In this document: positions 1-64,000 of the stretch, one piece after another
Position numbering within the stretch: position 1 is the stretch's first letter
Layout of the letters: every line of letters starts with the position of its first letter
NCBI GenBank assembly: GCA_030765235.1
Contig: JAVCCW010000010.1
Coordinates: 30,907-94,906, forward strand
Source of the DNA: Candidatus Gorgyraea atricola
GTDB taxonomy: Bacteria; Omnitrophota; Gorgyraeia; Gorgyraeales; Gorgyraeaceae
Direction: 5' to 3'
DNA length: 64,000 nucleotides
Notes under the pieces: generated by a model
What the model was told of the DNA's origin: nothing
Databases searched by the model: none
What the model saw: the letters and a program-made list of their open reading frames with translations, nothing else
Translations under genes and position numbers: made by a program

Positions 1-300
1 AGTAGTCTTGTATCCGCTTTTCCACTCGCCAATATCTTCCTTTATAGCCTCTAGCCTTGACAGGACTTTCCTGGTCTCTATCTTGTTTTCATCAGCTGTG
101 TTCTCTAAAGCTATGTAAAGCTTTTTTAAGTCTTTCTCCATCTCTTTAAATTTATCTATGGCAAACCTGGTCCGGCTATCGAGATAAGCTGTTTTTTCTT
201 TATAGTCAGTATAAACAAAATAGCCCGCGACATAACCAGCGCCTATTGAGAAAAAGATCACCATTGTTAATAATCCACTCGCTAACTTTGCATTCTTCAT
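1..300 (-). CDS. Partial CDS (C-terminus runs off window start): N-terminal single-TM anchored protein with Lys/Glu-rich coiled-coil-like region
   Basis: ATG at 298-300 (minus); reading frame open to position 1 with no stop; translation MKNAKLASGLLTMVIFFSIGAGYVAGYFVYTDYKEK... shows hydrophobic TM then charged repeats. Not in ORF track because truncated. Confidence 0.4.
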   Translation of the reverse strand, partial: MKNAKLASGLLTMVIFFSIGAGYVAGYFVYTDYKEKTAYLDSRTRFAIDKFKEMEKDLKKLYIALENTADENKIETRKVLSRLEAIKEDIGEWKSGYKTT

Positions 301-374
301 ATACCTACCCTCTATTTAATGTATTATAATATATTAACAGCTATTATTCAAGCAAATCTATAGAATGACCTCGT

Positions 375-1004
375 CTAACGGCTGTTTGACCATTTTTTGA
401 TGAGATCCTTTATGGCCTCTTCTATGCGGAAGAATTCTTTGCGGGCTATCCATTCTTTTTTAAATATGCTGGCGCCGATGGCAACTGCTGATACGCCGCT
501 GTCAAAGAATGATTTAATGGTATTGGGGGTTACCCCGCCGCACGCGAGAAGCTTGATATTCTTGAAAGGCGCTTTTATCTCCTTAAAATAACCAGGTCCA
601 AAGAATTTAGCTGGGAATACCTTTACCATTGTAGCGCCTGCGCGATGGGCATTGTATATCTCCTGCGGCGTAAATGCGCCAGGAAATACAGGGATCTTGT
701 GCTTTACGCAATATTCTACGACATCCTTTACCAGCGTCGGTAAAACTATAAATGTCGCGCCGGCATCCAGGGCCTTATGCAGCTCTCTCATAGTAAGTAC
801 TGTACCTGCGCCTATTGTTAGACGCTTGCCAGCCACCTTCTTCATGCGCTGGATCGATTTAGGCGCATTGGTTGTATTCATCGTGATCTCGACTGTCTTA
901 AGACCGGAAGAGATTATAGTTTTAGTAAGAGGCTTTATCGCATCTAGCTTCACATCCCGCAATATCCCCATGATCGGAAGTTTTTTAAACTTAGTTACGT
1001 TCAT
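375..1004 (-). CDS. eda: 2-dehydro-3-deoxyphosphogluconate (KDPG) / 4-hydroxy-2-oxoglutarate aldolase
   Basis: 209 aa; TIM-barrel aldolase signature with Schiff-base lysine context GATMVKVFPA, GxGTV and CGGV motifs typical of Eda family. Confidence 0.8.
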   Translation of the reverse strand: MNVTKFKKLPIMGILRDVKLDAIKPLTKTIISSGLKTVEITMNTTNAPKSIQRMKKVAGKRLTIGAGTVLTMRELHKALDAGATFIVLPTLVKDVVEYCVKHKIPVFPGAFTPQEIYNAHRAGATMVKVFPAKFFGPGYFKEIKAPFKNIKLLACGGVTPNTIKSFFDSGVSAVAIGASIFKKEWIARKEFFRIEEAIKDLIKKWSNSR

Positions 1005-1007
1005 AAT

Positions 1008-1952
1008 TTATTCCACAATGGTTAGGCTTTCGTAAAATTCGCGATAATTCTCTTTTTTCTCACTCTTGCGCAATGCCATGGCTGCCTTTGGGTGTTCATT
1101 CATCATGCCGGATATGGCATAAGGAATTATGTAGCCCCATTCGATTTTCTTTCTTAGGGGGATAAACTCGTTTGATATCAGATCTAGTATAGGTCGTATA
1201 TCAAACTTTGGATTCTTCAGAAACCCCATCAATAGCTCTAACGGGCAGTTTCCTGCTGCTCGGCCAATACCATATACAGTGCCGTCCAGATAATTCGCGT
1301 CATGGATGATCGCCTCGATTGTATTGCCAAATGCCAACTGCTGGTGGTTATGCCCATGGAACCCTACTTCTCTTGTCTTGAGAATAGATCTGGCCTTTTT
1401 AACTAAATGCTCTACTGGCTCCTGGTACAATGCCCCGAAACTATCCACGATATAGACGACATCGACCTTGCTCTCTTTTTCTATCTGGTGAAGCGCTTCA
1501 TCCAGCTCTGGCCCCTGGTCCCTTGAAATAGCCATGATATTAATGGTGGTCTCGTAGCCCTTTTCAGCAAAATCATTCACCATGCATATGGCCTTGTCTA
1601 TATCCTTTACGTAAGAAGCGACCCTCATCATATCCACAGGGCTCTCGGATTTAGGTTTTACAGCTTCCATATCCACGCGGCCAACATCAGTCATCACGGA
1701 GATCTTTGTCCTTGACTCTATACCATCTATTATCTTACGTATCTCATCGTCCTCGCAAAATTTCCACAAGCCATATTCCTTGGATGAAAAGAACTTTTTG
1801 GAATTTTTATAGCCCATCTCCATATAATCCACGCCTGATGCTGAAATAGCCTTATACACCTCGCGGACAAACCTCTGGTCAAACTGGTGATTATTAATAA
1901 GTCCGCCATCCCGAATCGTACAATCCAACACCCTTATCTTCTCTCTATACAT
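1008..1952 (-). CDS. DRE-TIM metallolyase family protein (HMGL-like / pyruvate carboxyltransferase domain; 4-hydroxy-2-oxoacid aldolase-like)
   Basis: 314 aa; N-terminal LDCTIRDGG motif characteristic of DRE-TIM metallolyases; HxH metal-ligand region (GFHGHNH). Confidence 0.6.
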   Translation of the reverse strand: MYREKIRVLDCTIRDGGLINNHQFDQRFVREVYKAISASGVDYMEMGYKNSKKFFSSKEYGLWKFCEDDEIRKIIDGIESRTKISVMTDVGRVDMEAVKPKSESPVDMMRVASYVKDIDKAICMVNDFAEKGYETTINIMAISRDQGPELDEALHQIEKESKVDVVYIVDSFGALYQEPVEHLVKKARSILKTREVGFHGHNHQQLAFGNTIEAIIHDANYLDGTVYGIGRAAGNCPLELLMGFLKNPKFDIRPILDLISNEFIPLRKKIEWGYIIPYAISGMMNEHPKAAMALRKSEKKENYREFYESLTIVE

Positions 1953-1996
1953 CTCTATCTCCTTCTTGTTAACTTTGCCGTTCTGTCAAAAAATAT

Positions 1997-2055
1997 ACCA
2001 CAGAGTGCATAGAGATTTTTTTAAATTATAATTTTCTCTGTGTCCTCTGTGGTTT
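1997..2055. promoter_or_regulatory. Conserved palindromic intergenic element (CCACAGAG-N-CACAGAG ... CTCTGTG-N-CTCTGTGG) with AT-rich loop containing TATAAT; copy 1
   Basis: Near-identical (about 85%) to element at 6758-6819; both sit between stop of one minus-strand gene and start of next; loop contains a -10-like hexamer on both strands. Confidence 0.5.
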
Positions 2056-2072
2056 GTTTTTGTGGTTTCTTT

Positions 2073-3053
2073 TTAGGGTAATAAAACTACTTTTAGAGAT
2101 TCTTGGGCATCTGAAAGGATCTTAAAGCCCTTTTGAATCTCGTCTAATGGTAGTTTATGCGTTATCATACCTTTTGCATCTATTTTTTTGCTCTTAATTA
2201 AATCCAGGGCCTCTTTTAAATCACGCGGCGCTGCTCCATAGGATGAAGCCAGGGTTATCTCATTCCTCCAGAAAACCGCGGTCGGTACCTGAATATCCTT
2301 ATCAGGTATTGCGAAAAGCAGTATCGCGCCTTTTCTATCTACAGAGTTAAAAGCCTGTTCAATTGCCTGATACGCGCCAGCACAAACAATAACTCTATCT
2401 GCCTTTACGTTTAGTTTTTCTTCTTTTACATCTACGACAATATCCGCGCCAAACTCTTTTGCCTTCTTCAATCTGTATTTATTTATATCTGTTGCAATAA
2501 CCTTTGCGCCCTTTGATTTAGCCAGCCAGATGTTCAGGAGTCCAGAAACGCCACTTCCTAAAACCAGCACTATCTGACCCTTCTTGACTCCAATAACGCG
2601 CTGACCTCGTACAGCACAGGCCAGTGGCTCTATCATCGTGCCTTCTTCGCAACTAACGCCTTCCGGCAATACATACGTGCCTCTTTCAACGTTTTCCTTT
2701 GGTACCCTGATGAATTCGCTGTAGCCGCCAGGCTCATAATTGCCTTTGTGCAATGTCTCGCATGCAGTATGATTATCATCTGCGCAATATTTACATCTAT
2801 TACAAGGCACATGGTGACTTACAAAAACTCTCTGTCCTGCTTTATATTTTTTTGAATTTGACTCGACGATCTCACCAGCTATCTCATGGCCTAAAATACG
2901 CGGCGCCTTTTTAATCCTATACCACTCCATGGCATCTGTACCGCAAATCCCAGACGCCATCACCCTGACCAGGATCTCGCCTTGTTTGATCTGAGGCCTA
3001 TCTCTTTCCTCTATCCTGATATCGCTATTGTTATAATAAACCGCTACTTTCAC
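2073..3053 (-). CDS. Zn-dependent alcohol dehydrogenase, MDR superfamily (sorbitol/threonine dehydrogenase-like)
   Basis: 326 aa; catalytic Zn motif GHEIAGEIVE, structural Zn Cys cluster (CNRCKYCADDNHTAC), Rossmann GxGxxG (LGSGVSG). Confidence 0.8.
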   Translation of the reverse strand: MKVAVYYNNSDIRIEERDRPQIKQGEILVRVMASGICGTDAMEWYRIKKAPRILGHEIAGEIVESNSKKYKAGQRVFVSHHVPCNRCKYCADDNHTACETLHKGNYEPGGYSEFIRVPKENVERGTYVLPEGVSCEEGTMIEPLACAVRGQRVIGVKKGQIVLVLGSGVSGLLNIWLAKSKGAKVIATDINKYRLKKAKEFGADIVVDVKEEKLNVKADRVIVCAGAYQAIEQAFNSVDRKGAILLFAIPDKDIQVPTAVFWRNEITLASSYGAAPRDLKEALDLIKSKKIDAKGMITHKLPLDEIQKGFKILSDAQESLKVVLLP

Positions 3054-3829
3054 TTTTTCTTATATATTTTAAATGCCTCTTTGACAGACGCATTTTCATG
3101 CACGATCGCTCGAACAGCCTTTATCATGCCGATTGGATTATCTGACTGAAATATGTTCCTTCCCATGTCCACACCTACTGCTCCGGAGCTTATCGCGTTC
3201 TTGGCCATCTGGAGCGCCTTTTTCTCTTCTATCTTTTTTCCTCCTGCTATTATAACAGGTACATTGCCGCACGCCTTTACGACCTTATCAAATCCAGGCT
3301 CGCAATAATATGTCTTTACTATATGCGCGCCTATCTCTACGCAGATCCTTGAGGCTAGGGCCAGATACCTGGAATCCCTTACCAGGGCCTTGCCAACAGC
3401 TGTTACAGCCAAAACAGGGATACCATAACCCGCGCCTTCATTGATAATCTTTGAAAGATTGCCAATAGTCTCTTTCTCATGCTCTCCTCCTATAAAAGCA
3501 GAGCATGTGATTGCCGAAGCATTTATCCTGATCGCATCTTCAATCGAAGTAGTGATTATCTCGTTCGATAGCTCCTTCAATATACTCTGCCCACCTGAAA
3601 CCCTGAGCACAATTGGCAGGTCCACTGATGAGGAGATCCAATTTCTTAAAGCGCCTCTAGTGATCATTAGGGCCTCTGCATAAGGCAATAAAGGACTGAC
3701 TGTCTTGCCTAAATCCTGCAACCCCGTAGTAGGTCCCTGAAAATAACCATGATCAACTGCCAGCATAACACATCGTTTTGTCTTTGGATTAATTATCCTT
3801 GAAAGCCTGTTCTCCATACCCCATTCCAT
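3050..3829 (-). CDS. Class I aldolase, DhnA/FbaB family (fructose-bisphosphate aldolase / ADH-synthase-like)
   Basis: 259 aa; LAVDHGYFQGP N-terminal motif and Schiff-base lysine context HIVKTYY typical of archaeal-type class I aldolases. Confidence 0.7.
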   Translation of the reverse strand: MEWGMENRLSRIINPKTKRCVMLAVDHGYFQGPTTGLQDLGKTVSPLLPYAEALMITRGALRNWISSSVDLPIVLRVSGGQSILKELSNEIITTSIEDAIRINASAITCSAFIGGEHEKETIGNLSKIINEGAGYGIPVLAVTAVGKALVRDSRYLALASRICVEIGAHIVKTYYCEPGFDKVVKACGNVPVIIAGGKKIEEKKALQMAKNAISSGAVGVDMGRNIFQSDNPIGMIKAVRAIVHENASVKEAFKIYKKK

Positions 3830-3890
3830 ACCATACCTCCCCTATGTGCTATATAGCTCAATAATAGGATATATATTATACCTTAAATTA

Positions 3891-4418
3891 TTATCGCTTG
3901 TAAAGTCCGATTAGTTCTGCTTGGGTAAGAATGTGGCCTTGCATTGCCTTTTCAAGATCTCTCTTTCTGGCGTTATCTCGCAGATCGATCTCAGTATCCA
4001 ATGCATACAGCTTGAAGAAGTAGCGGTGTACACCTGAGGGTGGACACGGACCTCCGTAATTTTTTCTACCAAAGTCATTCATGGCCTCTTGCCCTGGGAT
4101 GCTGTTCTCTTCTATGCTGGAGACAACTGGTATGTTGTACACGACCCAGTGCACCCATGTGCCCATTGGCGCGTCTGGATCATCTACTATCAATGCAAGC
4201 GTCTTTGCCTCCCCAGGAACACCCTCAATGACTAGCAAAGGGTTGATGTCTTCGCCCTGACAGGTAAATCTCTTTGGTATAAAACTATTATTTTCAAACT
4301 CAGGGCTGGTAATCTTCATGTCTATAGCCTCCTCTGCTCCACAAGGAGCCATAAATATAAAAATGCCTATAAAAAATACGAAAAGAATTTTATTCATTAG
4401 GCGCAGATAGTATGTCAA
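3891..4418 (-). CDS. YbhB/YbcL family Raf-kinase-inhibitor-like (PEBP) protein, secreted
   Basis: 175 aa; signal peptide; PEBP core motifs DPDAP and GGPCPPSGVHRYFFKLYALD. Confidence 0.7.
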   Translation of the reverse strand: MTYYLRLMNKILFVFFIGIFIFMAPCGAEEAIDMKITSPEFENNSFIPKRFTCQGEDINPLLVIEGVPGEAKTLALIVDDPDAPMGTWVHWVVYNIPVVSSIEENSIPGQEAMNDFGRKNYGGPCPPSGVHRYFFKLYALDTEIDLRDNARKRDLEKAMQGHILTQAELIGLYKR

Positions 4419-5670
4419 ATATCGTCTTTATGATAGCTTGAGCTGGCTCTACTTCCTGTTGTCTTTGTTCACTCCCTTCAGATCCTGCTTCTGTTTCCTG
4501 TTGAGGGTCTTCTTTTCTAAAAATAGCCTTTAGTAATTCCTGGCCAGTTGAAACAGCAAGCTTTTCTATTACATAATCAATATCAGGCTTTATCGACATA
4601 TCACCAAGACTACCTCCGACATGAACAGGCATTGTTATCAGGCCTTGTGAATTCTGCAAATAGCTTAGCTCATAAACTGCGTCAACGCATGCCTCTGAAA
4701 GATCTTTAGGTATAAACAGTTCTGAATCCATATCAAGCCTTCCCCTGAGATCCAGATAACCGCTAGCCACTAGATAAAAAACATCTGACTCAATAGTAGT
4801 CTTCTTAAGAAATACCTTCCCATCCTTCATATCAAGATACCCTTTAATAGGCCTAAAAGAGGTATGATTGTCTTTTAAGAGCCCGCTGTAGTGTTCTGGC
4901 AGCTTGTTTTTTAACTTATACACAAGCCCGGGTAATATATTCTCGAGTCTTTCAAAAGCAACCACTAAAAGATTCATGTTCTTAAGCGCTGCCTTGTCCA
5001 GCTTTATACTGGCCCTGGCTGAAAGCGTATCAAGTAGCTTACGCACATCCAATCCTCTTGCTGAAAGATCCGCGTCTATTTCGAGCATACCTTCAAAGCG
5101 CGGAGCGCCTGGCCCAACATCTGGCAGAAACATGGAAACATCCATGCCCTGCAGCATGATCTCCATATCTGAATCCTGACTAGAAGACAAATTCCTTACA
5201 ATACCTTTGATAAAAAAAGCTCCTCCAGCAATAGACCCGGTAAGGCGGTTTATAATCAGGTTTTCTTCTGATATCTTTGCCCTTAATTCAACATCCTTAA
5301 AGCTATCCTTCAAGGGAAATCTATTCCCAAATTGCACATCAAGGACCTTGATAAACAGCCTATCTATCTGCAGCTTCCTCTTGATAAGCGGCAATATCCT
5401 TATGCGCGCCTCTATAGACACTGCCTCCATCATCGCATTAGACCAGGTCTTTTCTCTATCCTTTACAGAAATCTCATCTACCATAAGCGCCAGGCCTGGA
5501 AAAAAACTCAATGACACATCGTCTATCCTGACATCTTTATCTATCATCTCTTCTATTTTTTCTACTAAGATTCCTTTGTATTCATTAGGGTCAAATGTCA
5601 ATAGATACACTAAAGCGCCCACAACAACAACTATAAAAAGCAATACCACTATTATGAAAAATATCTTCAT
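4390..5670 (-). CDS. AsmA-like / DUF748-type membrane-anchored protein
   Basis: 426 aa; single N-terminal TM helix then long periplasmic domain; composition and layout resemble AsmA family; acidic Glu/Gln-rich tail. Confidence 0.4.
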   Translation of the reverse strand: MKIFFIIVVLLFIVVVVGALVYLLTFDPNEYKGILVEKIEEMIDKDVRIDDVSLSFFPGLALMVDEISVKDREKTWSNAMMEAVSIEARIRILPLIKRKLQIDRLFIKVLDVQFGNRFPLKDSFKDVELRAKISEENLIINRLTGSIAGGAFFIKGIVRNLSSSQDSDMEIMLQGMDVSMFLPDVGPGAPRFEGMLEIDADLSARGLDVRKLLDTLSARASIKLDKAALKNMNLLVVAFERLENILPGLVYKLKNKLPEHYSGLLKDNHTSFRPIKGYLDMKDGKVFLKKTTIESDVFYLVASGYLDLRGRLDMDSELFIPKDLSEACVDAVYELSYLQNSQGLITMPVHVGGSLGDMSIKPDIDYVIEKLAVSTGQELLKAIFRKEDPQQETEAGSEGSEQRQQEVEPAQAIIKTIFDILSAPNE

Positions 5671-5673
5671 GGA

Positions 5674-6759
5674 TTAACGTAACTCCTTCAGGCTCATTAA
5701 CAACTCGTTCTTTCTCTCTGAATAAGCAATGGCTGTTTCTTTTGTTATCCGCTTTTCCTTGTGTAGACATAGCAACACTTGATCAAATGTCTGCATGCCG
5801 TACAGGCTGCCATCCTTTATATAGTACTCTATCTCGTCTAGCTTACCTTCCCTGATCAGCTCCACTATAGTAGGTGTAGGGATAAGGACTTCAGTTGCAG
5901 GGACGCGACCCCCTTCGTCCTTTAAGGGAATCAGCCTTAAAGACAAAACGCCTTTTAGAAGCATTGATAACTGCATCCTTACTTCAGCATGCTGGTGCGG
6001 CTGGAAAAAATTAACTATCCTTTCTATGGTATGAACGCTGCTTATTGTATGTAGATTTGCTATCACCAGCTGCCCTGTCTCAGCAGCTGTCAGGGCAATT
6101 GACATAACCTGTGAGTTCCTTATGTCGCCTATAAAAATAACGTCGGGCGTCTGCAGCATGATGTATTCAAGCGCCTTCTGAAAACTCTCAGTATCTATGC
6201 CTATCTCTCTCTGAGTTATGATCGATTTTTTATCTTCATATATAAATTCTATTGGATCCTCAAGTGTAACTATATGCTTGGCCGTGGTCTTATTTATGTA
6301 TTCCAGCATGCTTGCTACTGTGGTAGACTTTCCACTGCCAGTAGTGCCAGTGATCAGTACCAATCCCCGCTTCTCACCACACAGACCCTCCAGTACCTTT
6401 GCTGGCAGATTTAGTTCTGCAAATGAAGGAATTTTTCCGCTGATCGCACGGATCACGACAACCGTAGACCCGCTCTGTTTAAAAATCGTTGCCCGGAATC
6501 TACCTACGTCATCCATACCAAAAGACACTACGCTCTCGTTTTGATCTTTAAAGACGCTTCTCTTGCTTCTGGTTATTATTTTATCCACTATATCATTTAA
6601 ATCCCTATCAGTAAGTATGTCTTTATCCTTAAATAACCCGCCATTGATCCTCATGCACACAGGACTGCCTGGTTTAAGAATAAGGTCTGACGCATTTTTT
6701 TCAAGCATCTCCTTTAATACATGAACAAGATTCATTGAAACACCCCTCGTTAAAAACAA
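5674..6759 (-). CDS. pilT: Type IV pilus retraction ATPase PilT/PilU family
   Basis: 361 aa; Walker A GTTGSGKSTT, Asp box, Walker B and His box arrangement of PilT; N-terminal MSxxELL-like region. Confidence 0.85.
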   Translation of the reverse strand: MFLTRGVSMNLVHVLKEMLEKNASDLILKPGSPVCMRINGGLFKDKDILTDRDLNDIVDKIITRSKRSVFKDQNESVVSFGMDDVGRFRATIFKQSGSTVVVIRAISGKIPSFAELNLPAKVLEGLCGEKRGLVLITGTTGSGKSTTVASMLEYINKTTAKHIVTLEDPIEFIYEDKKSIITQREIGIDTESFQKALEYIMLQTPDVIFIGDIRNSQVMSIALTAAETGQLVIANLHTISSVHTIERIVNFFQPHQHAEVRMQLSMLLKGVLSLRLIPLKDEGGRVPATEVLIPTPTIVELIREGKLDEIEYYIKDGSLYGMQTFDQVLLCLHKEKRITKETAIAYSERKNELLMSLKELR

Positions 6760-6819
6760 ACCACAGAGAACACAGAGATCTTTTTCAATTATAGTTTTCC
6801 TCTGTGCGCTCTGTGGTTT
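6758..6819. promoter_or_regulatory. Conserved palindromic intergenic element (CCACAGAG family), copy 2
   Basis: aaaccacagagaacacagagatctttttcaattatagttttcctctgtgcgctctgtggttt; lies between outer-membrane protein gene stop (6901) and pilT start (6759); minus-strand loop reads TATAAT. Confidence 0.5.
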
Positions 6820-6900
6820 CTTTTAAATCCTTTCATCATAAAAAAGGCGCAACGGATTCTGTAAATCCGCTGCGCCTTAATACTATTCATCTTAACTTAC

Positions 6901-7698
6901 TTAAAACTTGTATGAAATTCCTACGTTCAATGCCTCTTCATCTATGAACCTGCCTTCGATATTGATCGATAGCTGTTCGCTCTGCGGTGTTGCCTCTATC
7001 TTAGGTGTAATAGTTAAGCCTACAAAACCACCCAGATTCCTATCAGAACCCTTGCCTTTGCTGTCACTATACTGCTGAGGAGCAATAGTGTAGTCACTGC
7101 CAAGCTCTACATCTGAAAACTTTAATCCTACGTAAGGAGCAAAGACACCATTCTTCCACGCAAGTTCAACAGCGCCCTGAATCTCTTCATAATCACTGTT
7201 GGTCACATTTGTTAGTTCCGTAGTCGTGTATACTCTCGAATCTACTGTTACATCGTTAACAGCCAGATCCGTCGTCCTATAGCTTGCATTCGCGCCTATC
7301 TCAAAACCGTTATCCCATCGATAGATTAATGCGCTAGCCCCTACGCCAATGATAGCCTCTGAATCATATTTAACGGTGTGCTTTTCTCCCAAGATCGTAT
7401 AATCCAATTCCATGTCTGATGCTTCACCGATATCAACGTAAAGATTAAATCTGTCAAGCATGCTCAAGCCTATCCTGGCCATCACTGCCTGCATTTCAAA
7501 GTCGCCGCTGTCAACATCTATTCTTCTTTCCTGTACAGCATCATAAACAACTCCAACACTCAAGCCGATATTGTTATCTGCCCATAATTCACCTTCTACC
7601 GCATCTGCCTCTGAGGTAAGGCCAACTGGAGCCGCACATACTGTTGCAGCGAAACCAACAACAAACAAAACAGCTAATAAATATTTTACCATCCTCAT
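6901..7698 (-). CDS. Secreted outer-membrane beta-barrel protein (porin/OmpA-like barrel), C-terminal Phe
   Basis: 265 aa; signal peptide (AATVCA-AP); alternating hydrophobic beta-strand pattern; terminal ...GISYKF outer-membrane sorting signature. Confidence 0.5.
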   Translation of the reverse strand: MRMVKYLLAVLFVVGFAATVCAAPVGLTSEADAVEGELWADNNIGLSVGVVYDAVQERRIDVDSGDFEMQAVMARIGLSMLDRFNLYVDIGEASDMELDYTILGEKHTVKYDSEAIIGVGASALIYRWDNGFEIGANASYRTTDLAVNDVTVDSRVYTTTELTNVTNSDYEEIQGAVELAWKNGVFAPYVGLKFSDVELGSDYTIAPQQYSDSKGKGSDRNLGGFVGLTITPKIEATPQSEQLSINIEGRFIDEEALNVGISYKF

Positions 7699-7872
7699 TA
7701 TTTCCTCCTTGAAGTTAATAGATTACTTTATATATTTAACTTTTTTATTATTAGTTGCTTATTTATAGCTTATCCCATGAAGAATACTATTCCATCCCCC
7801 CTTTCTGTCTTGCATAAGATAATCAACGATAGCAATTATTAATTAAGTAGTAGTTTACACGGTGTTTTTAAA

Positions 7873-8565
7873 TTAGTCAAGGGCTATGTATAATTTCTCT
7901 TCTTTTGTCAAAAACCTCCACATGCCCTCTGACAGGTTACCTAAGGTCAACGCCCCTTCCTTTAGCCTCTTTAAGTGCTTAACTGAATAGCCTGTTTCCG
8001 CAAAGATCCTTCTTATCTGCCTCTTTCTGCCCTCATGAATGGTGATCTTAAGGGTCTTGCCTGGCCCCAGCTGAATCTTACACCCTGCAGTACGTCTTCC
8101 GTCTAAAGAAACACCTTCTTCCAGCCTCAGCTTATCCGGAACCACCAGCTTCCTGTTAAGTGTTACAACATATATCTTATCCACCTTAAACCTGGGATGC
8201 GTGAGTCGATTTATTACGCCCCCATCATTCGTTAAAAGCAACAACCCTGTTGTATCTTTATCCAGCCTGCCAACTGGATTTAAATACCTGAATCTGCGCG
8301 GCAAGAGATCCATCACTGTCTTTTCAGCGAATTTGTCCTTCTTGGTAGTTGTGACTCCTTTTGATTTATGCAATATGATGTAGATCTTTTCTTTTGGAAA
8401 AACCCTTTTATCATCAAAATAAACCTTGTCTTCTTCCGAGGTAACCCTGTGCGACGGTTCAAAGACTATACTATTATTAACGCGCACCCTGCCAGACTTT
8501 ATTATATCTACCGCAGACCTTCGAGACGCGACACCTGAGCTTGATAGAAAGACCTGCAAACGCAT
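7873..8565 (-). CDS. Pseudouridine synthase, RsuA/RluB family (S4 + catalytic domain)
   Basis: 230 aa; N-terminal S4 RNA-binding (RLQVFLSSSGVASRRSAVDIIKSGRVRVNN), catalytic GRLDKDTTGLLLLTNDG motif. Confidence 0.8.
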   Translation of the reverse strand: MRLQVFLSSSGVASRRSAVDIIKSGRVRVNNSIVFEPSHRVTSEEDKVYFDDKRVFPKEKIYIILHKSKGVTTTKKDKFAEKTVMDLLPRRFRYLNPVGRLDKDTTGLLLLTNDGGVINRLTHPRFKVDKIYVVTLNRKLVVPDKLRLEEGVSLDGRRTAGCKIQLGPGKTLKITIHEGRKRQIRRIFAETGYSVKHLKRLKEGALTLGNLSEGMWRFLTKEEKLYIALD

Positions 8566-8570
8566 ATCTC

Positions 8571-9644
8571 TTAAAATCCCCAGTTCAGGCTTGTATTAAA
8601 ACTAACGTCAGGGCTGGAGGCAGCGCTGATATTTTCAACAACCGCAAAATTCCACGACACGTCGGTCCTTTCCTTCCACCTATAATTAAAACCCAGGGCC
8701 CAGTCATGCGCGTCATTGTCCAGAGGATTTGTCTGGCTATATGAATAAGGCGTATTGTTGCCGGTCACCTGTGTGACAACAGAAAACCTCTCTGTAAAAA
8801 AATATTCCAGTGCCAGCATGTAAGAATAAAACTCCTGATCGATACCCAGCACTGAGAAAACATCGGGCTTTTCTATTCTCATGACACTGGCACCCGTGTA
8901 GACAAAAAGCCTGTCAAAGAATCTCTTATCTATTAAAATGCCAAAACCATAATCGAATTCGCCGCTCCCGATCAAATCATCCTCATCAGCTGTTGGAAAC
9001 TTGATCGCTGAGCGCACTGATATATTTGGAAAGAGCCAATGCCACTCGCTTTCCCTTAGCAGCTGATATTTAGCAGTTAGCACGACATCACCCAGGCCAT
9101 GCGTAGAAGTCTTTTGTTGTATGAGGTAGTTGCCGGGACCATACTTGAAACTGTAATCGAATTCGTACGACCCTTGACGCTCTCTTGAGCGAGGCGTCCT
9201 TGCTCCAATTCCATCCTCAAAGCCTTCTATAGCATTATCCAGATATCCACTGCACAGGCCTATATAAGGAACCTCTAATCCGATTTCCAGATTATCGTAA
9301 ACACCATACCTGAAATCAAGCGTGATCCTCTGGACCTCTAAGTCGATCTGGATGTCATAAAAAGATGAGATCGGCGTAAACGCGCTTACAGTGATGTTTG
9401 AAACAGTATAATCCGCATCTATTACAAATCTATTTCTCTCTACAACGCTTGCCTTGTCCGGCACCATCTGTAAATAGAAAAGATATAGCGGCATTTGATT
9501 TCGTATGGCTACCGGGCCGATCCCTGATACCTGATAAGATTCCTCATCTTCTTCTGGTTCATATAAATATGCAAAAGCACTGTCCAAAGACAAAAAACAA
9601 CTGACAAAAAACAACACCACGATAGCTGCCAAAAATACCTTCAT
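8571..9644 (-). CDS. Outer-membrane beta-barrel protein (start refined to MKVFLAAIVVLFF... signal peptide), C-terminal NWGF
   Basis: ORF track start at 9785 gives a non-signal N-extension; internal ATG at 9644 gives a classical signal peptide; C-terminal aromatic residue. Confidence 0.45.
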   Translation of the reverse strand: MKVFLAAIVVLFFVSCFLSLDSAFAYLYEPEEDEESYQVSGIGPVAIRNQMPLYLFYLQMVPDKASVVERNRFVIDADYTVSNITVSAFTPISSFYDIQIDLEVQRITLDFRYGVYDNLEIGLEVPYIGLCSGYLDNAIEGFEDGIGARTPRSRERQGSYEFDYSFKYGPGNYLIQQKTSTHGLGDVVLTAKYQLLRESEWHWLFPNISVRSAIKFPTADEDDLIGSGEFDYGFGILIDKRFFDRLFVYTGASVMRIEKPDVFSVLGIDQEFYSYMLALEYFFTERFSVVTQVTGNNTPYSYSQTNPLDNDAHDWALGFNYRWKERTDVSWNFAVVENISAASSPDVSFNTSLNWGF

Positions 9645-9702
9645 CCATAACCTCCGCGATCTTGAAAATGGTCTAATTATATGGTATACTTGTATTAGCC
9701 GA

Positions 9703-9790
9703 TAAGGGCAAACCCTAGAGAAATCAGGGGGCGCAAAGCCAACAGGCCTAAGTCCTTTAAACGGATATGGCGGCTGGGTTGCCAAGCGAT
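9703..9790 (+). ncRNA. Candidate c-di-GMP-I (GEMM) riboswitch aptamer, plus strand, no downstream plus-strand gene
   Basis: GGGCAAACC-cuagaGAAAucaggg-GGCGCAAAGCC followed by a hairpin carrying the canonical 11-nt GAAA tetraloop receptor halves CCUAAG ... UAUGG, then GGGUUGCC. This matches GEMM-I architecture (tetraloop hairpin, ACGCAAAGCC junction, receptor hairpin). Confidence 0.5.
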
Positions 9791-9802
9791 GAAAAGCCGA
9801 CG

Positions 9803-11311
9803 CTAATCGCCTTTATCGGCCTTTCTTATTGTCTTCCCCATGATTTCAGAAAACTCATCCTCCAGCACAAAAAAAGGAGCTACGTTGCACCCGGTAAAAC
9901 TCTTTACCTTATCTATTGCCTCAATATCCTTGGGATTTAACATAGCAAGGCTTACTACGTTCTTTTCCTTCTTAACTGGAATTACCCCATAATTCTTGAT
10001 CAAATCAATAGGTATCTTGCTTATAACTGCTTTTAATTCTCCATTCTGCTCTAATCTTCTTACATCAAAATGCGGGACATTCAACTGTGACTCCAGGGCC
10101 CTTGCTATGTCGCCTGAACTCGCCAAGCCAAGACCTACAATGCTCTGACCGATCTTCTGGCCTGTTGACCAATGTTTACTTAAAGCTGCCTCGAGCTGCT
10201 GAGAAGTCAAAACATGTGATTCAACCAGTATCTGGCCCAATGGCTTGTGCCTGAATTCAGGCACCACCTTAGAGGCCTTTTCAGAGACAATAGACTGATG
10301 CGAAGCTAAAAACTCTTTCTTCATCATGGTCCTGCGATTTACAAGAAAATTACTTCCAGGCAAGGCCTTCAGGTATCCCTTTATCTCAGCGATTATCTCC
10401 ATGAGCTCCACGATATTTTGAAATCCATAATCTTTATTATTAGCTATTGCCACAGAAAGGCTCATGAGCGGTGTATTTGTTATGTTGCCCCTTCTATCCT
10501 TTGAAATGATATGGCCCAGACCCCTGTCTTCTTTGGTGTAATGAAAAGGCATAAGCCTGTTAAAGCTCAATATGGACTCCGATGCTATTAATCTGTCGCG
10601 CTCAGGCGTGGTCACCACTACAAAATCATCGCCTCCAATATGCCCCACAAAGTCATCCTTGTTCCCGTATTTCTTAACTGTCCTTGAAACAATATGGGCA
10701 GTCTGGCGAATAACCGCATCGCCCTTCATGTAGTTATATTTGTCATTAAAGGATTTGAAGTTATCAATGTCGTAATACGCGACAGAAAAAATCGCGTCCT
10801 CTTCGATCTTTGACTGGATAACCTTTTCTATGCGTCTATTTCCAGGGAGCCTTGTGAGCGCGTTCGCGTGCAGCTGGTGCGTAGTCCTGCGCAGCGCCAT
10901 TTCCATCCTGACCTCCAGGTCAATAGGATCAGGTGGGTTCGCGATATAATCGTCCACGCCCTGCTCTATCTCGAGCATGCGCTTGCGTATCTGTTTTTTA
11001 TCAATGAGTATTATTACCGGTATGTGTGCGGTAAGAAAATCTTCTTTCAAGACCTTTGAGACCTCGAAACCGTCTATCTTCGGAATATTGCAGTCTATAA
11101 TAATAATATCAGGGTGCGCTCGCCGAACCAGCTCAAGCACAGATGCCCCATCTGAAGCAATAATAACTTCGTAATCCCAAGCATTTAAAAGATAAACAAG
11201 TATATCTACTATCTTTTGCTCATGCTCTGCTAACAATACCTTTTTATTCAGTCCGTTCATAAGATCATTATAACGTACAATATTTCCAAGGTCAACATTT
11301 ACCCCACCCAA
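9803..11311 (-). CDS. Response-regulator receiver + non-canonical GGDEF (GGDDF) + C-terminal MshEN/T2SSE_N (c-di-GMP-binding) domain protein
   Basis: 502 aa; REC with phospho-Asp context IIIIDCNIPKIDG; GGDEF-like domain with GHIGGDDFVV; C-terminus LEAALSKHWSTGQKIGQSIVGLGLASSGDIARALESQLNVPHFD resembles GspE/MshE N-terminal domain. Confidence 0.7.
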   Translation of the reverse strand: MGGVNVDLGNIVRYNDLMNGLNKKVLLAEHEQKIVDILVYLLNAWDYEVIIASDGASVLELVRRAHPDIIIIDCNIPKIDGFEVSKVLKEDFLTAHIPVIILIDKKQIRKRMLEIEQGVDDYIANPPDPIDLEVRMEMALRRTTHQLHANALTRLPGNRRIEKVIQSKIEEDAIFSVAYYDIDNFKSFNDKYNYMKGDAVIRQTAHIVSRTVKKYGNKDDFVGHIGGDDFVVVTTPERDRLIASESILSFNRLMPFHYTKEDRGLGHIISKDRRGNITNTPLMSLSVAIANNKDYGFQNIVELMEIIAEIKGYLKALPGSNFLVNRRTMMKKEFLASHQSIVSEKASKVVPEFRHKPLGQILVESHVLTSQQLEAALSKHWSTGQKIGQSIVGLGLASSGDIARALESQLNVPHFDVRRLEQNGELKAVISKIPIDLIKNYGVIPVKKEKNVVSLAMLNPKDIEAIDKVKSFTGCNVAPFFVLEDEFSEIMGKTIRKADKGD

Positions 11312-12438
11312 AAATAATTTACATGCCTGGCTATGAAAAATCCCTGCAGCAGAAAAAATGTAACTAATAACAAAAAGAATCTTTTCTGTCTTTTTTCAAT
11401 ATTAAAATTCATGCCTAAAAACAGATACACTGGAAAGGCTATGGATAAATAGCGCATGTATGACATCATATTGCTGGTCAGGGCTGGTAAAAAACCTACT
11501 AAAAATGCATACAAAAATAAAGAAAATCGCTGCTTTTTAAATGTAAAAAACAGGACTGCGGTAAACAACAAAAACGCGATCCTGTCAACTATAGAGGTCG
11601 TATATCCATGAAGCGTAAAATCAGTCTTAAAAAAATTATTGTATAGGGTCACGAGTGGGTTCAATAGATTAGAAACACTATGCCTTGCGATGTAAATCCT
11701 CTGCGAGTCAAGCCATTCAAAGGCATTGCCTGTTGTAAAATGGAAAAATGCCAATAGCGCCATAAATCCAAGCACAGGAGATAATAGATACAAAATATTT
11801 GGCCTTATTTTAGTCTTGTTATTCTCGAAATATATTACTACAAATACCAACGCAATGGACAAACCTGTCAGCCTTGTCAGCGGCAAAAATAAGGCACATA
11901 ATGCCGCCGGGAGATACTTTTTAGCAAAGGCATAATAGAAAAACATCATTATAAGCATGAAAAACAGGGCCTCTGAATATATGATGGAAAAATAAAACGC
12001 GGTTGGAAACGCCAAAAGGATCAACAAGCTCGCCTTGGCAACAGCAAGGCTAAAGTGTCTGCAGGCAAAATAATAAAAATACATCATACCGATAAGCGAA
12101 AATATGCTAGAGAGCAGGATGCCGCACATGACAGCGTCGCCTTTAAAAACAGGCAGGAAGATCTTTATTAAAACAGGGAATAGCGGAAATAGTACATTGA
12201 ATTTATTGTGGCCTTCTGTGTAGCCATTTTTGGCAATATACAAAAAATTATAACTATCCCACGTCTTAAAAGGCGAACGACTGTTCAAGGCCTCGTCATC
12301 CGAAAGAACTGTATTTTCCTGGTATGAGGCCTCGTAAAACGGCATCATCTCATATGCAAGAGGTATAAAAATGGTGAGCAAAAATAACTTATATACAACA
12401 AGAAAGATTATCAGATTCCTTTTATTTAGCATAATCAT
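11299..12438 (-). CDS. Polytopic membrane protein, putative GT-C-fold glycosyltransferase (PIG-V/GT87-like)
   Basis: 379 aa; about 10 predicted TM helices, aromatic-rich; first gene of glycan cluster, co-directional with GtrA/GtrB genes. Confidence 0.4.
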   Translation of the reverse strand: MIMLNKRNLIIFLVVYKLFLLTIFIPLAYEMMPFYEASYQENTVLSDDEALNSRSPFKTWDSYNFLYIAKNGYTEGHNKFNVLFPLFPVLIKIFLPVFKGDAVMCGILLSSIFSLIGMMYFYYFACRHFSLAVAKASLLILLAFPTAFYFSIIYSEALFFMLIMMFFYYAFAKKYLPAALCALFLPLTRLTGLSIALVFVVIYFENNKTKIRPNILYLLSPVLGFMALLAFFHFTTGNAFEWLDSQRIYIARHSVSNLLNPLVTLYNNFFKTDFTLHGYTTSIVDRIAFLLFTAVLFFTFKKQRFSLFLYAFLVGFLPALTSNMMSYMRYLSIAFPVYLFLGMNFNIEKRQKRFFLLLVTFFLLQGFFIARHVNYFWVG

Positions 12439-12441
12439 CTC

Positions 12442-13305
12442 CTATGTATGAATATCTTTTATTTCGACCGATGTATGGCCGAATTCTTGAAGCCTATTCG
12501 TTTTGATTTTTACGTCACAGGGATTACAGTGACCAAATCTATCACACGACCTAAAGACATCTTCCAATTGAAACTCAGTATCCAATATACTCTCTGTTGA
12601 CTCACGGCATTCATATAGGTCACTATGACATCTATGCACTCCTCCAGTGGGCCCGATGATAAATTCAGTGGTCTTACAAAGACACTTTTTTTTGAATTTT
12701 CTATTCACTGCCATTTCGTATTTATATGTGCCGAACAAAGAATCCTCGTAGTCTCCTAAAAATTCTTTTGTTCTGAAATCTATGCCTATTGTCCTTGCCT
12801 TGTCCTGGGCCCTTAAAATAATATCCTTATACGCTGGATGTGTGACTCCCCACATGCCAATACTAAACCCGGCATCCTGCATCTTTAAAACCTTCGCAAG
12901 GGTCTCGTCTAAACGCATCACCTCTGGATGGAAGCTCACCCTGATAGATGCATAAGGCGAGTCTCTTTTGAATCTCTCAGGCTTTACTGATCTAGTGAAT
13001 TCATCCACGTCAAACTGTATGTTTGTAAGCATGTCTAATTTTAGCTCTGGCTTAAGATTATTGATAATATAAATAAAATCCCTGTGTAAACTCGGCTCTC
13101 CCCCTTGCAGTGTGATGGGTAAATCGTTTCGCAAGGCAATCCTGTTAAGCCCTCTTATCCAATCCTCTCCACTTATCAGCTTCTTGTTGAATCTGGCCTT
13201 TTTATTTTTGAAGTAATTTATGCAATAACTGCATCGGTAATTACAGTTGAGTGTTAAAAACAAGGCTATATAATTATAGGTTTTGGGGATAATTATATCT
13301 CTCAT
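12442..13305 (-). CDS. Radical SAM protein with C-terminal Cys-rich (SPASM/twitch-like) region
   Basis: 287 aa; CNYRCSYC (CX3CX2C) at residues 21-28; GGEP motif; C-terminal CxxxxC...CNPC cysteines. Confidence 0.75.
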   Translation of the reverse strand: MRDIIIPKTYNYIALFLTLNCNYRCSYCINYFKNKKARFNKKLISGEDWIRGLNRIALRNDLPITLQGGEPSLHRDFIYIINNLKPELKLDMLTNIQFDVDEFTRSVKPERFKRDSPYASIRVSFHPEVMRLDETLAKVLKMQDAGFSIGMWGVTHPAYKDIILRAQDKARTIGIDFRTKEFLGDYEDSLFGTYKYEMAVNRKFKKKCLCKTTEFIIGPTGGVHRCHSDLYECRESTESILDTEFQLEDVFRSCDRFGHCNPCDVKIKTNRLQEFGHTSVEIKDIHT

Positions 13306-13306
13306 T

Positions 13307-15556
13307 TTAAGTCTGCGTTCTGTTCTCTTCAGGCTTAAACCTGTACAGGTAATAATTCAAGGAAAACCATACAAATACCGAGATCAATATATAAATCCAG
13401 AATAGGATAGGATATATTGTCTTAAACTCAAACACAACTCTATGTTTACCAACGGGGAGCTGAATTGCCTGAAATGCGTAATTGGCCCTGTAGATTTTTG
13501 CTGGCACACCGTCGATAGTGGCCTTCCATCCCCTATGGAAATTCTCTAATCTCGTTAAGAATCCATCTGCTGGAACATCTATTACTATATCTATTCTGTT
13601 AGGATCATCCCTTTTTATGATAGCCATGGCATCGGGCCCTAAAAAATACTTTGCCTTCCTCTTGTCAGGGACATCGAAATCAATCTCGTTTTCCTGAAAA
13701 AAAACTCGTAGAGTTTTCTGCTCTTCATCTATAAAATCTCTAAATATCTCCTTTATCATCTCATCTTTTTGCATGTTAGAACCAAAAACCCTCGCATTAT
13801 TAGTGAAGAACATAGTAGGCATGCCAACACCAAATGCCAATTCATGCCTTGACCCCTGCCTAAGCATTCTTAACATATCATGGAGACGCGTATTTCTTAA
13901 GAATATAAGATTTTCCCTTCGACTAGTCAGGCTCGCTTCCTTAAAGTATAAAGGAAAAAAATCGAAGGGCATTGCTGGCGATTGCCTTGCAAAAAGGCCT
14001 CTTTCAAGCGGATAGATTACAGGAGCAGGGGGTGATAGATTATCATAGGGGCGCGTGACAAATCTGGAAGGGGCATAAGATGATAATGCGATATTAAAAA
14101 AGCAAATATCTAATATTAAAATTAAAAAAAACAGTAAATATGCTGTTCTTACTGCCAGGACCCTATTTTTGAAAATCTTTAGCAGCATAAGCGAAAGTAC
14201 TATTACTATGCAACTTGATAAAATCAATACCCTGCCTATATTATCCTTCGCGGCCAAAAATAATACCAGGCCAGCTATAATAGTAATAAGGGGTATTTTA
14301 AATTTAGATTTTTCAGATAAGATCGCTTTCAGGCCAAATCCTGATGTACAAATTAAAAGAAAAGAGACGAGCTGGGAAAACATGAACGTATGCCGCATCA
14401 TGTTAAATCCTGGCACATGTTTAACTAAGGAGGGGAACACAAAAAACTCCTTCCCTGCTCCAACCGAAGCAGTGAATATAGCTGTAATAAAAAATGGCCA
14501 TACCAATTTATCTTTTGATCTAAGTAGAGCTATGGGTATAAGGATAAGCAGGATGATGCCAAAATAGAAGCCGTGATGAATAATGCTGTGAGTTTGACTG
14601 TCTTCAAATATCCTGTCTATAAGCAACCTATAATCTGAAAAAGAGGCATTAACCCTTGGTTGAGTACCATCTTGTTCTATAGAAAGGGCCGCGCCTGGGG
14701 CAAATGCCCCCCTCGAAGGGGAAACGAAATTTTTCATCTCGGAATTGAGAAAAATCAATGGCCCTGCCGCTAAAACTGCTATAAAAACAGCAAGGATAAT
14801 CAATTTATAATGCTGCCTCACAATCTGATAAACTATTTTAAGGTATGATAAATTAAACAGGAAAATTACAGCAACAAAGAAAAAAGAAACCAGAAAAATA
14901 TAAAGAGGAATATAGATATTCCACGACAAGCTGGTGTATATAATCGCGAGGGCTATACCATAAGGAGATTTATTTTTGATGGAGCTTACCAGGCCAAAAA
15001 GAATATAAGGGAAGAAATATAATAAAGCTATCCCTGCAGGCTGCCCCATATTCACATAAAAACAACCACTTAGTAAAAGAGATAAAAAACAAAAGAACGC
15101 AATCCTGAAATCATCAAAGAGCACATGAAATAATAAATATGCGCCGATACAGAAATTAAGAAATAAAAAAATCCAATATTGGTTAAAAAGGGTGTGGTCG
15201 TCTATTCTTATAAATTGGCTTAATAAAGAAAAAAATACATAGGGGGCCTTAAAACAACTGTTCGAAAAAAGATAGATAGGCTCACCCGCGTTCATGAACG
15301 GATTCCAGCCAGGATAAAATCCAGCATGAATCCACTGTTTTACTATGCGAAAGAAAATCTCGCCATTCCAGAAAGTATCATGATATGTGCTGGCTTTACC
15401 GAGAAAGAAATCTCTATAAAAAAACAGGAATAAAAATACGGCAGATCCTGCCAGGAAGGCCTTAGAAATAGATTTTGTAAACAAAAATACAGGAAGCAGG
15501 CAAAAAAACAATATTACCGCAAAATATACAAACGGCTGTACATTGACATCTAACAT
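13307..15556 (-). CDS. Large polytopic membrane protein with C-terminal extracytoplasmic domain (YfhO/GT-C-like glycosyltransferase candidate)
   Basis: 749 aa; more than 12 TM helices over about 480 aa followed by about 250 aa soluble domain and a final TM; layout typical of GT-C lipid-linked-sugar transferases. Confidence 0.45.
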   Translation of the reverse strand: MLDVNVQPFVYFAVILFFCLLPVFLFTKSISKAFLAGSAVFLFLFFYRDFFLGKASTYHDTFWNGEIFFRIVKQWIHAGFYPGWNPFMNAGEPIYLFSNSCFKAPYVFFSLLSQFIRIDDHTLFNQYWIFLFLNFCIGAYLLFHVLFDDFRIAFFCFLSLLLSGCFYVNMGQPAGIALLYFFPYILFGLVSSIKNKSPYGIALAIIYTSLSWNIYIPLYIFLVSFFFVAVIFLFNLSYLKIVYQIVRQHYKLIILAVFIAVLAAGPLIFLNSEMKNFVSPSRGAFAPGAALSIEQDGTQPRVNASFSDYRLLIDRIFEDSQTHSIIHHGFYFGIILLILIPIALLRSKDKLVWPFFITAIFTASVGAGKEFFVFPSLVKHVPGFNMMRHTFMFSQLVSFLLICTSGFGLKAILSEKSKFKIPLITIIAGLVLFLAAKDNIGRVLILSSCIVIVLSLMLLKIFKNRVLAVRTAYLLFFLILILDICFFNIALSSYAPSRFVTRPYDNLSPPAPVIYPLERGLFARQSPAMPFDFFPLYFKEASLTSRRENLIFLRNTRLHDMLRMLRQGSRHELAFGVGMPTMFFTNNARVFGSNMQKDEMIKEIFRDFIDEEQKTLRVFFQENEIDFDVPDKRKAKYFLGPDAMAIIKRDDPNRIDIVIDVPADGFLTRLENFHRGWKATIDGVPAKIYRANYAFQAIQLPVGKHRVVFEFKTIYPILFWIYILISVFVWFSLNYYLYRFKPEENRTQT

Positions 15557-15572
15557 TATGGCTGTCCTTGCA

Positions 15573-16031
15573 TTAGTCTACGCCAGCATAAAAAGAAAAT
15601 CGCGAATGTCCAAGATAGCTTATTATAGCACACATAATCATCACAATCGCCGCAGCGATTCTTGGAGAGATATATAGAATTTCCACAAAAAATGGCAAAA
15701 GGATCAGGCTCGATAAAAAAGTGACAACATACGTCATGCAAAATTTAAAAAACTCCGTTATTATCCTCCAACCTCTCACTCTTGACTTGAAGGTTATATA
15801 TTTATGAAAAATAAAGGCGTTGATAATCGCTATGAATGCCCCTAAAATCATGGCAGACATATAAGAAGTGTGTCTAACTTTAAATATATGTAAAAAAACC
15901 GCATAGAGAATCAGAAAAACTCCATATCCAAAAATTGTATTCCAAATCCCTACGATTATAAACTTTGTCTGTACTTTGTATTTACTTATGATAGTTTTTA
16001 TAATATTTGTCACGCTCTTAATGTTCATCAA
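15573..16031 (-). CDS. GtrA-family small membrane protein (polyprenol-P-sugar flippase-like)
   Basis: 152 aa; four TM helices; overlaps downstream GT2 gene by 4 nt (operon); GtrA-like size and topology. Confidence 0.6.
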   Translation of the reverse strand: MMNIKSVTNIIKTIISKYKVQTKFIIVGIWNTIFGYGVFLILYAVFLHIFKVRHTSYMSAMILGAFIAIINAFIFHKYITFKSRVRGWRIITEFFKFCMTYVVTFLSSLILLPFFVEILYISPRIAAAIVMIMCAIISYLGHSRFSFYAGVD

Positions 16032-16960
16032 AAATTAATCTTCTCTTTAATAACGACGAAAGGCTTCTTGCGAACCTGGGAATGAATAGCGCCGATATAT
16101 TCGCCGATAACGCCTAAGAAAAAAAGCTGGATTCCAAAAAACATTAAAAGCAGCGTGATAACACCTGCAACTGCTGGTATCTGGGCCTGCCAAATAGTAA
16201 ATTTCAAAATCAGATATATCATACATGCCAAAAAACTCAATGATGCCAGGCCCAGCCCTATATATGTGCTCAGCCTTATCGGAACAATAGAATAACTAAT
16301 TACTGCATTAATCGCAAAATCAACGAGATACTTAAAGCTGCTCTTTGAAACCCCTTTAGGCCTGGCCTTCCTTTTATAAGGAACACCGATTTGCTTAAAA
16401 CCAATGGAGGATATTAATCCCCTGATATATGGTTTATAATCGTCCAGTTTAAGAAGTTCATTAACTATTTTCCGGTCTACTAGGCGAAATCCACCAGCAT
16501 CCAGAGGCAGCTTTTCATCTGATAACGCATTAACAATTCGATAAAATGTCTTGCGCATAAAAGACATGGGGAACATATCGCGAGTTTTCTTTCTGACTCC
16601 ATAAACTACATCGTATCCATCTTCCCAATATTTTACAAAAGTTGGGATGAGTTCTGGGGGGTCTTTCAGATTCGCCTCATAAGAAATTACCGCATCACCA
16701 ACGGCATACCTATAACCCATCATTCCACTTTTTATTGGTCCAAAATCCTTAGAATATACCAAAATCTTTACTCTTCTATCCTGCGAGGCTATCTCTTTTA
16801 AAATGAAAATTGTTTCATCAGTACTGCAGTTGTCCATAAAGATGTGTTCGTAATCATAGCTCTTCTCTAACCCTGCAAATACTTTTTTAATTACATGATA
16901 TACATCCCTTACTGTCTCAGCTTCATTACATACCGCGGTAACAACAGATATCTTTTTCAT
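16028..16960 (-). CDS. GT2 polyprenol-phosphate glycosyltransferase (GtrB/ArnC/DPM1-like) with C-terminal TM helices
   Basis: 310 aa; ISVVTAVCNEAETV N-terminus, DxD region (FMDNCSTDET), two C-terminal TM helices as in GtrB/ArnC. Confidence 0.8.
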   Translation of the reverse strand: MKKISVVTAVCNEAETVRDVYHVIKKVFAGLEKSYDYEHIFMDNCSTDETIFILKEIASQDRRVKILVYSKDFGPIKSGMMGYRYAVGDAVISYEANLKDPPELIPTFVKYWEDGYDVVYGVRKKTRDMFPMSFMRKTFYRIVNALSDEKLPLDAGGFRLVDRKIVNELLKLDDYKPYIRGLISSIGFKQIGVPYKRKARPKGVSKSSFKYLVDFAINAVISYSIVPIRLSTYIGLGLASLSFLACMIYLILKFTIWQAQIPAVAGVITLLLMFFGIQLFFLGVIGEYIGAIHSQVRKKPFVVIKEKINF

Positions 16961-16974
16961 AATAACACCTCTCG

Positions 16975-18291
16975 TTATATCGGTTTCAACATCTTATCAA
17001 AAATACTACAAATAAATTCAATCTGCTCCTTCTTTATCCCAGGATAGACCCCTATCCAGAAAAGATTATCCATTACCATGTCTGTATTTTTTAAACTGCC
17101 ATGGATCCTGTATTTTATATTTTCATAGGCAGGATGTTTTATTAGATTTCCACCAAAAAGCATCCTTGTGGCAATCTTATTTTTTTCTAAATATTTCACT
17201 GTCTCATTTCGCGTAAATGGGGCATCTTTTTTTACTAAAACAGGGAAGCCAAACCAACTTGGGTCAGAATTTTTTGCTTCCAGGGGAAGAACAAAATACC
17301 TCTCATATTTTTTAAAAAAAGCGTATAAAAACTTAAAGTTTTCTTTCCTTGCCCTTATAAAACCAGGAAGTTTTTTTAACTGTGCCACGCCAATTGCAGC
17401 TTGCATATCAGTAATCTTCAAATTATAGCCAATATGTGAATAGATGTATTTATGGTCATAACCATCCGGCAATCCCCCAAACTGCTGAGAGAATCTTTTA
17501 CCACAGGTGTTATCGTGTCCTGGTTCACACCAACAATCTCTTCCCCAATCACGAAATGATAAAATTATCCGTTTCAACAGCAAATCATTAGTCAAGACCG
17601 CGCCTCCTTCACCCATCGTTATGTGATGCGATGGATAAAAACTACATGTAGCAATATGTCCAAACGCCCCTGTATATTTTTTTCTGTATCTTGAACCCAT
17701 GCTATCGCAGTTATCCTCGATAAACCATAATTTATGCCTTTTTACTATCTTTAAAATCTTATCCATATCGGCAGGATTACCTAATGTATGGGCAATAAAA
17801 ATTGCCTTGGTCTTTTTGGAAATCGCCTTTTCGATTCTTTCTGCCTGGATGTTATAAGTCCCCAAATTTATATCTACAAAAACGGGAACTAACTTATTCT
17901 GCACAATGGGGTTGAGGGTGGTTGGAAATCCACAGGCAGTAGTAATTACTTCATCGCCTGGTTTTAATCGCCGCTCCTTTAATAGCGGTGAAGTCAAGCT
18001 AGAAACTGCCAGTAAATTCGCAGAAGAACCTGAGTTTGTAAGTATACAATATTTTATGCCTAAAAATTCTGAAAATTCTCTTTGAAATTGCTTGGCAAAT
18101 CTACCGGAAGTCAACCAAAAATCAAGCGAGGCATCTACTAAATTTGTCAATTCTTTTTCATCGTAAATGCGGCCCGCATAATTAATTAAAGTTTTTCCGG
18201 GTATAAACCTTGCCTCCTTTTCTCTGTATCTAAAGAGTTTGACAACTTTTTTAAAGACCTCCTGCCTTATTTTTCTCCGTGTCTTCGTCAT
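16975..18291 (-). CDS. rfbH: CDP-6-deoxy-D-xylo-4-hexulose-3-dehydrase (E1; RfbH/DdhC), PMP- and [2Fe-2S]-dependent
   Basis: 438 aa; DegT/AHBA fold; active-site [15 protein letters not shown] (His replacing the PLP lysine, the E1 hallmark); Fe-S motif [21 protein letters not shown]; SDPSWFGFP block. Strong resemblance to RfbH. Confidence 0.8.
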
Positions 18292-18315
18292 ATATAAATT
18301 TACACCGTGTATGCT

Positions 18316-19386
18316 CTAATCAATAAAATCCTCACTTGTAAATACTTCAGTATAAGGTACTGGGAGCGGTTTACCGTAGATTTTTTTCACCGCATAGTCA
18401 TTAATAAATTTTCTGTCCTCTGCAATAAGACAAGTGTCAGCATATTTTCCAAAATATTTAACCTTCATGCCTCTTTCAATAATGTCTTTTAATGGTTCTT
18501 CAAAAAAGTTTCCAAGAGAAACATGAATATATGGACAGGGCATTACGTCGCCATACTTTGTAATAGACACCATTCTTTTAACTGATATGCATCCTAAATT
18601 AAGGCCATACGATGGGGTTAAATGTGTAAACACATTATACTTTTTCTCGAGTTCTCCCATATAATCCATGTCATCCTTATCGACAAGAACATCAAAATTC
18701 CCTTCCCATGATCCAACAGGCTTTGCATATGTTACAAATACTCCTACTCCTTTTCCGTTCAGAAATTCCAAAAATTCAATGAACTCTTGTGATCTAACCC
18801 TTTGCTTTGTAACTACAGTTTGTATGATAATATTTAATCCTGCGCCCAAGGCCGCATCAACAGCTCTTACGGCTCTTTCTTGCGAACCCGCCTTGCGTCT
18901 AAATGCATCATGTTCCGCCGCCGACATGCTATCAATGCTCAACTGAATTTTGTCAACGCCTATACTTTTTAGATGTTTTGCTTTTTCTGAATCCAAAAAC
19001 CAGCCATTGGTATCCGAAACTATCCAAAATTTCTGCGGGTCGATAGCCTTAACTATATCATCAAAATCCGGAAATACTAATGGTTCGCCGCCTGTAATTA
19101 CAATTTGCGCAAGCCCCATTTCGTCCGCTTGCCGTGAAAGTTCCCTTACATCATCAGGCGTAAAAAACCTTCCTTCCTTTTTCCCCTGAAATCTTTTCGT
19201 TGAACAGTGTATGCAAGAAAAATTACACCTATAATCGTATTGGAATTGAATTATAGCTATGCTCTCTCCATTTTTAACCTTTTCATCAAATTTCATGATT
19301 TTTTCATAGACATACGGTTTTTCTTCTTTTAGTGAGGCCCTTTTTTTTATTTCATTTAGTTTTAATTGTCCTTGTTGGCCTGGCAT
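18316..19386 (-). CDS. Radical SAM protein (SPASM/twitch-like C-terminal cysteines)
   Basis: 356 aa; CNFSCIHC (CX3CX2C); GGEP; later Cys pairs (CISVKR...MPCPYIH). Confidence 0.75.
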   Translation of the reverse strand: MPGQQGQLKLNEIKKRASLKEEKPYVYEKIMKFDEKVKNGESIAIIQFQYDYRCNFSCIHCSTKRFQGKKEGRFFTPDDVRELSRQADEMGLAQIVITGGEPLVFPDFDDIVKAIDPQKFWIVSDTNGWFLDSEKAKHLKSIGVDKIQLSIDSMSAAEHDAFRRKAGSQERAVRAVDAALGAGLNIIIQTVVTKQRVRSQEFIEFLEFLNGKGVGVFVTYAKPVGSWEGNFDVLVDKDDMDYMGELEKKYNVFTHLTPSYGLNLGCISVKRMVSITKYGDVMPCPYIHVSLGNFFEEPLKDIIERGMKVKYFGKYADTCLIAEDRKFINDYAVKKIYGKPLPVPYTEVFTSEDFID

Positions 19387-19412
19387 AATATTTATCTCCT
19401 TGTATCGCTATG

Positions 19413-21047
19413 CTATATAGGGATATTAAACATATCTGCATATTTGCGCCAGAAAGGGCTTTCTTTTACGATTATCTTTGCAGTATCCATATATTGTTGT
19501 GCTTTATTAAAATTGCCGAGTTTTTCATAGCATTTTGCGGCACAGTAATATGCAATGGCATGGTCATTTTTTGCTCTTATTGCATTCTCAAACCCGCGCA
19601 GCGCCATTTCGTAATTGCCCAAACGAAAGTCGCTGTTTTCTACAAGGTTAAGCTCTATATTTAAGATATATGCCTTCTCCTGTATATATTCAGCGGTAAA
19701 ATTCTCTGTTTCGACAACCGCTTTTTTATAATGGCAGTCAATGTAACCGCCTTTGATGTAATTCTTTTTAAGGCATATATCAAACATTTCACTCCCTACA
19801 AGAGGAGTTGCAACCGTTATTCTAAACCAGTTTGCATTAATAGTTTTTAAAAATGCCCTTGTATCCTCAATATCCTGCTTTGTTTCGCCGGGGAGTCCTA
19901 TTAATATGTTCACATCCATATATATTCCCAATTCACGGCAATCGTCAGCCACAGGCTTTACCATTGAAAGGTCAAGGGGCTTGTGCATTATTTCCTTTAA
20001 AACCCTGCTGCTCCCCGATTCAATCGCCAGAACAAGCTGATCAATCCCTGCGCTTTTTAAAGCCTCAAGCATCTTTCTGTCAAGCTCATACAAAGGCAGT
20101 CCATTTTGAAAAACAGCAGTTAATCGCAATTCCTTTACTATATCAATGATCTCAAAGGCCCTCTGTTTTTTCGCAATGAAATGATCGTCCTGAAAAATAA
20201 TTACTTCTGCCCCGTATTGGTCTCTAAGGCGCTTAAAATCCTCTCTGATCCTCTTGATGCTATAATAGCGCATCCTTCTTCCATGGACCGAGTGTGATGC
20301 GCAAAAACAACAATGGTATGGGCACCCCCTGGACGTCATTACATGAAAGTTTTGTTTTTTCTTGGTGACAGCCGAATAGGCCTCTATTGCAGGGTTTAAT
20401 CCATATTCGTCTATCTCGCAAATATCATAATCATAAAAAGGTATTTCATCAAGGTCTTCGATAAAATCATGCAGGAACGTCTGTCCTCTTTCAACTTTTC
20501 TCCGCGTAATCCAGGAAGGATTTTCTTCAAAGTACGACACTTTATCATCGGCTTGCACAAGGCCTAAAAGAGGTTTTTCGCCTTCACCATAACATAGAGC
20601 GTCAAATCCTGCGCTAGTTTTAAATATATCTTTATATATATTTGTTGGAATGCCGCCGCCTGCTATAATGATGGCATCGGGAAATATGTTACGACAACAT
20701 TCTGCTATATCCAGCATATTTTGATACGAAGGCGTGAACAGCGAAGATATCCCGACTATAGTTGGCGCATAATCCAAAGTTGAAAGAGATTGCTGAAAAA
20801 AATCTACAAAAGAATGATACTCAAAACTTTCTAACTTATTTAAAGTAGTAGCAAAATCTAAAAGCTTAGTTTCTGCTGCGGCATGTTTTTTTAAGCATGA
20901 GCTCATAGACATTATACCTAAAGGCATATCGGTGAGCACACTTGCAAAATCTCCATTTTTCTTTTTTACTATTCTTGCATTATAATCAGGTTTGACAAAA
21001 TCGACATACATAATAGGCGGGGGTACTATAAATAAGACCTTGTCCAT
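19413..21047 (-). CDS. Cobalamin-binding radical SAM enzyme (class B rSAM, methyltransferase-type) with C-terminal TPR
   Basis: 544 aa; N-terminal Rossmann B12-binding-like region, rSAM cluster CPYHCCFC, C-terminal TPR-like segment. Confidence 0.7.
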   Translation of the reverse strand: MDKVLFIVPPPIMYVDFVKPDYNARIVKKKNGDFASVLTDMPLGIMSMSSCLKKHAAAETKLLDFATTLNKLESFEYHSFVDFFQQSLSTLDYAPTIVGISSLFTPSYQNMLDIAECCRNIFPDAIIIAGGGIPTNIYKDIFKTSAGFDALCYGEGEKPLLGLVQADDKVSYFEENPSWITRRKVERGQTFLHDFIEDLDEIPFYDYDICEIDEYGLNPAIEAYSAVTKKKQNFHVMTSRGCPYHCCFCASHSVHGRRMRYYSIKRIREDFKRLRDQYGAEVIIFQDDHFIAKKQRAFEIIDIVKELRLTAVFQNGLPLYELDRKMLEALKSAGIDQLVLAIESGSSRVLKEIMHKPLDLSMVKPVADDCRELGIYMDVNILIGLPGETKQDIEDTRAFLKTINANWFRITVATPLVGSEMFDICLKKNYIKGGYIDCHYKKAVVETENFTAEYIQEKAYILNIELNLVENSDFRLGNYEMALRGFENAIRAKNDHAIAYYCAAKCYEKLGNFNKAQQYMDTAKIIVKESPFWRKYADMFNIPI

Positions 21048-21066
21048 ATTTCTTATCCTCTAAGAA

Positions 21067-22212
21067 TTAGCAATCCTGAATAACTTCCAATCCAAAATCT
21101 CTCAATATAGAGATATTTATATTTCTATCATACTTTTGCCGTATAATACTTGCTACTTCATCGGAATAACCAGCCGCCATAATAATAACAGCATCGACGG
21201 GGTCTGAGTTAAGTGTGTCAGGAGAAACTATACGAACATGTGTAGCTGGCGTGAATTTGCCTTGCTTAAACGGAGCTGAATCAACAACATATTTTATTTT
21301 ATCAGCTAAATTTGCCAGAGAGATAACTGCAAGCGCCTGATGGCCGGCGCCCCATATTGCAACTTGTTTGCATCTATATTGGCCCATATAGTTGTTTATT
21401 TCATTTTTAAGCTGCGACTGATATTTATAAAAATGCGCTATATCCAGTCTTACCTTTTTTTTTACAACAGCAGAAATTATATAGTCATGCCACTCTTCAT
21501 TGCATTCGATAATTTTAAAACCATTTCGCTCTATGACTGCATTTAAAGTTTCTTTCGTAAAATAAAATAGATGATCGCATGTAAATTCAGAGAAAAGTTT
21601 ATTTCGTAAAATCATATCAAAATTTGGTACCTCGATGAGTCCTATGGCGTCATCTGTCAAATTGTTATATATTCCTCTAAGGGCTGAATGTGGATCAGGC
21701 AGATGTTCAAGAAAATTCAATATAAAAAAGGCATCGAACGGGGCATGGTTTAATTTATAAGTACTGCTTTGGATGAATCCTTTTGAAGCCTTTAAGCCGT
21801 TCTTGACACACTGCCTCACCGATTCTGTGGAATGCTCCAATCCATAAGCATCTACCCCAAACTGCTGCATGATAGACAAATACTCCCCACAACCACAGCC
21901 GATTTCAATAACTTTCTTTCTTTTGAGAGAATATTTTTGTATAAAGCGGTTGAATTGCTTCCTTCGAAAATCTTTCATTTCCTCTGAAAACCGAGCGGCG
22001 CGTATAACCTCCTTATAATAAGGGACAGGATCATTGCTTAGCTGTACTAATCCGCAGCCTGAACACTGACAGACTTCCAGATCAATTCCCTTATCGTCTT
22101 CGAGCGACTCTGCATCTGGCAAAAATTGAGCAGCCTTTGGCATATTTTCGTATCGCAGCAATGGTTCTTCGAAAAATTTATGGGCACATACTCTACACTT
22201 GTTTATTGGCAT
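21067..22212 (-). CDS. Zn-ribbon + class I SAM methyltransferase + C-methyltransferase C-terminal domain (TylCIII/TcaB9-like NDP-hexose C-methyltransferase)
   Basis: 381 aa; N-terminal CxxC...CxxC; SAM motif I VIEIGCGCGEY; C-terminal Rossmann-like domain (VAIWGAGHQA). Confidence 0.55.
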   Translation of the reverse strand: MPINKCRVCAHKFFEEPLLRYENMPKAAQFLPDAESLEDDKGIDLEVCQCSGCGLVQLSNDPVPYYKEVIRAARFSEEMKDFRRKQFNRFIQKYSLKRKKVIEIGCGCGEYLSIMQQFGVDAYGLEHSTESVRQCVKNGLKASKGFIQSSTYKLNHAPFDAFFILNFLEHLPDPHSALRGIYNNLTDDAIGLIEVPNFDMILRNKLFSEFTCDHLFYFTKETLNAVIERNGFKIIECNEEWHDYIISAVVKKKVRLDIAHFYKYQSQLKNEINNYMGQYRCKQVAIWGAGHQALAVISLANLADKIKYVVDSAPFKQGKFTPATHVRIVSPDTLNSDPVDAVIIMAAGYSDEVASIIRQKYDRNINISILRDFGLEVIQDC

Positions 22213-23084
22213 AAAAACAGCTTCCCATCAATAGAATCTTTCTTTTCTAAATACCAATGATACAATTCATCAATACAATCATCCATATTGCAAAAAGAAT
22301 AGTCCCCTATTTTGCTAAGTAGTTTGGAATTATCACCGCTATATTCTCTGCCAAGATCACCATGAGAGACTTTAATATCTAATCTTTTTCCAGATACCTT
22401 AAGGACTTTTCGAGCCAATGTCAATAGGTCGAAAGTCTCGCCTCTACAAACGTTATAACATTTATCCTCTGGTTCATTTTCGATAAACCATCCTGTAATC
22501 CTTATAAGGTCATCAATATAGAGATAATCAAGAAATACATTCTGCTTTATTGTTATTGGTAAGTCCCATACTGTTCTGCAGCACGCGTTAGAAATAAATC
22601 GTATTTTCCAATCCTCATATTTGCCAAAAACACCGAAAACTCTCAGATTGTAAATGTTTTCGGATTTTTCCGCATACTTGCACATAATGTATTTCGAAAA
22701 AACATCTTGATCTTTTGGCACGCAAATATCAAAGTAATCTTCATTCATTCTATGTATCCAATGTTCTCGGCCATAGACCGCTCCTGACCCATAGTAAATC
22801 ATCTTTCCGTATTCACCATGGCAGCGGGCAAGATTAAAAAACATCCTGAGATTGTATTCCAAGATTTTATTTGTATCTTTTTTTGAGTTCCTTGCTGCAT
22901 TCCATGCACAATGAACTATCGCGTCAAAATGGTGTTTCTTAAGATAATTACTGACTTTTCTTTCATTTAACAGTTCGAGTTCTTCATGGGATGGGGCATA
23001 AATTTTATATTTATCCTGAAGCTGCTCCTTTAGGTTTCGACCGATAAACCCTGTTCCTCCTGTAATAAAAATCTTCTTTTTCAT
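22203..23084 (-). CDS. NAD(P)-dependent epimerase/dehydratase/reductase (extended SDR; CDP/NDP-4-keto-sugar reductase candidate)
   Basis: 293 aa; N-terminal FITGGTGFIGRNL Rossmann motif; overlaps neighbours (operon). Confidence 0.7.
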   Translation of the reverse strand: MKKKIFITGGTGFIGRNLKEQLQDKYKIYAPSHEELELLNERKVSNYLKKHHFDAIVHCAWNAARNSKKDTNKILEYNLRMFFNLARCHGEYGKMIYYGSGAVYGREHWIHRMNEDYFDICVPKDQDVFSKYIMCKYAEKSENIYNLRVFGVFGKYEDWKIRFISNACCRTVWDLPITIKQNVFLDYLYIDDLIRITGWFIENEPEDKCYNVCRGETFDLLTLARKVLKVSGKRLDIKVSHGDLGREYSGDNSKLLSKIGDYSFCNMDDCIDELYHWYLEKKDSIDGKLFLCQ

Positions 23085-23104
23085 CCTGCCTCGCCCCGCA
23101 TGCC

Positions 23105-24616
23105 TTAATCTAACCAGTGAGTAACTAAGGTCTTGCGATGTTTATTCTTTGCTATTTCTTTATCAGTATAATATGAATCCTTTGCATGATGCGTTGATGA
23201 AATCTCTTCGATTATTGCGCCGGCCCTGCTGCCAAAACTATGTTTTTTCTTTCTCTCCACAGTAACTAAGCTGCCGGCCTTATATTCCGTCTCGACCCCA
23301 TCTATCGTAAGCAGGATATCTCCATATAAAACCTGGAAGGTCTCCTCTTTTATCTTGTGGTATTGCTCAGGGTGCTTCTGCCCGGGAAGCATCACTATCA
23401 GTTTCTTGCAATATTCACGGTTTACAAAATTAATCATCGTACAGCCCTGCTCTTCGACCTTATCTACCCCATAGTGATGCGATATCTCAAGATCTAATTT
23501 GCCTGGAACCAACACATTACTCTTCTTTAAAATAGCCTTTACCTTCTGAACCACACTATAGACCCTTTCTCTGTTATCCACCTGCCTTAGATTAGCTAAA
23601 GGTATCGGCTTATTTACATCCATGTCTGAAGTGGCATAAAAATCTGTGTATTTGGACATATCATTTGCCGTGATCTGACCCTCTGCCGTAGGTATAGCCA
23701 GAAAGGTATTAGATAGCTCAATCATCTCGCCCTTTTTTATTTTTCTACTGGCAAAGACACCTCTTTTTAAAGACTGTAGAGCCTTTGTCTCTTTCTCGGT
23801 AAATCCTGACCTCTTCATAGCGGTTCCGCACATCTGTAAGGCCTCAAGCGCTGACTCCAACCATAGCCTGACTTGTCCGGGAACAACTGAATAACCATTA
23901 AGGCCAAACTGTCCTGTCCTTATCCCTGCATGCTTTTCAAATACCCTTGCGCCTTTTCCTATCGCGATCTTAATGGAAACAAAATTATCAGGCTCCTCAT
24001 GAGCTGAATAACCAATATCTACCTGAGGGTACCTTGCCTTCAGTAAGTCTATCTGATTTAATTGCAGGCCTTTTTTAGGAGTAGGGTATTCAGCTACGCA
24101 ATGCATGAGCGCAAAGGCCTTCTCCCTGTGTTCAAGAAAACTAACAACCTTATCTATCTCTTCCAGAGGCAAGCCAGCAGTGGAGACAATAATGGGTTTA
24201 TTGGTCTTCACAACCCTTTCCAGCAAAGGCCAATCAGTAGCAGAGCAGCTGCCGATCTTAATGATGTCAAAATCCTGTCTTTCTATTAGATCAACTGAGG
24301 CCTCATCAAATGGCGTACAAACCGAGACAAACCCCAGGTTATCGATCTCGTCCTTCAATACCTTAAACTGATTTTCATCAAGCCGAGTTTCTAAAAAACG
24401 TTTAACGTATTTAAATTCAAACTTCTTCTTAAAATCCGGGTGAATAAAGGTATCTAAATCCCTGTATTGCAGCTTAAACCCAAAATTAAAGTCGAACCCC
24501 TTGCAGATCTTATGTATCTCCCTGATGATCTTTAAGCCGTGCTCCACGTTTCCCATGTGGTTATTAGCCATCTCGAAGATAAACAGATTGTGAAATATGC
24601 CCTTGTCCAATCCCAT
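23105..24616 (-). CDS. NeuB-like ulosonic-acid synthase (TIM barrel + SAF domain) fused to C-terminal cupin domain
   Basis: 503 aa; N-terminal IFEMANNHMGN (NeuB/SpsE-type), SAF block (GVFASRKIKKGEMI), extra about 130 aa C-terminal beta-rich His-containing cupin-like domain. Confidence 0.6.
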   Translation of the reverse strand: MGLDKGIFHNLFIFEMANNHMGNVEHGLKIIREIHKICKGFDFNFGFKLQYRDLDTFIHPDFKKKFEFKYVKRFLETRLDENQFKVLKDEIDNLGFVSVCTPFDEASVDLIERQDFDIIKIGSCSATDWPLLERVVKTNKPIIVSTAGLPLEEIDKVVSFLEHREKAFALMHCVAEYPTPKKGLQLNQIDLLKARYPQVDIGYSAHEEPDNFVSIKIAIGKGARVFEKHAGIRTGQFGLNGYSVVPGQVRLWLESALEALQMCGTAMKRSGFTEKETKALQSLKRGVFASRKIKKGEMIELSNTFLAIPTAEGQITANDMSKYTDFYATSDMDVNKPIPLANLRQVDNRERVYSVVQKVKAILKKSNVLVPGKLDLEISHHYGVDKVEEQGCTMINFVNREYCKKLIVMLPGQKHPEQYHKIKEETFQVLYGDILLTIDGVETEYKAGSLVTVERKKKHSFGSRAGAIIEEISSTHHAKDSYYTDKEIAKNKHRKTLVTHWLD

Positions 24617-24626
24617 AATATATCCC

Positions 24627-26426
24627 CTATATTTTAGAAATACTCATATTTTCTGCCAGCTCTTCTCTTGACAAAAACGGAAACATGTCTTCCAGAGGCC
24701 TTGACTCAAAGGACCCGTCCGCTCTTTTGTAAGAGGCTGCCTTTGGATTCAATCCTTGATGAGGTGATATATTCAATTCACACAAGATAGGCCCTGGCTC
24801 TGATAAAACCCTACTTACCTTGCTTTCGATCTCTTTATTTGTTAAAATTTTTTCATAACCTAATCCATAGGCAATAGCTACCTTTTTAAAATCTGGATTG
24901 CTTATACCTGACCGTTCGTCTGCCCCCACATAATGACTATTAAAAAAGGTATCTTGTGTCAACCTGATAGATGTATAGCCGGCATTGTTAATGATAAATA
25001 TCTTTATCGGAAGATTATGATGCCTTATAAGCTGCAGTTCCTGGATATTCATCTGCATGCTCCCGTCTCCTGTAATGCAAATAGTCCTTTTACGATCATT
25101 AGCGATACAGGCCCCGATACTGGCAGGTAATCCCCACCCCATTGCCCCATAGCCATTATTTGTAAAGGCCCTCTGCTGCGGCTTCACCTTAAATGCCTGG
25201 TAAAGACATAATGCGGCCATGCCATTACCCGTGACTACCACATCCTGCTCTGTTAATAAGTCTGATAATTTGTCATAAAAAATATATGTATCAACATGAG
25301 CCTCATCTTCAAAAAATTCATTAACGATAGAGGGATAGCGTTTTTTCCAATTTTTACATGCGTCAAGCCACCCCGCAGGGGCACGAAGATCTATTTCTTT
25401 AAGCTGATTTAAAAATTCTTCTAAAAAATCTTTCGCATCGGCTTGAATACGAACATCAGGAGAGAGTGTTGACTTTTGTAATTCTCGTTCATCTACATCC
25501 ACTATAATCTTTTTGGCATTCGGGGCAAATGCCTTATAATTATATCCAACAATCTTTATGTTCATTCGAGATCCTATGCTTAAGAGGCAATCAGAATTCT
25601 GTATCGCAAAATTCGCCCTTCTCTGGCCTATAATACCTGCCTTTCCTATAAGTAATGGGTGCGCGTCTGGAATCAAATCCATGCCGTTAAATGAAAGCAC
25701 TGCGGGAATCTGAATCCTTTCAAGGATTTGCTTCAACAAGTCTTCTGCCCTGGCTATTCGTATGCCATATCCACATAATATCACCGGCCTCTTGGCCCTC
25801 TTTAGCATCTCCATGACTTTACTTACGTGGAGTCTTTTTTTAAGCCGCGGCAACGAGTCCTTTGGCCTAAAGGAATGAAGATTTTCTATATCAATAAAGC
25901 TGCCCTGGACATCAAGAGGTATATTGATCCATACTGGCCCAGGCCTCCCTGTAGTGGCTTTATAAAAAGCTAACTCTAATTCGTATTTAATCATCTTGGG
26001 GTCTAAAATTGTTTTGGCGTATTTTGTAATAGGCTTGATCGTCTCGATAATATTGATCTCCTGCTCGCCTATCTGTCTTATTTTCGAATAATCCGCTATA
26101 AGCTCCCTTTTAACCTGACCGGAAATAACCATCATCGGTACAGAATCAACCCATGCGCTCGCAACCCCTGAAATCGCATTTGTACTTCCGGGACCTGTAG
26201 TGACAAGACATGATGATATATGATTTTTTAACCTCGCATACCCTTCTGCGCAATATCCAACAGCCTGCTCATTATAATTACAAAAATACTTTATATTTTT
26301 ATTTCGCCCCACTGAGTCCACAAGGTGGATGATCCCCCCTCCAGCGATCATGAATATATCCATGATCCCTTTTTGGACTAAAAAATCTATTACATAATCT
26401 GAAAGCTTTATCATCTTATCCTTCAA
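24627..26426 (-). CDS. Thiamine-diphosphate-dependent enzyme of the acetolactate-synthase-large-subunit family (YerE-like branched-sugar synthase candidate)
   Basis: 599 aa; three-domain TPP fold; TPP-binding GDGSMQMNIQEL motif; located beside rfbF/rfbG/rfbH. Confidence 0.8.
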   Translation of the reverse strand: MKDKMIKLSDYVIDFLVQKGIMDIFMIAGGGIIHLVDSVGRNKNIKYFCNYNEQAVGYCAEGYARLKNHISSCLVTTGPGSTNAISGVASAWVDSVPMMVISGQVKRELIADYSKIRQIGEQEINIIETIKPITKYAKTILDPKMIKYELELAFYKATTGRPGPVWINIPLDVQGSFIDIENLHSFRPKDSLPRLKKRLHVSKVMEMLKRAKRPVILCGYGIRIARAEDLLKQILERIQIPAVLSFNGMDLIPDAHPLLIGKAGIIGQRRANFAIQNSDCLLSIGSRMNIKIVGYNYKAFAPNAKKIIVDVDERELQKSTLSPDVRIQADAKDFLEEFLNQLKEIDLRAPAGWLDACKNWKKRYPSIVNEFFEDEAHVDTYIFYDKLSDLLTEQDVVVTGNGMAALCLYQAFKVKPQQRAFTNNGYGAMGWGLPASIGACIANDRKRTICITGDGSMQMNIQELQLIRHHNLPIKIFIINNAGYTSIRLTQDTFFNSHYVGADERSGISNPDFKKVAIAYGLGYEKILTNKEIESKVSRVLSEPGPILCELNISPHQGLNPKAASYKRADGSFESRPLEDMFPFLSREELAENMSISKI

Positions 26427-27412
26427 AAAATACCCTTATACCAGTTTATGGTTTTCTTCAAGCCTTCTTCCAAGCTATGCTTTGGTTTCCAGCCAAGGGC
26501 CTTTCTTGCCTTCCATGATGAAAGATGCTGATGTCTAATCTCATGCCTTACCTTGCTTAGAATTTTATAAGATGGCCTTATGCCGGCTAGTTGATAAATC
26601 TTTTTTACCATCTTTATGACCGATACGGGTTTCTCATTGCTGAAGTTAAATGCCTCTCCTTCTAATTTCAATCTTTGCAAATTTTCAGCAAGCAGAATAT
26701 ATCCATTCATAATATCCTCGACATAAACATAATCACGCGTAAATCTTCCATCGCTGCGAATAAGTAATTTCCTGTTCTGAAGCGCTGATCTGATTGCATC
26801 AGGGGCAATCCTTGAAAAATGGAAATCCCCAGGGCCAAAGACATTGCCGCATCTGGTTATGCCTACAGGTAAATTATAGGTATTATAATAAGTATGCGCT
26901 AATAAATCCGCGCAGCTTTTAGAAGCGTCATATGGATGATTACCAGATAAAGGAGCGTCTTCCTTATATGGAAGTTTATTAGTCTCTCCGTAGGCCTTAT
27001 CGCTTGAGGCTATTACAATGGATTCTATGAATTTTTTATTTCTTGACGCCTCTAAAATATTCCATGTGCCTTCAATGTTTGATTTAAAAGTCTTAATGGG
27101 GTTCTTGTTAGCCTCGAGAACTATCGCCTCAGCAGCCAGATGAAAAATAGTCTGCGGCTTAAATCTTTCAATGACATTTTTAACTAATTCTAAATTTATA
27201 ATATCTCCCCTGACGCAGGTTATATCCTTTCTTAAGCCGTTAAGCATAGAAACTGGGCGATTTTTTATCTTGTCGATGCCTGTTATTCTAGCGCCATAGC
27301 CCAGTAAAACCTTGGCAAGCCAAGAACCCAGAAAACCTTCATGGCCTGTTATCAAAACCTTTCTATCTTTCCAAAAGACACCTTTTCTATTGCTCATTCC
27401 CAGACCTTCCAA
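26423..27412 (-). CDS. rfbG: CDP-glucose 4,6-dehydratase
   Basis: 329 aa; FWKDRKVLITGHEGFLGSWL N-terminus characteristic of RfbG/DdhB; SDR YxxxK; 4-nt overlap with rfbF (operon). Confidence 0.8.
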   Translation of the reverse strand: MEGLGMSNRKGVFWKDRKVLITGHEGFLGSWLAKVLLGYGARITGIDKIKNRPVSMLNGLRKDITCVRGDIINLELVKNVIERFKPQTIFHLAAEAIVLEANKNPIKTFKSNIEGTWNILEASRNKKFIESIVIASSDKAYGETNKLPYKEDAPLSGNHPYDASKSCADLLAHTYYNTYNLPVGITRCGNVFGPGDFHFSRIAPDAIRSALQNRKLLIRSDGRFTRDYVYVEDIMNGYILLAENLQRLKLEGEAFNFSNEKPVSVIKMVKKIYQLAGIRPSYKILSKVRHEIRHQHLSSWKARKALGWKPKHSLEEGLKKTINWYKGIF

Positions 27413-28182
27413 GGAGCCCTATTTTCCTTCCACATCTGATTTAAGTTACCATATTCCCTGATAGTGTCAACACAGTACCAAAATCCTTTATGTTCATATA
27501 CGCCCATCTGTTTATCTTTTACCATGTTAGGCAGGGTCTCGCCCTCCAAAACTAAATCTTCTCCTGGCCTGAAATATTTATGAATGACCTTTTTATTAAA
27601 GACCATAAATCCGCCATTAAACAACCCCGTGCTTACATTAGGTTTCTCATTAAAGGAAGATATCATATTGCCGGTGGCCTGTATTTCACCAAAACGGCTA
27701 GCAGGATAAACTCCTGTTATTGTACCCAATAAACTGGATTTTTTATGAGTCTCTATCAACTCCTTTATATCAATATCAGCGACACCATCCGCGTAAGTCA
27801 CGCCAAAGATATTACTGTGCTCTAAATACTTACGCACATTCCAAATCCTTGCTCCAGTTTGAGAATTCTCCCCTGTTTCCACCATAGTAACTTTCCAATC
27901 TAAATCTTCATTACGATGATGACGATAGACTGCCAAACCTTTTTTATTTAAATTTACGGTTACATCTGAAACCTTGGCCATGTAATTTAAGAAAAATTCC
28001 TTTATCAGCCATCCTTTATAACCAAGGCATAGGACAAAATCTTTTATGCCATAATGAGCGTACATCTTCATTATATGCCAGATCATAGGCCTATCGCCTA
28101 TAGGAAGCATGGCCTTAGGCAAAACCTCGGAAACATCCCTGATCCTTGTTCCTCTACCACCGCATAGGATTACTAACTTCAT
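27394..28182 (-). CDS. rfbF: Glucose-1-phosphate cytidylyltransferase
   Basis: 262 aa; MKLVILCGGRGTRI...LPKAMLPIGDRPMIWHIMKMY, near-canonical RfbF/DdhA. Confidence 0.85.
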   Translation of the reverse strand: MKLVILCGGRGTRIRDVSEVLPKAMLPIGDRPMIWHIMKMYAHYGIKDFVLCLGYKGWLIKEFFLNYMAKVSDVTVNLNKKGLAVYRHHRNEDLDWKVTMVETGENSQTGARIWNVRKYLEHSNIFGVTYADGVADIDIKELIETHKKSSLLGTITGVYPASRFGEIQATGNMISSFNEKPNVSTGLFNGGFMVFNKKVIHKYFRPGEDLVLEGETLPNMVKDKQMGVYEHKGFWYCVDTIREYGNLNQMWKENRAPWKVWE

Positions 28183-28263
28183 GATATCCTCCTCTGGACT
28201 TTGAAATTCCCTGCAATAAATTATAAGTATACAGCCTAATTCTCTTTAAGTCCAATATTTTAC

Positions 28264-29367
28264 TCAGATAAAATTAACATGCATCGGTTCTTTGCCTTTT
28301 ACATCTTCTAATGCGGCCTCTCCGCGCTTCAGATCCAATAGAAAGTCATTAACGCTATGTTGAAGGCATAAAGTGCCGCACATGGTCCTGGCGTCAAACT
28401 CCTCAGACGCGATTAGATCTATAACATCCCAGTAGCGCTTGCTTTCCCAGATCTTTTTAAACGGTGTATCAACTATATTTCCTATATGATATTTTTTATA
28501 CCTTCTGTTAAATAACATCCCGCATGGCGCCACAAGGCCTGAACCTGAAAACTGCATGATAAAAGGCGGGCCATAGCAGCGGGAATATCTGCGCTTACCC
28601 TTGCTTAAAATCTTAGACCATTTTACCCTTACTATGCACTGCTTGTCTGAATACGATTCTGCCTGCTTTAAGAGATCCTTGAGCGGCTCATATTTGGAAT
28701 AATCAATACCTAAAGACCCCCTCTCGTCATCACTGCAGTGTTTGATAATAACATAGTCTACTCCGAGCTCCTTGCCAAGCCTTACCACTGGAATGATCTG
28801 GTCTTTAAAATCAGGCATTAGAACCATCTGCAGGCCAAGCGTAACATTCAGGTTTTTCTGTCTTTTTATCTTCACGCATTTTTTTATAATATCACTTACT
28901 GCGTAAAAATGTTCTCTCCTGCACCCCATAATACGCGCATATCTTTCAGGTTCTCCAGCTGAAATATTGAACCTCAAATACGTAAGCGCTGATAAAATTT
29001 CCTCTAAGCGCTCTTCTTGCAAAAGATAACCGTTTGTAGCCAGGGCCATGTCTAATCCATTGGCCTTACCCCTTATTATGGCATCGTATAAATGAGAAGA
29101 GCATGTGCTTTCTCCGTCGCTTACAAGGCTTATTGCCTTTACGCCGATCTCAGCCGCATCATCCAGGAATCTGAAGATAACATCCCTGGTCATCCTTTTT
29201 TCATCATTGGCCTGAAGCTGGCCATAGCAATACACGCATCTATACGTGCATTTCCTGGTAAGCGCGCAGTCTATGGTTATGGGCGCAATCCGTTCCCCCT
29301 GCAGCCAGGCCTCAACCCTATCTCTGTGCCAGTGTAATTTATGACCATCCAGTAGCAGCTCTGTCAT
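28264..29367 (-). CDS. Radical SAM protein, paralog A (shared family with 32154-33218)
   Basis: 367 aa; CTYRCVYC (CX3CX2C); N-terminal HKLHWHRDRVEAWLQGERIAPI block and C-terminal ...HVNFI both shared with the 354-aa paralog. Confidence 0.75.
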   Translation of the reverse strand: MTELLLDGHKLHWHRDRVEAWLQGERIAPITIDCALTRKCTYRCVYCYGQLQANDEKRMTRDVIFRFLDDAAEIGVKAISLVSDGESTCSSHLYDAIIRGKANGLDMALATNGYLLQEERLEEILSALTYLRFNISAGEPERYARIMGCRREHFYAVSDIIKKCVKIKRQKNLNVTLGLQMVLMPDFKDQIIPVVRLGKELGVDYVIIKHCSDDERGSLGIDYSKYEPLKDLLKQAESYSDKQCIVRVKWSKILSKGKRRYSRCYGPPFIMQFSGSGLVAPCGMLFNRRYKKYHIGNIVDTPFKKIWESKRYWDVIDLIASEEFDARTMCGTLCLQHSVNDFLLDLKRGEAALEDVKGKEPMHVNFI

Positions 29368-30137
29368 TAAGATTTTTTATAACGCTGCGCTGATGCGCAA
29401 CCCTGAGTAAACTTGTATCTTTTGCTTTTCTCTTTCTTTCCAAAGTATATGTCATACACTAATTTCAGGTATTCCTTTATAACCTGCAGAGAATTTGAGA
29501 ATGTAGTTGCCTTTGATTTGCCAATCTTTCTTGATCCTAACCTATAGGGAACCTCTGCAAATAGATATCCTCTCTTTGCGAGCCTTATTAAAATATCCGC
29601 CTGAAAAAAGAAACTCGAGCTTCTATAATCCAAATCACTCAAGATCGATCTTCTGTAAAGAACAGTCCCGTGGGGATAGTTAAAGGACGTGCCGAATGTG
29701 CTATTAAGAATTTTCAATAAGAAAAAAGATAGTATATTTCTAAATAATGTCCTGTCGCGTTTATTATAGACAAAGGGGATTACCATATCGACTTCATCCA
29801 AGAGTTTTAAATAGCGAAATATCTCATAAGGGTCATTTTCATCGTCTCCGGGCAGCATGCAAACTATCTCACCCCTGGCATTCAGGATGCCATCCCAAAA
29901 TGACACGCCTATGCCCTGCGGAGTTTCGTGATTAATCAGGCGGATTCTATTGCCTTCTTTGGACATTAATTCTTTCACAAGCTCCAATGTCTTATCGCTC
30001 GAGCCATCATTAATAATAACAATCTCTCCATCTACTTTAAAGGCCTCAAAGGCCTTTAAAGTATTATTGATAGCGGATAAAATGTTCTTTTGTTCGTTTA
30101 ACGCTGGCATTATTATACTTAAAAATACAGGGCTCAC
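29367..30137 (-). CDS. GT2 glycosyltransferase (Dpm1-like, soluble)
   Basis: 256 aa; LSIIMPALNEQ N-terminus, DGSSD, DxD-type region (MLPGDDENDP). Confidence 0.75.
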   Translation of the reverse strand: MSPVFLSIIMPALNEQKNILSAINNTLKAFEAFKVDGEIVIINDGSSDKTLELVKELMSKEGNRIRLINHETPQGIGVSFWDGILNARGEIVCMLPGDDENDPYEIFRYLKLLDEVDMVIPFVYNKRDRTLFRNILSFFLLKILNSTFGTSFNYPHGTVLYRRSILSDLDYRSSSFFFQADILIRLAKRGYLFAEVPYRLGSRKIGKSKATTFSNSLQVIKEYLKLVYDIYFGKKEKSKRYKFTQGCASAQRYKKS

Positions 30138-31180
30138 TCTTTCACCTTTTTGCTTATAACATCGACTATATCTTTATAATCAGGGTAAAATTCTTTTTCC
30201 AGCGCAGAAGAGGCAGGTGTATGCGATTCAGGCAAACCAATTCTTGCTGCAGGAGACTTTAGATATTTGAATGCCTTTTCAGAGACCCTTGAAACTATCT
30301 CTGCTGCCACCCCGCAATTACTCCAACCTGTATCTGCCACAACTAATCTGCCTGTCTTTTTAACGGATTCTAAGATCAGATCTTCGTCTAATGGTGTTAA
30401 TGTGCGCAGGTCTATCACCTCGACGCTCACCCCATGTTTTTGTAAAACCTCTTGTGCCTTCAGAGATTCAAACATCATATAAGAAATACCCACAAGAGTC
30501 ACATCTCTGCCGATTCTCCGAACAACACCTTTGCCGAACGGTACAGTATACATATCTTCAGGGACATACCCTACGTGTTCATATAACCATCTATGTTCTA
30601 TGAAAATAACAGGGGTATTTTCCTTTACGCTCGAAATCAAAAGGCCTTTAACATCATAAGGAGTGGCTGGCATTGCGACCCTCAAGCCAGGCACATGCAT
30701 AAAAAGCGCCTGCAGGCTTTGTGAATGCTGGCTGGCAGAACCCCAGCCCCTGCCTATTATCGACCTTATGGTCAAAGGGATTTTGACTGTCCCGCCAAAC
30801 ATATAGCTCCATTTTGCAGCATGATTAATTATTTGATCCATTGACATGGGTAAAAAATCCATTCGCATATGAATAAAAACTGGCCTCATGCCAGTAATTG
30901 CAGCGCCTATGGCAATGCCTGTGGTGGCATTTTCTGCAATAGGTATATCAATAATTCTGGATCGTCCAAACCTTTTATGTAGATCTTTGGTAGTGCCAAA
31001 TACCCCACCTGCATCATCTATGCCTTCGCCGATTAAAAAGACTCTGCTATCTTCCTCTAATATCTGAGTAAAGGCCTCTTTTATGGCCTCTCTATAAGTA
31101 AGGCCTCTTAAAGGCTTGCCACTCTCCTTGCGAGCATTTTCAAATTCTGTCCTGTCAGGATAAACCTTTGTCCACGGCAT
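30134..31180 (-). CDS. TPP-dependent 2-oxoacid dehydrogenase E1 component beta subunit (transketolase-like Pyr + C-terminal domains)
   Basis: 348 aa; E1-beta layout (GEGIDDAGGVFGTT ... transketolase C-terminal domain); 4-nt overlap with GT2 gene and adjacent to E1 alpha. Confidence 0.8.
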   Translation of the reverse strand: MPWTKVYPDRTEFENARKESGKPLRGLTYREAIKEAFTQILEEDSRVFLIGEGIDDAGGVFGTTKDLHKRFGRSRIIDIPIAENATTGIAIGAAITGMRPVFIHMRMDFLPMSMDQIINHAAKWSYMFGGTVKIPLTIRSIIGRGWGSASQHSQSLQALFMHVPGLRVAMPATPYDVKGLLISSVKENTPVIFIEHRWLYEHVGYVPEDMYTVPFGKGVVRRIGRDVTLVGISYMMFESLKAQEVLQKHGVSVEVIDLRTLTPLDEDLILESVKKTGRLVVADTGWSNCGVAAEIVSRVSEKAFKYLKSPAARIGLPESHTPASSALEKEFYPDYKDIVDVISKKVKE

Positions 31181-31182
31181 AG

Positions 31183-32157
31183 TTAATACACGTCCTCTAA
31201 CAATCCTTCTTTTTTCGGAAACGATGAAGACTTGGCAAAGGATACTGCTTTTTCGATTTCTCTTCCCAAGCTTTCCTTTATATCCCCTATATCCCGTATT
31301 GATAAAATTCCTTCTTTCAAAATAGATTTTCTAAACCTCTCTATCGGGCATTTTTTAAGCCACCTATCCAGTTCCCCTCTTGGCCTGCACCCTGTTTCAA
31401 AATCACAATCCGGCCCCACATGGCCTTTCCATCTATAGGTCCTGCATTCAAGTAAGCTCGGGCCTTTGTTGTTTTTCGCCCTTTCCACAGCAACCCTGGC
31501 CGCTTCAAAAACCTCTCCTACATCATTTCCATCTATCTTTATGCCTGGGATTCCATAAGGTAGTCCTTTTTTATATATATTATCCAGGGCCTGCCTCGCA
31601 GATGCTGGCGAATTAGTCGCATAAAAATTATTTTCGCAGACAAAGACAACAGGCAGTTTTTTTAAGGCTGCGAAATTCAAGCTTTCGTTAAATGTGCCTT
31701 CATCTGTTGCGCCATCACCAAAAAATACCACGCTGATTCTTTTCTGCTCCTGCATTACTGAACCCATGGCCGCGCCAACTGCAATAGGTATGCCTCCGCC
31801 CACTATTGCAGAGCTGCCCATAAACCCATTCTTAGTGTCCGCTAAGTGCATAGAGCCGCCCTTACCTTTTGAACAACCTGTAACCCTTCCGTACAGCTCA
31901 GCCATAAACTCATTTAAATCCCCACCATTAGCAATATAATGACCATGACCTCTGTGGTTACTAAACACATAATCTGTTTTTTTGAGGTTTGCGCACACGC
32001 CAGCAGCTATTGCCTCCTGTCCTATGCATAGATGCACAGGACACTTTATCTCCTGATCAGGATAGAGCTCGATTATCTTTTCTTCAACCATCCTGATCTT
32101 CAGCATGGTTTCAAAAAGCCAGATAAATGTCTTTCTGTCAATCCCTTGCATTTTCAT
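31183..32157 (-). CDS. TPP-dependent 2-oxoacid dehydrogenase E1 component alpha subunit
   Basis: 324 aa; TPP-binding GDGATDEGTFNESLNFAA motif of E1-alpha; paired with beta subunit. Confidence 0.8.
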   Translation of the reverse strand: MKMQGIDRKTFIWLFETMLKIRMVEEKIIELYPDQEIKCPVHLCIGQEAIAAGVCANLKKTDYVFSNHRGHGHYIANGGDLNEFMAELYGRVTGCSKGKGGSMHLADTKNGFMGSSAIVGGGIPIAVGAAMGSVMQEQKRISVVFFGDGATDEGTFNESLNFAALKKLPVVFVCENNFYATNSPASARQALDNIYKKGLPYGIPGIKIDGNDVGEVFEAARVAVERAKNNKGPSLLECRTYRWKGHVGPDCDFETGCRPRGELDRWLKKCPIERFRKSILKEGILSIRDIGDIKESLGREIEKAVSFAKSSSFPKKEGLLEDVY

Positions 32158-33218
32158 ATAAAATTGACATGTGCCAGGGGCCTTTTAAGCTCCCATAAGT
32201 ACCTATTTACGTCATCGAGCCTACAAATCTCGCGGCAATTTCGCGAATCGAGTCTCGTTGCAGCCATATTCAAAATCTTTCTACGCGCCTCACCTTTAAT
32301 GATGTCAGAAAATTCACCCTTATATATATTCCCATACACAAATCTCTTTTCACCTAAATACGCGCTGCAAGCAGAGACATTACCCTCTGCGTCTATATAT
32401 GCCCAGAAAGGTAGCCCCGGGCAATGTTTATAGACCCTGTTCTTTTTTAGTTTTTCCATTGTCTGGGATCTGAATATTATCTTGAATTCCTCTGTCGATA
32501 TCCTTTTAAGCCTATCCTCCAGATATAAAAATTTAGCATAGTCAAAATCCTTGTCTATATTACTACGGCTCATTGGATGTTTTGAAAATGGCTTTATTAT
32601 TAGATAATCCACGCCTGTCTTTTTAATGAGTTTGGCTAACTTAATGACCTCTCCCTTGTTTTCTGGAATCAATAGCATCTGGACGCCTATCGTGCAATCT
32701 AATCTAAATTTACGTTTGTATCTTACAGCCCTATCCAAATTAGAGAGGACTTTTTCAAAATCTCCCTTTAAGCATCTATGAATCTTTTTGTAGGTAACTG
32801 CGGTAGATGCATTAAAACTTACTCGTATCCACGAGAGACTCTTAAGGCACTTTTTTATTATTTCATCATTAAGAAATACCCCATTTGTAGTAACAGCTGC
32901 ATCAATCCCTGAGCTTTTTGTAAAATTTATTATACGGGCTATATCCCCATGAAGAAGGGGCTCGCCCTCACCTGCGTACATTATGCTTTTTACTCCACAT
33001 TTAGCCGCGCTTTTTACAGCCCCTAGTAAAATCTTTGTATCCAGGAATTTCGGTTTATATCCCATATAATCTAATCCGCAGAATATGCATCGATGATTGC
33101 AGGCGCCAGAAGGCGCGATCTCCATGTAAATAGGCGCTATCAACTCGCCCTTCTGCCATCGATTTACCCTATCAACATGATATATTAATTTATGATTATC
33201 TATTCTCAGTTCATCCAT
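32154..33218 (-). CDS. Radical SAM protein, paralog B
   Basis: 354 aa; CNHRCIFC; N-terminal HKLIYHVDRVNRWQKGELIAPI and C-terminal ...AHVNFI shared with paralog A. Confidence 0.75.
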   Translation of the reverse strand: MDELRIDNHKLIYHVDRVNRWQKGELIAPIYMEIAPSGACNHRCIFCGLDYMGYKPKFLDTKILLGAVKSAAKCGVKSIMYAGEGEPLLHGDIARIINFTKSSGIDAAVTTNGVFLNDEIIKKCLKSLSWIRVSFNASTAVTYKKIHRCLKGDFEKVLSNLDRAVRYKRKFRLDCTIGVQMLLIPENKGEVIKLAKLIKKTGVDYLIIKPFSKHPMSRSNIDKDFDYAKFLYLEDRLKRISTEEFKIIFRSQTMEKLKKNRVYKHCPGLPFWAYIDAEGNVSACSAYLGEKRFVYGNIYKGEFSDIIKGEARRKILNMAATRLDSRNCREICRLDDVNRYLWELKRPLAHVNFI

Positions 33219-33231
33219 AACAATCTCTTCT

Positions 33232-34161
33232 CTATTTTAATAATTTTGCAATGTTTTTATATATGGACTCTGGTTTTATATTGTGCATACAGCTTTTACT
33301 GTATTTACAAACAGTGTTAAAACACGGCATGCATTCTAAGCTCTTATCCGGTTTTATTACCATACCTCCATTGCAAAGAAACACCTCTTTCTCTGAGGTT
33401 GGGCCAAACATTGCAATGATGCCTTTCTTCAGCGCTATTGCAAGATGCAATCCCAGCGAATCGTTTGTAATAATAAGCCTGCAGCTATTAAGCCAGTCAA
33501 TGTAACCATTTATATCACTAAGCGACTGCTGGTATGAAATTGAATATCTTCCATCTATTAATTTCTCTAATCTTCTCCAGTTTTTTTTGGGCCATGTCTT
33601 GTTTGGCCATCGCATCCCAACCTTGGTATTAAACCCTATATCAAATCTCTGCTGAGTCTTTGGTTTATAGCCCAGTATATAGCCTTGTTCTGACCATCTT
33701 GCCCCTACCATTTCATAAAGCATCTGGGTCCAGTTTTTTTTCATCTTCCGCCGCAGCACAGGATCTTCGGAATTTGCCACTGCTTCATATGAATGCTCGT
33801 ACGCCTCTGCTGTTCCTTTTTTTACATCAAATCTGAAACCATATCTCTTCCACGCGTTTATAGAATCCGTAAGCGCGCATACACCCGGAATCTTTTCCAG
33901 ATTTATAATCATGTCGAACTCTTGGGACTTAAGCTGCAGGGAAGTGGTTAAGTCATACACCAGCAGCTTATTTATATAAGGATTGCCTGTCAAAAGGGGG
34001 CTCGCCTCTTTAGTGGTAAGCCATGTTACATCATCCTTCTTGAACAGATGCAATATTGCCGTGGTCCTAAAGACATCGCCAAGGCTGACATTTTCAGTAG
34101 AGACCTTTTTATCAATAGTCTCTGTAAACCCCATCTTAACGATAAGTATCTTTCTTTTCAT
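33232..34161 (-). CDS. GT9-family glycosyltransferase (heptosyltransferase-like); start refined to MKRKILIV
   Basis: ORF track start at 34176 lies inside the palindromic repeat; internal ATG at 34161 gives MKRKILIVKMGF...; GT9 features (LGDVFRTTAIL..., C-terminal GPTS/ FGPTSEKE). Confidence 0.6.
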   Translation of the reverse strand: MKRKILIVKMGFTETIDKKVSTENVSLGDVFRTTAILHLFKKDDVTWLTTKEASPLLTGNPYINKLLVYDLTTSLQLKSQEFDMIINLEKIPGVCALTDSINAWKRYGFRFDVKKGTAEAYEHSYEAVANSEDPVLRRKMKKNWTQMLYEMVGARWSEQGYILGYKPKTQQRFDIGFNTKVGMRWPNKTWPKKNWRRLEKLIDGRYSISYQQSLSDINGYIDWLNSCRLIITNDSLGLHLAIALKKGIIAMFGPTSEKEVFLCNGGMVIKPDKSLECMPCFNTVCKYSKSCMHNIKPESIYKNIAKLLK

Positions 34162-34171
34162 AGGAGTTAGA

Positions 34172-34226
34172 CCCATCCGACCGCGTAGGTCAGATTTAAA
34201 TCTGACCTACGCGGTCGGATGGGTAG
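34172..34226. repeat. 55-bp perfect palindromic (REP/MITE-like) element, copy 1, intergenic
   Basis: cccatccgaccgcgtaggtcagatttaaatctgacctacgcggtcggatggg; homologous (about 85%) to palindrome at 46129-46184. Confidence 0.7.
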
Positions 34227-34228
34227 TC

Positions 34229-35968
34229 TTACAGTCTCTTTAGAAGCACGAGGCTGAATTCATTGCTGGTAAAGGGCCAGGGTCCGAATTGTTTCTCAAT
34301 CACATAATGGTCTGCTAGATAGCGCATGATGTCCTGCGCATAATCCATGCCGAACCGCGCAGCCCCATATTCTGATGTCAGGCGCCTCAAGATAACAACA
34401 TATTTTACATCTTTATCCTCGAGTTCCTTGGATAGATTTTTTTCGCAGTCTGGCGTCAATGAAATCAAAAGTGGCAAAAACGCATACTGGTGCAGCGGGC
34501 TATCCCTTTCAGAGAGAAAATTTATGGTCAGGCCCTCTGGAAATACTGCAAGCTTATCAGACGGGTCAGTGTTTTTACGCAAATACTCCACTAATTGTTT
34601 GCACCTATAATAACCAGGATGCACCAGCATTGCGCCCCTTGGAGAAGATATCTTCATTGTGCGATTTTTATACCTATAAAGCGAGACAGGTACATGGGCC
34701 ATGATAAAAGATATTGATAGAACTGTAAAAGCAAATCTATAAAAAGCACGCGTGTCTTTCCTCTGCGATATACGTGGAACTATCCTCAGGAAAAAGATGT
34801 AATAACATAGCATGCCAGGGGCAAGCAGATAAAAACCACTATGTTCTGCCCTGACATTGAAAAACATGCGCGCCAATAAAAGAAGTGAAAAAATAGAAAA
34901 AACCGCCAAAAACAGGTCTTGCCTGTCTTTCTTTGCGAAATATCTTCGACAACTGACAATAAACACTAATATGCAGACAATAGGTACGCATCGATATTGC
35001 GCATTATAATGAAAGAATTCTTTTTGAAACAAAACAGTAGTAGCTGCGACAACTAATGTCACTCCAATGCCAATGAGGACCTTCTTTGTTGTTGAGATTT
35101 TTTTTACCAGAGAAATCAACCGGCCTGAGGCAAAGAATACAGCGCTCATAGCTACATAATACAAGCTTGTTTTTAGTATGGCTGCGATGTTTCTCCAAAA
35201 ATCAATAGTGCCAAGGGTCTGTCCAGTAAAAGGCCCTTTTATATCTAAGTTTATTAAAAGGGCTTCTTTGCTTGCTACAGTACTGCCTGTAATAATGCCA
35301 AAGAAACCGTAGACGATAGCTGCGGCAAGGGCTGGAAAAAGGCAATAGGCCGCTACCCTTTTAAGCCTATCCTGTTTCTGGCTATCAAGGATTATGCCAA
35401 TAAATATTGAGACCATAAGCACGATGCCTATCTCTACTCGAGTAATCAGCAAAAGCGCTATGAATAAACTGGAGAAGTATGTGCGGCTGCGATAGTAGAA
35501 AAATAAGGCTAAAAACGCTAACGTGATAGCGTGGATCGAGGCATAGCTATAGGGGATGATGTAATTGAAGATGCCTGCCTCATAGTGCTGGCTGAACGCG
35601 AATACAAAAAGAAATGTAAGCACGCATAGCGTTGAAAAAAGCGCGTTTAAAAATATGCGGGATGTCTTGTATAGGAGCACGCACATGAGAGTAGCTGTAA
35701 GTGCACCGCTTATTATAAAAGCGCGCATATGAACGCCAAAGATCATGCACAGAAGACTATTAAAGTATGGTGAAAAAGGCCCGAATTCATAAAATATATC
35801 CCTGTACGGCAATTTGCCAGAAAGGATACTTAAAGGCAAATAAAGCTCCCTACCTGTATCTATCAACAAACTCCCCCACCTGAGCCAGGATACACTAAAT
35901 AAATAAAAACCAGCTCCCATTATAATAAGAGCTGGTATCCATCCTCTCTTCCACAACCGCTTAACCAT
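34229..35968 (-). CDS. Polytopic membrane protein with C-terminal soluble domain (GT-C-like glycosyltransferase candidate); start refined to MVKRLWKRGW
   Basis: ORF track N-terminus (36187) reads through the MITE copy; internal ATG at 35968 begins the first TM helix; about 13 TM helices then about 170 aa soluble tail. Confidence 0.45.
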   Translation of the reverse strand: MVKRLWKRGWIPALIIMGAGFYLFSVSWLRWGSLLIDTGRELYLPLSILSGKLPYRDIFYEFGPFSPYFNSLLCMIFGVHMRAFIISGALTATLMCVLLYKTSRIFLNALFSTLCVLTFLFVFAFSQHYEAGIFNYIIPYSYASIHAITLAFLALFFYYRSRTYFSSLFIALLLITRVEIGIVLMVSIFIGIILDSQKQDRLKRVAAYCLFPALAAAIVYGFFGIITGSTVASKEALLINLDIKGPFTGQTLGTIDFWRNIAAILKTSLYYVAMSAVFFASGRLISLVKKISTTKKVLIGIGVTLVVAATTVLFQKEFFHYNAQYRCVPIVCILVFIVSCRRYFAKKDRQDLFLAVFSIFSLLLLARMFFNVRAEHSGFYLLAPGMLCYYIFFLRIVPRISQRKDTRAFYRFAFTVLSISFIMAHVPVSLYRYKNRTMKISSPRGAMLVHPGYYRCKQLVEYLRKNTDPSDKLAVFPEGLTINFLSERDSPLHQYAFLPLLISLTPDCEKNLSKELEDKDVKYVVILRRLTSEYGAARFGMDYAQDIMRYLADHYVIEKQFGPWPFTSNEFSLVLLKRL

Positions 35969-36044
35969 ATCGCCTATTCTACTATATAACCAATATAGGT
36001 GCAAATATATTATTACATTATTTAAATAATCGCGTTGCTTTTTT

Positions 36045-36312
36045 AAGCTAAATGGAAGGCCTGTTCGCTCAGGTGAAAATTTCCCTCCTCGCTTCGCCCC
36101 GCCCTTTCTACGAAAGGCCGGGGCTTCGCTCGGAAACAGGTCGTCTTTTATTCCGCATTTTGGCGGGACTGAAAAAACTTCACCCACACCATAGGTGTGG
36201 GTGTCGAACAGTTTTCAGCCTTTTGGGCTCATATAATGTGCCAAAGAAACCGCCAAAATGCTACATAAAAGACTAAATTTTCAAATTCGCGCCCAGACCT
36301 TCCATTTAGCTT
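36045..36312 (+). mobile_element. MITE-like element, about 268 bp, family copy 1 (TIR aagctaaatggaaggcctg...; internal hairpins)
   Basis: 23-bp imperfect terminal inverted repeats; shares more than 85% identity with 48841-49096 and, in reverse complement, 50026-50293; contains perfect hairpin cacccacaccataggtgtgggtg; no credible ORF. Confidence 0.6.
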
Positions 36313-36369
36313 AAAAAAGAAAGTTAACTTTACATTTAAAGCAAGACCTTAAAGTGTAAACTTAAGTAT

Positions 36370-37752
36370 TTATATGTCATTGTTATGGAGTGCTGTAATC
36401 TTTTCAACTAGCCCTTGTTCTGGCTTTAGAATCTTAATCCCGTCCTCTGCCGCAGAACCTGTCTGGTCATTAGAAGCTATATTTTGTGAAACTGGAAAAC
36501 TAATTACAACATCTGCCCCTTCCTGATTATTACCCTTGATATCCATGAACACGCCATAGTCTCCAAGTTTATAAATAATTGTAGCTCCTATACCACTACC
36601 TCGTTGCTCTTTTTCAGAATATACACCATTATCACTGAATATAACTTCTACGGCTTTTTCATCCTTTTGTTGTGTGATTTCATTTGTCTTTATGATTATA
36701 ACTCCTTTTTTTATTGATTTTTGTAATAGTCGCTCGATTATAGCTTGTCTTGCATCGTTGATTAAATTTGCCCATACTTGATACATAAAAAGAGAATTTG
36801 TATAGACATGTGGTATATTTTCATCTAGTTCCAACTTTATCTGTGCATACGTATCATTCTTGTATAATTCTACTAATTTCATCAGACTTTCATTGATATC
36901 TACTAGAGTAGTCTCTTTACTTTCTCTTATATATTTTCCTATCTCCTGGAAGATTATAAAATTAATTAATGGGGTATTTATTCTTTCAACATTTTCTCTA
37001 AAAGAGGTAATTTTTTGATTATTCTTGTATTTGTCAAGAAAGGTTTCTGCTTGAGACATAGTATCTAATAGCTCACTATAAAAAGCTATAAAATTATCTA
37101 TTAGAGCTACGATAACTTTAGGATTTAACGATTTTAACTTTTCTAATTTCCTAAAAAGCATATTCCAGTGACTATATGGTTCCTCGTAAGAATCTAATGC
37201 CTTTGACAGCTGGCTAGCTCTTCGAATGTCAACATCCTCTTTCTTCTCAACCAATTCTACTTCTAAAAATTTTCTAATTTCATACGTGTAATTCGTTATC
37301 TGTCCTAAAGTATGCGCGAAATAATAATTCAGAGTTGCTCTTATGGTAGGAAAGGCATCGCTTTTAACTTCGGAATAATCTAAAGAATCCAGCTCAGCAG
37401 AAGCCAAGTTATACAGCATGCCCACTTCTTGCAGCAACTCTCCTGGGCCTGCATCCTCTCTAATAAAATCTGAACTAAGATTAAAATGCTTCAAGACTTT
37501 TGTTGTTAAATACTTTCTAAGTTCTTTATAGTCAATTTGAAGCCACTCTTCCTCCTGATAGGTTTTAAGCTTAGCTATTATCTCTTTTGCCTCTTTTTTT
37601 ATTTTATCTCGGGCAATCTTATTTGCGACTTTGACTTCGTTATCTTTATCGTTTCTTATAGGAACTCTCAGGCAATACGCCTCCTGACACGCCCCTACCC
37701 CTATTAGTATCAATATTAAAGCTATAATGCATTGTTTTCCAATCTTCATCAT
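36370..37752 (-). CDS. Signal-peptide/anchor protein with C-terminal histidine-kinase-like ATPase (HATPase_c) domain; no obvious DHp H-box
   Basis: 460 aa; N-terminal hydrophobic segment then CLRVP motif; C-terminal N-box (ANLINDARQA), G1 (DNGVY) and G2 (GSGIGATI) boxes. Confidence 0.5.
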   Translation of the reverse strand: MMKIGKQCIIALILILIGVGACQEAYCLRVPIRNDKDNEVKVANKIARDKIKKEAKEIIAKLKTYQEEEWLQIDYKELRKYLTTKVLKHFNLSSDFIREDAGPGELLQEVGMLYNLASAELDSLDYSEVKSDAFPTIRATLNYYFAHTLGQITNYTYEIRKFLEVELVEKKEDVDIRRASQLSKALDSYEEPYSHWNMLFRKLEKLKSLNPKVIVALIDNFIAFYSELLDTMSQAETFLDKYKNNQKITSFRENVERINTPLINFIIFQEIGKYIRESKETTLVDINESLMKLVELYKNDTYAQIKLELDENIPHVYTNSLFMYQVWANLINDARQAIIERLLQKSIKKGVIIIKTNEITQQKDEKAVEVIFSDNGVYSEKEQRGSGIGATIIYKLGDYGVFMDIKGNNQEGADVVISFPVSQNIASNDQTGSAAEDGIKILKPEQGLVEKITALHNNDI

Positions 37753-37914
37753 AATCCACCCAAAAAAATCTGCTTCACTGTGCTGCTTTTATGCACAGAT
37801 TTGCAGGAATTTTATATTAATTAGATTATTATAGCATATAAATAGCACCCATGCAAGGCTTTTATGGGATAGTGTATAATATTTGAAGAGTTGCGTTACG
37901 GTTTATTGGGTCTT

Positions 37915-38094
37915 ATGCACCGCCCAGACCACTGGCTCTCGGGGCATACGCCGTGCCGAGCGGGCACGGTGCTAAAGTAGACAAAACAGTCACTGACTGT
38001 TTTGTCTACTTTAGCGAGCGAGGCACGGGGCTGAGCAAAATTCTCACGCTGGGAGAATTTTGCGTCCCCGAGAGCCAGTGGTCTGGGTGGTGCA
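37915..38094. repeat. GC-rich element bounded by 29-bp near-perfect inverted repeats, with three nested internal hairpins (MITE-like or structured RNA)
   Basis: tgcaccgcccagaccactggctctcgggg ... ccccgagagccagtggtctgggtggtgca; internal perfect 21-bp hairpin ctaaagtagacaaaacagtca/tgactgttttgtctactttag; local GC far above window average. Confidence 0.4.
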
Positions 38095-38126
38095 AAGCTG
38101 TCACGTAACATTGAAAATATTACATT

Positions 38127-38226
38127 TATGGGATAAGTGGGGCGCGGGGTGTTCTGTGAGTGGGAGGATCCACACCGGGCGGAGGGGCCCACAAATAGAA
38201 TACCCCGCGCCCCACGATACGGGATT
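38127..38226. repeat. Second GC-rich inverted-repeat element (14-bp arms gtggggcgcggggt / accccgcgccccac) immediately upstream of GT2 gene
   Basis: Perfect 14-bp inverted repeat flanking a 60-nt GC-rich interior with further small hairpins. Confidence 0.3.
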
Positions 38227-38264
38227 AAGTTGCAAAATGGGTGAAAGTAGGATATACTCGATGC

Positions 38265-38951
38265 ATGAAACTTTCTATTTTGATCCCGGCGTATAATGAA
38301 GAGAGGTTTATTCAGAAGGTCTTGGGGGATATAAAATCAGTCCGGATTTCGGCTGAAAAAGAGGTTATCCTTATAGATGATGGGTCGACTGATAAGACCG
38401 TGGAAAAGGCACAGGCTGTAATGCCTGGTATAAGAGTAGTGCATCATGTAAAAAACCAGGGCAAAGGCGCAGCGCTCTCTACGGGCATTGCGCATGCAAC
38501 AGGAGATATCCTGTTGATCCAGGACGCGGATCTGGAGTATAGCCCACACTCCTACCCTGACCTCCTAAAGCCATTCTTTGAGCAGAATGCAGACGTAGTA
38601 TATGGCTCGCGATTTCTGAATAAAAAACGGCCGGAAAACATGAAACTGGCGTACTTTTTGGCAAATCGCTTTGGAACCATGCTCACCAATCTCCTGTATG
38701 GCACGCATGTCACAGATGCCATGACATGCTTCAAGGTCTTCAAGGCTCACACAATTAAAGGCGTAAAATTTACAAGCAAGGGTTTTGGCGCTGATTCAGC
38801 AGAACTTACTGCCAGGATAGCTAAAGGAAAATTTAATATAAAAGAAGTGCCCATCCCTTACAAGGCAAGGACATTTGAGGAAGGAAAAAAATTCCACCCT
38901 ATCTACTCACTGAACGTCTTGTGGGCTATAATCAGATACCGATTTATCTGA
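38265..38951 (+). CDS. GT2 glycosyltransferase, dolichyl/polyprenyl-phosphate mannose (Dpm1)-like
   Basis: ORF opens with GTG at 38241; first ATG at 38265 gives [16 protein letters not shown]; DDGSTD; DAD motif ([10 protein letters not shown]). Confidence 0.75.
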
Positions 38952-40490
38952 AATCTTATCTAAAACCTGCTGCGCTATTTTATTCTGCGGCTCTCTCTCA
39001 AGCACAAAAACCGCCTCTTTCTTCGCAAGATCAAGCCTATTCTGATTAAAATAAATAAGGGCCAACGTCTCATGGGAATACAGAAAATCATTGTCTATCT
39101 CTATGCTCCTTTTAAGTTCCTTGATCGCGGCAGAATAATCCCCTTTGCCAAGGTATATATTTGAGAGATTATAGTGCGGCTGGGCATAGTAATCGCCGAG
39201 CTCTATTGCCTTTTTATATTCCCTGATCGCGCCCTCTATCCTCCCTTCATCCGCATATGCCATCGCAAGATTATTGTGAAGCCTCGCGGAATCAGGTTTG
39301 TGCCTTATTGTGCTCTCGTAAAAAGATATGGGATCATGCCATTCCCTGTTTCTCTCGTAAGTCCTCCATATGTAAAAACTGCTGATCAGCGTTATTAATA
39401 AAAGCGCCAACGACCTCAATGCCTTACCTTTACTCAAAAGTCTATCCATGCACCACGCGACTACCATAAAAAAACCTATTGATGGCAGGTAGAGCCAGTG
39501 TTCGTAGATCAGGGCATTTATAGGAATGATATTTGAATTAGGAAAAATAGAAATAAAAAACCAGGCTACTGAAAATAATAAGAATTTATATCTTTTTCTA
39601 TATGCAAAACTCCCTAGAAAAATAGCCGCAACCATAAAAAACCCCAGGAAAACCTTTGGCTCAAAAATAGAATACGATAAGGCTATATCCCTTTCCATGT
39701 GCAGGCCAAACGGCCATAAAAGTATCCCGAAATATACAGGCACCGCCTTTAAAAACGTGCACAGCCTTATATAAAATGGGACGTAGAAAAACGCCTTGGG
39801 CACGTTTTCTGGTATAGTATGGGAAAAATCCAAAACAGTAAGCCTTAAAATGCCGTATACAATAATTATGGCGATAAAAGGAAGTAAATACTTCAATTCG
39901 CGCTTGAGGTCTCTATCTCTAAAAATGATATAAAGTAATATCAGAACCGGTGTCAATAAAGCCGACTCCTTGGAGAAAATCGCGAATAAAAAAGCAAGAC
40001 ATGATAGAAGAATATTCTTTTCAAATAACAAAATACTCAGCAGGATAAACAAAACTGACATAGGGTCTGCCCTGCCGGATATATAGGTGACTGCCTCTGT
40101 TTGAACGGGGTGTATCGCAAAGAACAATGCGCTGAGAAAGGCCATACCCTGAGAAAAAAGGTTTTTGAGAAGCAGAAATAGAAGAATCGCCGCTATAGCG
40201 TGAAAAAAGATATTGCTCGCGTGATGACCCGGCAATCTATATCCCCATACCATGTAATCTATGCCATGACTTATTGCCTGGATAGGCCTATAAAAATTGC
40301 TGCCTTTTCTCGCGCCCTGGATACTATTCTGCGTAAACAGCGCTGGCCATCTATGCCAATCCTTTACTGTCTCGTTTCTTAATATCCAATCCTCATCATC
40401 CCAGATAAACTGATTGTGCAGGGAATTTGCGTAAGATAACACTGCGGCGAAAAGCAGGATCAAAATAAAGGTTATATTTAATCTATTCAT
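38907..40490 (-). CDS. TMTC/PMT-like membrane glycosyltransferase candidate: about 11 TM helices + C-terminal TPR repeats
   Basis: Start refined to ATG 40490 ([12 protein letters not shown]...); C-terminal TPR repeats ([23 protein letters not shown]..., [26 protein letters not shown]...); overlaps convergent GT2 gene 3' end by 45 nt. Confidence 0.55.
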
Positions 40491-40526
40491 AAAAAAATGC
40501 CCCCACCGCAAAACGATGGGGGCAAA
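40491..40526 (-). terminator. Rho-independent terminator of cspA (GC hairpin gccccc-N13-gggggc followed by U7 on minus strand)
   Basis: Minus-strand RNA: GCCCCCAUCGUUUUGCGGUGGGGGC-AUUUUUUU directly after cspA stop; T-tract abuts the start codon of the next gene. Confidence 0.5.
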
Positions 40527-40541
40527 GGTAGCTATCTAAAA

Positions 40542-40745
40542 TTAAGCTAAAGGTTTTACGTTAGCTGCCTGTTCTCCCTTTGGTCCTTGGACAATATCAA
40601 ATTCTACATCCTGACCTTCTGCTAAGGTCTTATAGCCGTCACCCTGTATGGCTGTGTGATGCACGAATACATCCTTGCCATCTTCAGGAGTAATGAAGCC
40701 GTAGCCTTTTTTATTGTCAAACCACTTCACTTTCCCTTTTGACAC
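40542..40745 (-). CDS. cspA: Cold-shock protein (CspA family)
   Basis: 67 aa; [18 protein letters not shown] (RNP1) and VFVHHTAI (RNP2) motifs. Confidence 0.9.
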
Positions 40746-40842
40746 TCTACTACCCTCCTTCCGTACACCTTGTTATGATACATTCAAACAAGGCAAAAAT
40801 TAGATTCTAGAGAAGTTTACCACAAGGTGGCCATTTTGTCAA

Positions 40843-41556
40843 TTATTTTTTGCTCCTACGCAGTTTCTTATATTTTCTTAGCTCATAGAATATACCTATG
40901 CCGTATTTTATGCCCCTGGATATACTTATCTGGGATGCCTCCTTGAAATAGCGAGTCTCTATGGGTATCTCTTCTATTTTGAAACCAAGACTCGCGGCAT
41001 CTATTAATATCTGGCCATCAAATAAAAAATCATCTGAATAGCTGTTCCAATCCGCAGCCTCCAGGAATCTGCGGCTGAATGCGCGAAAACCCGTATGATA
41101 CTCTGAAAGTTCCAACCCTAATACTTTATTCTCATATATAGTGGAAAGTCTGTTCGAGATATATTTGCATAGCGGCATGCCGCCTTTAAGCGCGCCTCCA
41201 TTTAAAACCCTTGAGCCCAGGACCACATCTGAGCGGCCATCCAATATAGGCTGGATCAGCTCCGGTATCTTTTTTGAATCATACTGATAATCAGGGTGAA
41301 GCATTACAATAATATCTGCTTCTTTACGAAGGGCCTCTCTGTAGCAAGTCTTCTGATTGGCTCCATAACCTTTATTACTATCATGGGCTACAAGGGTAAG
41401 ACCCAGATCCCTGGCTATCTCAACAGTCTTATCCCTGCTGTAATCATCGCACAATATGATCTCATCAACGACACCTTCTGGTATATCCCTGTAGGTCTTT
41501 TCCAGGGTAAGCTCAGCATTGTAGGCTGGCATTACAACTATTATTTTCTTATTCAT
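40843..41556 (-). CDS. GT2 glycosyltransferase (polyprenol-phosphate sugar synthase-like)
   Basis: 237 aa; IIVVMPAYNAELTL, CDDYSRDKT, DYQYD (DxD-like) motifs. Confidence 0.75.
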   Translation of the reverse strand: MNKKIIVVMPAYNAELTLEKTYRDIPEGVVDEIILCDDYSRDKTVEIARDLGLTLVAHDSNKGYGANQKTCYREALRKEADIIVMLHPDYQYDSKKIPELIQPILDGRSDVVLGSRVLNGGALKGGMPLCKYISNRLSTIYENKVLGLELSEYHTGFRAFSRRFLEAADWNSYSDDFLFDGQILIDAASLGFKIEEIPIETRYFKEASQISISRGIKYGIGIFYELRKYKKLRRSKK

Positions 41557-41582
41557 ATCATTTGAATGGCAGGTCGGCAGGA

Positions 41583-42293
41583 TCAGGTATCCGGCATTTC
41601 TTCTGTTGCCTTTTCTTCATAGTCGTGAAATATGCTTTTTGCTTTTATGCTATGATCTTTCTCTAACGTCTTTAGTCTCTGCTCTAATTCATGCTGCATC
41701 TTTAACATGATCTTCACGACATCTGCTATTGGGTCAGGAAGATTCCCGTGTTCGAAATCCAATTCAAGTTTTTTCATGACCTTTTTTTCAACAATCTTGC
41801 CTGGTATGCCTACTACAGTAGCACCGCTCGGCACATCCTTTACAACAACAGAGCCAGATCCTATCTTGGCGCCATCACCTATTGTAATCGGGCCAAGCAC
41901 ACAGGCATTGGATCCTATTACGACATTCTTGCCTATCGTGGGGTGGCGCTTGCCTTTTTTAAGGGCAGTCCCGCCAAGCACTACACCTTTATATAGCAAG
42001 GCATCATCGCCTATTTCTGAAGTCTCTCCTATAACAACACCCATGCCATGATCCATAAACACACGCCGGCCTATCTTTGCCCCAGGATGTATCTCTACTC
42101 CTGTTAGAAATCTCGAGACATGAGAAATAGCCCTGGCAATAACATACATCTTATGTGCGTAAAAAAAGTGCGCCATTCTGTGGAACCATAAGGCATGAAC
42201 GCCTGGATAGCATAAAAATACCTCCAACCCGCTCTTGGCCGCAGGATCCTTCTCCATAGCAGACTTTATATCTTCTTTTATCCTATTCAACAT
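41583..42293 (-). CDS. cysE: Serine O-acetyltransferase
   Basis: Start refined to ATG 42293 (MLNRIKEDI) with AGGAGG 8 nt upstream; left-handed beta-helix hexapeptide repeats (GIPGKIV...), conserved [16 protein letters not shown] motif. Confidence 0.8.
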
Positions 42294-42461
42294 ACATCCT
42301 CCTACTACTTGTCTATATCCGGATCGCCGTCCAGTAATATCCAATCAATATCATCACCTATGCGCTCTGCCCGCGCCCTCGGATGCTCACATCCAACTAT
42401 GCTGGAAATCAATATCAATACTAGTATTATCCAAATAAAAGATCTCATATGTACCTCCTGG

Positions 42462-43610
42462 CTATTTTGGTAATGTAAAATAAAATTGACTACCCTTGCC
42501 TAATTCGCTCTTGACCCACATCCTTCCGTTGTGAAGCGTAACTATATCCTTTGCTATGGGTAGCCCCAGGCCCGTGCCTTCTTTTTTCTCAGCAGTCACC
42601 CTTGTAAACTTGTCAAATACTGTGTCTATGTTCTCAGGGGCTATGCCTTCACCCGTATCTGAGACCTCCACCATTATTTCTTTCTCAAGAGTAGTACTTT
42701 TTACTGTTATCTTACCACCCTCAGGGCTATACTTTATGGCATTGCTTAAAAGATTGATGAATACCTGAGTTGTCTTGTCTATGTCAGCGTTTATACCAGG
42801 CATATCCCTTGCAAGATCTTTGTTAAGGGTCTGCTTTTTGTCTTTCATTATCTTGCTAAAAACAGCCAGGTTCTCTTCTATTATCTTATTTATGTTAAGG
42901 TTCCCCTTCTTTAGTTTCATCTTACCCGACTCTATCTTTGATATATCCAGCAGATCATTTACAAGCCTGGAGAGCCTATTTGCTATATTTACAGCGCCGT
43001 CGAGCATATCCTTTTGCTCTGGGGTCACTTTGCCGAGCCCTCCTTTAATAACCAGATCTGTATTACCTTTTATGATAGTAAGAGGTGTTCTGAATTCATG
43101 TGCTACATTCGCAACAAAGTCAGATTTGATCCTATCTAATTCCTTCAGTTTTCTATTCGCTGCTTCCAGCTCAGTGTTCTTAGCAGCGATCTCTTTCTGC
43201 AGGCGCTCTTTTTCCTTCTGCGCCTCAAACGCCCTTAATGCATTATGGATCACGAGGCTCAGACCTTTCTCAAATCCTTTTTCCTTTATTACATAGTCAT
43301 ACGCGCCCTGTCTCATTGCCAGCGTGGCAAATTCTTCATCACCTTTGTCTGCCATCATTATAACAGGGCCCTGCAGGTCTTTATATTGTAAATCAGAGAG
43401 TATTTCCAGGCCATTCGCGCCAGGCAGGTTATAGGAAAGGAGGATGACATTGAACGCTTCTTCGTCGACCTTTTTAAGCAGATTCCCCTCTTCTTGTAAC
43501 CACATCAACTCATACGAAACACCTGACGGCTTAGAAAGGGCCTCTTTTATTTTTAATATATTCTGTGAATTAAATTCTATTATCAATATCTTTATAATCT
43601 TATCTTCCAT
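42462..43610 (-). CDS. Hybrid sensor histidine kinase: N-terminal receiver-like domain with Asp-to-Ser substitution + HisKA + HATPase_c
   Basis: 382 aa; receiver fold but phospho-acceptor position reads LLSYNLPG; H-box HEFRTPLT; N, G1 (DTGEGI), G2 (GTGLGL) boxes. Confidence 0.75.
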   Translation of the reverse strand: MEDKIIKILIIEFNSQNILKIKEALSKPSGVSYELMWLQEEGNLLKKVDEEAFNVILLSYNLPGANGLEILSDLQYKDLQGPVIMMADKGDEEFATLAMRQGAYDYVIKEKGFEKGLSLVIHNALRAFEAQKEKERLQKEIAAKNTELEAANRKLKELDRIKSDFVANVAHEFRTPLTIIKGNTDLVIKGGLGKVTPEQKDMLDGAVNIANRLSRLVNDLLDISKIESGKMKLKKGNLNINKIIEENLAVFSKIMKDKKQTLNKDLARDMPGINADIDKTTQVFINLLSNAIKYSPEGGKITVKSTTLEKEIMVEVSDTGEGIAPENIDTVFDKFTRVTAEKKEGTGLGLPIAKDIVTLHNGRMWVKSELGKGSQFYFTLPK

Positions 43611-45118
43611 CAGGCCTCCGTCAATCTTATTATATCCTCAACATGAGAAAGCGCCTCTTGTTCGCCCTTTTTAATAAAATCATTCGCAAGATGAAAATCA
43701 GTCGAGCTGGCAGATGAAAGTACAGGTCGCAGGGCAATGTTTGCTTTTTTGCAGCTATTCTCTCCGAGCACATATTCCATGGACTGCATGGTGGCCATGA
43801 TAACGTCAAAGATGTTGGGTGTAAAAATTTTTCTTAAACGTTTCATTATAGATAAGCCTATCCTTACATTAAAAGGGGCTGTAAGCATAAGATTTTTCTC
43901 TTCGCTATCCCTCTTTTTTAAAAGCATATTTTTTTCATATATATCTCTGGGGCCTGGCAAGACATTCACGGCTATTATCTTTTTCACACCCTGCTTTAAT
44001 AATATATCTACAGGCACAGGATCTGAAACCCCGCCATCAATGATCACTCTTTCCTTTTCGACCTTGGGTTTAAATATGCCTGGCACTGCTATGCTCATAT
44101 AAACCGCGTCCGCAAGCAAACCCTTCTCTATCACAAGTGTCTCTCTGTTTGCCAGGTCGTATACCATTATCTTAACAGGTATTTCCAGATCTTCAAATGT
44201 TTTTTCCTCAAAAATCTTCTTCAGAAACCTCTTCAGTCTTTTTCCAGCCAGGATGCCTGATATAGGTATTGTAAAGTCCAGCAGTCTCATGATCTTTAGC
44301 TTGCTTCTTAGTTTTCTTGCTATACTCTCTATCCTGCCTGCAGAAAAACCAAGGCCGTGCATACCTGCTATAAGCGCGCCTATGCTTGAACCTGACACAA
44401 TGTCTATAGTTATGTGCCTATCCTCCAGCATCTTCAAAACTCCTATATGCGCCAGGCCAAATGCAGAGCCGCTTCCCAGGGCAAGACCCAGTAACTTGCC
44501 TGACTCTTTCTTTGCAATACGCAAGATCGCCTTTGAATAAAGGGCGTCCTTGGATTTTAAAACAAGTGGTATCCCGCTTGAGTCTAATGCTGCATCCATG
44601 ATACCTGGCTCAGGCACAATGGCTGAGATATTTCTTTTAACTAACCACGCCATTTCCTCTTTTGAAAATCTATCGAATATATTCAGCCTGTTTACAATAA
44701 TGCTTGTCTTGGAGTGAATAGGCTCGAGGTCCTTCTCGAGCAAAACTTCTAAAAATCCATGGCTGGCTCCAAGATCGTCTTTAGTTGAATCCACAAAAAA
44801 ATGCACGACATCAGAACATGTAAACATCCTATACAGTGACTCGTCTGCCTCGCCTGAGGCATTAATTACAGTATAAAGATAATCTTTTTTTACGTTCTCG
44901 ATCTGGCGCTCTTTAATGCGGCCTTGCCTTAGGCGCTCTATTTTCACATCACTGCTTATTTTGTATTCCAGAGTACTTAAGACATCAATAAATAAAACTT
45001 TGCCTTTTGTAATCATGGCAAGCGCTGCTGCAAGGTTTATTGCATACCATGTCTTTGCCTCTCTGTGCGTAGTGTTATATACTGCTATCACCTTGCCGTT
45101 ATCGCTCATGCCTCCCAT
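43610..45118 (-). CDS. Patatin-like phospholipase with N-terminal degenerate ParA/MinD-like (P-loop-less) domain
   Basis: 502 aa; N-terminus VIAVYNTTHREAKTWYAINLAAALA aligns to ParA KGGVGKTT...NLAAALA with the P-loop destroyed; patatin oxyanion GSGSAFG and GSSIG (GxSxG) nucleophile; DGG near C-terminus. Confidence 0.65.
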   Translation of the reverse strand: MGGMSDNGKVIAVYNTTHREAKTWYAINLAAALAMITKGKVLFIDVLSTLEYKISSDVKIERLRQGRIKERQIENVKKDYLYTVINASGEADESLYRMFTCSDVVHFFVDSTKDDLGASHGFLEVLLEKDLEPIHSKTSIIVNRLNIFDRFSKEEMAWLVKRNISAIVPEPGIMDAALDSSGIPLVLKSKDALYSKAILRIAKKESGKLLGLALGSGSAFGLAHIGVLKMLEDRHITIDIVSGSSIGALIAGMHGLGFSAGRIESIARKLRSKLKIMRLLDFTIPISGILAGKRLKRFLKKIFEEKTFEDLEIPVKIMVYDLANRETLVIEKGLLADAVYMSIAVPGIFKPKVEKERVIIDGGVSDPVPVDILLKQGVKKIIAVNVLPGPRDIYEKNMLLKKRDSEEKNLMLTAPFNVRIGLSIMKRLRKIFTPNIFDVIMATMQSMEYVLGENSCKKANIALRPVLSSASSTDFHLANDFIKKGEQEALSHVEDIIRLTEA

Positions 45119-46776
45119 ATCCTCCTGGATCTTGGAAACCCCACACCCAACAATAATGCCAGATCAATATCTTCGCGGCTACCTACAATCCCCTCTTTTA
45201 AACACAATTCAGCCTGCCTTCTTATGGGGCATAAAAGTCGATTTGCTATGTCTTTTCGTCCGGATGACTGCTGCGTCTTTATTTTATCTCCAAGACCTTG
45301 CTCGAGTATCTCGCTGGCCTTATAGGCCACATCATGGCCGATCTCTTCTAAAAGGCGCAGGGGACCCACTGGCATACCAAAATCCAACATTGCATTCTCA
45401 ATATCCTCTGCATTAAAACCATTTTTCAACATAAAAAGGGCCTCATTTAGATATGGCAGGATCATGCGGTTTACAAGAAATCCGGGACTATCCTTGACCA
45501 CAAGGGGTATCTTTTTGAAGCTGCGCAAAAAGCCAATAGTTGAGCTCAGGACCTCTTTGCTCGTGAATCTCGTGGGAATAACCTCTACCAGCTTCATCTT
45601 ATACGCTGGATTAAAAAAATGCATGCCAATAAAACGCTCGGCATTCCTCAATGATCTTGACAATTCCTCAATAGAAATACACGAGGTATTTGTAGCTATT
45701 ATGCAATCCTTGCGTAACGACTTCTCTATCTGACTAAATAATATCTTTTTCTTTAGCGCATCTTCTATTATAGATTCTATCACTATATCAGTATCCTTGC
45801 ATACACCATTGCCAAATCTTATGTTTTTAATGCTTGGCCTCATGCCCCTGGAAATCGCATCTTTGCATATATTTTTTATATACGGTCTTGCCTTTTTTAA
45901 AACATTCTTATTGGCATCTGTTATATCGACTGGCAATTCTGTCTTTAAGCTTATTAGATAAGCAATATCCCTGCCCATTGTGCCGGCCCCTATAACTGAA
46001 CATCGCTTTAGGCGCGGGCTTAACAACTCAGGACCTTTATATTTATCAACCAACAAATATGAGGATAGCGCATTCTGTGCTGGCGGTTGAAAGATCTTAT
46101 CAATCACCTCTTGTCTCTCGACAGCCTCTACCTGTCCAACCGCGTAGGTTGGATTTAAATCCAACCTACGCGGTTGGACAGGTAGCCTTGCAAGCTTCTC
46201 ATAATCGCATTTTCTTGATTCTGGAATAATCTTGTCTATTATTCCCAGCTCTTTCGCCTCTTTTGCAAAAATCAACTCCCCTTTATCCATAAGAGAATCT
46301 GCTCTCTTTGATCCTATCTTTTCTTTTAATCTATGAGGACCGCCAAAACCAGGCGAGATGCCTAATTTTACCTCTGGGAGCCCGATCTTCACTCTCTTGT
46401 TTGTAGTAGCAAGTATATGGTCACAAGAGAGCGCCAGTTCCATGCCGCCACCGACACAAGCACCATCTACTATAGTAAAAGTCGGCATCTTTAAGTCAGC
46501 TATTTTGCTAAATAGCCTTTGCCCATTTTTACAAAAACTAACCACCTCTTTTTCTGTACGCATGGCAGCAAGCTCTTTAATATCTGCGCCCGCGATAAAG
46601 ACATTCTGCTTCTTGCTCGTGAAAAACAATGCGCGAAGTTCGACTTTATTACTTGTAACGCTATCTATGATACTCTCAAGCTGCTTGAAATTTTCTTTGG
46701 ATAACAGGTTTACCTCTGAATCAGGATCATTAAACTCTATAACACCCATATCATCTTTTTTGTAATAGGAGATCAT
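45106..46776 (-). CDS. FadB-like bifunctional enoyl-CoA hydratase / 3-hydroxyacyl-CoA dehydrogenase, with 18-aa in-frame palindrome-encoded insert in the interdomain linker
   Basis: 556 aa; crotonase fold N-terminus (FIAGADIKEL, GGGMELAL), 3HCDH NAD-binding VIGAGTMGRDIA; residues PVQPRRLDLNPTYAVGQV are the direct translation of the 46129-46184 palindrome. Confidence 0.75.
   Translation of the reverse strand: MISYYKKDDMGVIEFNDPDSEVNLLSKENFKQLESIIDSVTSNKVELRALFFTSKKQNVFIAGADIKELAAMRTEKEVVSFCKNGQRLFSKIADLKMPTFTIVDGACVGGGMELALSCDHILATTNKRVKIGLPEVKLGISPGFGGPHRLKEKIGSKRADSLMDKGELIFAKEAKELGIIDKIIPESRKCDYEKLARLPVQPRRLDLNPTYAVGQVEAVERQEVIDKIFQPPAQNALSSYLLVDKYKGPELLSPRLKRCSVIGAGTMGRDIAYLISLKTELPVDITDANKNVLKKARPYIKNICKDAISRGMRPSIKNIRFGNGVCKDTDIVIESIIEDALKKKILFSQIEKSLRKDCIIATNTSCISIEELSRSLRNAERFIGMHFFNPAYKMKLVEVIPTRFTSKEVLSSTIGFLRSFKKIPLVVKDSPGFLVNRMILPYLNEALFMLKNGFNAEDIENAMLDFGMPVGPLRLLEEIGHDVAYKASEILEQGLGDKIKTQQSSGRKDIANRLLCPIRRQAELCLKEGIVGSREDIDLALLLGVGFPRSRRIWEA
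46129..46184. repeat. 56-bp perfect palindromic (REP/MITE-like) element, copy 2, inside FadB-like CDS in frame
   Basis: tacctgtccaaccgcgtaggttggatttaaatccaacctacgcggttggacaggta; same family as 34172-34226 (shared core ccgcgtaggt-N-gatttaaatc-N-acctacgcgg). Confidence 0.7.
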
Positions 46777-46901
46777 AATAAAAAAAAGAAGCCGATAAAG
46801 ATTGATCGTATAGACGATCCGGCTTTGCCTGTTATCAGGCTCATCTTTATAACTTTATCGGCTTCAATAAAAGTATAGCACAGTTTTTTACAAATTCAAG
46901 G

Positions 46902-47312
46902 CTACCCAACCAACTTATATACTGCGTCGTGCTCCCTGGTCCTGACCTTTACCTTAATGCCTATTTCCTGTCCTACAGAAGCGCTTGCAATGGGAGCGCG
47001 GTCAAGCTGCATAGAATCTACCTTTTCCTTAAATTCAGTTGTGTGGCCTTTAATGACAATAGTATCCCCTTCGGCAAGCGAGCCTTTGGTCAGCTTTATA
47101 ACAGCTGCTTCAACATGGCCAAAATAATGAGTCACTATTCCGATCTCTTCCAGAGACATGCCAGCAGGTATAGAGATCTTAGATTTTGCCTTTTTCTTCT
47201 TGGCAACCTTTCTCTTTGACTTCCTTACAGCCTTCTTTTTCTTCTTCCGCTTTACTACCTTCTTCTTCCTGGCCACTTTTTTCTTGACCTTTCCCTTCTT
47301 CTTTTTCTTCAT
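46902..47312 (-). CDS. Lysine-rich (histone H1-like) N-terminal tail fused to small beta-barrel domain (EF-Tu domain-2-like)
   Basis: 136 aa; first 45 residues are almost entirely K/R/A/V; C-terminal 85 aa resemble translation-elongation-factor-like beta-barrel proteins; ATGA overlap with upstream LOG gene. Confidence 0.35.
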   Translation of the reverse strand: MKKKKKGKVKKKVARKKKVVKRKKKKKAVRKSKRKVAKKKKAKSKISIPAGMSLEEIGIVTHYFGHVEAAVIKLTKGSLAEGDTIVIKGHTTEFKEKVDSMQLDRAPIASASVGQEIGIKVKVRTREHDAVYKLVG

Positions 47313-47965
47313 GCCTCACCTCCTTTATTTGAATAAAAATCCTTTATTGTCTGCGAGACCTCTTTGGGTGTGTCTACAACGGTAAAGATGTCCAAATCTT
47401 TCTTGTCTATGCGATCTTCCTTTAACATGAAAGTCTTCATCCATTCTACAAGGCCCTTCCAATATTCATTCCCTACCAGTATGACCGGGAATTCTTCTAT
47501 CTTTTCTGTCTGGATAAGCGTGATAGACTCAAAGAACTCGTCCATTGTGCCGAATCCTCCTGGAAAGATCACAAAGGCCCTGGCGTATTTTACAAACATG
47601 ACCTTGCGGCAGAAAAAATATCTAAAGTCAATAAGGTTTGTTATGTATTTATTAGGCTTTTGCATAATAGGCACCTGGATGTTTAGACCTATAGAAGCTC
47701 CACCCGCATTCTTTGCGCCCTTGTTTGCCGCCTCCATGATACCAGGGCCAGCGCCTGTAATTATTGCATAACCGTCCTTGACCAGGCTTGCTGCAGTCTG
47801 CTCAGCTAATTTATAGTATTTATCCCCTGGCTCTGTCTTGGCTGAACCAAACACAGTAACTGCAGGGCCTATACCTGAGAGCTCCTCAAACCCATCAACA
47901 AACTCTGCCATTATCCTAAATATGCGCCAAGGATCTTCCTTGGTGAAATCGTAGTTCTTTACCAT
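47309..47965 (-). CDS. LOG-family protein (cytokinin riboside 5'-monophosphate phosphoribohydrolase / TIGR00730 Rossmann fold)
   Basis: 218 aa; GxGxxG-like ITGAGPGIMEAANKGA, PGGFGTMDE motif typical of LOG/YvdD family. Confidence 0.8.
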   Translation of the reverse strand: MVKNYDFTKEDPWRIFRIMAEFVDGFEELSGIGPAVTVFGSAKTEPGDKYYKLAEQTAASLVKDGYAIITGAGPGIMEAANKGAKNAGGASIGLNIQVPIMQKPNKYITNLIDFRYFFCRKVMFVKYARAFVIFPGGFGTMDEFFESITLIQTEKIEEFPVILVGNEYWKGLVEWMKTFMLKEDRIDKKDLDIFTVVDTPKEVSQTIKDFYSNKGGEA

Positions 47966-47975
47966 TAAACCCCCC

Positions 47976-48776
47976 TCAATGTAGCTCTACCGGTTTGTTC
48001 ATATAATCCGTATAATCGATCTCTCCTGTCAGCTCCTGTTTGACCATGCGTATACGATCAGCAATATGCGGGTGAGAGCGATAACTTCTATGCGGCCTTA
48101 TTGGTGCTTCTCTGTTCACCTCTTGCATCTTTTTTAAAAAACTCAGCATTGCCATGGGATCAAAGCCTGCGGCCTTTAGATATTTGATCGCGATCCTGTC
48201 TGCAAGCGCCTCATCTTCTCGAGAGTACTCCATGACCAGCTGGCCAAAGGCTGCATTGATCCTGCCATAGTCCTGAGCGCCCTGGCCTGAAAAAACCATG
48301 AGTAGCTGCAGTATATTAAATCCCACGCCGCCTTGCAATCTTTTCATGGAGTGTCTTGCTACGACATGCGCCACTTCATGAGCCATTACTGACGCCAGCT
48401 CATCATCTGTCTCGACCTTTTCCATAAGTCCTCTAAAAATAAATATATACCCGCCTGGCAATGCAAACGCATTGACATCATCATCATCTATCACCCTAAA
48501 CGTATAATTTACCTCCTGCCTATCAGAAACAGCAGCAATCCTCCTGCCAAGTTCTCTTAGGCGCTCTGCCTCCAGCGGATCCGGGTCTAATTCAATATCC
48601 GGATTCTTCTCAATACTATTCGCGATACTCCTACCCATGTTTATTTCACTCTCAGTGCTCACAAACATAATATCATCCCTACCCGTAACAGCATTATACT
48701 CACGCTCCACGCACCCAGCCAATAAACACACACATAGCACCAATATATACTTCATATAGACATAAGTGTATGCCAT
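47976..48776 (-). CDS. M48-family Zn-metalloprotease lipoprotein (BepA/HtpX-like)
   Basis: 266 aa; lipobox LLAGC; HEVAHVVARH (HExxH) motif plus downstream Glu. Confidence 0.75.
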   Translation of the reverse strand: MAYTYVYMKYILVLCVCLLAGCVEREYNAVTGRDDIMFVSTESEINMGRSIANSIEKNPDIELDPDPLEAERLRELGRRIAAVSDRQEVNYTFRVIDDDDVNAFALPGGYIFIFRGLMEKVETDDELASVMAHEVAHVVARHSMKRLQGGVGFNILQLLMVFSGQGAQDYGRINAAFGQLVMEYSREDEALADRIAIKYLKAAGFDPMAMLSFLKKMQEVNREAPIRPHRSYRSHPHIADRIRMVKQELTGEIDYTDYMNKPVELH

Positions 48777-48840
48777 AAAGGCCCAATCGTCAAATATATT
48801 TTTATTGAAGTTTTATTATGCCTAGATAGGTCGAGTTGTA

Positions 48841-49096
48841 AAGCTAAAAGGAGGCCTGTTCGCTCAGGGGAAAATTTCCCTCCTCGCCCCGCCCTTTCTA
48901 CGAAAGGGCGGGACTCGGAAACAGGTCGCCTTTCATTTTGCATTTTGGTGGGGCCGAAAAAACTTCACCCACACCATAGGTGTGGGTGTCGAACAGTTTT
49001 CGGCCTTTTTGTCTCATAGAATGTGACAAAATAAACCACCAAAATGCAAAATGAAAGACTAAATTTTCAATTCGCGAACAGGCCTCCTTTTAGCTT
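48841..49096 (+). mobile_element. MITE-like element, family copy 2 (perfect 23-bp TIR aagctaaaaggaggcctgttcgc)
   Basis: Same family as 36045-36312; perfect terminal inverted repeats; internal hairpins ccccgccctttc-uacg-gaaagggcgggg and cacccacaccataggtgtgggtg. Confidence 0.65.
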
Positions 49097-49125
49097 TACA
49101 AAGTAAGCGTACCTAAATAGGGTGT

Positions 49126-50022
49126 CTATAAAAAACTCAGTGCTTTTTTTGATTTAGTATTTAATATTTTGCCAATAAAGCCTCTTGCTCCTGTCATATC
49201 TTTTACTATAGAAGCATAATTAAATTCACTTATGAAAGGAGCTGTATTTATTGCCGCATTACGCAGTCTCTTTGTTTCCTCTTTTGATGGACGGGTTTCC
49301 TTCCAAATATTCTTAATGATTCCTGCAAGATGGGGTGTAAAGTTGCTTCTTATAAAATCTCCCACTTCTTTTTTACTGCGAATTATTGCTGTAATATACA
49401 TTATAACCTCATCTTCATCTAAGCCAAAGAACTCCATTAACTGATAAATCTGGCCAAATGAAGAAGGATCAGATCTAGCTAATTTTTCCCATCTTAAATG
49501 CATTCTTTCATGCCACAGTAAAGACATGACTATTTCTTCTAATGTCCTGTTCCAACTACTAGAATTAACCTCTACTTTTATCCAATCAGGATTTAACACT
49601 TTAGAAGCTTTAAAAAAACATCCATCCCCCTTTTTATATAGCTCTAACAATTTAGATGCCCCTGGCAACCTCAAGGCAGACGCTTTGTTAAGGAGTGACA
49701 ATATCTCTTTATTTTCAACTGAATCTTCTGAGGCTGTTTTTTCTGAAATTGCTAGTGCAGTATTGCTTTCGCTTCCTAAGTTTAATAGCGAGAAAAGCTG
49801 GTCCGTAACCACATAGGTCTTGAAAGGAGAATCTGTACGAACTTGGTGTATTAACTTCTCCTCCGACGGAATACTTGGCGAGTCATTTTTATCATCCTGC
49901 TCGAAATTCAGAGGAACTCTTAGGCAATCTGCGTCGATCGAATACGCTGGATTTGGGCACAAAAATGCTCCTATTAATGTAAATAGCAAGGCTATATGAT
50001 TTACCTTTCTCATATAGATCAT
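49126..50022 (-). CDS. Secreted hypothetical protein (signal peptide + CLRVP motif), bracketed by inverted MITE copies
   Basis: 298 aa; N-terminal signal peptide; shares post-signal CLRVP motif with 36370-37752 product; no recognised domain. Confidence 0.4.
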   Translation of the reverse strand: MIYMRKVNHIALLFTLIGAFLCPNPAYSIDADCLRVPLNFEQDDKNDSPSIPSEEKLIHQVRTDSPFKTYVVTDQLFSLLNLGSESNTALAISEKTASEDSVENKEILSLLNKASALRLPGASKLLELYKKGDGCFFKASKVLNPDWIKVEVNSSSWNRTLEEIVMSLLWHERMHLRWEKLARSDPSSFGQIYQLMEFFGLDEDEVIMYITAIIRSKKEVGDFIRSNFTPHLAGIIKNIWKETRPSKEETKRLRNAAINTAPFISEFNYASIVKDMTGARGFIGKILNTKSKKALSFL

Positions 50023-50025
50023 CTT

Positions 50026-50293
50026 AGCCCAAACAAGGAGGCCTGGGAGCGAATTGAAAATTTAGCCTTTTATGTAGCATTTTGGCGGTTTCTATGGCTC
50101 ATTATATGAGCCCAAAAGGCTGAAAACTGTCCGACACCCACACCTATGGTGTGGGTGGAGTTTTTTCAGTCCCGCCAAAATGCGGAATAAAAGGCGACCT
50201 GTTTCCGAGCCCCGTCCTTTTGGCTAAAAGCCAAAAGGACGGGGCGAGGAGGGAAATTTTCCCCTGAGCTCCCAGGCCTTCTTGTTTGGGCGA
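50026..50293 (-). mobile_element. MITE-like element, family copy 3, inverted orientation (TIR cccaaacaag[ag]aggcctgggagc)
   Basis: Reverse complement aligns along its length to copies 1 and 2; one internal hairpin is remodelled with compensatory changes (ccccgtccttttggc-uuuua-gccaaaaggacgggg). Confidence 0.6.
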
Positions 50294-50302
50294 CACAGGT
50301 AA

Positions 50303-52381
50303 TTATCTAAAAATCAATAATAAAGTTCCTAAGAGGAAGAATAATACCGCGGTGGATAGTTTTACCAGGCCTAGGTGTTTCTGCATGAATTTGGAGAAGG
50401 TGGTTGAGGTGGCGCCGAAGAGGCCTAGGATGAATACGGCTATTAGGGGTAGGATAAAGGCTAGGTTGTAGAGTACGAGGTATGCGAATGCGGATATGGC
50501 CTTGCCAGGCATCCTCATTACAAACGCTATAGTGGGGAGATAGACCTGGCCAGTGCAAAAGGATTCAAGGATAGACACCATAAATCCCGCGGTAAACGCG
50601 ACCCATATTATCTTGGCGATATTGTGCTTCTCGCCCCTGAAATCAGAGCCAATGACCGAATGGATCCTCTTCTTAATAGATTCCGGAAGTTTCAATATGA
50701 TACTGCTAGTATCCTTTGTCTTCTTGAATCTAAAATAATCCACAAGGCTCAGGATTCCGAGCAAAATAGCAAGCCCGCCTATCAGAATATTTATAGCAAG
50801 CATTACATAACTAAATCCACTCAATATCTTTAAAAACCTGAAGATCCCCAGGCCAATAAGAAGATACGCGATAAATACAGCCACAGTAAAAGACGCGCCC
50901 GCGAAAAACATCTCACGCCTACGATAACCAACAAACGCAAGAAACGATATAAAGAACACTATAGTCGTAAAAGCGCAGGGATTAACGCCATCGAGCAGTC
51001 CTGCCGCCATAACAGTATATACACTAAAGGATTCAAACTTGGACAGGATAAGTGACTCTGTAGGCGGGTGATATTCAGCGGCCTCGAGAGCTAATTCCTT
51101 GTTTTTTTTTAGAATAGCTGGATCCTCTTCCAGGGCATCGTGTATAACCTCATCCAGCCTGGAAAAGATCTCTTCCTTGCCCATTAAAACATATCCTGAG
51201 ACGATGACCTCAGGCACATAACCGCCTTCTATCCCGTATAGATTCTCGAGCTTAGTCATGTACTCGAAATTTTTCGTAGTGCCTATGTCAAGGTGCTCCA
51301 GCGTGATAGCATCGCCATATTTCTGCTTGATCTCAGGCAATAGTTCCTTTTCTATATCCATGCATGCCTTGCACCCTGCTGTGTAAAAAACAAGGACCTT
51401 TAATGGCCTATCGAAAAGCAATGACCCTACCGCCACAGAGTCCATTTCCTCTATCTTTTGTGACTTCGGCAGCCTTGAGGAAATATCAGCTACTACATTA
51501 ATACCGTCGTATTCTTCCCCTAGCGGCGTAGATTCCCATGTATATGAATGGACTTTACCCTTGTACAGTTTTAGATCTAACCTTCCTATCTTTCTTGAAT
51601 GATAAGAAGTCGGCATGACCAGCGTATCATTTATCTTCATGGGCTCCTGGCTCTGAGCATCCCAGTGCCCGCTAAGTATTACATCTATTCCCTCAACACT
51701 CTTTGCGAGATCTATTGAATATGGCAGGCCCAGATGGCCAAGCACGATAATTACATCTGAGTTAGCCCTTAACTCAGGGATATATTTGGAAATAGTTTTT
51801 TTATTCGACAGTATGTCCAGTCTCTTAGAATTAAGAACGTAACGCTCATTTACAAGCCCGATAATACCCACCCTTAAACCATTCTTCATAGTCTTTATTA
51901 TATATGGCTTTGAAAAGGGCTCTTCTGTATTTTTATCCACTATATTCGCTGATATCAGAGGAAATGACAGGCCGTCCTCTTGCTGTCTTAAGAAAGATTC
52001 TCCTAGAACAAGGTCGCTCTCGCCAATATTCATTACATCATATTTCATGAGCTTCATTGCCTCAAATGAAATAGACGCGTTGCGCGCTACATCTTCTTTC
52101 TTTAGATCCGCTGTAAGCAGAGACACGACATCCCCTACATCTAATAGCAGGACATCATCTACCTTTTTCCTTACCTCAGAGAGATATTCATATCTTCTAT
52201 TAAGGCCGCCAAAATCATCCTTAGGACAATGGCAATTCTCCAGCTCTCCGCGCATATCTCCTGTAAAGACAATAGTGAGTTTCTGGGATCTTGCAAGGCA
52301 GGGCTGCGCGATCAGGATGGCGAATATTAGCGCTAAAATTGTTTTTATCACCTTTTTATGCATTATATATAAGTATACCAC
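50303..52381 (-). CDS. Three-module protein: periplasmic metallophosphoesterase/5'-nucleotidase-like domain + thioredoxin-like CxxC domain + C-terminal CcdA/DsbD-type transmembrane domain
   Basis: 692 aa; signal peptide; calcineurin-like fold lacking the canonical GDxHG His (FTGDMRGE) but with CHCP; Trx-like FYTAGCKACMDIE; C-terminal 6-8 TM helices with DsbD-type GLLDGVNPCAF motif. Confidence 0.5.
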   Translation of the reverse strand: MVYLYIMHKKVIKTILALIFAILIAQPCLARSQKLTIVFTGDMRGELENCHCPKDDFGGLNRRYEYLSEVRKKVDDVLLLDVGDVVSLLTADLKKEDVARNASISFEAMKLMKYDVMNIGESDLVLGESFLRQQEDGLSFPLISANIVDKNTEEPFSKPYIIKTMKNGLRVGIIGLVNERYVLNSKRLDILSNKKTISKYIPELRANSDVIIVLGHLGLPYSIDLAKSVEGIDVILSGHWDAQSQEPMKINDTLVMPTSYHSRKIGRLDLKLYKGKVHSYTWESTPLGEEYDGINVVADISSRLPKSQKIEEMDSVAVGSLLFDRPLKVLVFYTAGCKACMDIEKELLPEIKQKYGDAITLEHLDIGTTKNFEYMTKLENLYGIEGGYVPEVIVSGYVLMGKEEIFSRLDEVIHDALEEDPAILKKNKELALEAAEYHPPTESLILSKFESFSVYTVMAAGLLDGVNPCAFTTIVFFISFLAFVGYRRREMFFAGASFTVAVFIAYLLIGLGIFRFLKILSGFSYVMLAINILIGGLAILLGILSLVDYFRFKKTKDTSSIILKLPESIKKRIHSVIGSDFRGEKHNIAKIIWVAFTAGFMVSILESFCTGQVYLPTIAFVMRMPGKAISAFAYLVLYNLAFILPLIAVFILGLFGATSTTFSKFMQKHLGLVKLSTAVLFFLLGTLLLIFR

Positions 52382-52445
52382 AAAAAAGGCCCCAATTAAA
52401 GTCTTTGTGGGGCCTTTTTTGCAACTATTCGTATTATTGCTTATC

Positions 52446-54995
52446 TTACATTACTTCAATTATAGGAACTGGAGTTGCATTTACTGTGGCCACCAGCGTA
52501 TCAACTGCAGTATTGCACTCAGTACCTGAATCATCCTTAACTGTTAGAACCACTTTATAAAGGCCTATGCCCTTGTAAGCATGCCTTACCTTTGTCCCTT
52601 GCGCAGTTTGGCCATCACCAAAATCCCATGTATACGTAAGGTTATCATTATCTGGATCAAATGAATCTGACGCATCAAATTCAACCTCGTCATTAACGCA
52701 GATCAAAAGATCCCCGCCAGCCTCTGCTACAGGAGGTGTGTTTACGTTAAGGTAATGCACCTTTGTCGAGCCTGAGCAATCTGAATTTTTACCATCATCA
52801 ACAAACAGCGTTGCTTTATAGAGCCCACCCTTTGCATAATTATGCTTTACGTTAGCTCCGCTTTCAGTAGTACCATCGCCAAAATCCCAAACATAATCCA
52901 GCTTATCTCCGTCAGGATCGTTCGATAACGCGCCGTCAAACTTTATCCCCTCGTCAACACAGGCAATGTCCTTAGAGCTTATGTCTGCGGTGGGATTGGA
53001 GTTGACATTCACTGAAATGGCATCTGTCGCGCTTGAACACTCTGCGCCAGCACCATCATCTACCTTAAGAGTAGCATTATAAAGGCCTCCTTTTGCATAC
53101 TGATGAGAGACCTTTTTTCCTCTGGCTGTTTTTCCATCGCCAAAATCCCATAGATAGCTAAGAGTATCCCCGTCATTGTCAAACGACAAAGAGGCATCAA
53201 ACTCTGCCTTCTCTGTCAGGCATATGTTTATATCGTTTCCTGCGTTAGCCATTGGCGCCCTGTTTAAGTTAACAAGCTTTGTCGCAGTTGACTTATTGCA
53301 ATCTGTATAGGTATTGTCGGTAACAAGGAGTTTAGTCGCGTACTCTCCGCCCCTTTCATACCTATGAGTGACTACCTTGCCTTCCTCTGTCTCGCCATCA
53401 CCGAAATCCCAGACATAAGTCAGATTATCATTATCCGCGTCCTTTGACTTTGACGCGTCAAAAGTGACTTCCAGGGGATCATTAGGATCTTTCTTGCACA
53501 ACATTATATCTTTACCCGCGTCAGCGATAGGTGCGGTATTTACTGCTACATTTAATCTATCCACGCCTGTATCGCACATGGTCCCTGAATCATCGACTAC
53601 AGTAAGCGCGACTTGATAATCTCCGCCTTTAGCGTATTTATGAGAGACCTTTACGCCTTCAGCTGTCTCGCCATCGCCAAAATTCCATTTGTATGTCAGA
53701 TTATCTTCGGGACTATCTGTTGACTGTGTGCCATCGAATAGTATCTCTGTATCAACACAGGTCACATTAGGGCCGTCTGCTATAGCGCATGGCGGCTGAT
53801 TGACTTTTACGACCTGCTGAGTCGAAGCTGTATTACAATCCACCTCTGAGGCATCTGTAACTGTCAGCTTGACAAGATATTTTCCAGCATCCTTATAGGT
53901 ATGCATGTTCTTTAACTGTGTGCTGGTAGTACCATCACCAAAATCCCAGAAATACGCAAGGGTCTGATCATCTGGATCGTAAGACTTTGAACCATCAAAT
54001 GTAAATGTATTACATGAAAGCTTTGACTCCATCCATGGCTCTTCCTTTGCCTTAGCCTTAGTAGGCCGCTCAACAAAGACCCTCTTAGGTCCTCCTGCGC
54101 CAGGTGTAAAAAATACAGGAACTGCCGCGCCATCGCCTGTTGTCAGATACATCGCCATGTTTGCATTGGGCTGCCTGTCCTTTGTTATTTCATATACCCA
54201 TCTCTTGCCAGCATCAGATGGCAGAACATCTACTTCAGTATTTGCCCATATGCCGGTCCCAGAACCTTTTATACTGTAAGAACGAGATGCGCTTACGAGC
54301 TCTATATCTCCTCCGGTCGCGTCCAGATCATAATTGTACTCGATTATCTTTGCCGCGTCCGCGGGTATTGCGGGATAAAGCGCCATCTTTGTTCCGCGCT
54401 TCTCTGATAGTCTTAATGAAAGCGCGTAGCTGAATGCCTCCATTGTATCCGGTGATATCTCAAGGGCAAAGACATTGTTGTCATCCCCTGACAGCCCTTC
54501 AGCAACTATCTTAAAATATCTGAAATTTCCTACTTTCTCACCCTTGTCCGCTTCTATAGGAGAAAAGTGATAAAACTTTTTGTCATAGGATTCATCTTCT
54601 CCGAACTCCTGGGAATCCAGAAGCGTACCTTCAAGAAAATCTACGATCTTTGCCTCGCTTATCCCTGCTATGGATGAATACGCTTTCTTTCCGCCAAAAA
54701 TAGAAAAGCGGGTCGAGGTATTCCATTTTCCACTCTTTTCATCAATATAATCACCGACATCAGGATCATAGATGGATATTTCTATGTTACCAGTGTAATT
54801 CTCAGGAACTCTCAAGAATACGACTTGGGGCGCCTTTTTTGCGCCATAACTTTTTCTTCCATCCTCGCCAAAGGTATATAAATACCTGAGCTTACTCTCT
54901 TCTGGTGGTATTCTATAGCAAAGAGCATCCTTTACTATAGCAAAGCTTAAAAACAACACTGATGCGATTATGATATGCAATGTCTTCCTGCACAT
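52446..54995 (-). CDS. Secreted protein with at least seven tandem PKD domains
   Basis: 849 aa; signal peptide; repeated [YT]xWDFGDG[TQE]T blocks at about 85-95 aa spacing. Confidence 0.75.
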   Translation of the reverse strand: MCRKTLHIIIASVLFLSFAIVKDALCYRIPPEESKLRYLYTFGEDGRKSYGAKKAPQVVFLRVPENYTGNIEISIYDPDVGDYIDEKSGKWNTSTRFSIFGGKKAYSSIAGISEAKIVDFLEGTLLDSQEFGEDESYDKKFYHFSPIEADKGEKVGNFRYFKIVAEGLSGDDNNVFALEISPDTMEAFSYALSLRLSEKRGTKMALYPAIPADAAKIIEYNYDLDATGGDIELVSASRSYSIKGSGTGIWANTEVDVLPSDAGKRWVYEITKDRQPNANMAMYLTTGDGAAVPVFFTPGAGGPKRVFVERPTKAKAKEEPWMESKLSCNTFTFDGSKSYDPDDQTLAYFWDFGDGTTSTQLKNMHTYKDAGKYLVKLTVTDASEVDCNTASTQQVVKVNQPPCAIADGPNVTCVDTEILFDGTQSTDSPEDNLTYKWNFGDGETAEGVKVSHKYAKGGDYQVALTVVDDSGTMCDTGVDRLNVAVNTAPIADAGKDIMLCKKDPNDPLEVTFDASKSKDADNDNLTYVWDFGDGETEEGKVVTHRYERGGEYATKLLVTDNTYTDCNKSTATKLVNLNRAPMANAGNDINICLTEKAEFDASLSFDNDGDTLSYLWDFGDGKTARGKKVSHQYAKGGLYNATLKVDDGAGAECSSATDAISVNVNSNPTADISSKDIACVDEGIKFDGALSNDPDGDKLDYVWDFGDGTTESGANVKHNYAKGGLYKATLFVDDGKNSDCSGSTKVHYLNVNTPPVAEAGGDLLICVNDEVEFDASDSFDPDNDNLTYTWDFGDGQTAQGTKVRHAYKGIGLYKVVLTVKDDSGTECNTAVDTLVATVNATPVPIIEVM

Positions 54996-55164
54996 ATGTT
55001 ACCTCCTTGTTTGTTTTTTGTTCCCAATTACTTAATAAGTATTATAAAGTATTTAATCTAACATGTCAACAAAAAAAATAACTATTTTTTAACGTTATTA
55101 TACGATTATAGCTTGTTTTTTACGGTATTTATGGCATACTTTAAGTAGAAACAAGTAAATAATA

Positions 55165-55325
55165 TGGAACGACAAAGGCAAACCACTTGAAAGAGTGGGA
55201 CGTCATGAACCACAGAAGGTTCATGATCCCGTACTTGAGCGAAGCGAATAGTACGGGGCAAAACCACGGGCCCTGAGCAAAGCCAACGAAGTTGGCTGCG
55301 TCGAAGGGTGGCCGGGTTACCGAAA
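55165..55325 (+). ncRNA. Candidate c-di-GMP-I (GEMM) riboswitch with enlarged internal insertions, 5' leader of rlpA-like gene
   Basis: AAAGGCAAACCACUUGAAAGAGUGGGACG matches 25/29 of the Vibrio cholerae Vc2 core; ...GAGCAAAGCC...GGGUUACCGA present; two inserted perfect hairpins (ucaugaacc/gguucauga; cccguac/guacggg); ends 5 nt before ATG 55330. Confidence 0.55.
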
Positions 55326-55329
55326 CCAT

Positions 55330-55716
55330 ATGAAGAAACTCATAATTATAGCACTAACATTATCCCTCTTATCCGTCTTTCCAGGCAATGCTGGCTCAAC
55401 TCACGCTATATATAAAGGTACAGCATCATGGTATTCCCAGACTGATCCTGGAATCTTAGAGACAACTGCCAACATGGAGATCTTTGATGATTCAAAGCTA
55501 ACATGTGCCATGTGGGACCTGCCTTTTAATACCCTTCTAAAAGTCACGAATCTCGATAATAATAAATCTATATATGTAAGGGTAAATGACAGGGGTCCTG
55601 CTAAGAGACTAGTGAATCGTGGCAGGATAATAGATCTCTCAAAAAGGGCATTCTCTTATTTAGACGATCTAGGTAAAGGGTTGATTAAAGTCAGAGTGAA
55701 GATTGTAAAGCTATAA
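55330..55716 (+). CDS. RlpA-like double-psi beta-barrel (DPBB) secreted protein
   Basis: 128 aa; signal peptide; GTASWY ... NTLLKVTNLDNNKSIYVRVNDRGP ... GRIIDLSKRAF, hallmark of RlpA/3D-domain DPBB proteins. Confidence 0.75.
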   Translation: MKKLIIIALTLSLLSVFPGNAGSTHAIYKGTASWYSQTDPGILETTANMEIFDDSKLTCAMWDLPFNTLLKVTNLDNNKSIYVRVNDRGPAKRLVNRGRIIDLSKRAFSYLDDLGKGLIKVRVKIVKL

Positions 55717-57054
55717 CAACTCTGCGGCAAGGCTGGCTAGACTTGAGCGTTCGTTTTGAATAAGGGAGATGTGGCCAAACATCTCCTGACCTTTCATCTT
55801 CTCAACCGCATAGCTCAGACCATTAGAAGAAGAATCAAGATAGGGACTGTCTATCTGATATGGGTCTCCTGTTAAGATCATCTTTGTGTGATTCCCTGCG
55901 CGGCTGACAACAGTCTTTATTTCATGCGGCGTAAGATTCTGCGCCTCATCCACTATAATAAATTGATTAGGAATGCTCCTTCCTCTCATATATGTCAATG
56001 CCTCTAGCTGCAAAAGATCAGAATCTATTAAATCCTCAATGTGTTCTTTTCTCTTTCTTATGGTCAAGATGTATTCCAGATTATCATAAATTGGCTGCAT
56101 CCAGTTTATAAGCTTCTCTTCCTTTGTGCCAGGAAGGTATCCTATGTCTTTTCCCATAGGTATAACAGGTCTTGAAACAAGAAGCCTCTTGTACGCATGC
56201 TCATCCACTGCCTTCTTTAAGCCAGCTGCCAAGGCCAGAAGTGTCTTCCCAGTACCTGCCTGGCCTACGAGCGTTACTAGCTTCACGCTATCATCCATTA
56301 AAAGATCAAATGCCATGGCCTGCTCTTTATTCCTTGGCTTGATCCCCCAGGCATCGCTTGCCTCAGGCCTTAGAGCCATCGCGCCTTTTTTCTTGTGGCA
56401 AAACCTTGCGAGGGCAGTATGTTTTTCGTTTGTACTGTCTTTCAATAAAACATATTGATTTGGAAATATATCCTTGTCTTTGATCTCTAGAAATTTTTTA
56501 TTATAAAACCTGTCTATATCTTTTCTATCTACCAGGACCTCTTTCCACCCGCTATAAAGCCTGTCCATGTCCACCTTTTGTTTTTCAAAATCCACTGCCT
56601 TTATGCCAAGGGCATCTGCCTTGACTCTTGCGTTGATATCCTTTGATACAAAGACAACTATGGATCCCTTCTGCTGCAGGCTATATGCTGTCATCAGGAT
56701 CTTGTTATCCCTTTCTTCGCGAGAAAGATCAAAAGGCTTTTTTATATCTACATGCATGATTATGCGTAAGAGGCCTCCTCCTTCCAGAGGCACACCTTCA
56801 CCTAATCTGCCTTTTTCTCTCAGCTCATCCAGCATCCTTATGGTAGCACGGGCATTCCTGCCTTTTTCATCGCTATCCTTTTTAAATATGTCCAATTCCT
56901 CTATGACATCAATAGGCAGGACGACCTCGTTATCAGCAAACGATTCTAAGGCACTGGCATTATGAAGAAGTACATTTGTGTCTAATACAAATATCTTTCG
57001 CATATGTTTACAAAAAAATCCCTCAGGAGATTTCTCTCCCGAGGGATTTTGCAT
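55711..57054 (-). CDS. PIN-domain + PhoH-like ATPase (YlaK family)
   Basis: 447 aa; N-terminal PIN (FVLDTNVLLHN); Walker A GQAGTGKT; Walker B IIVDEAQN. Confidence 0.8.
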   Translation of the reverse strand: MQNPSGEKSPEGFFCKHMRKIFVLDTNVLLHNASALESFADNEVVLPIDVIEELDIFKKDSDEKGRNARATIRMLDELREKGRLGEGVPLEGGGLLRIIMHVDIKKPFDLSREERDNKILMTAYSLQQKGSIVVFVSKDINARVKADALGIKAVDFEKQKVDMDRLYSGWKEVLVDRKDIDRFYNKKFLEIKDKDIFPNQYVLLKDSTNEKHTALARFCHKKKGAMALRPEASDAWGIKPRNKEQAMAFDLLMDDSVKLVTLVGQAGTGKTLLALAAGLKKAVDEHAYKRLLVSRPVIPMGKDIGYLPGTKEEKLINWMQPIYDNLEYILTIRKRKEHIEDLIDSDLLQLEALTYMRGRSIPNQFIIVDEAQNLTPHEIKTVVSRAGNHTKMILTGDPYQIDSPYLDSSSNGLSYAVEKMKGQEMFGHISLIQNERSSLASLAAELL

Positions 57055-57070
57055 TCATGTTGTAATCGAC

Positions 57071-58576
57071 TTAAAAAGCAACAGCTACTGAAGCTATGAC
57101 TTCTGTAGCTGTGTCGTTGTTAGTAGGGGTCGCGCTATCAAGAGAATTATCAAACGCAGCTCCTGGAATAAACCAACCAGTTGCAAGGCTCATGGTAACA
57201 TCTTCAGTGTAAGCATAATCTAAGACTATGTCTACCTCATCACCAAGATCCTTATCATCCTTTACATAATACGCGGCGCTGCTTCCACCGTTTAAGGTCC
57301 TAGCATTACTAGCACCAACAGCATTGGTTGAATACCACGCCTCAGCCAATCTGAAGTTGTAATAATCCACAGATACAGTAAGGTCCTCTATAGGCTCTGC
57401 GCTGGCACCAACACATATTGTACGGCCATTTGAATCAACGCCATCATTAAGGCCGTCAAATATTCGGTTTGCGATCATGCCGTGGGTCTGATCTTCGAAC
57501 ATCGGATCCCATGCATTAACTTCTGTTACTGTGGTTGAGAAATCATCATCTGTAGTTGCGCCATCACTGGTCTGTCCAGAACGATAGGCATAAGCTGTTC
57601 TCAAAGATAGCCCTGGCAAAAAGCTAACGCTGTCACTCAAGCCATCGTATGCTAATGCAAGATCAAGTGCCCATGCATCACGATCAATTATCCTGTCAGG
57701 TGTGGTGCTTTGTATATCTAGATAATCACCTCTCTGAATAGCAACTTCGCCACTCAACAGCAAACCATCTACTGGCGCTAAGTTACCGTTTACGCCAAAA
57801 ACATCGCATACATCTGCTCCGCCAACTTCAGTAGTGTTTATGACTCCCCTTCTGTCACGCCTTGAGAAAAAATAACCTTCAACAGCTGCATTGTACTCAT
57901 TATCAAAATCATAAGCTACATTGACACCCCAAAGATCCATATCATCTCTTGGCTGAGCAGTACCAGCTGTGGTTGCTACGAGTTGGACTTGTGCATCAAT
58001 CTTTGAATAAATGAGGTCCACTACTATTGGGCTGTAATCCAATGTTGCCCTTATTGCGTCAAACGCCTTAATGGTACTTAAGTCATCTGCGGCGAGTCTA
58101 GCAACTCCCTCTGAATCATTAGTAGTCGGATCGCCAACAACTAAGGCATTACCGAATAGTAGATTTTGTCTACCAATCGTAACTGTTAAAGGAGAATAAA
58201 AACATTCCTTTAATGTCACGTATGCCAGATCAAGATCGATGTCTGTTCTTGCGCCATCGCTAACGTTACCTGAATCTATGGCATCCGCATATTCCTCATC
58301 CCAATCTCTCTCATTTACTACTCTTACAGTTGTTGATACATTGTCTGTAAGATCCGCATCTATTCTGACTCTGGTAGTGGTCATAAACCATACGTCATTG
58401 TCTTTAACGCTTGTTCCTTCTCCTGTATCGTCTGCCAAGAAATCATAGTCAGCACGATAGATCATCTTTGAATCGATATCGCCGCTTACTTTTACGTTCT
58501 GCACTTCTGCGAACGCAGGTGCTGCTAAGAAAGCAACAGCCGTAAGTACGATACATAGTGTCATTAACTTCTTCAT
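57071..58576 (-). CDS. Major outer-membrane beta-barrel (porin-like) protein
   Basis: 501 aa; signal peptide AAPAFA-EV; acidic, Asp/Thr-rich amphipathic strands; C-terminal ...SVAVAF. Confidence 0.45.
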   Translation of the reverse strand: MKKLMTLCIVLTAVAFLAAPAFAEVQNVKVSGDIDSKMIYRADYDFLADDTGEGTSVKDNDVWFMTTTRVRIDADLTDNVSTTVRVVNERDWDEEYADAIDSGNVSDGARTDIDLDLAYVTLKECFYSPLTVTIGRQNLLFGNALVVGDPTTNDSEGVARLAADDLSTIKAFDAIRATLDYSPIVVDLIYSKIDAQVQLVATTAGTAQPRDDMDLWGVNVAYDFDNEYNAAVEGYFFSRRDRRGVINTTEVGGADVCDVFGVNGNLAPVDGLLLSGEVAIQRGDYLDIQSTTPDRIIDRDAWALDLALAYDGLSDSVSFLPGLSLRTAYAYRSGQTSDGATTDDDFSTTVTEVNAWDPMFEDQTHGMIANRIFDGLNDGVDSNGRTICVGASAEPIEDLTVSVDYYNFRLAEAWYSTNAVGASNARTLNGGSSAAYYVKDDKDLGDEVDIVLDYAYTEDVTMSLATGWFIPGAAFDNSLDSATPTNNDTATEVIASVAVAF

Positions 58577-58799
58577 TTAGTTTTCCTCCTTGGTTTAAAT
58601 CTAATTTATTGTATTTTTAGGATGAACCTAAAAATTATCCTACTTATATATAATATATCGCCTTTTAGTTGACTGCTTCCGGCTATTCGGTGTTCCCTCC
58701 TCTCTCTGCCTGATTAAAGCGGTCTATAGCGGTATATTCACACTTTCCTATTTATTAAGAAAAGAGTATACCTTATATATATAATAATGTCAAGGGTAT

Positions 58800-59261
58800 T
58801 TAATTATCCCTGATCTCGACCTTCATGGGCCTTGACTTGGGTGAAATGGCTATAATGAGGGTGCTTTTTCTGCCTTTTCCTTCAATAGTCACTATGCAGC
58901 TCTCCCCGCTCTTTTCGTAATTTAACATCCTTCGCTCGTATTCTATGATATTTATAGGGTTCCAGTTATACATGGGCATCTGCTGTTTGTAGAACGCTAC
59001 TACCTGGTCTGCTGTCTTTGATCCTGTGTATTTCAAGAGCGCGACCCTTGTCACATCATTCTGGAACGCGAATGATTCGGCATTGAGTACCTTGAAGCCT
59101 GTAGGCACAGGTACGTCTTCGAGTCGCAGCATTGCCGCGACATCTAAAGAAGTATCACCACTGCTTGAGTAAGAACTGCTTCCAGACATTGTGGTGCAAC
59201 CGGACAATACTATTAGGGACAAGAAACATGGGACAAGGAACAAGTATAATAGCTTCTTCAT
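58800..59261 (-). CDS. Small lipoprotein, unknown function
   Basis: 153 aa; lipobox LSGC; Ser-rich linker. Confidence 0.4.
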   Translation of the reverse strand: MKKLLYLFLVPCFLSLIVLSGCTTMSGSSSYSSSGDTSLDVAAMLRLEDVPVPTGFKVLNAESFAFQNDVTRVALLKYTGSKTADQVVAFYKQQMPMYNWNPINIIEYERRMLNYEKSGESCIVTIEGKGRKSTLIIAISPKSRPMKVEIRDN

Positions 59262-59296
59262 GATTACCTCCTCTTTTTATATTTCTATAAAGTTTA

Positions 59297-59962
59297 CTAC
59301 ACTAACTTCTTTATGTCAAGTAAGCGGCAGGCCAATCTTTCTGAGTTTGCGAAAATCCCTTTTGCCTCTTTTTGGTTAAGGCCTGCTGCGAGTAAAATAT
59401 TTTTTGCGAATTGTTTTGTGATCAAGTCTCCTGGTTGGTGTGAATCTGTGTTAATGACTAGCTTGGCGCCTGTTGCGCCAGCCATCTTCGCGACATGGCC
59501 ATTAGCCAATGAATGCCCTGAGCGCGATGTGATCTCAAGGTGTACGCCTTTAGCGCTGGCCAGCTTTGCATCTTCTAAAGATATTAGTCCGGGATGCGCC
59601 AAAATATCCGCGCCAGAAACTATCGCTTCTTTGTTTGTTCCAGGCATCACTGGTTCAACTAAACTCTCTCCATGCACCACTACGAGTTTGATTCCTTTGG
59701 AACGCACAAATTTAATAGCACCTTTGATCGATGCGATCGGCATGTGCGTTATCTCAACGCCAGGTATTGCCTTTATCTTCCAATGTTTATTTATATCCTT
59801 GCAAGCCTTTAAAATCGCATCGCAGATAAATTCAATATTAGACGCGCCCACATGATCAGTTATGCCAATAACCCTGTAGCCCTTATCCTCCGCCCGCCTC
59901 GCAAGCTCCGTAGGCAAAACCGCCCCATCACTCAACCAACTATGCGTATGCAAATCAATCAT
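59297..59962 (-). CDS. PHP-family metal-dependent phosphoesterase
   Basis: 221 aa; MIDLHTHSWLSDG ... ITDHV histidine motifs of PHP domain. Confidence 0.7.
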   Translation of the reverse strand: MIDLHTHSWLSDGAVLPTELARRAEDKGYRVIGITDHVGASNIEFICDAILKACKDINKHWKIKAIPGVEITHMPIASIKGAIKFVRSKGIKLVVVHGESLVEPVMPGTNKEAIVSGADILAHPGLISLEDAKLASAKGVHLEITSRSGHSLANGHVAKMAGATGAKLVINTDSHQPGDLITKQFAKNILLAAGLNQKEAKGIFANSERLACRLLDIKKLV

Positions 59963-60085
59963 CGCTTACTCCTTTATATTATGGCTTGCCACCCGCCACT
60001 CACATATAGCGATTCTTCGTAGCATGTTATGGGTGGTTTACCACCCGAAGCATGCTTCGAAGATTCGCCCCATATGAGCGTAGGG

Positions 60086-60162
60086 TGGCGTCCCTAAGAG
60101 GATTCGAACCTCTGGCCCCAAGTTTAGGAAACTTGTGCTCTATCCATCTGAGCTATAGGGAC
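60086..60162 (-). tRNA. tRNA-Arg (anticodon CCU), CCA encoded
   Basis: Manual fold: acceptor GUCCCUA/UAGGGAC 7/7 bp, D-arm GCUC-AGAUGGAUA-GAGC, anticodon arm CAAGU-UUCCUAA-ACUUG, T-arm AGAGG-UUCGAAU-CCUCU, discriminator G + CCA. Confidence 0.85.
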
Positions 60163-60295
60163 ACATTAGTACCAGCACAGGAATGCAACTTGCCTGCCCC
60201 GTTCCAAATTCTTAAAGGTCATCAAGTAATCTATAATAATTGGCCTCTACAAATTTACAAATAACTAATAACTTACCGCTCAGAATTTGGAATGG

Positions 60296-60324
60296 GGTGC
60301 TCTATCCATCTGAGCTACAGGGAC
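60296..60324 (-). other. Duplicated 5' fragment of tRNA-Arg (27/27 nt identical through the D-arm, then diverges), separated from the intact gene by a 16-bp inverted repeat pair
   Basis: Minus strand reads GUCCCUGUAGCUCAGAUGGAUAGAGCACC...; inverted repeats cccgttccaaattct (60197-60212) and agaatttggaatgggg (60281-60296). Confidence 0.5.
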
Positions 60325-60349
60325 GTTCTTGCGTATATTACTGCAACTC

Positions 60350-60432
60350 TTGTGTAATGTTGAATGTGTAATGTGTAATGAACCAAGTTGCCCCAATTAC
60401 ATTACACTTTACACCTTACACATTACACAAAC
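60350..60432. repeat. GTGTAATG hairpin repeat, copy A (between apt stop and tRNA region)
   Basis: tgtgtaatgtgtaatgaaccaag..ccccaattac...cttacacattacacaa; same motif as 61797-61865. Confidence 0.5.
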
Positions 60433-60948
60433 CTAGTACTTGACCATGGAATACACCGGAATATCCCCAAGCTTCGCACGGCCATTCAGGGCTGAGAGTT
60501 CTATTACAAAAACGATCTCTGCGATTTCGCCCTTTAGCTTTTTTACAAGATCTATTGCTGCTGATATTGTGCCGCCTGTTGCCAGGAGATCATCTATCAA
60601 CAAAACCTTTGAGCCTGGCTCAAGCGCATCCTCATGGATCTCCAGCGTGTCTTCTCCATACTCTAAAGAATATGTAGCGCTTAATGTCTTGTAGGGTAAT
60701 TTCCCCTTTTTTCTTATGACTGTCAATGCTGAGCCTAATTTATACGCCAGGGCGCTACCAAAGAGAAATCCCCTCGAATCAATAGCCACAACCGAATCGA
60801 TCTTCTTATCTTTATACCGCTCGTACAGGATATCTATCACTTCTCTAAATTTTTCCTTGTTACCCAAAAGAGTGGTGATGTCCCTAAAGAGGATTCCTTT
60901 CTTTGGGAAATCGGGTATATCGCGTATGAAACTTTTTAAACTTTCCAT
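60433..60948 (-). CDS. apt: Adenine phosphoribosyltransferase
   Basis: 171 aa; PRPP-binding VLLIDDLLATGGT; overall near-canonical Apt. Confidence 0.85.
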   Translation of the reverse strand: MESLKSFIRDIPDFPKKGILFRDITTLLGNKEKFREVIDILYERYKDKKIDSVVAIDSRGFLFGSALAYKLGSALTVIRKKGKLPYKTLSATYSLEYGEDTLEIHEDALEPGSKVLLIDDLLATGGTISAAIDLVKKLKGEIAEIVFVIELSALNGRAKLGDIPVYSMVKY

Positions 60949-60949
60949 G

Positions 60950-61834
60950 TTAGTACTCTCCTAACTCGCCGCTTTGTTGGATAATATATATTCTTAATTT
61001 TTCCAACGCAGCGCTTTCGATCTGCCTGACTCTTTCACGCGTTATGCCAAAGACCTTTGCTGCCTCGCCAAGCGTATGAGTAGTGCCGTCATTCAAACCA
61101 AAACGCAAACCCAGTATCTTCTTCTCTCTGTCATTCATGCGGCTCAACAGGCTCTCGACTCTTTCTCGGCGTAATTTTTCTGTTATGTTCTCCATAGGAG
61201 ATGTGCTTGTCTCATCCTGTATAAGATCCATGAACTGCCCTGTGCCATCATCACCGATAGGCGCGTCCAGCGAAGAGATCTTTGTGGCTATCTCACTTAT
61301 CTCTCTTACCTTTTTCATCGGAAGCCGCATCTTTTTTGCAACCTCTTTTACCTTGGGCCGCCTGCCGTATTTCTGGGTCAGCTGTTCAGTTATTCTTTTC
61401 CACCTGTTTATTATCTCTGTCATGTAAACAGGTATCCTTATTGTCTTGCCCTGATTCGCAATGGCACGCGTTATGTATTGCTTTATCCACCAAGCACCAT
61501 ATGTGCTGAACCTGTAACCTCTATGAGGGTTGAATTTTTTAACTGCCTTAATAAGGCCAAGATTTCCCTCCTCTATAAGGTCCATCATTGGAACACCCAG
61601 CTTTGAGTATCGCTTAGCAATATTAATCACGAGCCTCAAATTAGACTGGATCATTTTCCTGCGCGCCTTGGCATCGCCTCTCTTGACTTTACGCGCAACA
61701 GATTGTTCTCCTTCAGGAGTAAGAAGAGGTATATCCTTGATCGCCCTCAAATAAAGTTTTATTGCATCCACTGTGTACCTCTCTTGCTTTCGACGTTTGT
61801 GTAATGTGTAATGTTTAATGTGTAATGAAACCAA
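60950..61834 (-). CDS. RNA polymerase sigma factor, sigma-70 family (short RpoD/RpoS-like; regions 1.2, 2, 3, 4)
   Basis: 294 aa (TTG start in track; true start uncertain); region 2 LIEEGNLGLIKAVKKFNPHRGYRFSTYGAWWIKQYI; region 4 HTLGEAAKVFGITRERVRQIE. Confidence 0.8.
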   Translation of the reverse strand: MVSLHIKHYTLHKRRKQERYTVDAIKLYLRAIKDIPLLTPEGEQSVARKVKRGDAKARRKMIQSNLRLVINIAKRYSKLGVPMMDLIEEGNLGLIKAVKKFNPHRGYRFSTYGAWWIKQYITRAIANQGKTIRIPVYMTEIINRWKRITEQLTQKYGRRPKVKEVAKKMRLPMKKVREISEIATKISSLDAPIGDDGTGQFMDLIQDETSTSPMENITEKLRRERVESLLSRMNDREKKILGLRFGLNDGTTHTLGEAAKVFGITRERVRQIESAALEKLRIYIIQQSGELGEY

Positions 61835-61865
61835 GCAACCCCAATTACCTTACACATTACACAAG
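61797..61865. repeat. GTGTAATG hairpin repeat, copy B (overlaps annotated start of sigma-factor gene; downstream of ppdK stop)
   Basis: ttgtgtaatgtgtaatgtttaatgtgtaatgaaaccaagcaaccccaattaccttacacattacacaa; arms tgtgtaatgtgtaatg / cttacacattacacaa. Confidence 0.5.
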
Positions 61866-61870
61866 ATACG

Positions 61871-64000
61871 TTATTTCCCGTTAAGCAAGGCTGCTTGAGC
61901 AGCTGCTAGCCTTGCGATAGGCACCCTGTAAGGAGAACAGCTCACGTAGTTCATGCCAACGTTATGACAGAACTTAACTGATCTTGGCTCTCCGCCGTGC
62001 TCTCCGCAGATACCGATCTTGAGTTTCTTGCGAGCTTCTCTTCCGAGCTTGATGCCCATCTTAATAAGAGAACCTACGCCTTCCTGATCGACTGATTGAA
62101 AAGGATCCTCAGGCAAGATCTTTTTGTTTATATAGTCCGGCAAAAATACACCTGCGTCATCACGGCTGTAACCAAACGTCATCTGAGTCAGATCGTTTGT
62201 GCCGAATGAGAAGAACTCTGCCTTTTCAGCGATCTTATCAGCTATTAATGCCGCGCGCGGGATCTCTATCATCGTACCTACAAGATAATTTACTTTCTTT
62301 TTTGCCTTTTTAATTACTGCCTTGGCTGTTTCGCGGACAATAGGTTCAAGAAAATCAAACTCCGCCTTTGTCCCCACCAGAGGTATCATTATCTCGGGCA
62401 AGACTTTTATGCCTTTTTTTGCCATATTGCAGGCTGCCTCCATGATCGCCCTTGTCTGCATGACGCAGAGCTCAGGATATGTGACAGATAGCCTACATCC
62501 ACGATGACCCAGCATAGGATTCATCTCATGCAGGCTCTTAACAAGATCTTTTATCCTGGCAGGTGTTTGCTTTAATCTCCTTGCCATTTCCTTTATGCCT
62601 GACTCATTGTTCGGCAGGAATTCATGTAGCGGTGGATCCAGTAACCTTATAGTAACAGGCAATCCATCCATCTCCTTAAATATGCCCTCAAAATCCTTTC
62701 TCTGAAAAGGCAACAGTTTCTTAAGCGCCTTTTCCCTTGCCTCTTTGTCCTGGGCAAGAATAAACTCCCTGACAGCCCATATCCTTTCGCCTTCAAAAAA
62801 CATATGCTCTGTCCTGGTAAGGCCTATGCCTTCAGCGCCAAGCCTGCGCGCAGCCAGAGAATCCCTTGGTGTATCTGAATTCGTGCGCACATTTATCTTG
62901 CGATACTTATCAGCCCATTCCATGATCTGGTTGAACATTTTATAAATTTCGCTCTTCTTTGCTGAGGAGTTTTCTTCTACTACTCCTGCAATAACAGGAC
63001 TCGAGGAAACCTTGATATCTCCCAGCATGACTTCCCCAGTCGAACCATCCAGAGAAATAAAATCACCTTCCTTTATCGTCTTTCCAGCAACCCTTATCTC
63101 TTTCTTTGTATAATCAATATTTAACGCGCTGCATCCAGCTATACAGCATTTTCCCCAGCCCCTGGCAACAACAGCAGCATGAGAAGTCATGCCTCCAGTT
63201 GATGTCAATATCCCTACTGCGGCATGCATACCCGCGACATCTTCAGGAGATGTCTCGTGCCTGACCAGGATAACCTTTTTGCCTTTACTCTTCCATACTT
63301 CAGCATCCCTTGCAGTAAATACTACCTGGGCTGATGCTGCGCCAGGACCAGCAGGAAGGCCTTTAGCAACTACAGTAGCATTGGATTTTGCCTTGGGTTC
63401 AAATATAGGGAAAAGAAGCTGATTGAGCTGATCCCCCTCTATCCTCATAATGGCTTCTTTAGGGCTGATCATTTTTTCTTTTACCATGTCGTACGCTATC
63501 TTTACAGCTGCCAGGCCTGTACGTTTGCCAGTGCGCGTCTGCAGCATGTAAAGCGTGCCTTCCTGGATAGTGAATTCCACGTCCTGTATATCCTTATAAT
63601 GCCTCTCTAGCTTATACCTGATAGCATCGAGCTCTTTGTAAACTTTTGGCATTTCTTTTTTCAAGTCGCTGATTGGCTCTGGCGTCCTTATGCCAGCCAC
63701 GACGTCTTCGCCCTGCGCATTTATAAGAAACTCCCCGAAAAATTTATCCTCGCCAGTAGATGGGTTACGCGTAAAGGCAACGCCTGTGCCTGAAGTATTG
63801 CCCATGTTACCGAATACCATTGCCTGGACATTTACAGCTGTTCCGAAAAGTCCGGTGATCCTGTTGATCCTCCTGTAAACTACAGCCCTTTCTGTATTCC
63901 ATGATCCGAATACCGCCTTTACAGTAGCCATCAGCTGATCCTTGGCATTATTTGGAAAAGGTTTTTTGACATGTTTCTCATACACCTTTTTATATTCTCC
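61871..64000 (-). CDS. ppdK: Pyruvate, phosphate dikinase (C-terminal about 710 aa; N-terminus beyond window end)
   Basis: Phospho-histidine motif [22 protein letters not shown]; PEP-utilising TIM barrel; ORF-track Met at 63985 is internal, frame stays open to the window edge. Confidence 0.85.

Follow-up and report, generated by a model that had tools for sequence, protein, structure and literature searches.

A conserved c-di-GMP-I aptamer opposite both flanking genes in Omnitrophota is a candidate stand-alone small RNA bounded by a closing helix

Results

A c-di-GMP-I aptamer lies opposite both of its neighboring genes

The window (the whole 64,000-nt stretch of DNA analyzed here) holds, in the spacer between two minus-strand genes, a riboswitch aptamer encoded on the plus strand (Table 1), an orientation that a sequence-only reading of the stretch had described correctly. 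The divergent neighbor encodes a DUF3187 protein of outer-membrane type, and its start codon (9644) lies 18 nt from the −35 hexamer of the RNA, a distance of 10–45 nt in most loci. The convergent neighbor encodes a response-regulator receiver domain, a GGDEF-like domain and an MshEN domain (REC-GGDDF-MshEN; first ATG at 11260). The Pfam model of the GGDEF-like domain is matched over its first half only, and the signature in the translation is GGDDF, the variant named in the sequence-only reading. The stop codon of this gene falls exactly 17 nt past the aptamer end, in the window as well as in 11 genome loci, and the aptamer has the position of an antisense element: it sits at the 3′ end of a potential target gene and is transcribed toward it.

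Table 1. Features of the aptamer locus (positions are those of the window)
Feature	Position	Strand	Basis or detail
DUF3187 outer-membrane-type gene, divergent neighbor	8571-9644	-	Pfam PF11383, 86.9 bits; signal peptide
Predicted promoter of the RNA	9662-9690	+	−35 TTGAAA 9662-9667, 17-nt spacer, extended −10 TGgTATACT 9682-9690
c-di-GMP-I (GEMM-I) aptamer	9697-9786	+	RF01051, 68.8 bits
Strand a, 5′ strand of closing helix, GCCGAUAAGGGC	9698-9709	+	Inverted repeat, MFE folds, pair counts
Aptamer sequence GGGCAAACC	9706-9714	+	Direct reading
P2	9708-9734	+	GAAA tetraloop cap 9720-9723
Aptamer sequence GCGCAAAGCC	9731-9740	+	Direct reading
P3	9737-9780	+	Carries the 11-nt receptor
11-nt receptor, half CCUAAG	9747-9752	+	Direct reading and model alignment
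11-nt receptor, half UAUGG	9766-9770	+	Direct reading and model alignment
Aptamer sequence GGGUUGCC	9776-9783	+	Direct reading
Insert between aptamer 3′ end and P1 3′ strand	9787-9808	+	22 nt; holds b1, b2 and the stop codon 9803-9805
b1, CGAUGAA	9787-9793	+	Partial copy of strand a; can pair with a′
b2, AAAAGCCGA	9792-9800	+	Partial copy of strand a; can pair with a′
Predicted terminator hairpin of the REC-GGDDF-MshEN mRNA, AAAGGCCGA...UCGGCUUUU	9792-9824	-	Minus-strand fold; shares the DNA of a′
REC-GGDDF-MshEN gene, convergent	9803-11311	-	Pfam, translation, NCBIfam; stop codon 9803-9805
Strand a′, 3′ strand of closing helix, GCCUUUAUCGGC	9809-9820	+	Within the last codons of the convergent gene
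U-rich tract CUUUCUUAUU, predicted 3′ end of the RNA	9821-9830	+	Adjoins the closing helix

Scanning the whole window with the Rfam covariance models returned a full-length match to RF01051 (c-di-GMP-I; model positions 1–87 of 87) at 68.8 bits and E = 2.2e-11, well above the gathering score of 35 bits. This is the single c-di-GMP-I match at or above threshold in the 64,000 nt, and the search of both strands gave no RF01051 match on the minus strand. The GEMM-I aptamer proposed at 9703–9790 was thus within a few bases of the model match, and the features on which that proposal rested, a GAAA tetraloop and both receptor halves, can be read directly. The GNRA tetraloop on P2 and the receptor in P3 are both present in the sequence and in the model alignment, and their docking is predicted. 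When the numbering of the Vc2 RNA is transferred through the Rfam consensus, the pocket nucleotides G20, A47 and C92, which contact the ligand (PMC5888326), would correspond to 9707 (9706 is also G), 9735 and 9782; judged by these letters, the G/A/C combination is of the c-di-GMP type and not of the cGAMP type.

The sequence-only reading had counted this aptamer as the second of its kind. The site at 9697 stands, but the other, at 55168–55325 (+), reaches 34.7 bits against the c-di-GMP-I-GGC model, below the gathering score of 59. It is placed conventionally, upstream of an ORF for a signal-peptide (secreted) protein, and we rejected it as a paralog of the 9697 RNA because it has no a/a′ strands (described below) and precedes an ORF.

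The aptamer has a predicted promoter and 3′ end of its own and no conserved downstream ORF

Six nucleotides upstream of the aptamer match ends the −10 element of a promoter that scores 10 of 12 matches plus the TG motif, a score that by itself is not above chance in 1 kb. Comparison across the homologous units described below gave it weight: the pattern TTGAnn-16/17-TAnnnT ends 5–7 nt upstream of the unit in 33 of 33 cases, with the TG present in 31 of them, and the hexamers are kept while the spacers are not (overall identity of the promoter region is only 59%). The predicted transcription start, at about 9697, is where the aptamer match begins.

Within 35 nt 3′ of the aptamer lies a conserved helix followed by a U-tract (9809–9830). 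Past the insert, every main-class unit continues as CGAUGAAAAGCCGA...GCCUUUAUCGGC and then into a U-rich run, including the units in which this region is non-coding, and across all units the 3′ end consists either of the closing helix and U-tract or of a separate terminator. In the folding models a helix, though not always the full one, precedes the U-tract whether the aptamer is folded or unfolded, in essentially all units. The predicted default product is therefore an RNA of ~134 nt that would end at about 9830 (up to ~225 nt in relatives with P3 extensions) and whose overlap with the convergent gene would be confined to its stop codon and the ~9 codons before it. The earlier proposal of transcription running antisense into the MshEN domain had overlooked the helix and U-tract and needs to be revised in this sense. 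A generic terminator scan of 9300–10300 returned nothing; its rules demand a loop of 3–8 nt, which neither helix of the locus has. A long-range helix that closes a 100-nt domain is not known to act as an intrinsic terminator.

A classical cis-riboswitch lies in the 5′ leader of a gene on its own strand; here the two neighbors are minus-strand genes, and downstream there is no conserved ORF on the plus strand. The sole candidate, a frame of 57 codons at 9767–9940, uses the AUG inside the tetraloop receptor as its start, lacks a ribosome-binding site and reads antisense across a gene for a conserved protein. Its ATG is lost in three relatives (L003, L010 and L013), and its length ranges from 8 to 200 codons across units, so the small downstream ORF that the sequence-only reading had considered as a refutation does not exist in conserved form, and its description of the aptamer as an orphan holds. 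From these comparisons the aptamer appears to control no protein-coding gene in cis, and the locus carries the marks of a stand-alone small RNA in its sequence: its own promoter, a defined 3′ end and no conserved ORF downstream.

The DUF3187 gene has a ribosome-binding site (9651–9655) that lies outside the RNA (start 9697). A promoter scan of 9300–10300 found no sigma-70-like minus-strand promoter for this gene, and one within the RNA gene was provisionally set aside. The sole trace, seen by eye, is a −10-like TATAAT at 9681–9676 (−) in an A/T-rich spacer; it has no −35 element but could be an independent DUF3187 promoter.

The RNA is more conserved than its surroundings across Omnitrophota

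Searching with the REC-GGDDF-MshEN protein identified 17 species-level genomes, all from Candidatus Omnitrophota (some labelled 'uncultured Planctomycetia'). An RF01051 match of 52.8–70.6 bits was present in 14 of 15 orthologous loci (64–77% protein identity), ~20 nt past the 3′ end of the gene and, in every case, on the strand opposite to it. Scanning metagenomes for an invariant 21-nt core string added 32 contigs; beyond the species genomes, the same RNA lies opposite and past the orthologous gene in ~24 metagenome contigs. Together these searches gave 34 distinct units from the 14 Omnitrophota species genomes and the metagenome contigs; 31 non-redundant main-class units were compared for identity. 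Wherever both flanks were present, tblastn recovered the order DUF3187 ← RNA → ← REC-GGDDF-MshEN, so the arrangement whose conservation the sequence-only reading had wanted checked is indeed kept. This near-invariant linkage to one operon (~35 loci) could reflect a function in cis instead of inherited synteny.

Among the 31 main-class units, the 5′ part of the RNA is 95.5% identical and the 3′ part 88.0%, as compared to 57–65% for the adjacent coding DNA; most members of the clade carry a P3 extension of ~50 nt. Pairing in P2 and proximal P3 is complete (100% of 612 cells across the 34 units); 11 sequences show double changes from G-C to A-U, and both sides are changed in 13 cells. By score and covariation the aptamer is a bona fide member of the RF01051 family, and the 9697–9830 RNA would be expected to bind c-di-GMP.

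Several loci depart from the common layout. In L004 the RNA is absent while both flanking genes are kept, ~60 nt apart on one strand in an operon-like arrangement, indicating that the RNA is dispensable for the operon. In four others (L009, L014, L041 and L044), extra hairpins lie between the end of the RNA and the gene. Outgroup RNAs from three lineages (L019/L025, L029 and L035) score 60–69 bits against RF01051 and share the promoter, aptamer and closing helix, but have a different insert and gene context and are not convergent with any gene. The gene before them, on their own strand, encodes a small peptidoglycan-binding lipoprotein, and the next gene, at 35 to ~340 nt, encodes a GH1 glycosidase or a cNMP-binding protein. 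A separate terminator hairpin stands 5–25 nt past their closing helix, and L029 has both a′ followed by U6 and a second strong terminator. We rejected these hairpins as regulated terminators, as they form under both constraint sets, whether or not the 5′ strand is free. In L025 the GH1 gene starts ~35 nt past the terminator, and a classical leader role is possible there. These outgroup contexts suggest that the constant of the family is a short RNA bounded by a closing helix, and not the antisense arrangement.

A closing helix pairs the ends of the RNA and competes with the aptamer core

Folding of 9697–9850 paired the first nucleotides of the predicted transcript (9698–9709) with 9809–9820, just before the U-tract, in a closing helix of 12–13 bp. 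This helix is in the MFE fold of all 34 distinct units, and 96.8% of its cells are paired in their alignment. Its covariation score was reached by none of 500 shuffles, registers slid along the alignment pair at most 56%, and an uninterrupted helix of 12 bp or more that begins within the first 14 nt arose in 9 of 5000 dinucleotide shuffles. The helix varies little: its double changes (outermost pair A-U to U-A, innermost C-G to U-A) are compensatory changes that come from three outgroup sequences only. It pairs better on the plus-strand RNA than on the minus-strand RNA owing to 32 G.U pairs, and this strand specificity argues for an RNA helix of the plus strand rather than a DNA repeat. Strand a′ falls in the last codons of the convergent gene in the window and in 11 genome loci; its nucleotides are unchanged where they are read in another frame (L010) or are non-coding (L014, L009), and a variant in four contigs, GCCCUUCAUCGGC, still pairs, as 6+6 bp around one bulged C.

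Two other interpretations of repeats at the locus were rejected. The terminal inverted repeat of a mobile element, a DNA-level explanation, does not agree with a conserved promoter outside the repeat, a helix that depends on G.U pairs, which would be mismatches in DNA and on the other strand, and a single copy per locus. A second inverted repeat (9720–9731 / 9836–9847), considered as an anti-aptamer on read-through, has a distal arm that is coding and conserved only in the closest relatives.

Strand a has two parts: its outer 8 nt are the P1 5′ strand of the aptamer, and its inner GGGC belongs to the aptamer core. With the aptamer helices enforced, nearly every unit still closes by the outer 7–9 bp beside the pocket; in these models the outer 8–9 bp of the closing helix can serve as P1, with a 3′ strand displaced by the insert. 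In the unconstrained fold the helix gains 4 bp (GGGC/GCCU), which take up the G20 equivalent and the base of P2. Because these inner 4 bp use aptamer-core nucleotides, the closing helix would compete with ligand binding. At position 13, C changes to U together with a G to A change of its a′ partner, while the aptamer partner is still G (a wobble), and both alternative pairings are thus apparently maintained. We infer that the RNA toggles, in a ligand-sensitive way, between a closed-rod form and a folded-aptamer form whose P1 is shorter. A platform of this kind, with a displaced P1 that closes the transcript next to the U-tract and reaches into the pocket, is previously undescribed.

Two converging transcription units are predicted to share the DNA of strand a′

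The insert (22–50 nt across units) contains two partial copies of strand a with different strand preferences. Pairing of b1 with UUUAUCG of a′ is found in 100% of main-class cells on the plus-strand RNA (25 G.U), versus 88.5% on the minus-strand RNA, and one b1-a′ pair is seen as G.U, A-U and G-C. Pairing of b2 with UCGGCUUUU of a′ is instead better on the minus-strand RNA (97.1%, 17 G.U, versus 92.8% on the plus strand) and shows no covariation. We assign b2/a′ chiefly to termination of the convergent mRNA; in its modelled form this terminator is weak, with a stem of 5 G-C-rich bp, a 15-nt loop and four U only. The same b2-a′ hairpin (AAAAGCCGA/UCGGCUUUU) was rejected as a plus-strand terminator, since it pairs better on the minus strand, does not covary and is absent from the plus-strand MFE and aptamer-enforced folds. 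A local GCGAU/AUCGC hairpin that appears in the fold of the window's insert was also rejected; it needs the variable last codon and is missing in most units. On these models, the same DNA is two non-identical converging terminators and encodes a protein C-terminus. A pure buffer model assigns no role to the highly conserved CGAUGAAAAGCCGA of the insert or to the b1-a′ pairing, which is kept in full.

Discussion

In nearly every description, a riboswitch aptamer is the leader of an mRNA. The sequence-only reading had offered three options for this one: a c-di-GMP-responsive antisense RNA, a trans-acting small RNA or sponge, and a relic. The second fits best, and relatives have the same closing helix in a different gene context and with terminators of their own; the first is weaker, since neither free nor aptamer-enforced folds revealed a terminator/antiterminator alternative of the kind used by antisense-acting riboswitches; and the third conflicts with 34 units in which the RNA is 88–96% identical, against 57–65% for flanking coding DNA, and keeps its promoter and 3′ end. 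The explanation that we favor, and to which we give an even chance, is an autonomous c-di-GMP-sensing small-RNA gene, merRNA-like and constitutively terminated, that consists of an aptamer and its closing helix.

In this proposal, a sigma-70-type promoter with an extended −10 element (9662–9690) would start the RNA at ~9697; its first 12 nt would pair with 9809–9820, and the U-tract that follows would bring termination at ~9830, leaving both RNA ends base-paired. Free of ligand, the RNA would be a fully closed rod with the pocket destroyed; bound to ligand, it would be a folded aptamer with a shorter P1. The output would be the RNA itself, as a sensor or buffer of c-di-GMP whose binding the competing helix would make tunable and reversible. 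The overlap with the REC-GGDDF-MshEN gene would be a shared, compact two-way terminator, and any effect on the operon would be secondary, through ~28–40 nt of 3′-end complementarity.

Several known systems resemble this RNA in part, and its orphan, antisense-positioned role is uncommon but not unprecedented. It resembles RF01051 RNAs of the GNRA-plus-receptor type, such as Vibrio cholerae Vc2, in its full-length match, GAAA tetraloop, canonical 11-nt receptor, G/A/C pocket and covarying helices. It differs from them in that it lies outside any 5′ leader, with no downstream ORF; in that the 3′ strand of P1 is split off by an insert of 22–50 nt and P1 reaches 4 bp into the core; and in that the closing helix itself is in the terminator position, directly followed by the U-tract. 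The closest likeness, by layout and shared aptamer, is to merRNA, the massively expressed riboswitch RNA of Bdellovibrio bacteriovorus: a 445-nt RNA with extreme expression and no conserved downstream ORF, for which storage of c-di-GMP was proposed and which was reported as not conserved outside Bdellovibrio (PMC3627812). Both are non-coding RNAs that contain a c-di-GMP aptamer. The RNA described here, known from its sequence alone, differs from merRNA in its predicted size (~134–225 nt), its retention across many species and its defined closing helix. Bdellovibrio is a predator, and Omnitrophota are proposed to be mostly predators or parasites, in a study that mentions neither c-di-GMP nor riboswitches (PMC10066038). 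In Clostridioides difficile, c-di-GMP-I riboswitches precede the antisense RNAs RCd11/RCd12, and an orphan lies between CD2517 and CD2517.1 (PMC11477304). These aptamers likewise have a downstream product RNA or nothing annotated; in C. difficile, however, the aptamer precedes a separate antitoxin RNA, whereas here the aptamer and closing helix make up nearly the whole predicted transcript.

Antisense-acting riboswitches offer the next comparison. A SAM riboswitch lies behind ubiG-mccBA in Clostridium acetobutylicum and a B12 riboswitch/AspocR opposite pocR in Listeria, and 152 c-di-GMP cases have been predicted (Serrano-Gutierrez and Merino, 2023; PMC9943018). As in those systems, the aptamer here stands at the 3′ end of a gene, is transcribed toward it and has a signaling or regulatory gene as its partner. 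It is possible, though we think it rather unlikely, that c-di-GMP decides here between a stop at ~9830 and antisense read-through over the REC-GGDDF-MshEN gene, which would be repressed when polymerases collide or when RNase III cuts the duplex. One conceivable logic is that, without ligand, the 12–13 bp helix nucleates early through GGGC/GCCU and terminates efficiently, while ligand leaves a weaker, A/U-rich helix of 7–8 bp (the short P1 or b1-a′) and more read-through. Position and orientation at the 3′ end of a signaling gene are kept in ~35 loci, no riboswitch family is more enriched in predicted antisense positions than that for c-di-GMP (152 versus 2,554; PMC9943018), and a feedback loop is plausible in that the target encodes a c-di-GMP receptor. 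Moreover, a′ has two conserved, plus-strand-specific partners, a and b1, which points to a conformational switch right at the terminator. Against this, in validated antisense riboswitches a terminator under ligand control turns a long antisense transcript on or off, but here a helix stands directly before the U-tract in both the ligand-free and the aptamer-enforced model of essentially all units, with no clear terminator/antiterminator pair. Relatives of the RNA also exist without a convergent gene: the outgroup members are non-convergent and have apparently constitutive terminators, a′ with U6 plus a second strong terminator in the case of L029. Extra hairpins before the gene loosen the coupling in four loci, and L004 does without the RNA.

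A more specific version, on which we place somewhat less weight and which we regard as speculative, makes the closing helix a new kind of expression platform, with P1 itself as the stem of an intrinsic terminator: c-di-GMP would take the inner base pairs for itself and so shorten the stem from 13 to ~8 bp. In this way it would adjust termination, free the 3′ segment for pairing with the overlapping operon mRNAs, or both. If true, predatory or parasitic nanobacteria would have an antisense small RNA, gated by its ligand, that feeds back on the gene of a c-di-GMP receptor as well as on an outer-membrane protein.

We consider improbable a constitutive cis-antisense or insulator role, in which the RNA gene would lie, inverted, between the two genes of an ancestral REC-GGDDF-MshEN → DUF3187 operon. 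The RNA would pair with the 3′ end of the upstream mRNA and with any read-through transcript into DUF3187, in which the RNA would find a perfect complement over its full length; its strong promoter would fire against incoming polymerases; and c-di-GMP would modulate the availability of the RNA for the duplex and hence DUF3187 levels. The operon-like adjacency of the two genes in L004 is consistent with such an ancestor, as are the short distance from the DUF3187 start to the −35 hexamer in most loci and the weakness of the minus-strand terminator, and the negative minus-strand promoter scan suggests that DUF3187 expression may depend on read-through. That read-through is a conjecture, however, and the minus-strand TATAAT could be the gene's own promoter; the RNA stays clear of the DUF3187 ribosome-binding site, and the outgroup relatives lack any such arrangement. 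A classical cis-riboswitch with a missed downstream gene, or a decaying relic of one, is highly improbable and, on the comparative data, already refuted: the aptamer and the 57-codon frame speak for it, but that frame has the unstable start and length described above, and the conserved RNA keeps its promoter and its helices.

The autonomous small-RNA gene that we favor, the antisense riboswitch and the cis-antisense or insulator role are not mutually exclusive. Free-standing small-RNA use of a riboswitch aptamer is rare, and here it appears to be well conserved. The one well-known exception for c-di-GMP is merRNA, which was described as restricted to Bdellovibrio; this placed its architecture beyond comparative study; the present family offers dozens of variants from an unrelated, uncultivated phylum. 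Across them the design rules become visible: the promoter directly adjoins the aptamer, P1 is displaced and closes the transcript from the position of a terminator, and its extension by 4 bp competes with the pocket. At the same locus two convergent transcription units would use one stretch of DNA for non-identical terminators and for an encoded protein C-terminus. The family is also a well-conserved case for testing the large predicted class of 'antisense-acting' c-di-GMP riboswitches, and its variants provide testable constructs that bear on the use of such RNAs as c-di-GMP buffers, as sensors or as antisense RNAs gated by the ligand.

Structure and surroundings of the RNA

The RNA falls into several size classes (columns 57-165 of A1, our alignment of the RNA units; e.g. 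L009:7564-7700). As aligned in A1, the P3 helix is short in the window and at loci L001, L002 and L005, giving an aptamer of 88-92 nt, while most species carry a conserved P3 extension of ~50 nt (GACAAGCCGUAACC...GGUUAGUGAGGCAGUC). The RNA of locus L018 has an insertion of ~90 nt that is unrelated to this extension, and because of it the Rfam score drops to 36 bits. For the RNA of locus L036, despite its being of the same class, the top-scoring model was c-di-GMP-I-GGC, at 59.3 bits versus a gathering score of 59.

On its other side the RNA promoter lies close to the divergent DUF3187 gene. A promoter scan of 9300-10300 detected no sigma-70-type minus-strand promoter for DUF3187 in 9645-9696; the sole promoter-like minus-strand element there is a TATAAT at 9681-9676, inside the spacer of the RNA promoter.

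An inverted repeat links the aptamer to the convergent gene: its first arm is the tetraloop/P2 3' strand of the aptamer and its second lies within the convergent coding sequence, just beyond the U-tract. The repeat is found in the window and L018 and is not conserved in other species; therefore, the pairing is probably due to chance.

Features of the window
Feature	Position	Strand	Remarks
DUF3187 start codon	9644	-	18 nt from RNA -35 hexamer
DUF3187 ribosome-binding site	9651-9655	-	7 nt from RNA -35 hexamer
Inverted repeat	9720-9731 / 9836-9847		12 nt, 92% complementary
cspA thermoregulator-like leader	40494-40784	-	61.1 bits, below gathering score of 78
Long hairpins/palindromes, near-perfect	46128-46185; 48917-49069		microRNA-family matches
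GEMM-like element, large insertions	55168-55325	+	best match c-di-GMP-I-GGC, 34.7 bits

Other RNA-like elements

The GEMM-like element scores below the gathering threshold of its best-matching model (59). Directly downstream, an ORF from 55321 encodes a signal-peptide-like N-terminus (MKKLIIIALTLSLLS...), and the element probably represents a variant of an ordinary cis-riboswitch, to which the standard models give too low a score. The cspA-like leader, whose 3' end is a strong terminator-like hairpin, is probably the 5' UTR of a cold-shock gene. The microRNA-family matches to the long hairpins or palindromes, on both strands for 48917-49069, are spurious.

Departures from the usual arrangement

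Four loci (L009, L014, L041 and L044) carry extra, unrelated hairpin-forming inserts of 40-90 nt between the RNA U-tract and the convergent stop codon, as does L036 downstream; the RNA unit itself is undisturbed in all five. These inserts look like small repeat elements. On the metagenome contig L045 (1166-1552), the convergent gene apparently stops ~85 residues short of its usual C-terminus and so is missing the latter half of MshEN; the RNA unit is intact, as are the few convergent-gene codons that overlap it. Finally, the RNA gene is wholly absent from one Omnitrophota species (L004:2040-2200), where the REC-GGDDF-MshEN and DUF3187 genes lie ~60 nt apart on the same strand. This arrangement suggests that the RNA unit occupies what was ancestrally the spacer within an operon, or else that L004 lost it.

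Follow-up and report, generated by a model that had tools for sequence, protein, structure and literature searches.

The minus strand of the window, the 64,000-nucleotide stretch of DNA analysed here, carries a gene whose product joins a receiver (REC) domain, a GGDEF-type domain with a variant GGDDF motif and a C-terminal MshEN domain, and a c-di-GMP-I aptamer lies opposite its 3′ end. This arrangement raises the question of whether the protein is a c-di-GMP receptor linking phosphorelay input to type IV pilus dynamics, as the initial annotation proposed, or an enzyme that makes the dinucleotide, and of what the aptamer contributes. Judged from sequence, three components of a single c-di-GMP signalling circuit seem to be gathered in one small locus. 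Our preferred reading, to which we assign a probability of about 0.45, is that a cyclase devoid of an I-site would sense its product through a tethered MshEN domain and be accompanied by an antisense aptamer RNA. Members of the family were found in at least 111 species, of which nearly all carry the label Omnitrophota, a group of uncultivated, often ultra-small bacteria; our literature search returned nothing specific on REC-GGDEF-MshEN proteins or on c-di-GMP signalling in Omnitrophota.

Gene boundaries and domain architecture

The reading frame initially assigned to positions 9803..11311 (minus strand) is present in the ORF list of the window and ends in a TAG stop codon (9803-9805), but its start had been placed too far upstream. 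Judged from homologues and promoter position, the start codon is the ATG at 11260, which gives a coding sequence of 9803..11260 (minus strand) and a protein of 485 aa: homologues are about 485 aa long and begin at the same methionine, and the TTG extension contains a consensus promoter. Both observations rule out the TTG at 11311 (the 502-aa reading). The internal promoter is of the sigma-70 type (TTGACC-N17-TATAAT; 11267..11295, minus strand; 11/12 matches in the scan). Since it ends 6 nt before the ATG and no Shine-Dalgarno sequence is present, the mRNA is predicted to be leaderless. The same promoter-ATG layout recurs in most long-form loci (about 24-26, counted by eye).

Pfam analysis recovered all three domains named in the initial annotation above curated cut-offs: Response_reg (PF00072; residues 25-133 of the 502-aa reading, E 1.2e-16), GGDEF (PF00990; 151-238 of the same reading, E 5.5e-12) and MshEN (PF05157; 411-492 of the same reading, E 3e-12, 46.8 bits against a cut-off of 23.1). 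None of the NCBIfam equivalog models reached its cut-off for the protein. In the AlphaFold2 model (mean pLDDT 81) the three domains are folded, and the 27 residues that link GGDEF to MshEN are disordered (10250..10330, minus strand; pLDDT <50 at residues 311-337); this linker is also variable in the alignment. Foldseek matched the REC-GGDEF part to WspR, DgcR and PleD, and the C-terminus to PilF GSPII-A. Short forms of the family, about 400 aa in length, contain MshEN_N only and are missing MshEN_C.

The receiver domain (10913..11239, minus strand), delimited by Pfam, by alignment with PleD REC1/REC2 and by residue counts over 95 family members, is atypical and devoid of three of the five signature residues. 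The acceptor aspartate (Asp56, equivalent to CheY D57) is kept in 93 of the 95 members, but the position of CheY T87 is occupied by isoleucine (Ile86; 94/95) and that of K109 by asparagine (Asn108; 79/95), lysine being found in short forms only. The acidic pair reads Glu-His, with Glu12 in 89/95 and His13, at the position of CheY D13, in 80/95. A distant relative, P0167, carries the full canonical residue set. No histidine kinase gene is adjacent, the nearest in the window being a REC-HisKA-HATPase gene at 42462-43610. The phosphorelay input postulated earlier is doubtful on these grounds, even though its acceptor residue persists.

The GGDDF domain and its catalytic potential

The GGDEF-fold domain (10331..10861, minus strand), defined by Pfam, TIGR00254, Foldseek and residue mapping, bears an inserted beta-hairpin in its second half. 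Its Pfam match is confined to the first half of the model (profile positions 5-92 of 161); TIGR00254 scores 56.4 bits against a cut-off of 37.4, and comparison with the WspR GGDEF domain gave a Foldseek TM of 0.77. The non-canonical active-site motif GGDDF (residues 226-230 of the 502-aa reading, nt 10622-10636), correctly recognised at the outset, is invariant in 95/95 family members and thus departs from the signature [GAS]G[DE]E[FY] at the fourth position, where glutamate is the catalytic base in GGDEF cyclases.

Residue mapping revealed that D164, K169, N172, D173, GGDDF and K298 are present in all 95 family members and D181 in 94; with PleD as reference, D164, K169, N172, D173, D181 and K298 correspond to D327, K332, N335, D336, D344 and K442. 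Three invariant substitutions fall on canonical catalytic or phosphate-binding positions (PleD numbering): E371 to Asp, R366 to His and R446 to Ser, the last mapped by eye across a one-residue insertion. All other GTP- and metal-binding residues examined are kept. The RxxD inhibitory site (I-site) is missing, its arginine occurring in a single member of the 95. Degenerate GGDEF receptors usually show the opposite, with the inhibitory RxxD site kept.

Because the active-site residues are invariant while the RxxD site is gone, the pattern argues for an enzyme rather than a dead domain, and the GGDDF domain most likely still makes c-di-GMP from GTP. The same pattern is at odds with the pure-receptor role suggested in the initial annotation. 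Doubt on catalysis arises from the three substitutions, from the half-length Pfam match and from the precedent of PA3258, a GGDDF-EAL protein that is inactive as a cyclase. In favour of catalysis, a GGDDF domain is active in the GSU1937 fusion protein, which makes both c-di-GMP and cGAMP (PMC8835794), and in a divergent family member, P0154, genes for a STAS-PilZ and a PilZ receptor come next in the same gene string.

The C-terminal MshEN domain

Residues 355-489 align with the whole GSPII/MshEN domain at the N-terminus of Thermus PilF (residues 8-141; E 3e-31), and the C-terminus also aligns with MshE (5HTL; E 1e-8). These full-domain alignments indicate that both the four-helix bundle, MshEN_N (10085..10243, minus strand), and the alpha/beta subdomain, the T2SSE_N1-like MshEN_C (9836..10084, minus strand; PF05157 and PilF/PilB alignment; long form only), are present. 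The AlphaFold2 model likewise places helices at 341-393, followed by an alpha/beta unit.

MshEN_N contains two 24-residue candidate c-di-GMP-binding motifs, located by alignment and by the published motif definition (PMC5013675), whose consensus is RLGxx(L/V/I)(L/V/I)xxG(L/V/I)(L/V/I)xxxxLxxxLxxQ. Their spacing is exactly 24+5+24, in the order PLGQILVESHVLTSQQLEAALSKH-WSTGQ-KIGQSIVGLGLASSGDIARALESQ, and motif II matches the published relaxed motif here and in about 80 of the 95 family members. The expected binding motifs are thereby recovered in part only, since motif I deviates: it reads [KR]PLGQILLE and keeps LG and all hydrophobic positions, but has proline at position 1 and histidine at positions 10 and 24, in place of Arg9, Gly18 and Gln32 of MshE. 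R9 and Q32 are reported to be pivotal in MshE.

Doubt on c-di-GMP binding follows from the loss of these pivotal residues and from the best-matching solved domain, PilF GSPII-A, being a non-binder. The failure of GSPII-A is attributed mainly to a degenerate motif II, however, and motif II is intact here. Precedents for binding are furnished by NfrB, whose motif I is RPLGQILLENQVIT and whose Kd for c-di-GMP is ~1 uM, and by PilF GSPII-C, which binds with proline as the first motif residue; MshEN_N alone also binds the ligand.

As anticipated, the T2SSE ATPase domain is missing: PF00437 found no match, and the protein ends 10 residues after the Pfam MshEN match. A C-terminal receptor without an ATPase is not the unusual order that it was first taken for, being already known from NfrB. 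Several non-ATPase MshEN architectures were described by Wang et al., whose list does not include the REC-GGDEF-MshEN combination.

A predicted convergent aptamer RNA overlaps the last codons

The GEMM element reported to abut the 3′ end of the gene is a c-di-GMP-I (GEMM-I) aptamer at 9697..9786 on the plus strand, convergent to the gene and separated from its stop codon by 16 nt in the window. It matches RF01051 over the full length (1-87) with 68.8 bits against a gathering score of 35. Its antisense orientation, its co-conservation with the gene and its overlap with the last codons had been overlooked in the earlier work. Aptamers in 11 related loci score 54-67 bits, and the core is invariant across 12 aligned copies. 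In 12/12 of these copies the conserved A of GGG-A-CGCAAAGCC is replaced by G; the G of GGCAAA and the C of GCC are kept. We take the ligand-contacting nucleotides to be the equivalents of G20, A47 and C92 of Vc2, with the kept G and C reading the two guanines, and the A-to-G change presumably corresponds to the "GGC" variant. One relative's aptamer is best scored by RF03167 (c-di-GMP-I-GGC), a variant for which we know of no established ligand.

The aptamer directly follows the stop codon in antisense orientation in 31 of the 33 informative long-form loci and is the only strictly conserved partner of the gene, the genes upstream of the pair varying between loci. At least 18 loci place it at a constant 7 nt from the stop codon, with the coding tail and the RNA element fused. 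In two species the gene persists but the aptamer has been lost. Searches of short-form and divergent loci with our own model and Rfam detected no aptamer, so the RNA occurs only alongside the long-form gene.

A promoter for the aptamer RNA (TTGAAA-N17-TATACT with an extended -10 TG; 9662..9690, plus strand) gave 10/12 matches in the scan and is kept in 29/29 aligned loci. Beyond the aptamer, the 29-locus alignment and folding delineate a putative expression platform (9791..9830, plus strand), in which GAAAAGCCGA...GCCUUUAUCGGCC with a U-rich tail forms a bidirectional terminator-like hairpin. A simple terminator scan did not call this hairpin because its loop exceeds 8 nt. The 3′ strand of the platform (9809-9820) is also complementary to the 5′ leader of the RNA, AGCCGAUAAGGGC (9697-9709); with the aptamer enforced, folding gave -41.7 kcal/mol for the resulting 5′-3′ closing helix versus -33.0 kcal/mol for the local hairpin. 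Both alternative structures end at the U-rich tract, so an on/off logic is not readable from the sequence, and both strands of the closing helix are invariant in the 29-locus alignment, which leaves it without covariation support.

This segment coincides with the last eight codons of the gene, I-R-K-A-D-K-G-D (9806..9829, minus strand), which double as the 3′ strand and U-rich tail, the terminator and closing helix being encoded opposite K-A-D-K-G. The codons GCC-GAT-AAA-GGC display zero synonymous variation in 19 loci, and the stop codon is TAG in 18/19; for contrast, the invariant catalytic residues use 2-4 codons each. The protein tail encoded here is disordered in the AlphaFold2 model. Codon variation thus demonstrates a dual use of the last codons, as protein tail and as strand of the predicted RNA helix. 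The overlap is not universal, as 4-8 loci have a second hairpin between the RNA terminator and the stop codon of the gene.

Two further candidates were rejected. A longer antisense RNA or an overlapping ORF in the MshEN-coding region is not supported, synonymous variation being flat (0.6-0.9) up to about residue 472. A classical riboswitch for a plus-strand gene or small ORF fails as well: the 57-aa ORF at 9767-9940 and the MKSRR mini-ORF are unconserved, with ATGs lost in several loci. No conserved ORF lies downstream of the aptamer on the plus strand, where the next ORF that reaches 110 aa begins at 38241.

Genomic neighbourhood and the proposed link to PilT

The minus-strand neighbours encode, in order, a DUF3187 outer-membrane protein, an RluB-like pseudouridine synthase, a beta-barrel outer-membrane protein (OMP), PilT (TIGR01420, 396 bits) and an AsmA protein, so that PilT stands three genes apart from the GGDDF-MshEN gene, with the DUF3187, RluB-like and OMP genes intervening. 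The DUF3187 gene (8571..9644, minus strand; Pfam E 2.9e-24) is a conserved downstream neighbour, positioned after the riboswitch in long-form loci, and begins just beyond the aptamer promoter. Its start at 9644 encodes a signal-peptide-like MKVFLAAIVV and has a GGAGG site upstream; the 47 N-terminal residues of the longer ORF 8571..9785, which overlap the aptamer, were discarded as an artefact.

Of about 24 informative related loci, about 12 have the PilT neighbourhood, in which unrelated genes intervene; no short-form locus contains PilT, and about half of the long-form loci lack it too. We thus rejected PilT as a conserved partner, and the suggested connection with pilus dynamics is correspondingly weakened. 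No pilB, pilM or pilC gene was found in the 64-kb window.

A candidate c-di-GMP circuit and its alternatives

In our preferred reading, a cytoplasmic WspR/DgcR-like REC-GGDEF protein with a variant GGDDF site would make c-di-GMP from GTP, two GGDDF domains condensing two GTP and the degenerate receiver acting mainly as a dimerisation module. The RxxD product-inhibition site would have been lost and its place taken by a high-affinity c-di-GMP receptor, MshEN, on a 27-residue flexible linker. The product would be captured in cis by the MshEN_N four-helix bundle, and capture would either shut the enzyme off, as an I-site replacement, or switch the MshEN_C surface for a partner.

An RNA layer specific to the Omnitrophota clade would be added to this enzyme. 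The gene would stand as a unit of its own, transcribed from a consensus promoter into a leaderless mRNA and sharing its terminator with the convergent RNA. That RNA, of about 135 nt, would be made from its own strong promoter, and the 5′ leader of its aptamer could pair with the strand opposite the last codons. It may stop at that point, forming a small RNA that binds c-di-GMP and overlaps the 3′ end of the mRNA, or continue as an antisense RNA; either outcome would bring an RNA-level c-di-GMP input to a gene that has no 5′ UTR to house a riboswitch. What the analysis shows are the domains, motifs, conservation and co-occurrence and the double role of the last codons; that the protein is catalytic and binds c-di-GMP, and in which direction either feedback would act, we infer from sequence. 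A three-layer c-di-GMP homeostat, with the I-site replaced by MshEN and the leaderless mRNA controlled from its 3′ end by the convergent aptamer RNA, strikes us as improbable; in it, the last codons of the cyclase gene would also encode the closing helix of the aptamer RNA, stabilised by the ligand.

Several alternatives account for parts of these data. The protein could be a pseudo-enzyme whose dead GGDDF domain serves as a GTP sensor or dimer scaffold, the whole acting as a c-di-GMP effector that docks through MshEN_C on a platform protein of a type IV pilus or type II secretion system. The idea, which is that of the initial annotation minus the phosphorelay, would explain the invariant E371, R366 and R446 substitutions and the match to only half of the GGDEF model, and it has PA3258 as a parallel. 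PilF and PilB have the most similar MshEN domains, GspE binds GspL through its N1 domain, and PilT is the fourth gene downstream in the window and occurs in about 12 related loci. However, the substrate- and metal-binding residues persist in 94-95 of 95 members while the I-site typical of GGDEF-type receptors is missing, the short forms are entirely without MshEN_C, and PilT is missing in about half of the long-form and all short-form loci, is separated by the RluB and OMP genes here and has no pilB, pilM or pilC in the window. We regard a pseudo-enzyme as rather unlikely. Still less weight, amounting to very little, falls on the proposal that cyclase, aptamer and MshEN motif co-evolved for another cyclic dinucleotide. 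All three components do deviate invariantly at ligand-contacting positions, one relative is best scored by the c-di-GMP-I-GGC model, and Geobacter offers GGDEF enzymes and GEMM-I aptamers that switched to cGAMP. Yet the residues equivalent to N335 and D344, which specify guanine, are present, whereas in Hypr cGAMP synthases Ser takes the place of D344; the aptamer retains the G and C that we assume to read guanine, and the Pro-first MshEN motifs of NfrB and PilF GSPII-C bind c-di-GMP.

The aptamer RNA might also be independent of the gene, a terminated small RNA serving as sponge or trans-acting sensor in the manner of merRNA, with only synteny and a terminator in common; this is a possible explanation, to which we give considerable though minority weight. 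A consensus-like promoter of its own, a conserved terminator-like element, 5′ and 3′ ends that pair as in stable small RNAs, the lack of a conserved downstream ORF and the separate hairpin that serves the gene in some loci all suit it. Synonymous variation in the coding sequence is normal until the last ~8 codons, which speaks against a functional RNA reaching further into it, and merRNA of Bdellovibrio is a precedent for a c-di-GMP-binding small RNA (PMC3627812). An independent RNA sits less well with a position and orientation kept in 31/33 informative loci despite variable upstream genes, with its restriction to the long-form gene, with the fixed 7-nt spacing and fused coding tail of at least 18 loci, and with the finding that c-di-GMP riboswitches have the strongest antisense tendency among the riboswitch families surveyed (PMC9943018).

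If the preferred reading, a cyclase that senses its product through MshEN with an antisense aptamer RNA alongside, is true, it would represent a new route to product feedback in a diguanylate cyclase, a tethered MshEN replacing the RxxD site, and a second, clade-wide case of an enzymatically constrained GGDDF site. In the homeostat, if true, a riboswitch would act as a cis-antisense regulator of the very enzyme that makes its ligand. The locus offers an unusually clean case for the role of antisense or orphan c-di-GMP riboswitches, with RNA, promoter, terminator and the only conserved neighbour within ~1.7 kb and ~30 natural variants to compare. The dual use of the last codons shows RNA-level selection on coding sequence, and a conserved single-copy c-di-GMP module provides a concrete entry into Omnitrophota signalling.

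Comparison with known systems

The REC-GGDEF part most resembles WspR, PleD and DgcR, its best structural and profile matches, with which it has in common the succession of REC, helical linker and GGDEF, the substrate-binding Asn and Asp, the metal-binding Asp and Lys442. It differs from them in having GGDDF instead of GG[DE]EF, no RxxD I-site, His for Arg366 and Ser for Arg446, a receiver without the Thr/Lys switch residues and an extra C-terminal MshEN domain. Geobacter GSU1937 (Hypr) is the only reported active enzyme with a GGDDF signature; unlike the present protein, it has Ser at the D344 position, makes cGAMP, and combines a transmembrane N-terminus with the lack of an MshEN domain.

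The closest architectural parallel to the C-terminal half is E. coli NfrB (GT2-MshEN), which also couples an N-terminal enzyme domain to a C-terminal MshEN without an ATPase, and whose model matches residues 332-441 of our protein. NfrB is a c-di-GMP-activated glycosyltransferase in which MshEN controls the N-terminal enzyme domain, and its motif I (RPLGQILLENQVIT) is near-identical to that found here (KPLGQILVESHVLT). Its enzyme module, however, is a membrane glycosyltransferase rather than a GGDEF domain and is fed by a separate cyclase, DgcJ, whereas the putative source and the receptor stand on one chain here. The MshEN (GSPII) domains of MshE, PilB and PilF have the same fold and the same 24+5+24 motif architecture, and a motif that begins with Pro or Lys is already known from two domains that bind, GSPII-C and GSPII-B; in contrast to those proteins, ours has no T2SSE ATPase domain and carries MshEN at the C-terminus. 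By architecture, Bdellovibrio Bd2402 (REC-MshEN_N-UNK; Wang et al.) resembles the short form in combining REC with MshEN_N only, although here a GGDEF fold occupies the middle and precedes MshEN_N.

At the RNA level, the locus parallels antisense-acting and orphan riboswitches, such as Bdellovibrio merRNA and the c-di-GMP riboswitches located at gene 3′ ends in the 2023 survey, in having a c-di-GMP-I aptamer with its own promoter, no downstream ORF and a convergent gene within 500 nt. It is set apart from them by its GGDEF-MshEN neighbour, its recurrence in ~30 species, the closing helix/terminator placed in the last codons and the A-to-G aptamer.

A three-domain protein family found in Omnitrophota

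The initial annotation described an open reading frame at 9803..11311 whose product combines receiver, GGDEF and MshEN domains. This ORF exists on the - strand, and its three Pfam domains, all above the curated cut-offs (502-aa numbering: receiver, residues 25-133; first half of the GGDEF domain, 151-238; MshEN, 411-492), and its GGDDF motif (nt 10622-10636, -) are confirmed. The start codon is the ATG at 11260, giving a 485-aa product; the longer reading from 11311 is ruled out, as homologues, at about 485 aa, share the Met of the 11260 ATG as their first residue and a promoter lies inside the supposed extension.

Relatives of the protein form a large, uncharacterised family: upwards of 85 clusters defined at 90% identity are 64-93% identical and carry the same three Pfam domains; every cluster with a source name is Candidatus Omnitrophota. 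Scanning one genome per species, we found 111 loci and kept 80, all from Omnitrophota, although some carry the wrong label 'uncultured Planctomycetia'. Two sizes were recognised: a long form (~485 aa), in which the MshEN domain is complete, and a short form (~400 aa) that stops immediately after the four-helix MshEN_N bundle and is present in Ca. Velamenicoccus archaeovorus LiM. Each assembly is listed only once for the family, so that the two forms look like orthologues in separate clades. Using the MshEN part alone as query against 1.8 billion cluster representatives, we recovered three distant members (P0152, P0154 and P0167; 34-41% identity) that share both the architecture and the GHIGGDDF motif. 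NCBIfam contains no equivalog model for the family, only its generic GGDEF domain model scoring above cut-off, and REC-GGDEF-MshEN is absent from the architectures listed by Wang et al. (GT2-MshEN, MshEN-REC, REC-MshEN_N-UNK, MshEN-HD-GYP-REC and others).

An AlphaFold2 model built with 95 relatives as input (mean pLDDT 81) folds into three domains, with residues 311-337 (485-aa numbering) forming a disordered linker. Foldseek matched the first two domains to WspR, DgcR and PleD and the third to PilF GSPII-A.

An invariant substrate site and an atypical receiver

Residues of the GGDEF domain were mapped onto PleD through HMMER alignments and counted over the family. The equivalents of PleD D327, K332, N335, D336 and K442 (D164, K169, N172, D173 and K298) are retained in 95/95 members and that of D344 (D181) in 94/95, while the signature motif reads GGDDF throughout (95/95). 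Asp replaces E371 (95/95), His replaces R366 (94/95), Tyr replaces H340 (95/95), and Ser replaces R446 (94/95; our own mapping, spanning a one-residue insertion). R359, residue 1 of the RxxD I-site, is Asn, with Arg found a single time (1/95). Judged by residue conservation, an invariant substrate site without an I-site is the opposite of the pattern in degenerate GGDEF receptors and argues for a functioning nucleotide site; with the guanine-reading Asn and Asp kept, the substrate is expected to be GTP. A GGDDF domain lacking a partner EAL domain has been assayed in a single published study, in which a GSU1937 fusion was active and its production of c-di-GMP and cGAMP was abolished by a GADDF change; the GGDDF-EAL protein PA3258 was inactive as a cyclase (PMC8835794). 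At locus L082 (5001-7710), the gene for the distant relative P0154 overlaps a STAS-PilZ gene followed by a second PilZ gene, a typical source-plus-receptor arrangement; a third PilZ gene lies 4 kb upstream. The 64-kb window itself contains no other GGDEF, EAL, HD-GYP or PilZ gene.

The receiver was aligned to PleD by profile, and its residues were counted over 95 members. The acceptor Asp (CheY D57) persists in 93/95, yet T87 is replaced by Ile (94/95), K109 by Asn (79/95; Lys in short forms only), D12 by Glu (89/95) and D13 by His (80/95); a PPDPIDLE motif in the alpha4-beta5-alpha5 region is invariant. With T87, K109 and D13 equivalents replaced and no kinase gene near the gene in the Pfam annotation of its window neighbours, the phosphorelay input proposed earlier is doubtful. 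A hybrid REC-HisKA-HATPase kinase gene at 42462-43610 (-) stands beside a patatin-like phospholipase gene, with no link to the REC-GGDDF-MshEN gene. The Omnitrophota receiver looks like an atypical or pseudo-receiver, which we take to act mainly in dimerisation. Of the distant relatives, P0167 has the full canonical set of receiver residues and P0152 no longer has the acceptor Asp; the ancestor was therefore probably a genuine response regulator.

A C-terminal MshEN domain as a likely c-di-GMP receptor

A search of solved structures extended the MshEN similarity beyond the Pfam match to residues 355-489, which align with the entire N-terminal GSPII/MshEN domain of Thermus PilF (E 3e-31) and also with Geobacter and Myxococcus PilB and V. 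cholerae MshE (5HTL), bearing out the proposed C-terminal T2SSE_N/MshEN assignment. The published signature is RLGxx(L/V/I)(L/V/I)xxG(L/V/I)(L/V/I)xxxxLxxxLxxQ twice, with five residues between. The window protein reads PLGQILVESHVLTSQQLEAALSKH - WSTGQ - KIGQSIVGLGLASSGDIARALESQ, in which the spacing is exact. Of the anticipated binding motifs, motif II agrees with the relaxed form given by Wang et al. in some 80/95 members, and motif I agrees only in part. The latter keeps the Leu-Gly and every hydrophobic position and deviates at position 1 (Pro in all matching members), position 10 (Gln, His, Lys, Gly or Asn) and position 24 (His).

Published binders show comparable first-position departures. 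NfrB carries RPLGQILLENQVIT... in its motif, with L490 and G491 being the Leu-Gly right after the motif Pro, and binds c-di-GMP with a Kd of about 1 uM; in PilF, the binder GSPII-C has a motif starting at Pro335, and the first-position residues of GSPII-B, which has an affinity of 6 nM, are Lys and Leu. GSPII-A, closest overall in sequence to the window domain, is a non-binder mainly owing to a degenerate motif II, whereas motif II is intact in the window protein. MshEN_N by itself is sufficient for c-di-GMP binding, and this is the part kept by long and short forms alike. We consider c-di-GMP binding by the domain likely.

A convergent c-di-GMP aptamer RNA predicted to overlap the last codons of the gene

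Rfam identified a full-length c-di-GMP-I aptamer (GEMM-I, RF01051; 68.8 bits) at 9697-9786 (+), with 16 nt between its 3' end and the stop codon of the gene and TTGAAA-N17-TATACT with an extended -10 TG upstream. All of the first 11 long-form loci scanned with Rfam carry the aptamer just beyond the stop codon on the opposite strand (11/11). A covariance model built from the first-scanned loci detected it in 31/34 long-form loci (29 complete, one cut by a contig end, one weak), the other three being one locus that ends too early to tell and two true losses with the long-form gene retained (L004, 2100-2270; L027, 4190-4800). The same model found none in the 46 remaining loci, and Rfam none in 11 short-form and 4 divergent loci. 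The aptamer core, its promoter and the next 45 nt are near-invariant, while the proteins differ by up to 36%. Most aptamers of L006-L030 have a ~50-nt insertion (an extra hairpin) in the second stem; those of the window and its closest relatives (L001, L002, L005 and L031) have the short 90-nt form.

The aptamer has G for a highly conserved consensus A in GGG-A-CGCAAAGCC, which we take to be A47 of the Vc2 riboswitch, intercalating between the two guanines. The guanine-reading G and C are retained, and one relative's aptamer scores highest with the Rfam variant model c-di-GMP-I-GGC.

Downstream, GAGCGAUGAAAAGCCGA(A/C)GCU-N4-GCCUUUAUCGGC(U/C)U(3-8) combines an A-tract, a hairpin and a U-tract and is terminator-like in both directions. 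Its 3' strand GCCUUUAUCGGC is complementary over 12-13 bp to the RNA 5' leader AGCCGAUAAGGGC. Folded without constraint, the RNA pairs its two ends in the minimum-energy structure (-51 to -71 kcal/mol); with the Rfam fold enforced, a 10-bp closing helix remains favoured, at -41.7 against -33.0 kcal/mol for the local hairpin, both placing a helix immediately 5' of the U-rich tract.

This structure extends into the coding sequence. A distance of exactly 7 nt separates the stop codon from the RNA-model end in at least 18 loci, where the protein ends K-A-D-K-G-x; AAG GCC GAU AAA GGC, read antisense, provides the helix of the RNA with its 3' strand, and the preceding Lys codons supply the U-tract. 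In the window (9806-9829), Arg (AGA) stands in place of one Lys, weakening that tract. Across 19 sequences, GCC, GAT, AAA and GGC are never exchanged for a synonymous codon and 18/19 use TAG as stop, compared with two to four codons for each invariant residue of GGDDF, PPDPIDLE and FKSFNDKY. The tail is disordered in the AlphaFold2 model and reads KEDNNNS in L004, where the aptamer is lost. Together, these features indicate that selection on the RNA fixes the nucleotides of the K-A-D-K-G codons, because the other strand encodes the 3' strand of the closing helix/terminator. Synonymous variation is uniform over the rest of the CDS and points to neither an overlapping ORF nor a structured antisense RNA of greater length, and no conserved + strand ORF occurs at aptamer loci.

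Transcription unit and genomic neighbourhood

The promoter of the window gene, TTGACC-N17-TATAAT (11295..11267, -; 11/12 match), lies 6 nt before the ATG. Most long-form loci (~24-26 by eye) have TTGAC(C/T)-N17-TATAAT 6-8 nt before the ATG and no Shine-Dalgarno sequence, from which we predict a leaderless transcript that would have no 5' UTR to accommodate a conventional riboswitch. Genes of the short form are embedded in gene strings and do not have this promoter.

At long-form loci the aptamer is followed by a DUF3187 outer-membrane protein gene, with AsmA-family and PEBP-family genes further downstream; in L004 the DUF3187 gene comes directly after the REC-GGDDF-MshEN gene. The window copy starts at 9644 (-; MKVFLAAIVV, GGAGG upstream). 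A 404-aa reading of its ORF (8571..9785) starts too early, as the N-terminal 47 residues would cross the aptamer and its promoter; a separate DUF3187 promoter would have room only if overlapping the aptamer promoter back to back.

Upstream genes vary among loci. In the window this side holds a large glycan or polysaccharide biosynthesis cluster (11299-41556) with several radical-SAM/SPASM and B12-radical-SAM genes, TPP enzymes, NeuB-cupin, DegT, GtrA/GtrB-like, YfhO-like and GT2/GT9 genes, and two large proteins without Pfam match (34229-36187, 36370-37752). An 849-aa protein with six PKD repeats (52446-54995, -) has no link to the gene. Window G+C is ~41%, GC skew is negative throughout, and 52/54 ORFs of at least 110 aa lie on the - strand; the only three + strand features are the aptamer RNA, a GT2 gene (38241-38951) and a DPBB/lytic-transglycosylase-like gene (55330-55716).

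Interpretation and relation to known systems

As the most parsimonious reading we tentatively favour, at a probability of about 0.45, a diguanylate cyclase of the WspR/DgcR type that has lost both phosphorylation switch and I-site. The fused MshEN domain would sense the cyclase product, and in one Omnitrophota clade the gene would be paired with a convergent c-di-GMP aptamer RNA, with a terminator common to both. The main rival, close to the initial annotation, is a catalytically dead effector that uses MshEN_C to dock on a pilus or secretion platform. The RluB-OMP-PilT block occurs in ~12 of ~24 informative loci; such patchy PilT synteny, the conserved active site and the existence of short forms without MshEN_C weaken this reading, which we consider less likely, and the earlier interpretation as a whole is partly supported.

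The aptamer RNA may act on the gene or may be an independent c-di-GMP-binding small RNA like merRNA. A survey found c-di-GMP riboswitches to be the family most often antisense at gene 3' ends (PMC9943018), so the concept is already known; for the conserved gene-aptamer pairing with coding overlap, we found no description in the literature. What lifts the locus above average interest is that a single conserved unit of 1.7 kb combines three c-di-GMP parts, every step being open to in vitro test. Its components are variations on known kinds, namely REC-GGDEF cyclases, MshEN receptors and antisense or orphan c-di-GMP riboswitches.

Follow-up and report, generated by a model that had tools for sequence, protein, structure and literature searches.

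Does the long glycan gene array carried by the Candidatus Gorgyraea atricola (Omnitrophota) MAG serve a single sugar? A sequence-only reading of the window (the whole 64,000-nt stretch of DNA analysed here) had assigned five radical-SAM (rSAM) proteins and two ThDP systems to one pathway acting on one CDP-sugar. Profile searches placed all the genes that it had listed, including two GT2 genes, GtrA and GT9, in one tight minus-strand array (Table 1), with the five Radical_SAM proteins exactly where they had been described. The single pathway did not hold up. Judged by gene order and co-occurrence, the array is two separately conserved surface-sugar cassettes, with Module 2 nested inside Module 1. 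Taken as a whole, with the chemistry proposed below for both modules, this explanation is regarded as moderately probable.

Table 1. Features of the array, from the upstream to the downstream end
Feature	Coordinates	Strand	Basis
Terminator-like hairpin, upstream end of the operon	36181..36203	-	10-bp stem, 7 GC pairs, T-run
Module 1 flank, polytopic membrane protein	34229..36187	-	11 predicted TM
GT9, heptosyltransferase-family glycosyltransferase	33232..34176	-	PF01075 52 bits
rSAM_E, radical SAM with SPASM/twitch C-terminus	32154..33218	-	Radical_SAM + SPASM
E1alpha, PDH-type ThDP-binding subunit	31183..32157	-	PF00676 266 bits
E1beta subunit	30134..31180	-	Transket_pyr PF02779 + Transketolase_C PF02780
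Small soluble GT2, 256 aa	29367..30137	-	PF00535 83 bits; no TM
rSAM_D, rSAM_E paralog	28264..29367	-	Radical_SAM + SPASM
RfbF/DdhA-like glucose-1-phosphate cytidylyltransferase	27394..28182	-	TIGR02623
RfbG/DdhB-like CDP-glucose 4,6-dehydratase	26423..27412	-	TIGR02622 best match
YerE/JanthE-like ThDP carboligase	24627..26426	-	ALS family, three TPP domains
NeuB-type PEP-condensing synthase fused to ketol-isomerase-like cupin domain	23105..24616	-	NeuB + Cupin_2
Short SDR, candidate YerF-type branch-carbonyl reductase	22203..23084	-	Epimerase/RmlD_sub_bind
NDP-sugar C-methyltransferase, zinc-ribbon N-terminus	21067..22212	-	Methyltransf_13/23/14
B12-rSAM, B12-binding-domain radical SAM with C-terminal TPR	19413..21047	-	Radical_SAM + B12-binding
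rSAM_B, twitch-like radical SAM	18316..19386	-	Radical_SAM + SPASM
E1, CDP-6-deoxy-4-keto-hexose 3-dehydrase (RfbH/DdhC)	16975..18291	-	PRK15407
GT2, polyprenol-phosphate sugar synthase type (PgfS/ArnC/GtrB-like)	16028..16960	-	two C-terminal TM
GtrA-family small membrane protein, flippase candidate	15573..16031	-	PF04138 71 bits; 4 TM
749-aa polytopic membrane protein, candidate GT-C transferase	13307..15556	-	13 TM
rSAM_A, short radical SAM, 287 aa	12442..13305	-	PF04055 37 bits
Module 1 flank, PMT_2-like membrane protein, GT-C candidate	11299..12438	-	10 TM

One array, two conserved gene sets

The genes run from 36187 down to 11299 with intergenic spacing of -19 to +81 nt, the widest internal gap (81 nt) falling at the rSAM_D/RfbF junction. 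The terminator-like hairpin overlaps the called start of the first membrane protein, and within 11-34 kb no comparable terminator site was found, matches there being at chance level. The whole array looks like a single transcription unit. For the first membrane protein, translation probably starts about 70 codons further downstream than called; from residue 71 it is 60% identical to a 593-aa protein that immediately precedes GT9 in the syntenic relative L085. The NeuB-cupin and rSAM_B proteins of the array match those of a Ca. Gorgyraea atricola MAG at 100% identity. GC3 is 0.366 in Module 2 and 0.419 in Module 1, and GC is 0.423 in the rest of the window. Module 2 spans 13307-28182, from RfbF to the 749-aa protein; Module 1 comprises the genes from GT9 to rSAM_D and, past the nested module, rSAM_A and a membrane protein.

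This compact layout of co-directional genes with overlaps or tiny gaps speaks for one integrated pathway, in which the C-methyltransferase, the two ThDP systems and every one of the five rSAMs would work on a single CDP-3,6-dideoxyhexose, giving a single, heavily alkylated sugar that carries two distinct carbon branches. It is also favoured by the three or four loci (L034, L086, L136 and this window) where elements of Module 1 adjoin CDP-dideoxyhexose genes; in particular, RfbF-RfbG-NeuB-cupin come immediately after a split TK and an rSAM_E-like gene in the archaeal locus L034. The distribution of the genes argues against it. The comparison covered 166 related loci, 83 with NeuB-cupin and 83 with rSAM_E; Module 2 co-occurrence was also counted on the 54 well-covered NeuB-cupin loci, and the neighbours of rSAM_E on 47 loci with enough upstream flank and 44 for the downstream side. 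E1alpha, E1beta, GT9 and rSAM_A were found in 0/83 NeuB-cupin loci, which likewise held no rSAM_E, rSAM_D or small GT2 except for weak rSAM matches. Conversely, NeuB-cupin and rSAM_B were found in none of the 83 rSAM_E loci, and RfbF in two. Module 1 is complete and contiguous without CDP-sugar genes in many loci: GT9-rSAM_E-E1alpha-E1beta-GT2-rSAM_D-rSAM_A is uninterrupted in L090, L091, L100, L104 and L144, which lack RfbF, NeuB-cupin and rSAM_B, and its constant neighbours are heptose genes. Moreover, Module 2 is absent from L085, which shares the flanks on either side. An integrated pathway is thus improbable; the 166 loci support the sugar context that had been proposed and split the array in two.

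Gene content and proposed product of Module 2

The core of Module 2 is a true CDP-4-keto-3,6-dideoxyhexose core, as had been proposed. RfbF slightly misses the TIGR02623 cut-off (299.1 bits against 300.25) and occurs in 53 of the 83 NeuB-cupin loci, while RfbG, found in 64, misses that of TIGR02622 (247 against 278). RfbH far exceeds its own (PRK15407, 713 bits; cut-off 423), and a sequence motif check showed a His in place of the PLP Lys; its Cys pattern is C195-x57-C253-x-C255-x7-C263, and it is present in 45/54 well-covered loci. A motif scan detected no candidate E3 (AscD/DdhD-type) reductase anywhere in the window, nor did a motif heuristic in the 83 related loci, so that 3-deoxygenation would rely on some other electron donor.

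The YerE-like ThDP enzyme, also recognized earlier, carries a GDG…NN motif at residue 453 and has as its best PDB match 8rph (453 bits), which is JanthE (PMC12188165), with PpYerE (5ahk) at 250 bits. YerE-like enzymes work with donors of C2-C8; which substrate JanthE uses physiologically is not known. Of the NeuB-SAF-cupin fusion described from the sequence, the NeuB and Cupin_2 parts stand (NeuB domain 134 bits; PDB 3g8r 392 bits; weak match of the cupin part to the D-lyxose isomerase 2y0o), while SAF is called by Pfam on some homologues only and not on the protein of this window. The metal ligands H206/H229 and K120 align with H215/H236/K129 of NmNeuB and are invariant across 22 homologues, the metal and PEP residues being kept.

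These two enzymes can also be read differently: NeuB-cupin would make an ulosonic or nonulosonic acid of the sialic or Kdo kind, free to enter the glycan as a residue of its own, and the ThDP enzyme would add the C2 unit of pyruvate to give a yersiniose-A-type sugar. Indeed, nonulosonic acids are the usual products of NeuB-family enzymes, pyruvate is the donor of YerE, and a HAD-like phosphatase, as in Kdo/Neu5Ac-9-P routes, is found in 44/83 NeuB-cupin loci (32/54 well-covered ones), although it is missing in this window. However, a CMP-ulosonate synthetase (NeuA/KdsB-type) was seen neither in the window nor in the annotated cassettes, and in 52 of the 54 well-covered loci the ThDP enzyme accompanies NeuB-cupin, either adjacent or with only the HAD gene between. 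In addition, the enzyme is nearer to the broad-donor JanthE than to PpYerE, and YerE-like members with long donors are documented. A free ulosonate is accordingly considered unlikely, and the reading preferred here remains a coupled use of both enzymes.

The remaining genes are candidates for tailoring. Homologues of the short SDR (43-68% identity) occur in 18/83 NeuB-cupin loci, starting just after the ThDP gene in several of them (L003, L004, L006, L043, L051, L059, L069). The best PDB matches of the C-methyltransferase are the D-mycarose 3-C-methyltransferase 4rv9 (84 bits), TcaB9 and 5t64, in keeping with the TylC3-like type suggested earlier; at 45% identity or more it is present in 16/54 well-covered loci, 14 of these with rSAM_B. 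The latter has a CxxxCxxC motif at 54/58/61 and three further Cys, and is found in 36/83 NeuB-cupin loci (26/54 well-covered) at up to 84% identity. It is extremely conserved, the best 120 database clusters all being at least 79% identical. Its best PDB matches are MoaA and BlsE, and its predicted model is of low confidence (pLDDT 58.7) with generic fold matches. B12-rSAM (CxxxCxxC at 242/246/249) occurs in 10/54 well-covered loci, all ten with rSAM_B; its best NCBIfam matches (Sden_1168 P-MT 145 bits, HpnJ 127, ApyD 118, AprD4 93) are all far below cut-off, and AprD4 is also its best PDB relative (71 bits).

The polyprenol-phosphate/GtrA/GT-C export route proposed for this glycan locus finds support in the last three genes. 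The GT2 scores 223 bits with PgfS and 138 bits with ArnC, reaching neither cut-off, and follows the cassette in 13/54 well-covered loci, with GtrA homologues after it in L005, L059 and L066. The 749-aa protein has no PDB or NCBIfam match and only a sub-threshold YfhO match at its C-terminus (25.7 bits, cut-off 28.5); its conservation is limited to the C-terminal ~200 aa, for instance downstream of GtrA in L005, and GT-C assignments are weak.

From this gene content we infer a CDP-activated, long-chain 4-C-branched 3,6-dideoxyhexose. RfbF and RfbG would produce CDP-4-keto-6-deoxyglucose, from which RfbH would remove O-3, an unlinked reductase or ferredoxin supplying the electrons. The NeuB-cupin fusion would isomerise a small sugar and condense it with PEP to a 3-deoxy-2-ulosonic acid; the ThDP enzyme would decarboxylate this acid and attach the acyl anion at C-4 of the keto sugar. 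The branch carbonyl would be reduced by the short SDR, the TcaB9-like enzyme would methylate a carbon adjacent to the 4-keto group, and B12-rSAM and rSAM_B may perform radical tailoring, i.e., methylation, dehydration or epimerisation of unactivated carbons. The GT2 would then load the sugar onto polyprenol phosphate, GtrA would flip it, and the 749-aa protein would transfer it to a periplasmic acceptor.

A product with no described counterpart, as once claimed, is too strong a statement. Published work describes acyl-branched 3,6-dideoxyhexoses with 10-13 carbons (erwiniose, caryophyllose, gastriose) together with a scheme that unifies their biosynthesis (PMC9306805, PMC12247030), and Module 2 fits this scheme, which also extends to yersiniose. 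There, an aldolase-made 2-keto acid is used by a YerE-like enzyme with CDP-4-keto-3,6-dideoxyglucose (PMC9306805), whereas in Module 2 a NeuB-type synthase appears to take the place of the aldolase. The M. szulgai cassette contains NeuB-cupin, ThDP, HAD and two methyltransferases, and no class II aldolase.

Module 1 and its link to heptose genes

The neighbourhood of Module 1 links it to the heptose genes GmhA/HldE/HldD. In 39 of 47 loci rSAM_E comes immediately after heptose genes (GmhA/HldE or, in ten loci, GT9), and in 41 of 44 it is immediately followed by a ThDP enzyme of one of three different architectures (E1alpha in 13). These neighbours assign the E1 pair and three rSAMs out of five to a heptose-linked cassette. 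Since GmhA and HldE are absent from the window, the heptose link of this copy rests on GT9 and on the relatives. The rSAM_E family (2995 proteins at E<=1e-20) is mostly from named Omnitrophota, where Module 1-type cassettes are mostly seen; in L090, a lipid A acyltransferase adjoins the module.

GT9 matches the heptosyltransferase II/III models weakly, with scores well short of their cut-offs, and has a homologue in 20/83 rSAM_E loci (identity up to 78%). The second ThDP system was correctly described as PDH-E1-type: E1alpha reaches 332 bits with TIGR03182 (missing the cut-off of 394) and 192 bits with human PDH E1alpha, with no E2/E3 partner in the window, and E1beta, present in 16/83 rSAM_E loci, reaches 326 bits with NF006667. 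The small GT2 is found in 30/83 rSAM_E loci (26 of the 41 long ones); ArnC, at 59 bits and well short of the cut-off, is its best NCBIfam match. rSAM_E and rSAM_D were rightly called paralogs (33% identity); both have CxxxCxxC at 40/44/47, and rSAM_E has four C-terminal Cys in addition. In relatives, rSAM_D follows the small GT2, and a second paralog (60-75% identity) comes after the GT2s in about 21 rSAM_E loci. rSAM_A has CxxxCxxC at 21/25/28 and seven more Cys in a Cys-rich C-terminus; 15/83 rSAM_E loci contain it (up to 76% identity), immediately behind rSAM_D or the GT2s. Of the flanking membrane proteins, the upstream one has no Pfam or NCBIfam match; the downstream one has no Pfam match of its own and is 73% identical to an L085 protein with a weak PMT_2 match and the same neighbours. 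From these associations we infer that the substrate of Module 1 would be a heptosyl residue or a nucleotide-heptose, in which one twitch/SPASM rSAM would generate a radical site or a carbonyl. A two-carbon unit would be added by an exchangeable ThDP enzyme, in this copy E1alpha/beta acting with pyruvate, and two further rSAMs would finish the product.

It could also be that the rSAMs of both modules are maturases of proteins, cofactors or peptides, e.g., for nearby Fe-S or ThDP enzymes, and lie in a glycan operon by chance. Their best NCBIfam models (tungsten-cofactor maturase at 93 bits, MoaA, AhbD, PqqE, all far below cut-off) are of this kind, and fold matches are generic. On the other hand, no conserved precursor peptide or target enzyme accompanies them, each shows synteny with sugar genes across phyla and in many genomes, B12-rSAM is seen only with rSAM_B, rSAM_E sits between heptose and ThDP genes, and the sugar/nucleoside enzymes AprD4 and BlsE are among the best PDB matches of B12-rSAM and rSAM_B. 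Such a role is very unlikely, in agreement with the sequence-only reading.

On the two-cassette explanation, the locus is a long operon for the LPS or a surface glycan of a member of the Omnitrophota, and cross-talk between the modules may occur. The higher-carbon branched sugar envisaged earlier remains the best prediction for part of the locus, without five rSAMs and two ThDP systems converging on it. NeuB-cupin relatives, and the Module 2 cassette, are found in at least 460 species of bacteria and archaea, and the full order recurs in Flavobacteriales, Nitrospirae, Bacteroidales, Desulfatiglans, Sulfurimicrobium and DPANN archaea. Module 2 probably builds a long-branched 3,6-dideoxy sugar, and what appears to be new to description for sugars of this type is limited to the rSAM tailoring and the supply of the donor by a NeuB-type enzyme.

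A gene array composed of two cassettes

On the minus strand, the glycan genes of the window form an unbroken array that starts near 36.2 kb and continues to 11.3 kb and further down, with neighbouring ORFs overlapping by at most 19 nt or separated by at most 81 nt. All the genes that the sequence-only reading had named were recovered in their places by Pfam and NCBIfam scans. Pfam assigns five Radical_SAM proteins, of which one also has a B12-binding domain and three match SPASM, and CxxxCxxC can be read in all five; the array also encodes two GT2 proteins, GtrA and a GT9 protein (all by Pfam), and three large ORFs without family match that have 10-13 hydrophobic segments. A strong terminator-like hairpin is located just upstream of the array, while promoter and terminator scans inside the cluster stayed at the level of shuffled sequence. 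Overall, the array looks like one operon. Since the hairpin overlaps the called GTG start of a 652-aa membrane protein, and the homologue of this protein in L085 (a syntenic relative of the window) aligns from residue 71 onward only, the true start is probably around 70 codons further in. Upstream of the hairpin, a 460-aa gene with one N-terminal TM helix and no homologue in any fetched locus is probably a separate unit.

Coordinates of the features discussed, by position in the window
Coordinates	Strand	Feature	Remark
375-3829	-	KDPG/KHG aldolase, HMGL-like, Zn-dependent alcohol dehydrogenase and DeoC/LacD aldolase genes	adjacent to each other
9803-11311	-	response-regulator/GGDEF/MshEN protein	overlaps last Module 1 gene by 13 nt; same place in L085
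12442-13305	-	rSAM_A	Module 1
13307-28182	-	Module 2	RfbF, RfbG, ThDP enzyme, NeuB-cupin, SDR, C-methyltransferase, B12-rSAM, rSAM_B, RfbH, GT2, GtrA, 749-aa membrane protein
18316-19386	-	rSAM_B	Module 2
19413-21047	-	B12-rSAM	Module 2
23105-24616	-	NeuB-cupin fusion	Module 2
28264-29367	-	rSAM_D	Module 1
32154-33218	-	rSAM_E	Module 1
34229-36187	-	652-aa membrane protein	
36203-36181		terminator-like hairpin	
36370-37752		460-aa gene	
38241-38951	+	GT2	only plus-strand gene of the region; converges on the TPR gene with a 45-nt overlap, same layout in L085
38907-40511	-	TPR protein	
49126-52381	-	two large ORFs (692 and 298 aa)	no Pfam match; adjoin the PKD protein
52446-54995	-	849-aa protein	six PKD domains

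The sequence-only reading had treated the array as a single pathway. The gene content of related loci divides it instead: three of the five radical SAM proteins and the E1alpha/E1beta pair belong to a separate, heptose-linked cassette (Module 1), distinct from the CDP-dideoxyhexose cassette (Module 2). Two sets of loci were compared, 83 anchored on relatives of the NeuB-cupin fusion and taken from species genomes, and another 83 anchored on relatives of rSAM_E and taken from metagenomes; 22 window proteins were searched against all of them by tblastn at a coverage of at least 0.6.

Occurrence of window proteins in the two sets of related loci (tblastn)
Protein	Loci with a match	Remark
NeuB-cupin loci (n=83)		
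ThDP enzyme	70	
RfbG	64	
RfbH	58	
RfbF	53	
C-methyltransferase	42	19 at >=50% identity
rSAM_B	36	identity up to 84%
PgfS-like GT2	21	
SDR	18	
B12-rSAM	17	
rSAM_E loci (n=83)		
small GT2	30	
second paralog of rSAM_D type	about 21	60-75% identity
GT9	20	
E1alpha / E1beta	17 / 16	
rSAM_A	15	
RfbF	2	

By the same search, E1alpha, E1beta, GT9, rSAM_A and the membrane proteins were found in none of the 83 NeuB-cupin loci, and NeuB-cupin and rSAM_B in none of the 83 rSAM_E loci. In five loci (L090, L091, L100, L104 and L144) the genes for GT9, rSAM_E, E1alpha, E1beta, GT2, rSAM_D and rSAM_A are contiguous, while in the window rSAM_D (28264) and rSAM_A (13305) are separated by a block of 15 kb that begins with RfbF and ends with the 749-aa membrane protein. 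L085 has both flanks in common with the window, upstream (patatin, hybrid kinase, hexapeptide transferase, GT2, TPR, opposite-strand GT2, 593-aa membrane protein, GT9) and downstream (rSAM_A, PMT_2-like protein, RR-GGDEF-MshEN), and has no Module 2. GC3 is lower in the Module 2 genes (0.366) than in the Module 1 genes (0.419), with a GC of 0.423 for the rest of the window. A search for direct and inverted repeats at the Module 2 borders returned short chance matches only and no insertion scar, and the window holds no mobile-element gene; in the related locus L168, an ISL3-family transposase lies beside a cassette of the radical SAM type.

L034, L086 and L136 resemble the window in that elements of Module 1 border on CDP-dideoxyhexose genes, and cross-talk between the two modules may occur. 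L034, from a Nanoarchaeia MAG, carries at 5.8-11.5 kb a split transketolase-like pair and a rSAM_E-like gene (42% identity) directly upstream of RfbF-RfbG-NeuB-cupin, and is the sole NeuB-anchored case, besides the window, in which genes of both types look fused. In L086, a 485-kb Omnitrophica contig, a NeuB-less set of RfbF-RfbG-SDR-ThDP (580 aa)-RfbH is followed directly by GT9-rSAM_E-split transketolase-GT2-rSAM_A (3-14 kb); here, in a further independent case, a set of yersiniose type lies next to Module 1.

The CDP-dideoxyhexose cassette and its NeuB-type synthase

The core of Module 2 is represented by three enzymes. The RfbF-like cytidylyltransferase matches TIGR02623 over its full length with 299.1 bits, 1 bit below the cut-off of 300.25, a match that we accepted; the RfbG-like 4,6-dehydratase scores best with TIGR02622 (247 bits, under the cut-off of 278), ahead of the dTDP-glucose dehydratase model (188 bits); and RfbH, the E1 dehydrase, reaches 713 bits with PRK15407 (cut-off 423). 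In RfbH, His replaces the Schiff-base Lys, and a ten-residue motif (10 protein letters not shown) is accompanied by C195-x57-C253-x-C255-x7-C263, which we take to be the [2Fe-2S] ligand set of E1. A heuristic scan for ORFs with plant-type 2Fe-2S and FNR motifs detected no E3 reductase of the AscD/DdhD type in the window or in the 83 related loci, nor is there one among the Pfam annotations of the window; E1 would therefore draw its electrons from an unlinked carrier. The possibility that rSAM_B substitutes for E3 was considered and rejected, as rSAM_B occurs in only about half of the cassettes whereas E3 is missing from all.

A unifying scheme has been published for acyl-branched sugars, in which an aldolase-made functionalised 2-keto acid is joined to CDP-4-keto-3,6-dideoxyglucose by a YerE-like enzyme and the product is then reduced, giving erwiniose (C4 branch), caryophyllose (C6) and gastriose (C7) (PMC9306805). 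The systems that follow it are those for yersiniose A (DdhA-D, YerE, YerF), erwiniose (ErwE/F/I/J), caryophyllose (MMAR_2331/2332) and gastriose (MygE/F/I) (PMC9306805). Module 2 has in common with them a YerE-like carboligase and, as predicted from its gene content, the CDP-glucose route to the 4-keto-3,6-dideoxyhexose, a small reductase and a dedicated donor-acid enzyme; it appears to contain all the elements of the scheme except the aldolase, and in place of a pyruvate aldolase it has the NeuB-type PEP synthase-cupin fusion. It further differs in the lack of a linked E3, in an extra C-methyltransferase and two radical SAM enzymes, and in a predicted export by GT2/GtrA/GT-C instead of by Wzx/Wzy only.

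The carboligase is a three-domain ThDP enzyme of the ALS family by Pfam, and falls below the cut-off of all NCBIfam ALS equivalogs. Among PDB sequences it matches JanthE of Janthinobacterium sp. HH01 (8rph) over its full length with 453 bits, E. coli ALS I with 284 and PpYerE (5ahk) with 250, thus being clearly nearer in sequence to JanthE, its closest solved relative, than to PpYerE or true acetolactate synthases. The ThDP motif is the canonical GDG, in contrast to the unusual CDG of JanthE. YerE-like enzymes accept donors from C2 to C8 (PMC12247030), and JanthE, itself YerE-like, has a broad donor range with unknown physiological substrates (PMC12188165). A 293-aa SDR, encoded behind the ThDP and NeuB genes in the window and behind the ThDP gene in relatives, is a candidate YerF-like reductase of the branch carbonyl.

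The NeuB-cupin family is 52-74% identical across a wide taxonomic range, with relatives in at least 460 species. The NeuB-cupin and rSAM_B proteins of the window match proteins of a Candidatus Gorgyraea atricola MAG (Omnitrophota, PVC group; contig of 174 kb) with 100% identity. Its carriers include Omnitrophota, Verrucomicrobiota, Nitrospirota, Bacteroidota, Chloroflexota, Cyanobacteria and CPR bacteria, as well as DPANN and Methanoperedens archaea, Pseudomonas, Pseudoxanthomonas and Mycobacterium szulgai/angelicum. In the NeuB domain (PF03102, 134 bits), H206, H229 and K120, invariant in 22 homologues, align with H215, H236 and K129 of NmNeuB (from N. meningitidis), its two metal-binding His and its PEP-binding Lys, and NmNeuB E134 aligns with a Ser. 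No equivalog-level match was obtained for the fusion (TIGR03569, 135 bits against a cut-off of 400; PseI, 117 against 340), and its cupin domain weakly resembles D-lyxose ketol-isomerase. In related loci the fusion is almost always encoded next to the ThDP gene; of 54 loci with sufficient flank, 52 contain the ThDP gene, 45 contain RfbH and 32 contain a HAD-like protein of around 195 aa. In 44 of the 83 loci, for example at 11535-12122 of the related locus L002, the gene for this HAD-like protein (motif WDVDDVLND) separates NeuB-cupin from the ThDP gene; the window lacks it and has the reverse gene order, with ThDP before NeuB-cupin.

By analogy with KdsD/KdsA/KdsC, we infer that the cupin and NeuB domains, together with a phosphatase where present, would form an isomerase-synthase(-phosphatase) route to a 3-deoxy-2-ulosonic acid, which would serve as the donor for the ThDP enzyme. 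Decarboxylation of this acid and subsequent reduction would leave a 2'-deoxy polyol branch, which is the pattern found in caryophyllose. The gastriose branch of M. gastri has the same 2'-deoxy polyol pattern. NeuB-type donor supply is also backed by the M. szulgai cassette (RfbFGH, NeuB-cupin, ThDP, HAD, two methyltransferases, SDRs), because it contains NeuB-cupin and no class II aldolase. In the window, no pyruvate aldolase (HpaI/BphI/citrate-lyase-like) was found in the cluster by Pfam; at a distance of 8-12 kb, a KDPG-type and a DeoC aldolase belong to another group of genes, which is separated from the glycan operon by PBP, AsmA, PilT-like ATPase, RluB-like and DUF3187 genes and could be a source of 2-keto acids or aldehydes.

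The cassette exists in two flavours, and the window belongs to the radical SAM flavour. Across the 54 well-covered loci, rSAM_B is found in 26, the TcaB9-like C-methyltransferase in 16 and B12-rSAM in 10; B12-rSAM never occurs without rSAM_B and the C-methyltransferase occurs together with it in 14 of 16 loci, while a FkbM-type methyltransferase (Methyltransf_21) is nearly exclusive of it (9 of 10 such loci lack rSAM_B), and it is this distribution that defines the two flavours. L168 has heptose-pathway genes at 1-4300, for a PfkB kinase and for a fusion of a cytidylyltransferase-like protein with HAD, immediately upstream of a complete Module 2 of the radical SAM flavour, which continues into Wzx/GT2/GT2/Wzy.

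The C-methyltransferase (Methyltransf_13/23/14) has NDP-sugar 3-C-methyltransferases as best structural relatives. B12-rSAM displays the architecture of class B radical SAM methyltransferases, with an N-terminal B12-binding domain (PF02310, 43 bits) and PF04055 (74 bits), and matches no characterised methylase subfamily (best Sden_1168, 145 bits against a cut-off of 575; HpnJ, ApyD, AprD4 and BchE similarly low); its best PDB match is AprD4, a non-methylase. Subfamily searches with the radical SAM proteins gave NCBIfam equivalog scores that were all far below cut-off. PF13186 matches rSAM_B, rSAM_D and rSAM_E with 26-31 bits, and their three or four C-terminal Cys indicate a twitch-like domain rather than a full seven-Cys SPASM.

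The twitch-like rSAM_B has three extra Cys, and its best relatives in sequence and fold are MoaA, BlsE and viperin-like enzymes, whose substrates are all nucleotides or nucleosides. An AlphaFold2 model from a 25-sequence alignment had low confidence (pLDDT 58.7) and assigned no function, its Foldseek matches in the PDB being generic radical SAM folds (MoaA, SkfB, viperin, PqqE, BlsE; TM about 0.45). None of the 120 best database clusters for rSAM_B falls below 79% identity with the window protein; in comparison, identities in related loci are 52-67% for NeuB-cupin, up to 69% for RfbH and mostly 40-47% for the ThDP enzyme (62% in one locus). The conservation of rSAM_B is thus strikingly above that of the other cassette proteins, at a level that would point to extreme constraint.

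Behind RfbH, a PgfS/ArnC-like GT2 with two C-terminal TM helices (PgfS 223 bits, ArnC 138 bits, both under cut-off), GtrA (PF04138, 71 bits) and a 13-TM protein of 749 aa are encoded in a row. The latter is a candidate GT-C whose only match is YfhO (25.7 bits, cut-off 28.5); PDB sequences offered nothing useful for it, or for rSAM_A. In relatives, a GT2 and sometimes GtrA also follow the cassette, and in another relative the cassette lies in a Wzx/Wzy locus. The same kind of row, in which a GT2 with TM helices at its C-terminus is accompanied by a GtrA-family protein and a large polytopic protein, is known from the GtrA/GtrB/GtrC, ArnC/ArnE-F/ArnT, PgfS and CsbB/YfhO systems, from which Module 2 differs in that its donor would be a CDP-sugar and its GT-C candidate has only a sub-threshold match to the YfhO C-terminus.

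The heptose-linked cassette

The rSAM_E family comprises 2995 proteins at E<=1e-20, those with a taxonomic name being mostly from Omnitrophota. A heptose-linked gene lies directly upstream of rSAM_E in 39 of 47 loci with enough flank (21 with GmhA and 10 with GT9 adjacent, 29 with HldE within 3.5 kb); in L127, for instance, this position is occupied by an HldD-like epimerase, a bifunctional PfkB and cytidylyltransferase-like (HldE-like) protein and a GmhA-like SIS protein. A ThDP enzyme follows directly downstream in 41 of 44 loci, as an E1alpha/beta pair in 13, a split transketolase-like pair (TK_N of around 275 aa and Transket_pyr of around 165 aa) in 20 and an ALS/YerE-like enzyme in 8. Formation of C-branched sugars is known from three classes of ThDP enzyme, namely decarboxylase/YerE-like enzymes, alphaKADH2 and transketolase (PMC12247030), and the Module 1 slot alternates among exactly these three. 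Given the heptose genes upstream, the ThDP enzymes downstream and a lipid A acyltransferase that lies, with a Wzx-like gene, near the cassette in L090, we read Module 1 as a heptose-tailoring cassette of LPS-core type.

In the window, the heptose link of Module 1 rests on GT9 and on the relatives, because GmhA and HldE are not present there. Compared with the ADP-heptose pathway and LPS heptosyltransferases (GmhA, HldE, HldD, WaaC/WaaF), the window has GT9 upstream of rSAM_E, where relatives have GmhA-, HldE- and HldD-like genes; this GT9 is far below the equivalog cut-offs, with only its C-terminal 90 or so residues matching PF01075 (52 bits) and no full-length heptosyltransferase match (TIGR02195, 49 bits against 135). 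The E1alpha/E1beta pair lies among sugar genes, and no lipoyl/E2 or E3 (PDH) domain was found among the annotated ORFs, which cover the window up to about 57 kb. The alphaKADH2 pairs (KbDH-alpha/beta of kibdelomycin; aldgamycin and kosinostatin clusters) are likewise E1alpha/E1beta without E2/E3 inside a sugar cluster, but the known examples belong to actinomycete antibiotics and use NDP-deoxy-keto sugars that 4,6-dehydratases have formed, whereas the Module 1 pair is partnered with radical SAM and heptose genes in LPS-type loci of Omnitrophota.

Our best guess for Module 1 is that carbonyl chemistry generated by a radical SAM enzyme would be followed by addition of a C2 unit by the ThDP enzyme. 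BtrN, DesII, AprD4, GenK and BlsE resemble the window proteins in having twitch/SPASM or B12-domain architectures beside sugar genes, and AprD4 and BlsE are among the best PDB matches, with a low likeness (47-71 bits) restricted to the core. A literature search returned no description of a radical SAM enzyme with a heptose or thiamine system, nor any heptose pathway with radical SAM or ThDP enzymes; as judged from synteny, Module 1 may represent new chemistry. The position of the response-regulator/GGDEF/MshEN gene at the end of the array, shared with L085, suggests a conserved link of the envelope locus with c-di-GMP signalling.

Implications for branched-sugar biosynthesis

The sequence-only reading was right to expect an unusual kind of glycan chemistry, built on a CDP-dideoxyhexose core and involving both radical SAM and ThDP enzymes, and a higher-carbon branched sugar is likely. 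The further claim that such a sugar has no counterpart does not hold, as caryophyllose-class sugars and the scheme itself had already been published (PMC9306805). What appears to be new in Module 2 is the proposed NeuB-type donor supply and the putative radical SAM tailoring, added to the known YerE scheme. Both cassettes are widespread, so that the window exemplifies them and is no isolated curiosity.

A joint reading, which we offer tentatively and consider rather unlikely, is the following. Module 1 would be an undescribed route by which anaerobes equip their LPS-type glycans with heptoses that have a carbon branch or an extended chain. In this route, a twitch/SPASM radical SAM enzyme would activate a nucleotide-heptose, replacing the usual 4,6-dehydratase, and C2 would be added by a ThDP enzyme of exchangeable type, be it E1alpha/beta, a split transketolase or ALS-like. 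In parallel, rSAM_B would catalyse a new radical reaction on a CDP-linked branched sugar of 12-13 carbons with a donor acid from a NeuB-type synthase, and JanthE-like enzymes would have acids of this class as their physiological substrates.

The branched-sugar cassette is very widespread in bacteria and archaea, and in about half of its copies it encodes a radical SAM enzyme of unusual conservation; we know of no CDP-dideoxyhexose pathway with such an enzyme. In addition, NeuB-made 3-deoxy-2-ulosonic acid emerges as a candidate physiological donor for the JanthE-class carboligases, which are being engineered for tertiary-alcohol synthesis and whose natural substrates are stated to be unknown (PMC12188165). 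In Module 1, three unrelated ThDP enzymes in one slot represent a clear case of non-orthologous replacement. Module 1 points to an undescribed formation of C-C bonds on cell-envelope heptoses in Omnitrophota; to our knowledge, this phylum is without cultured glycobiology.
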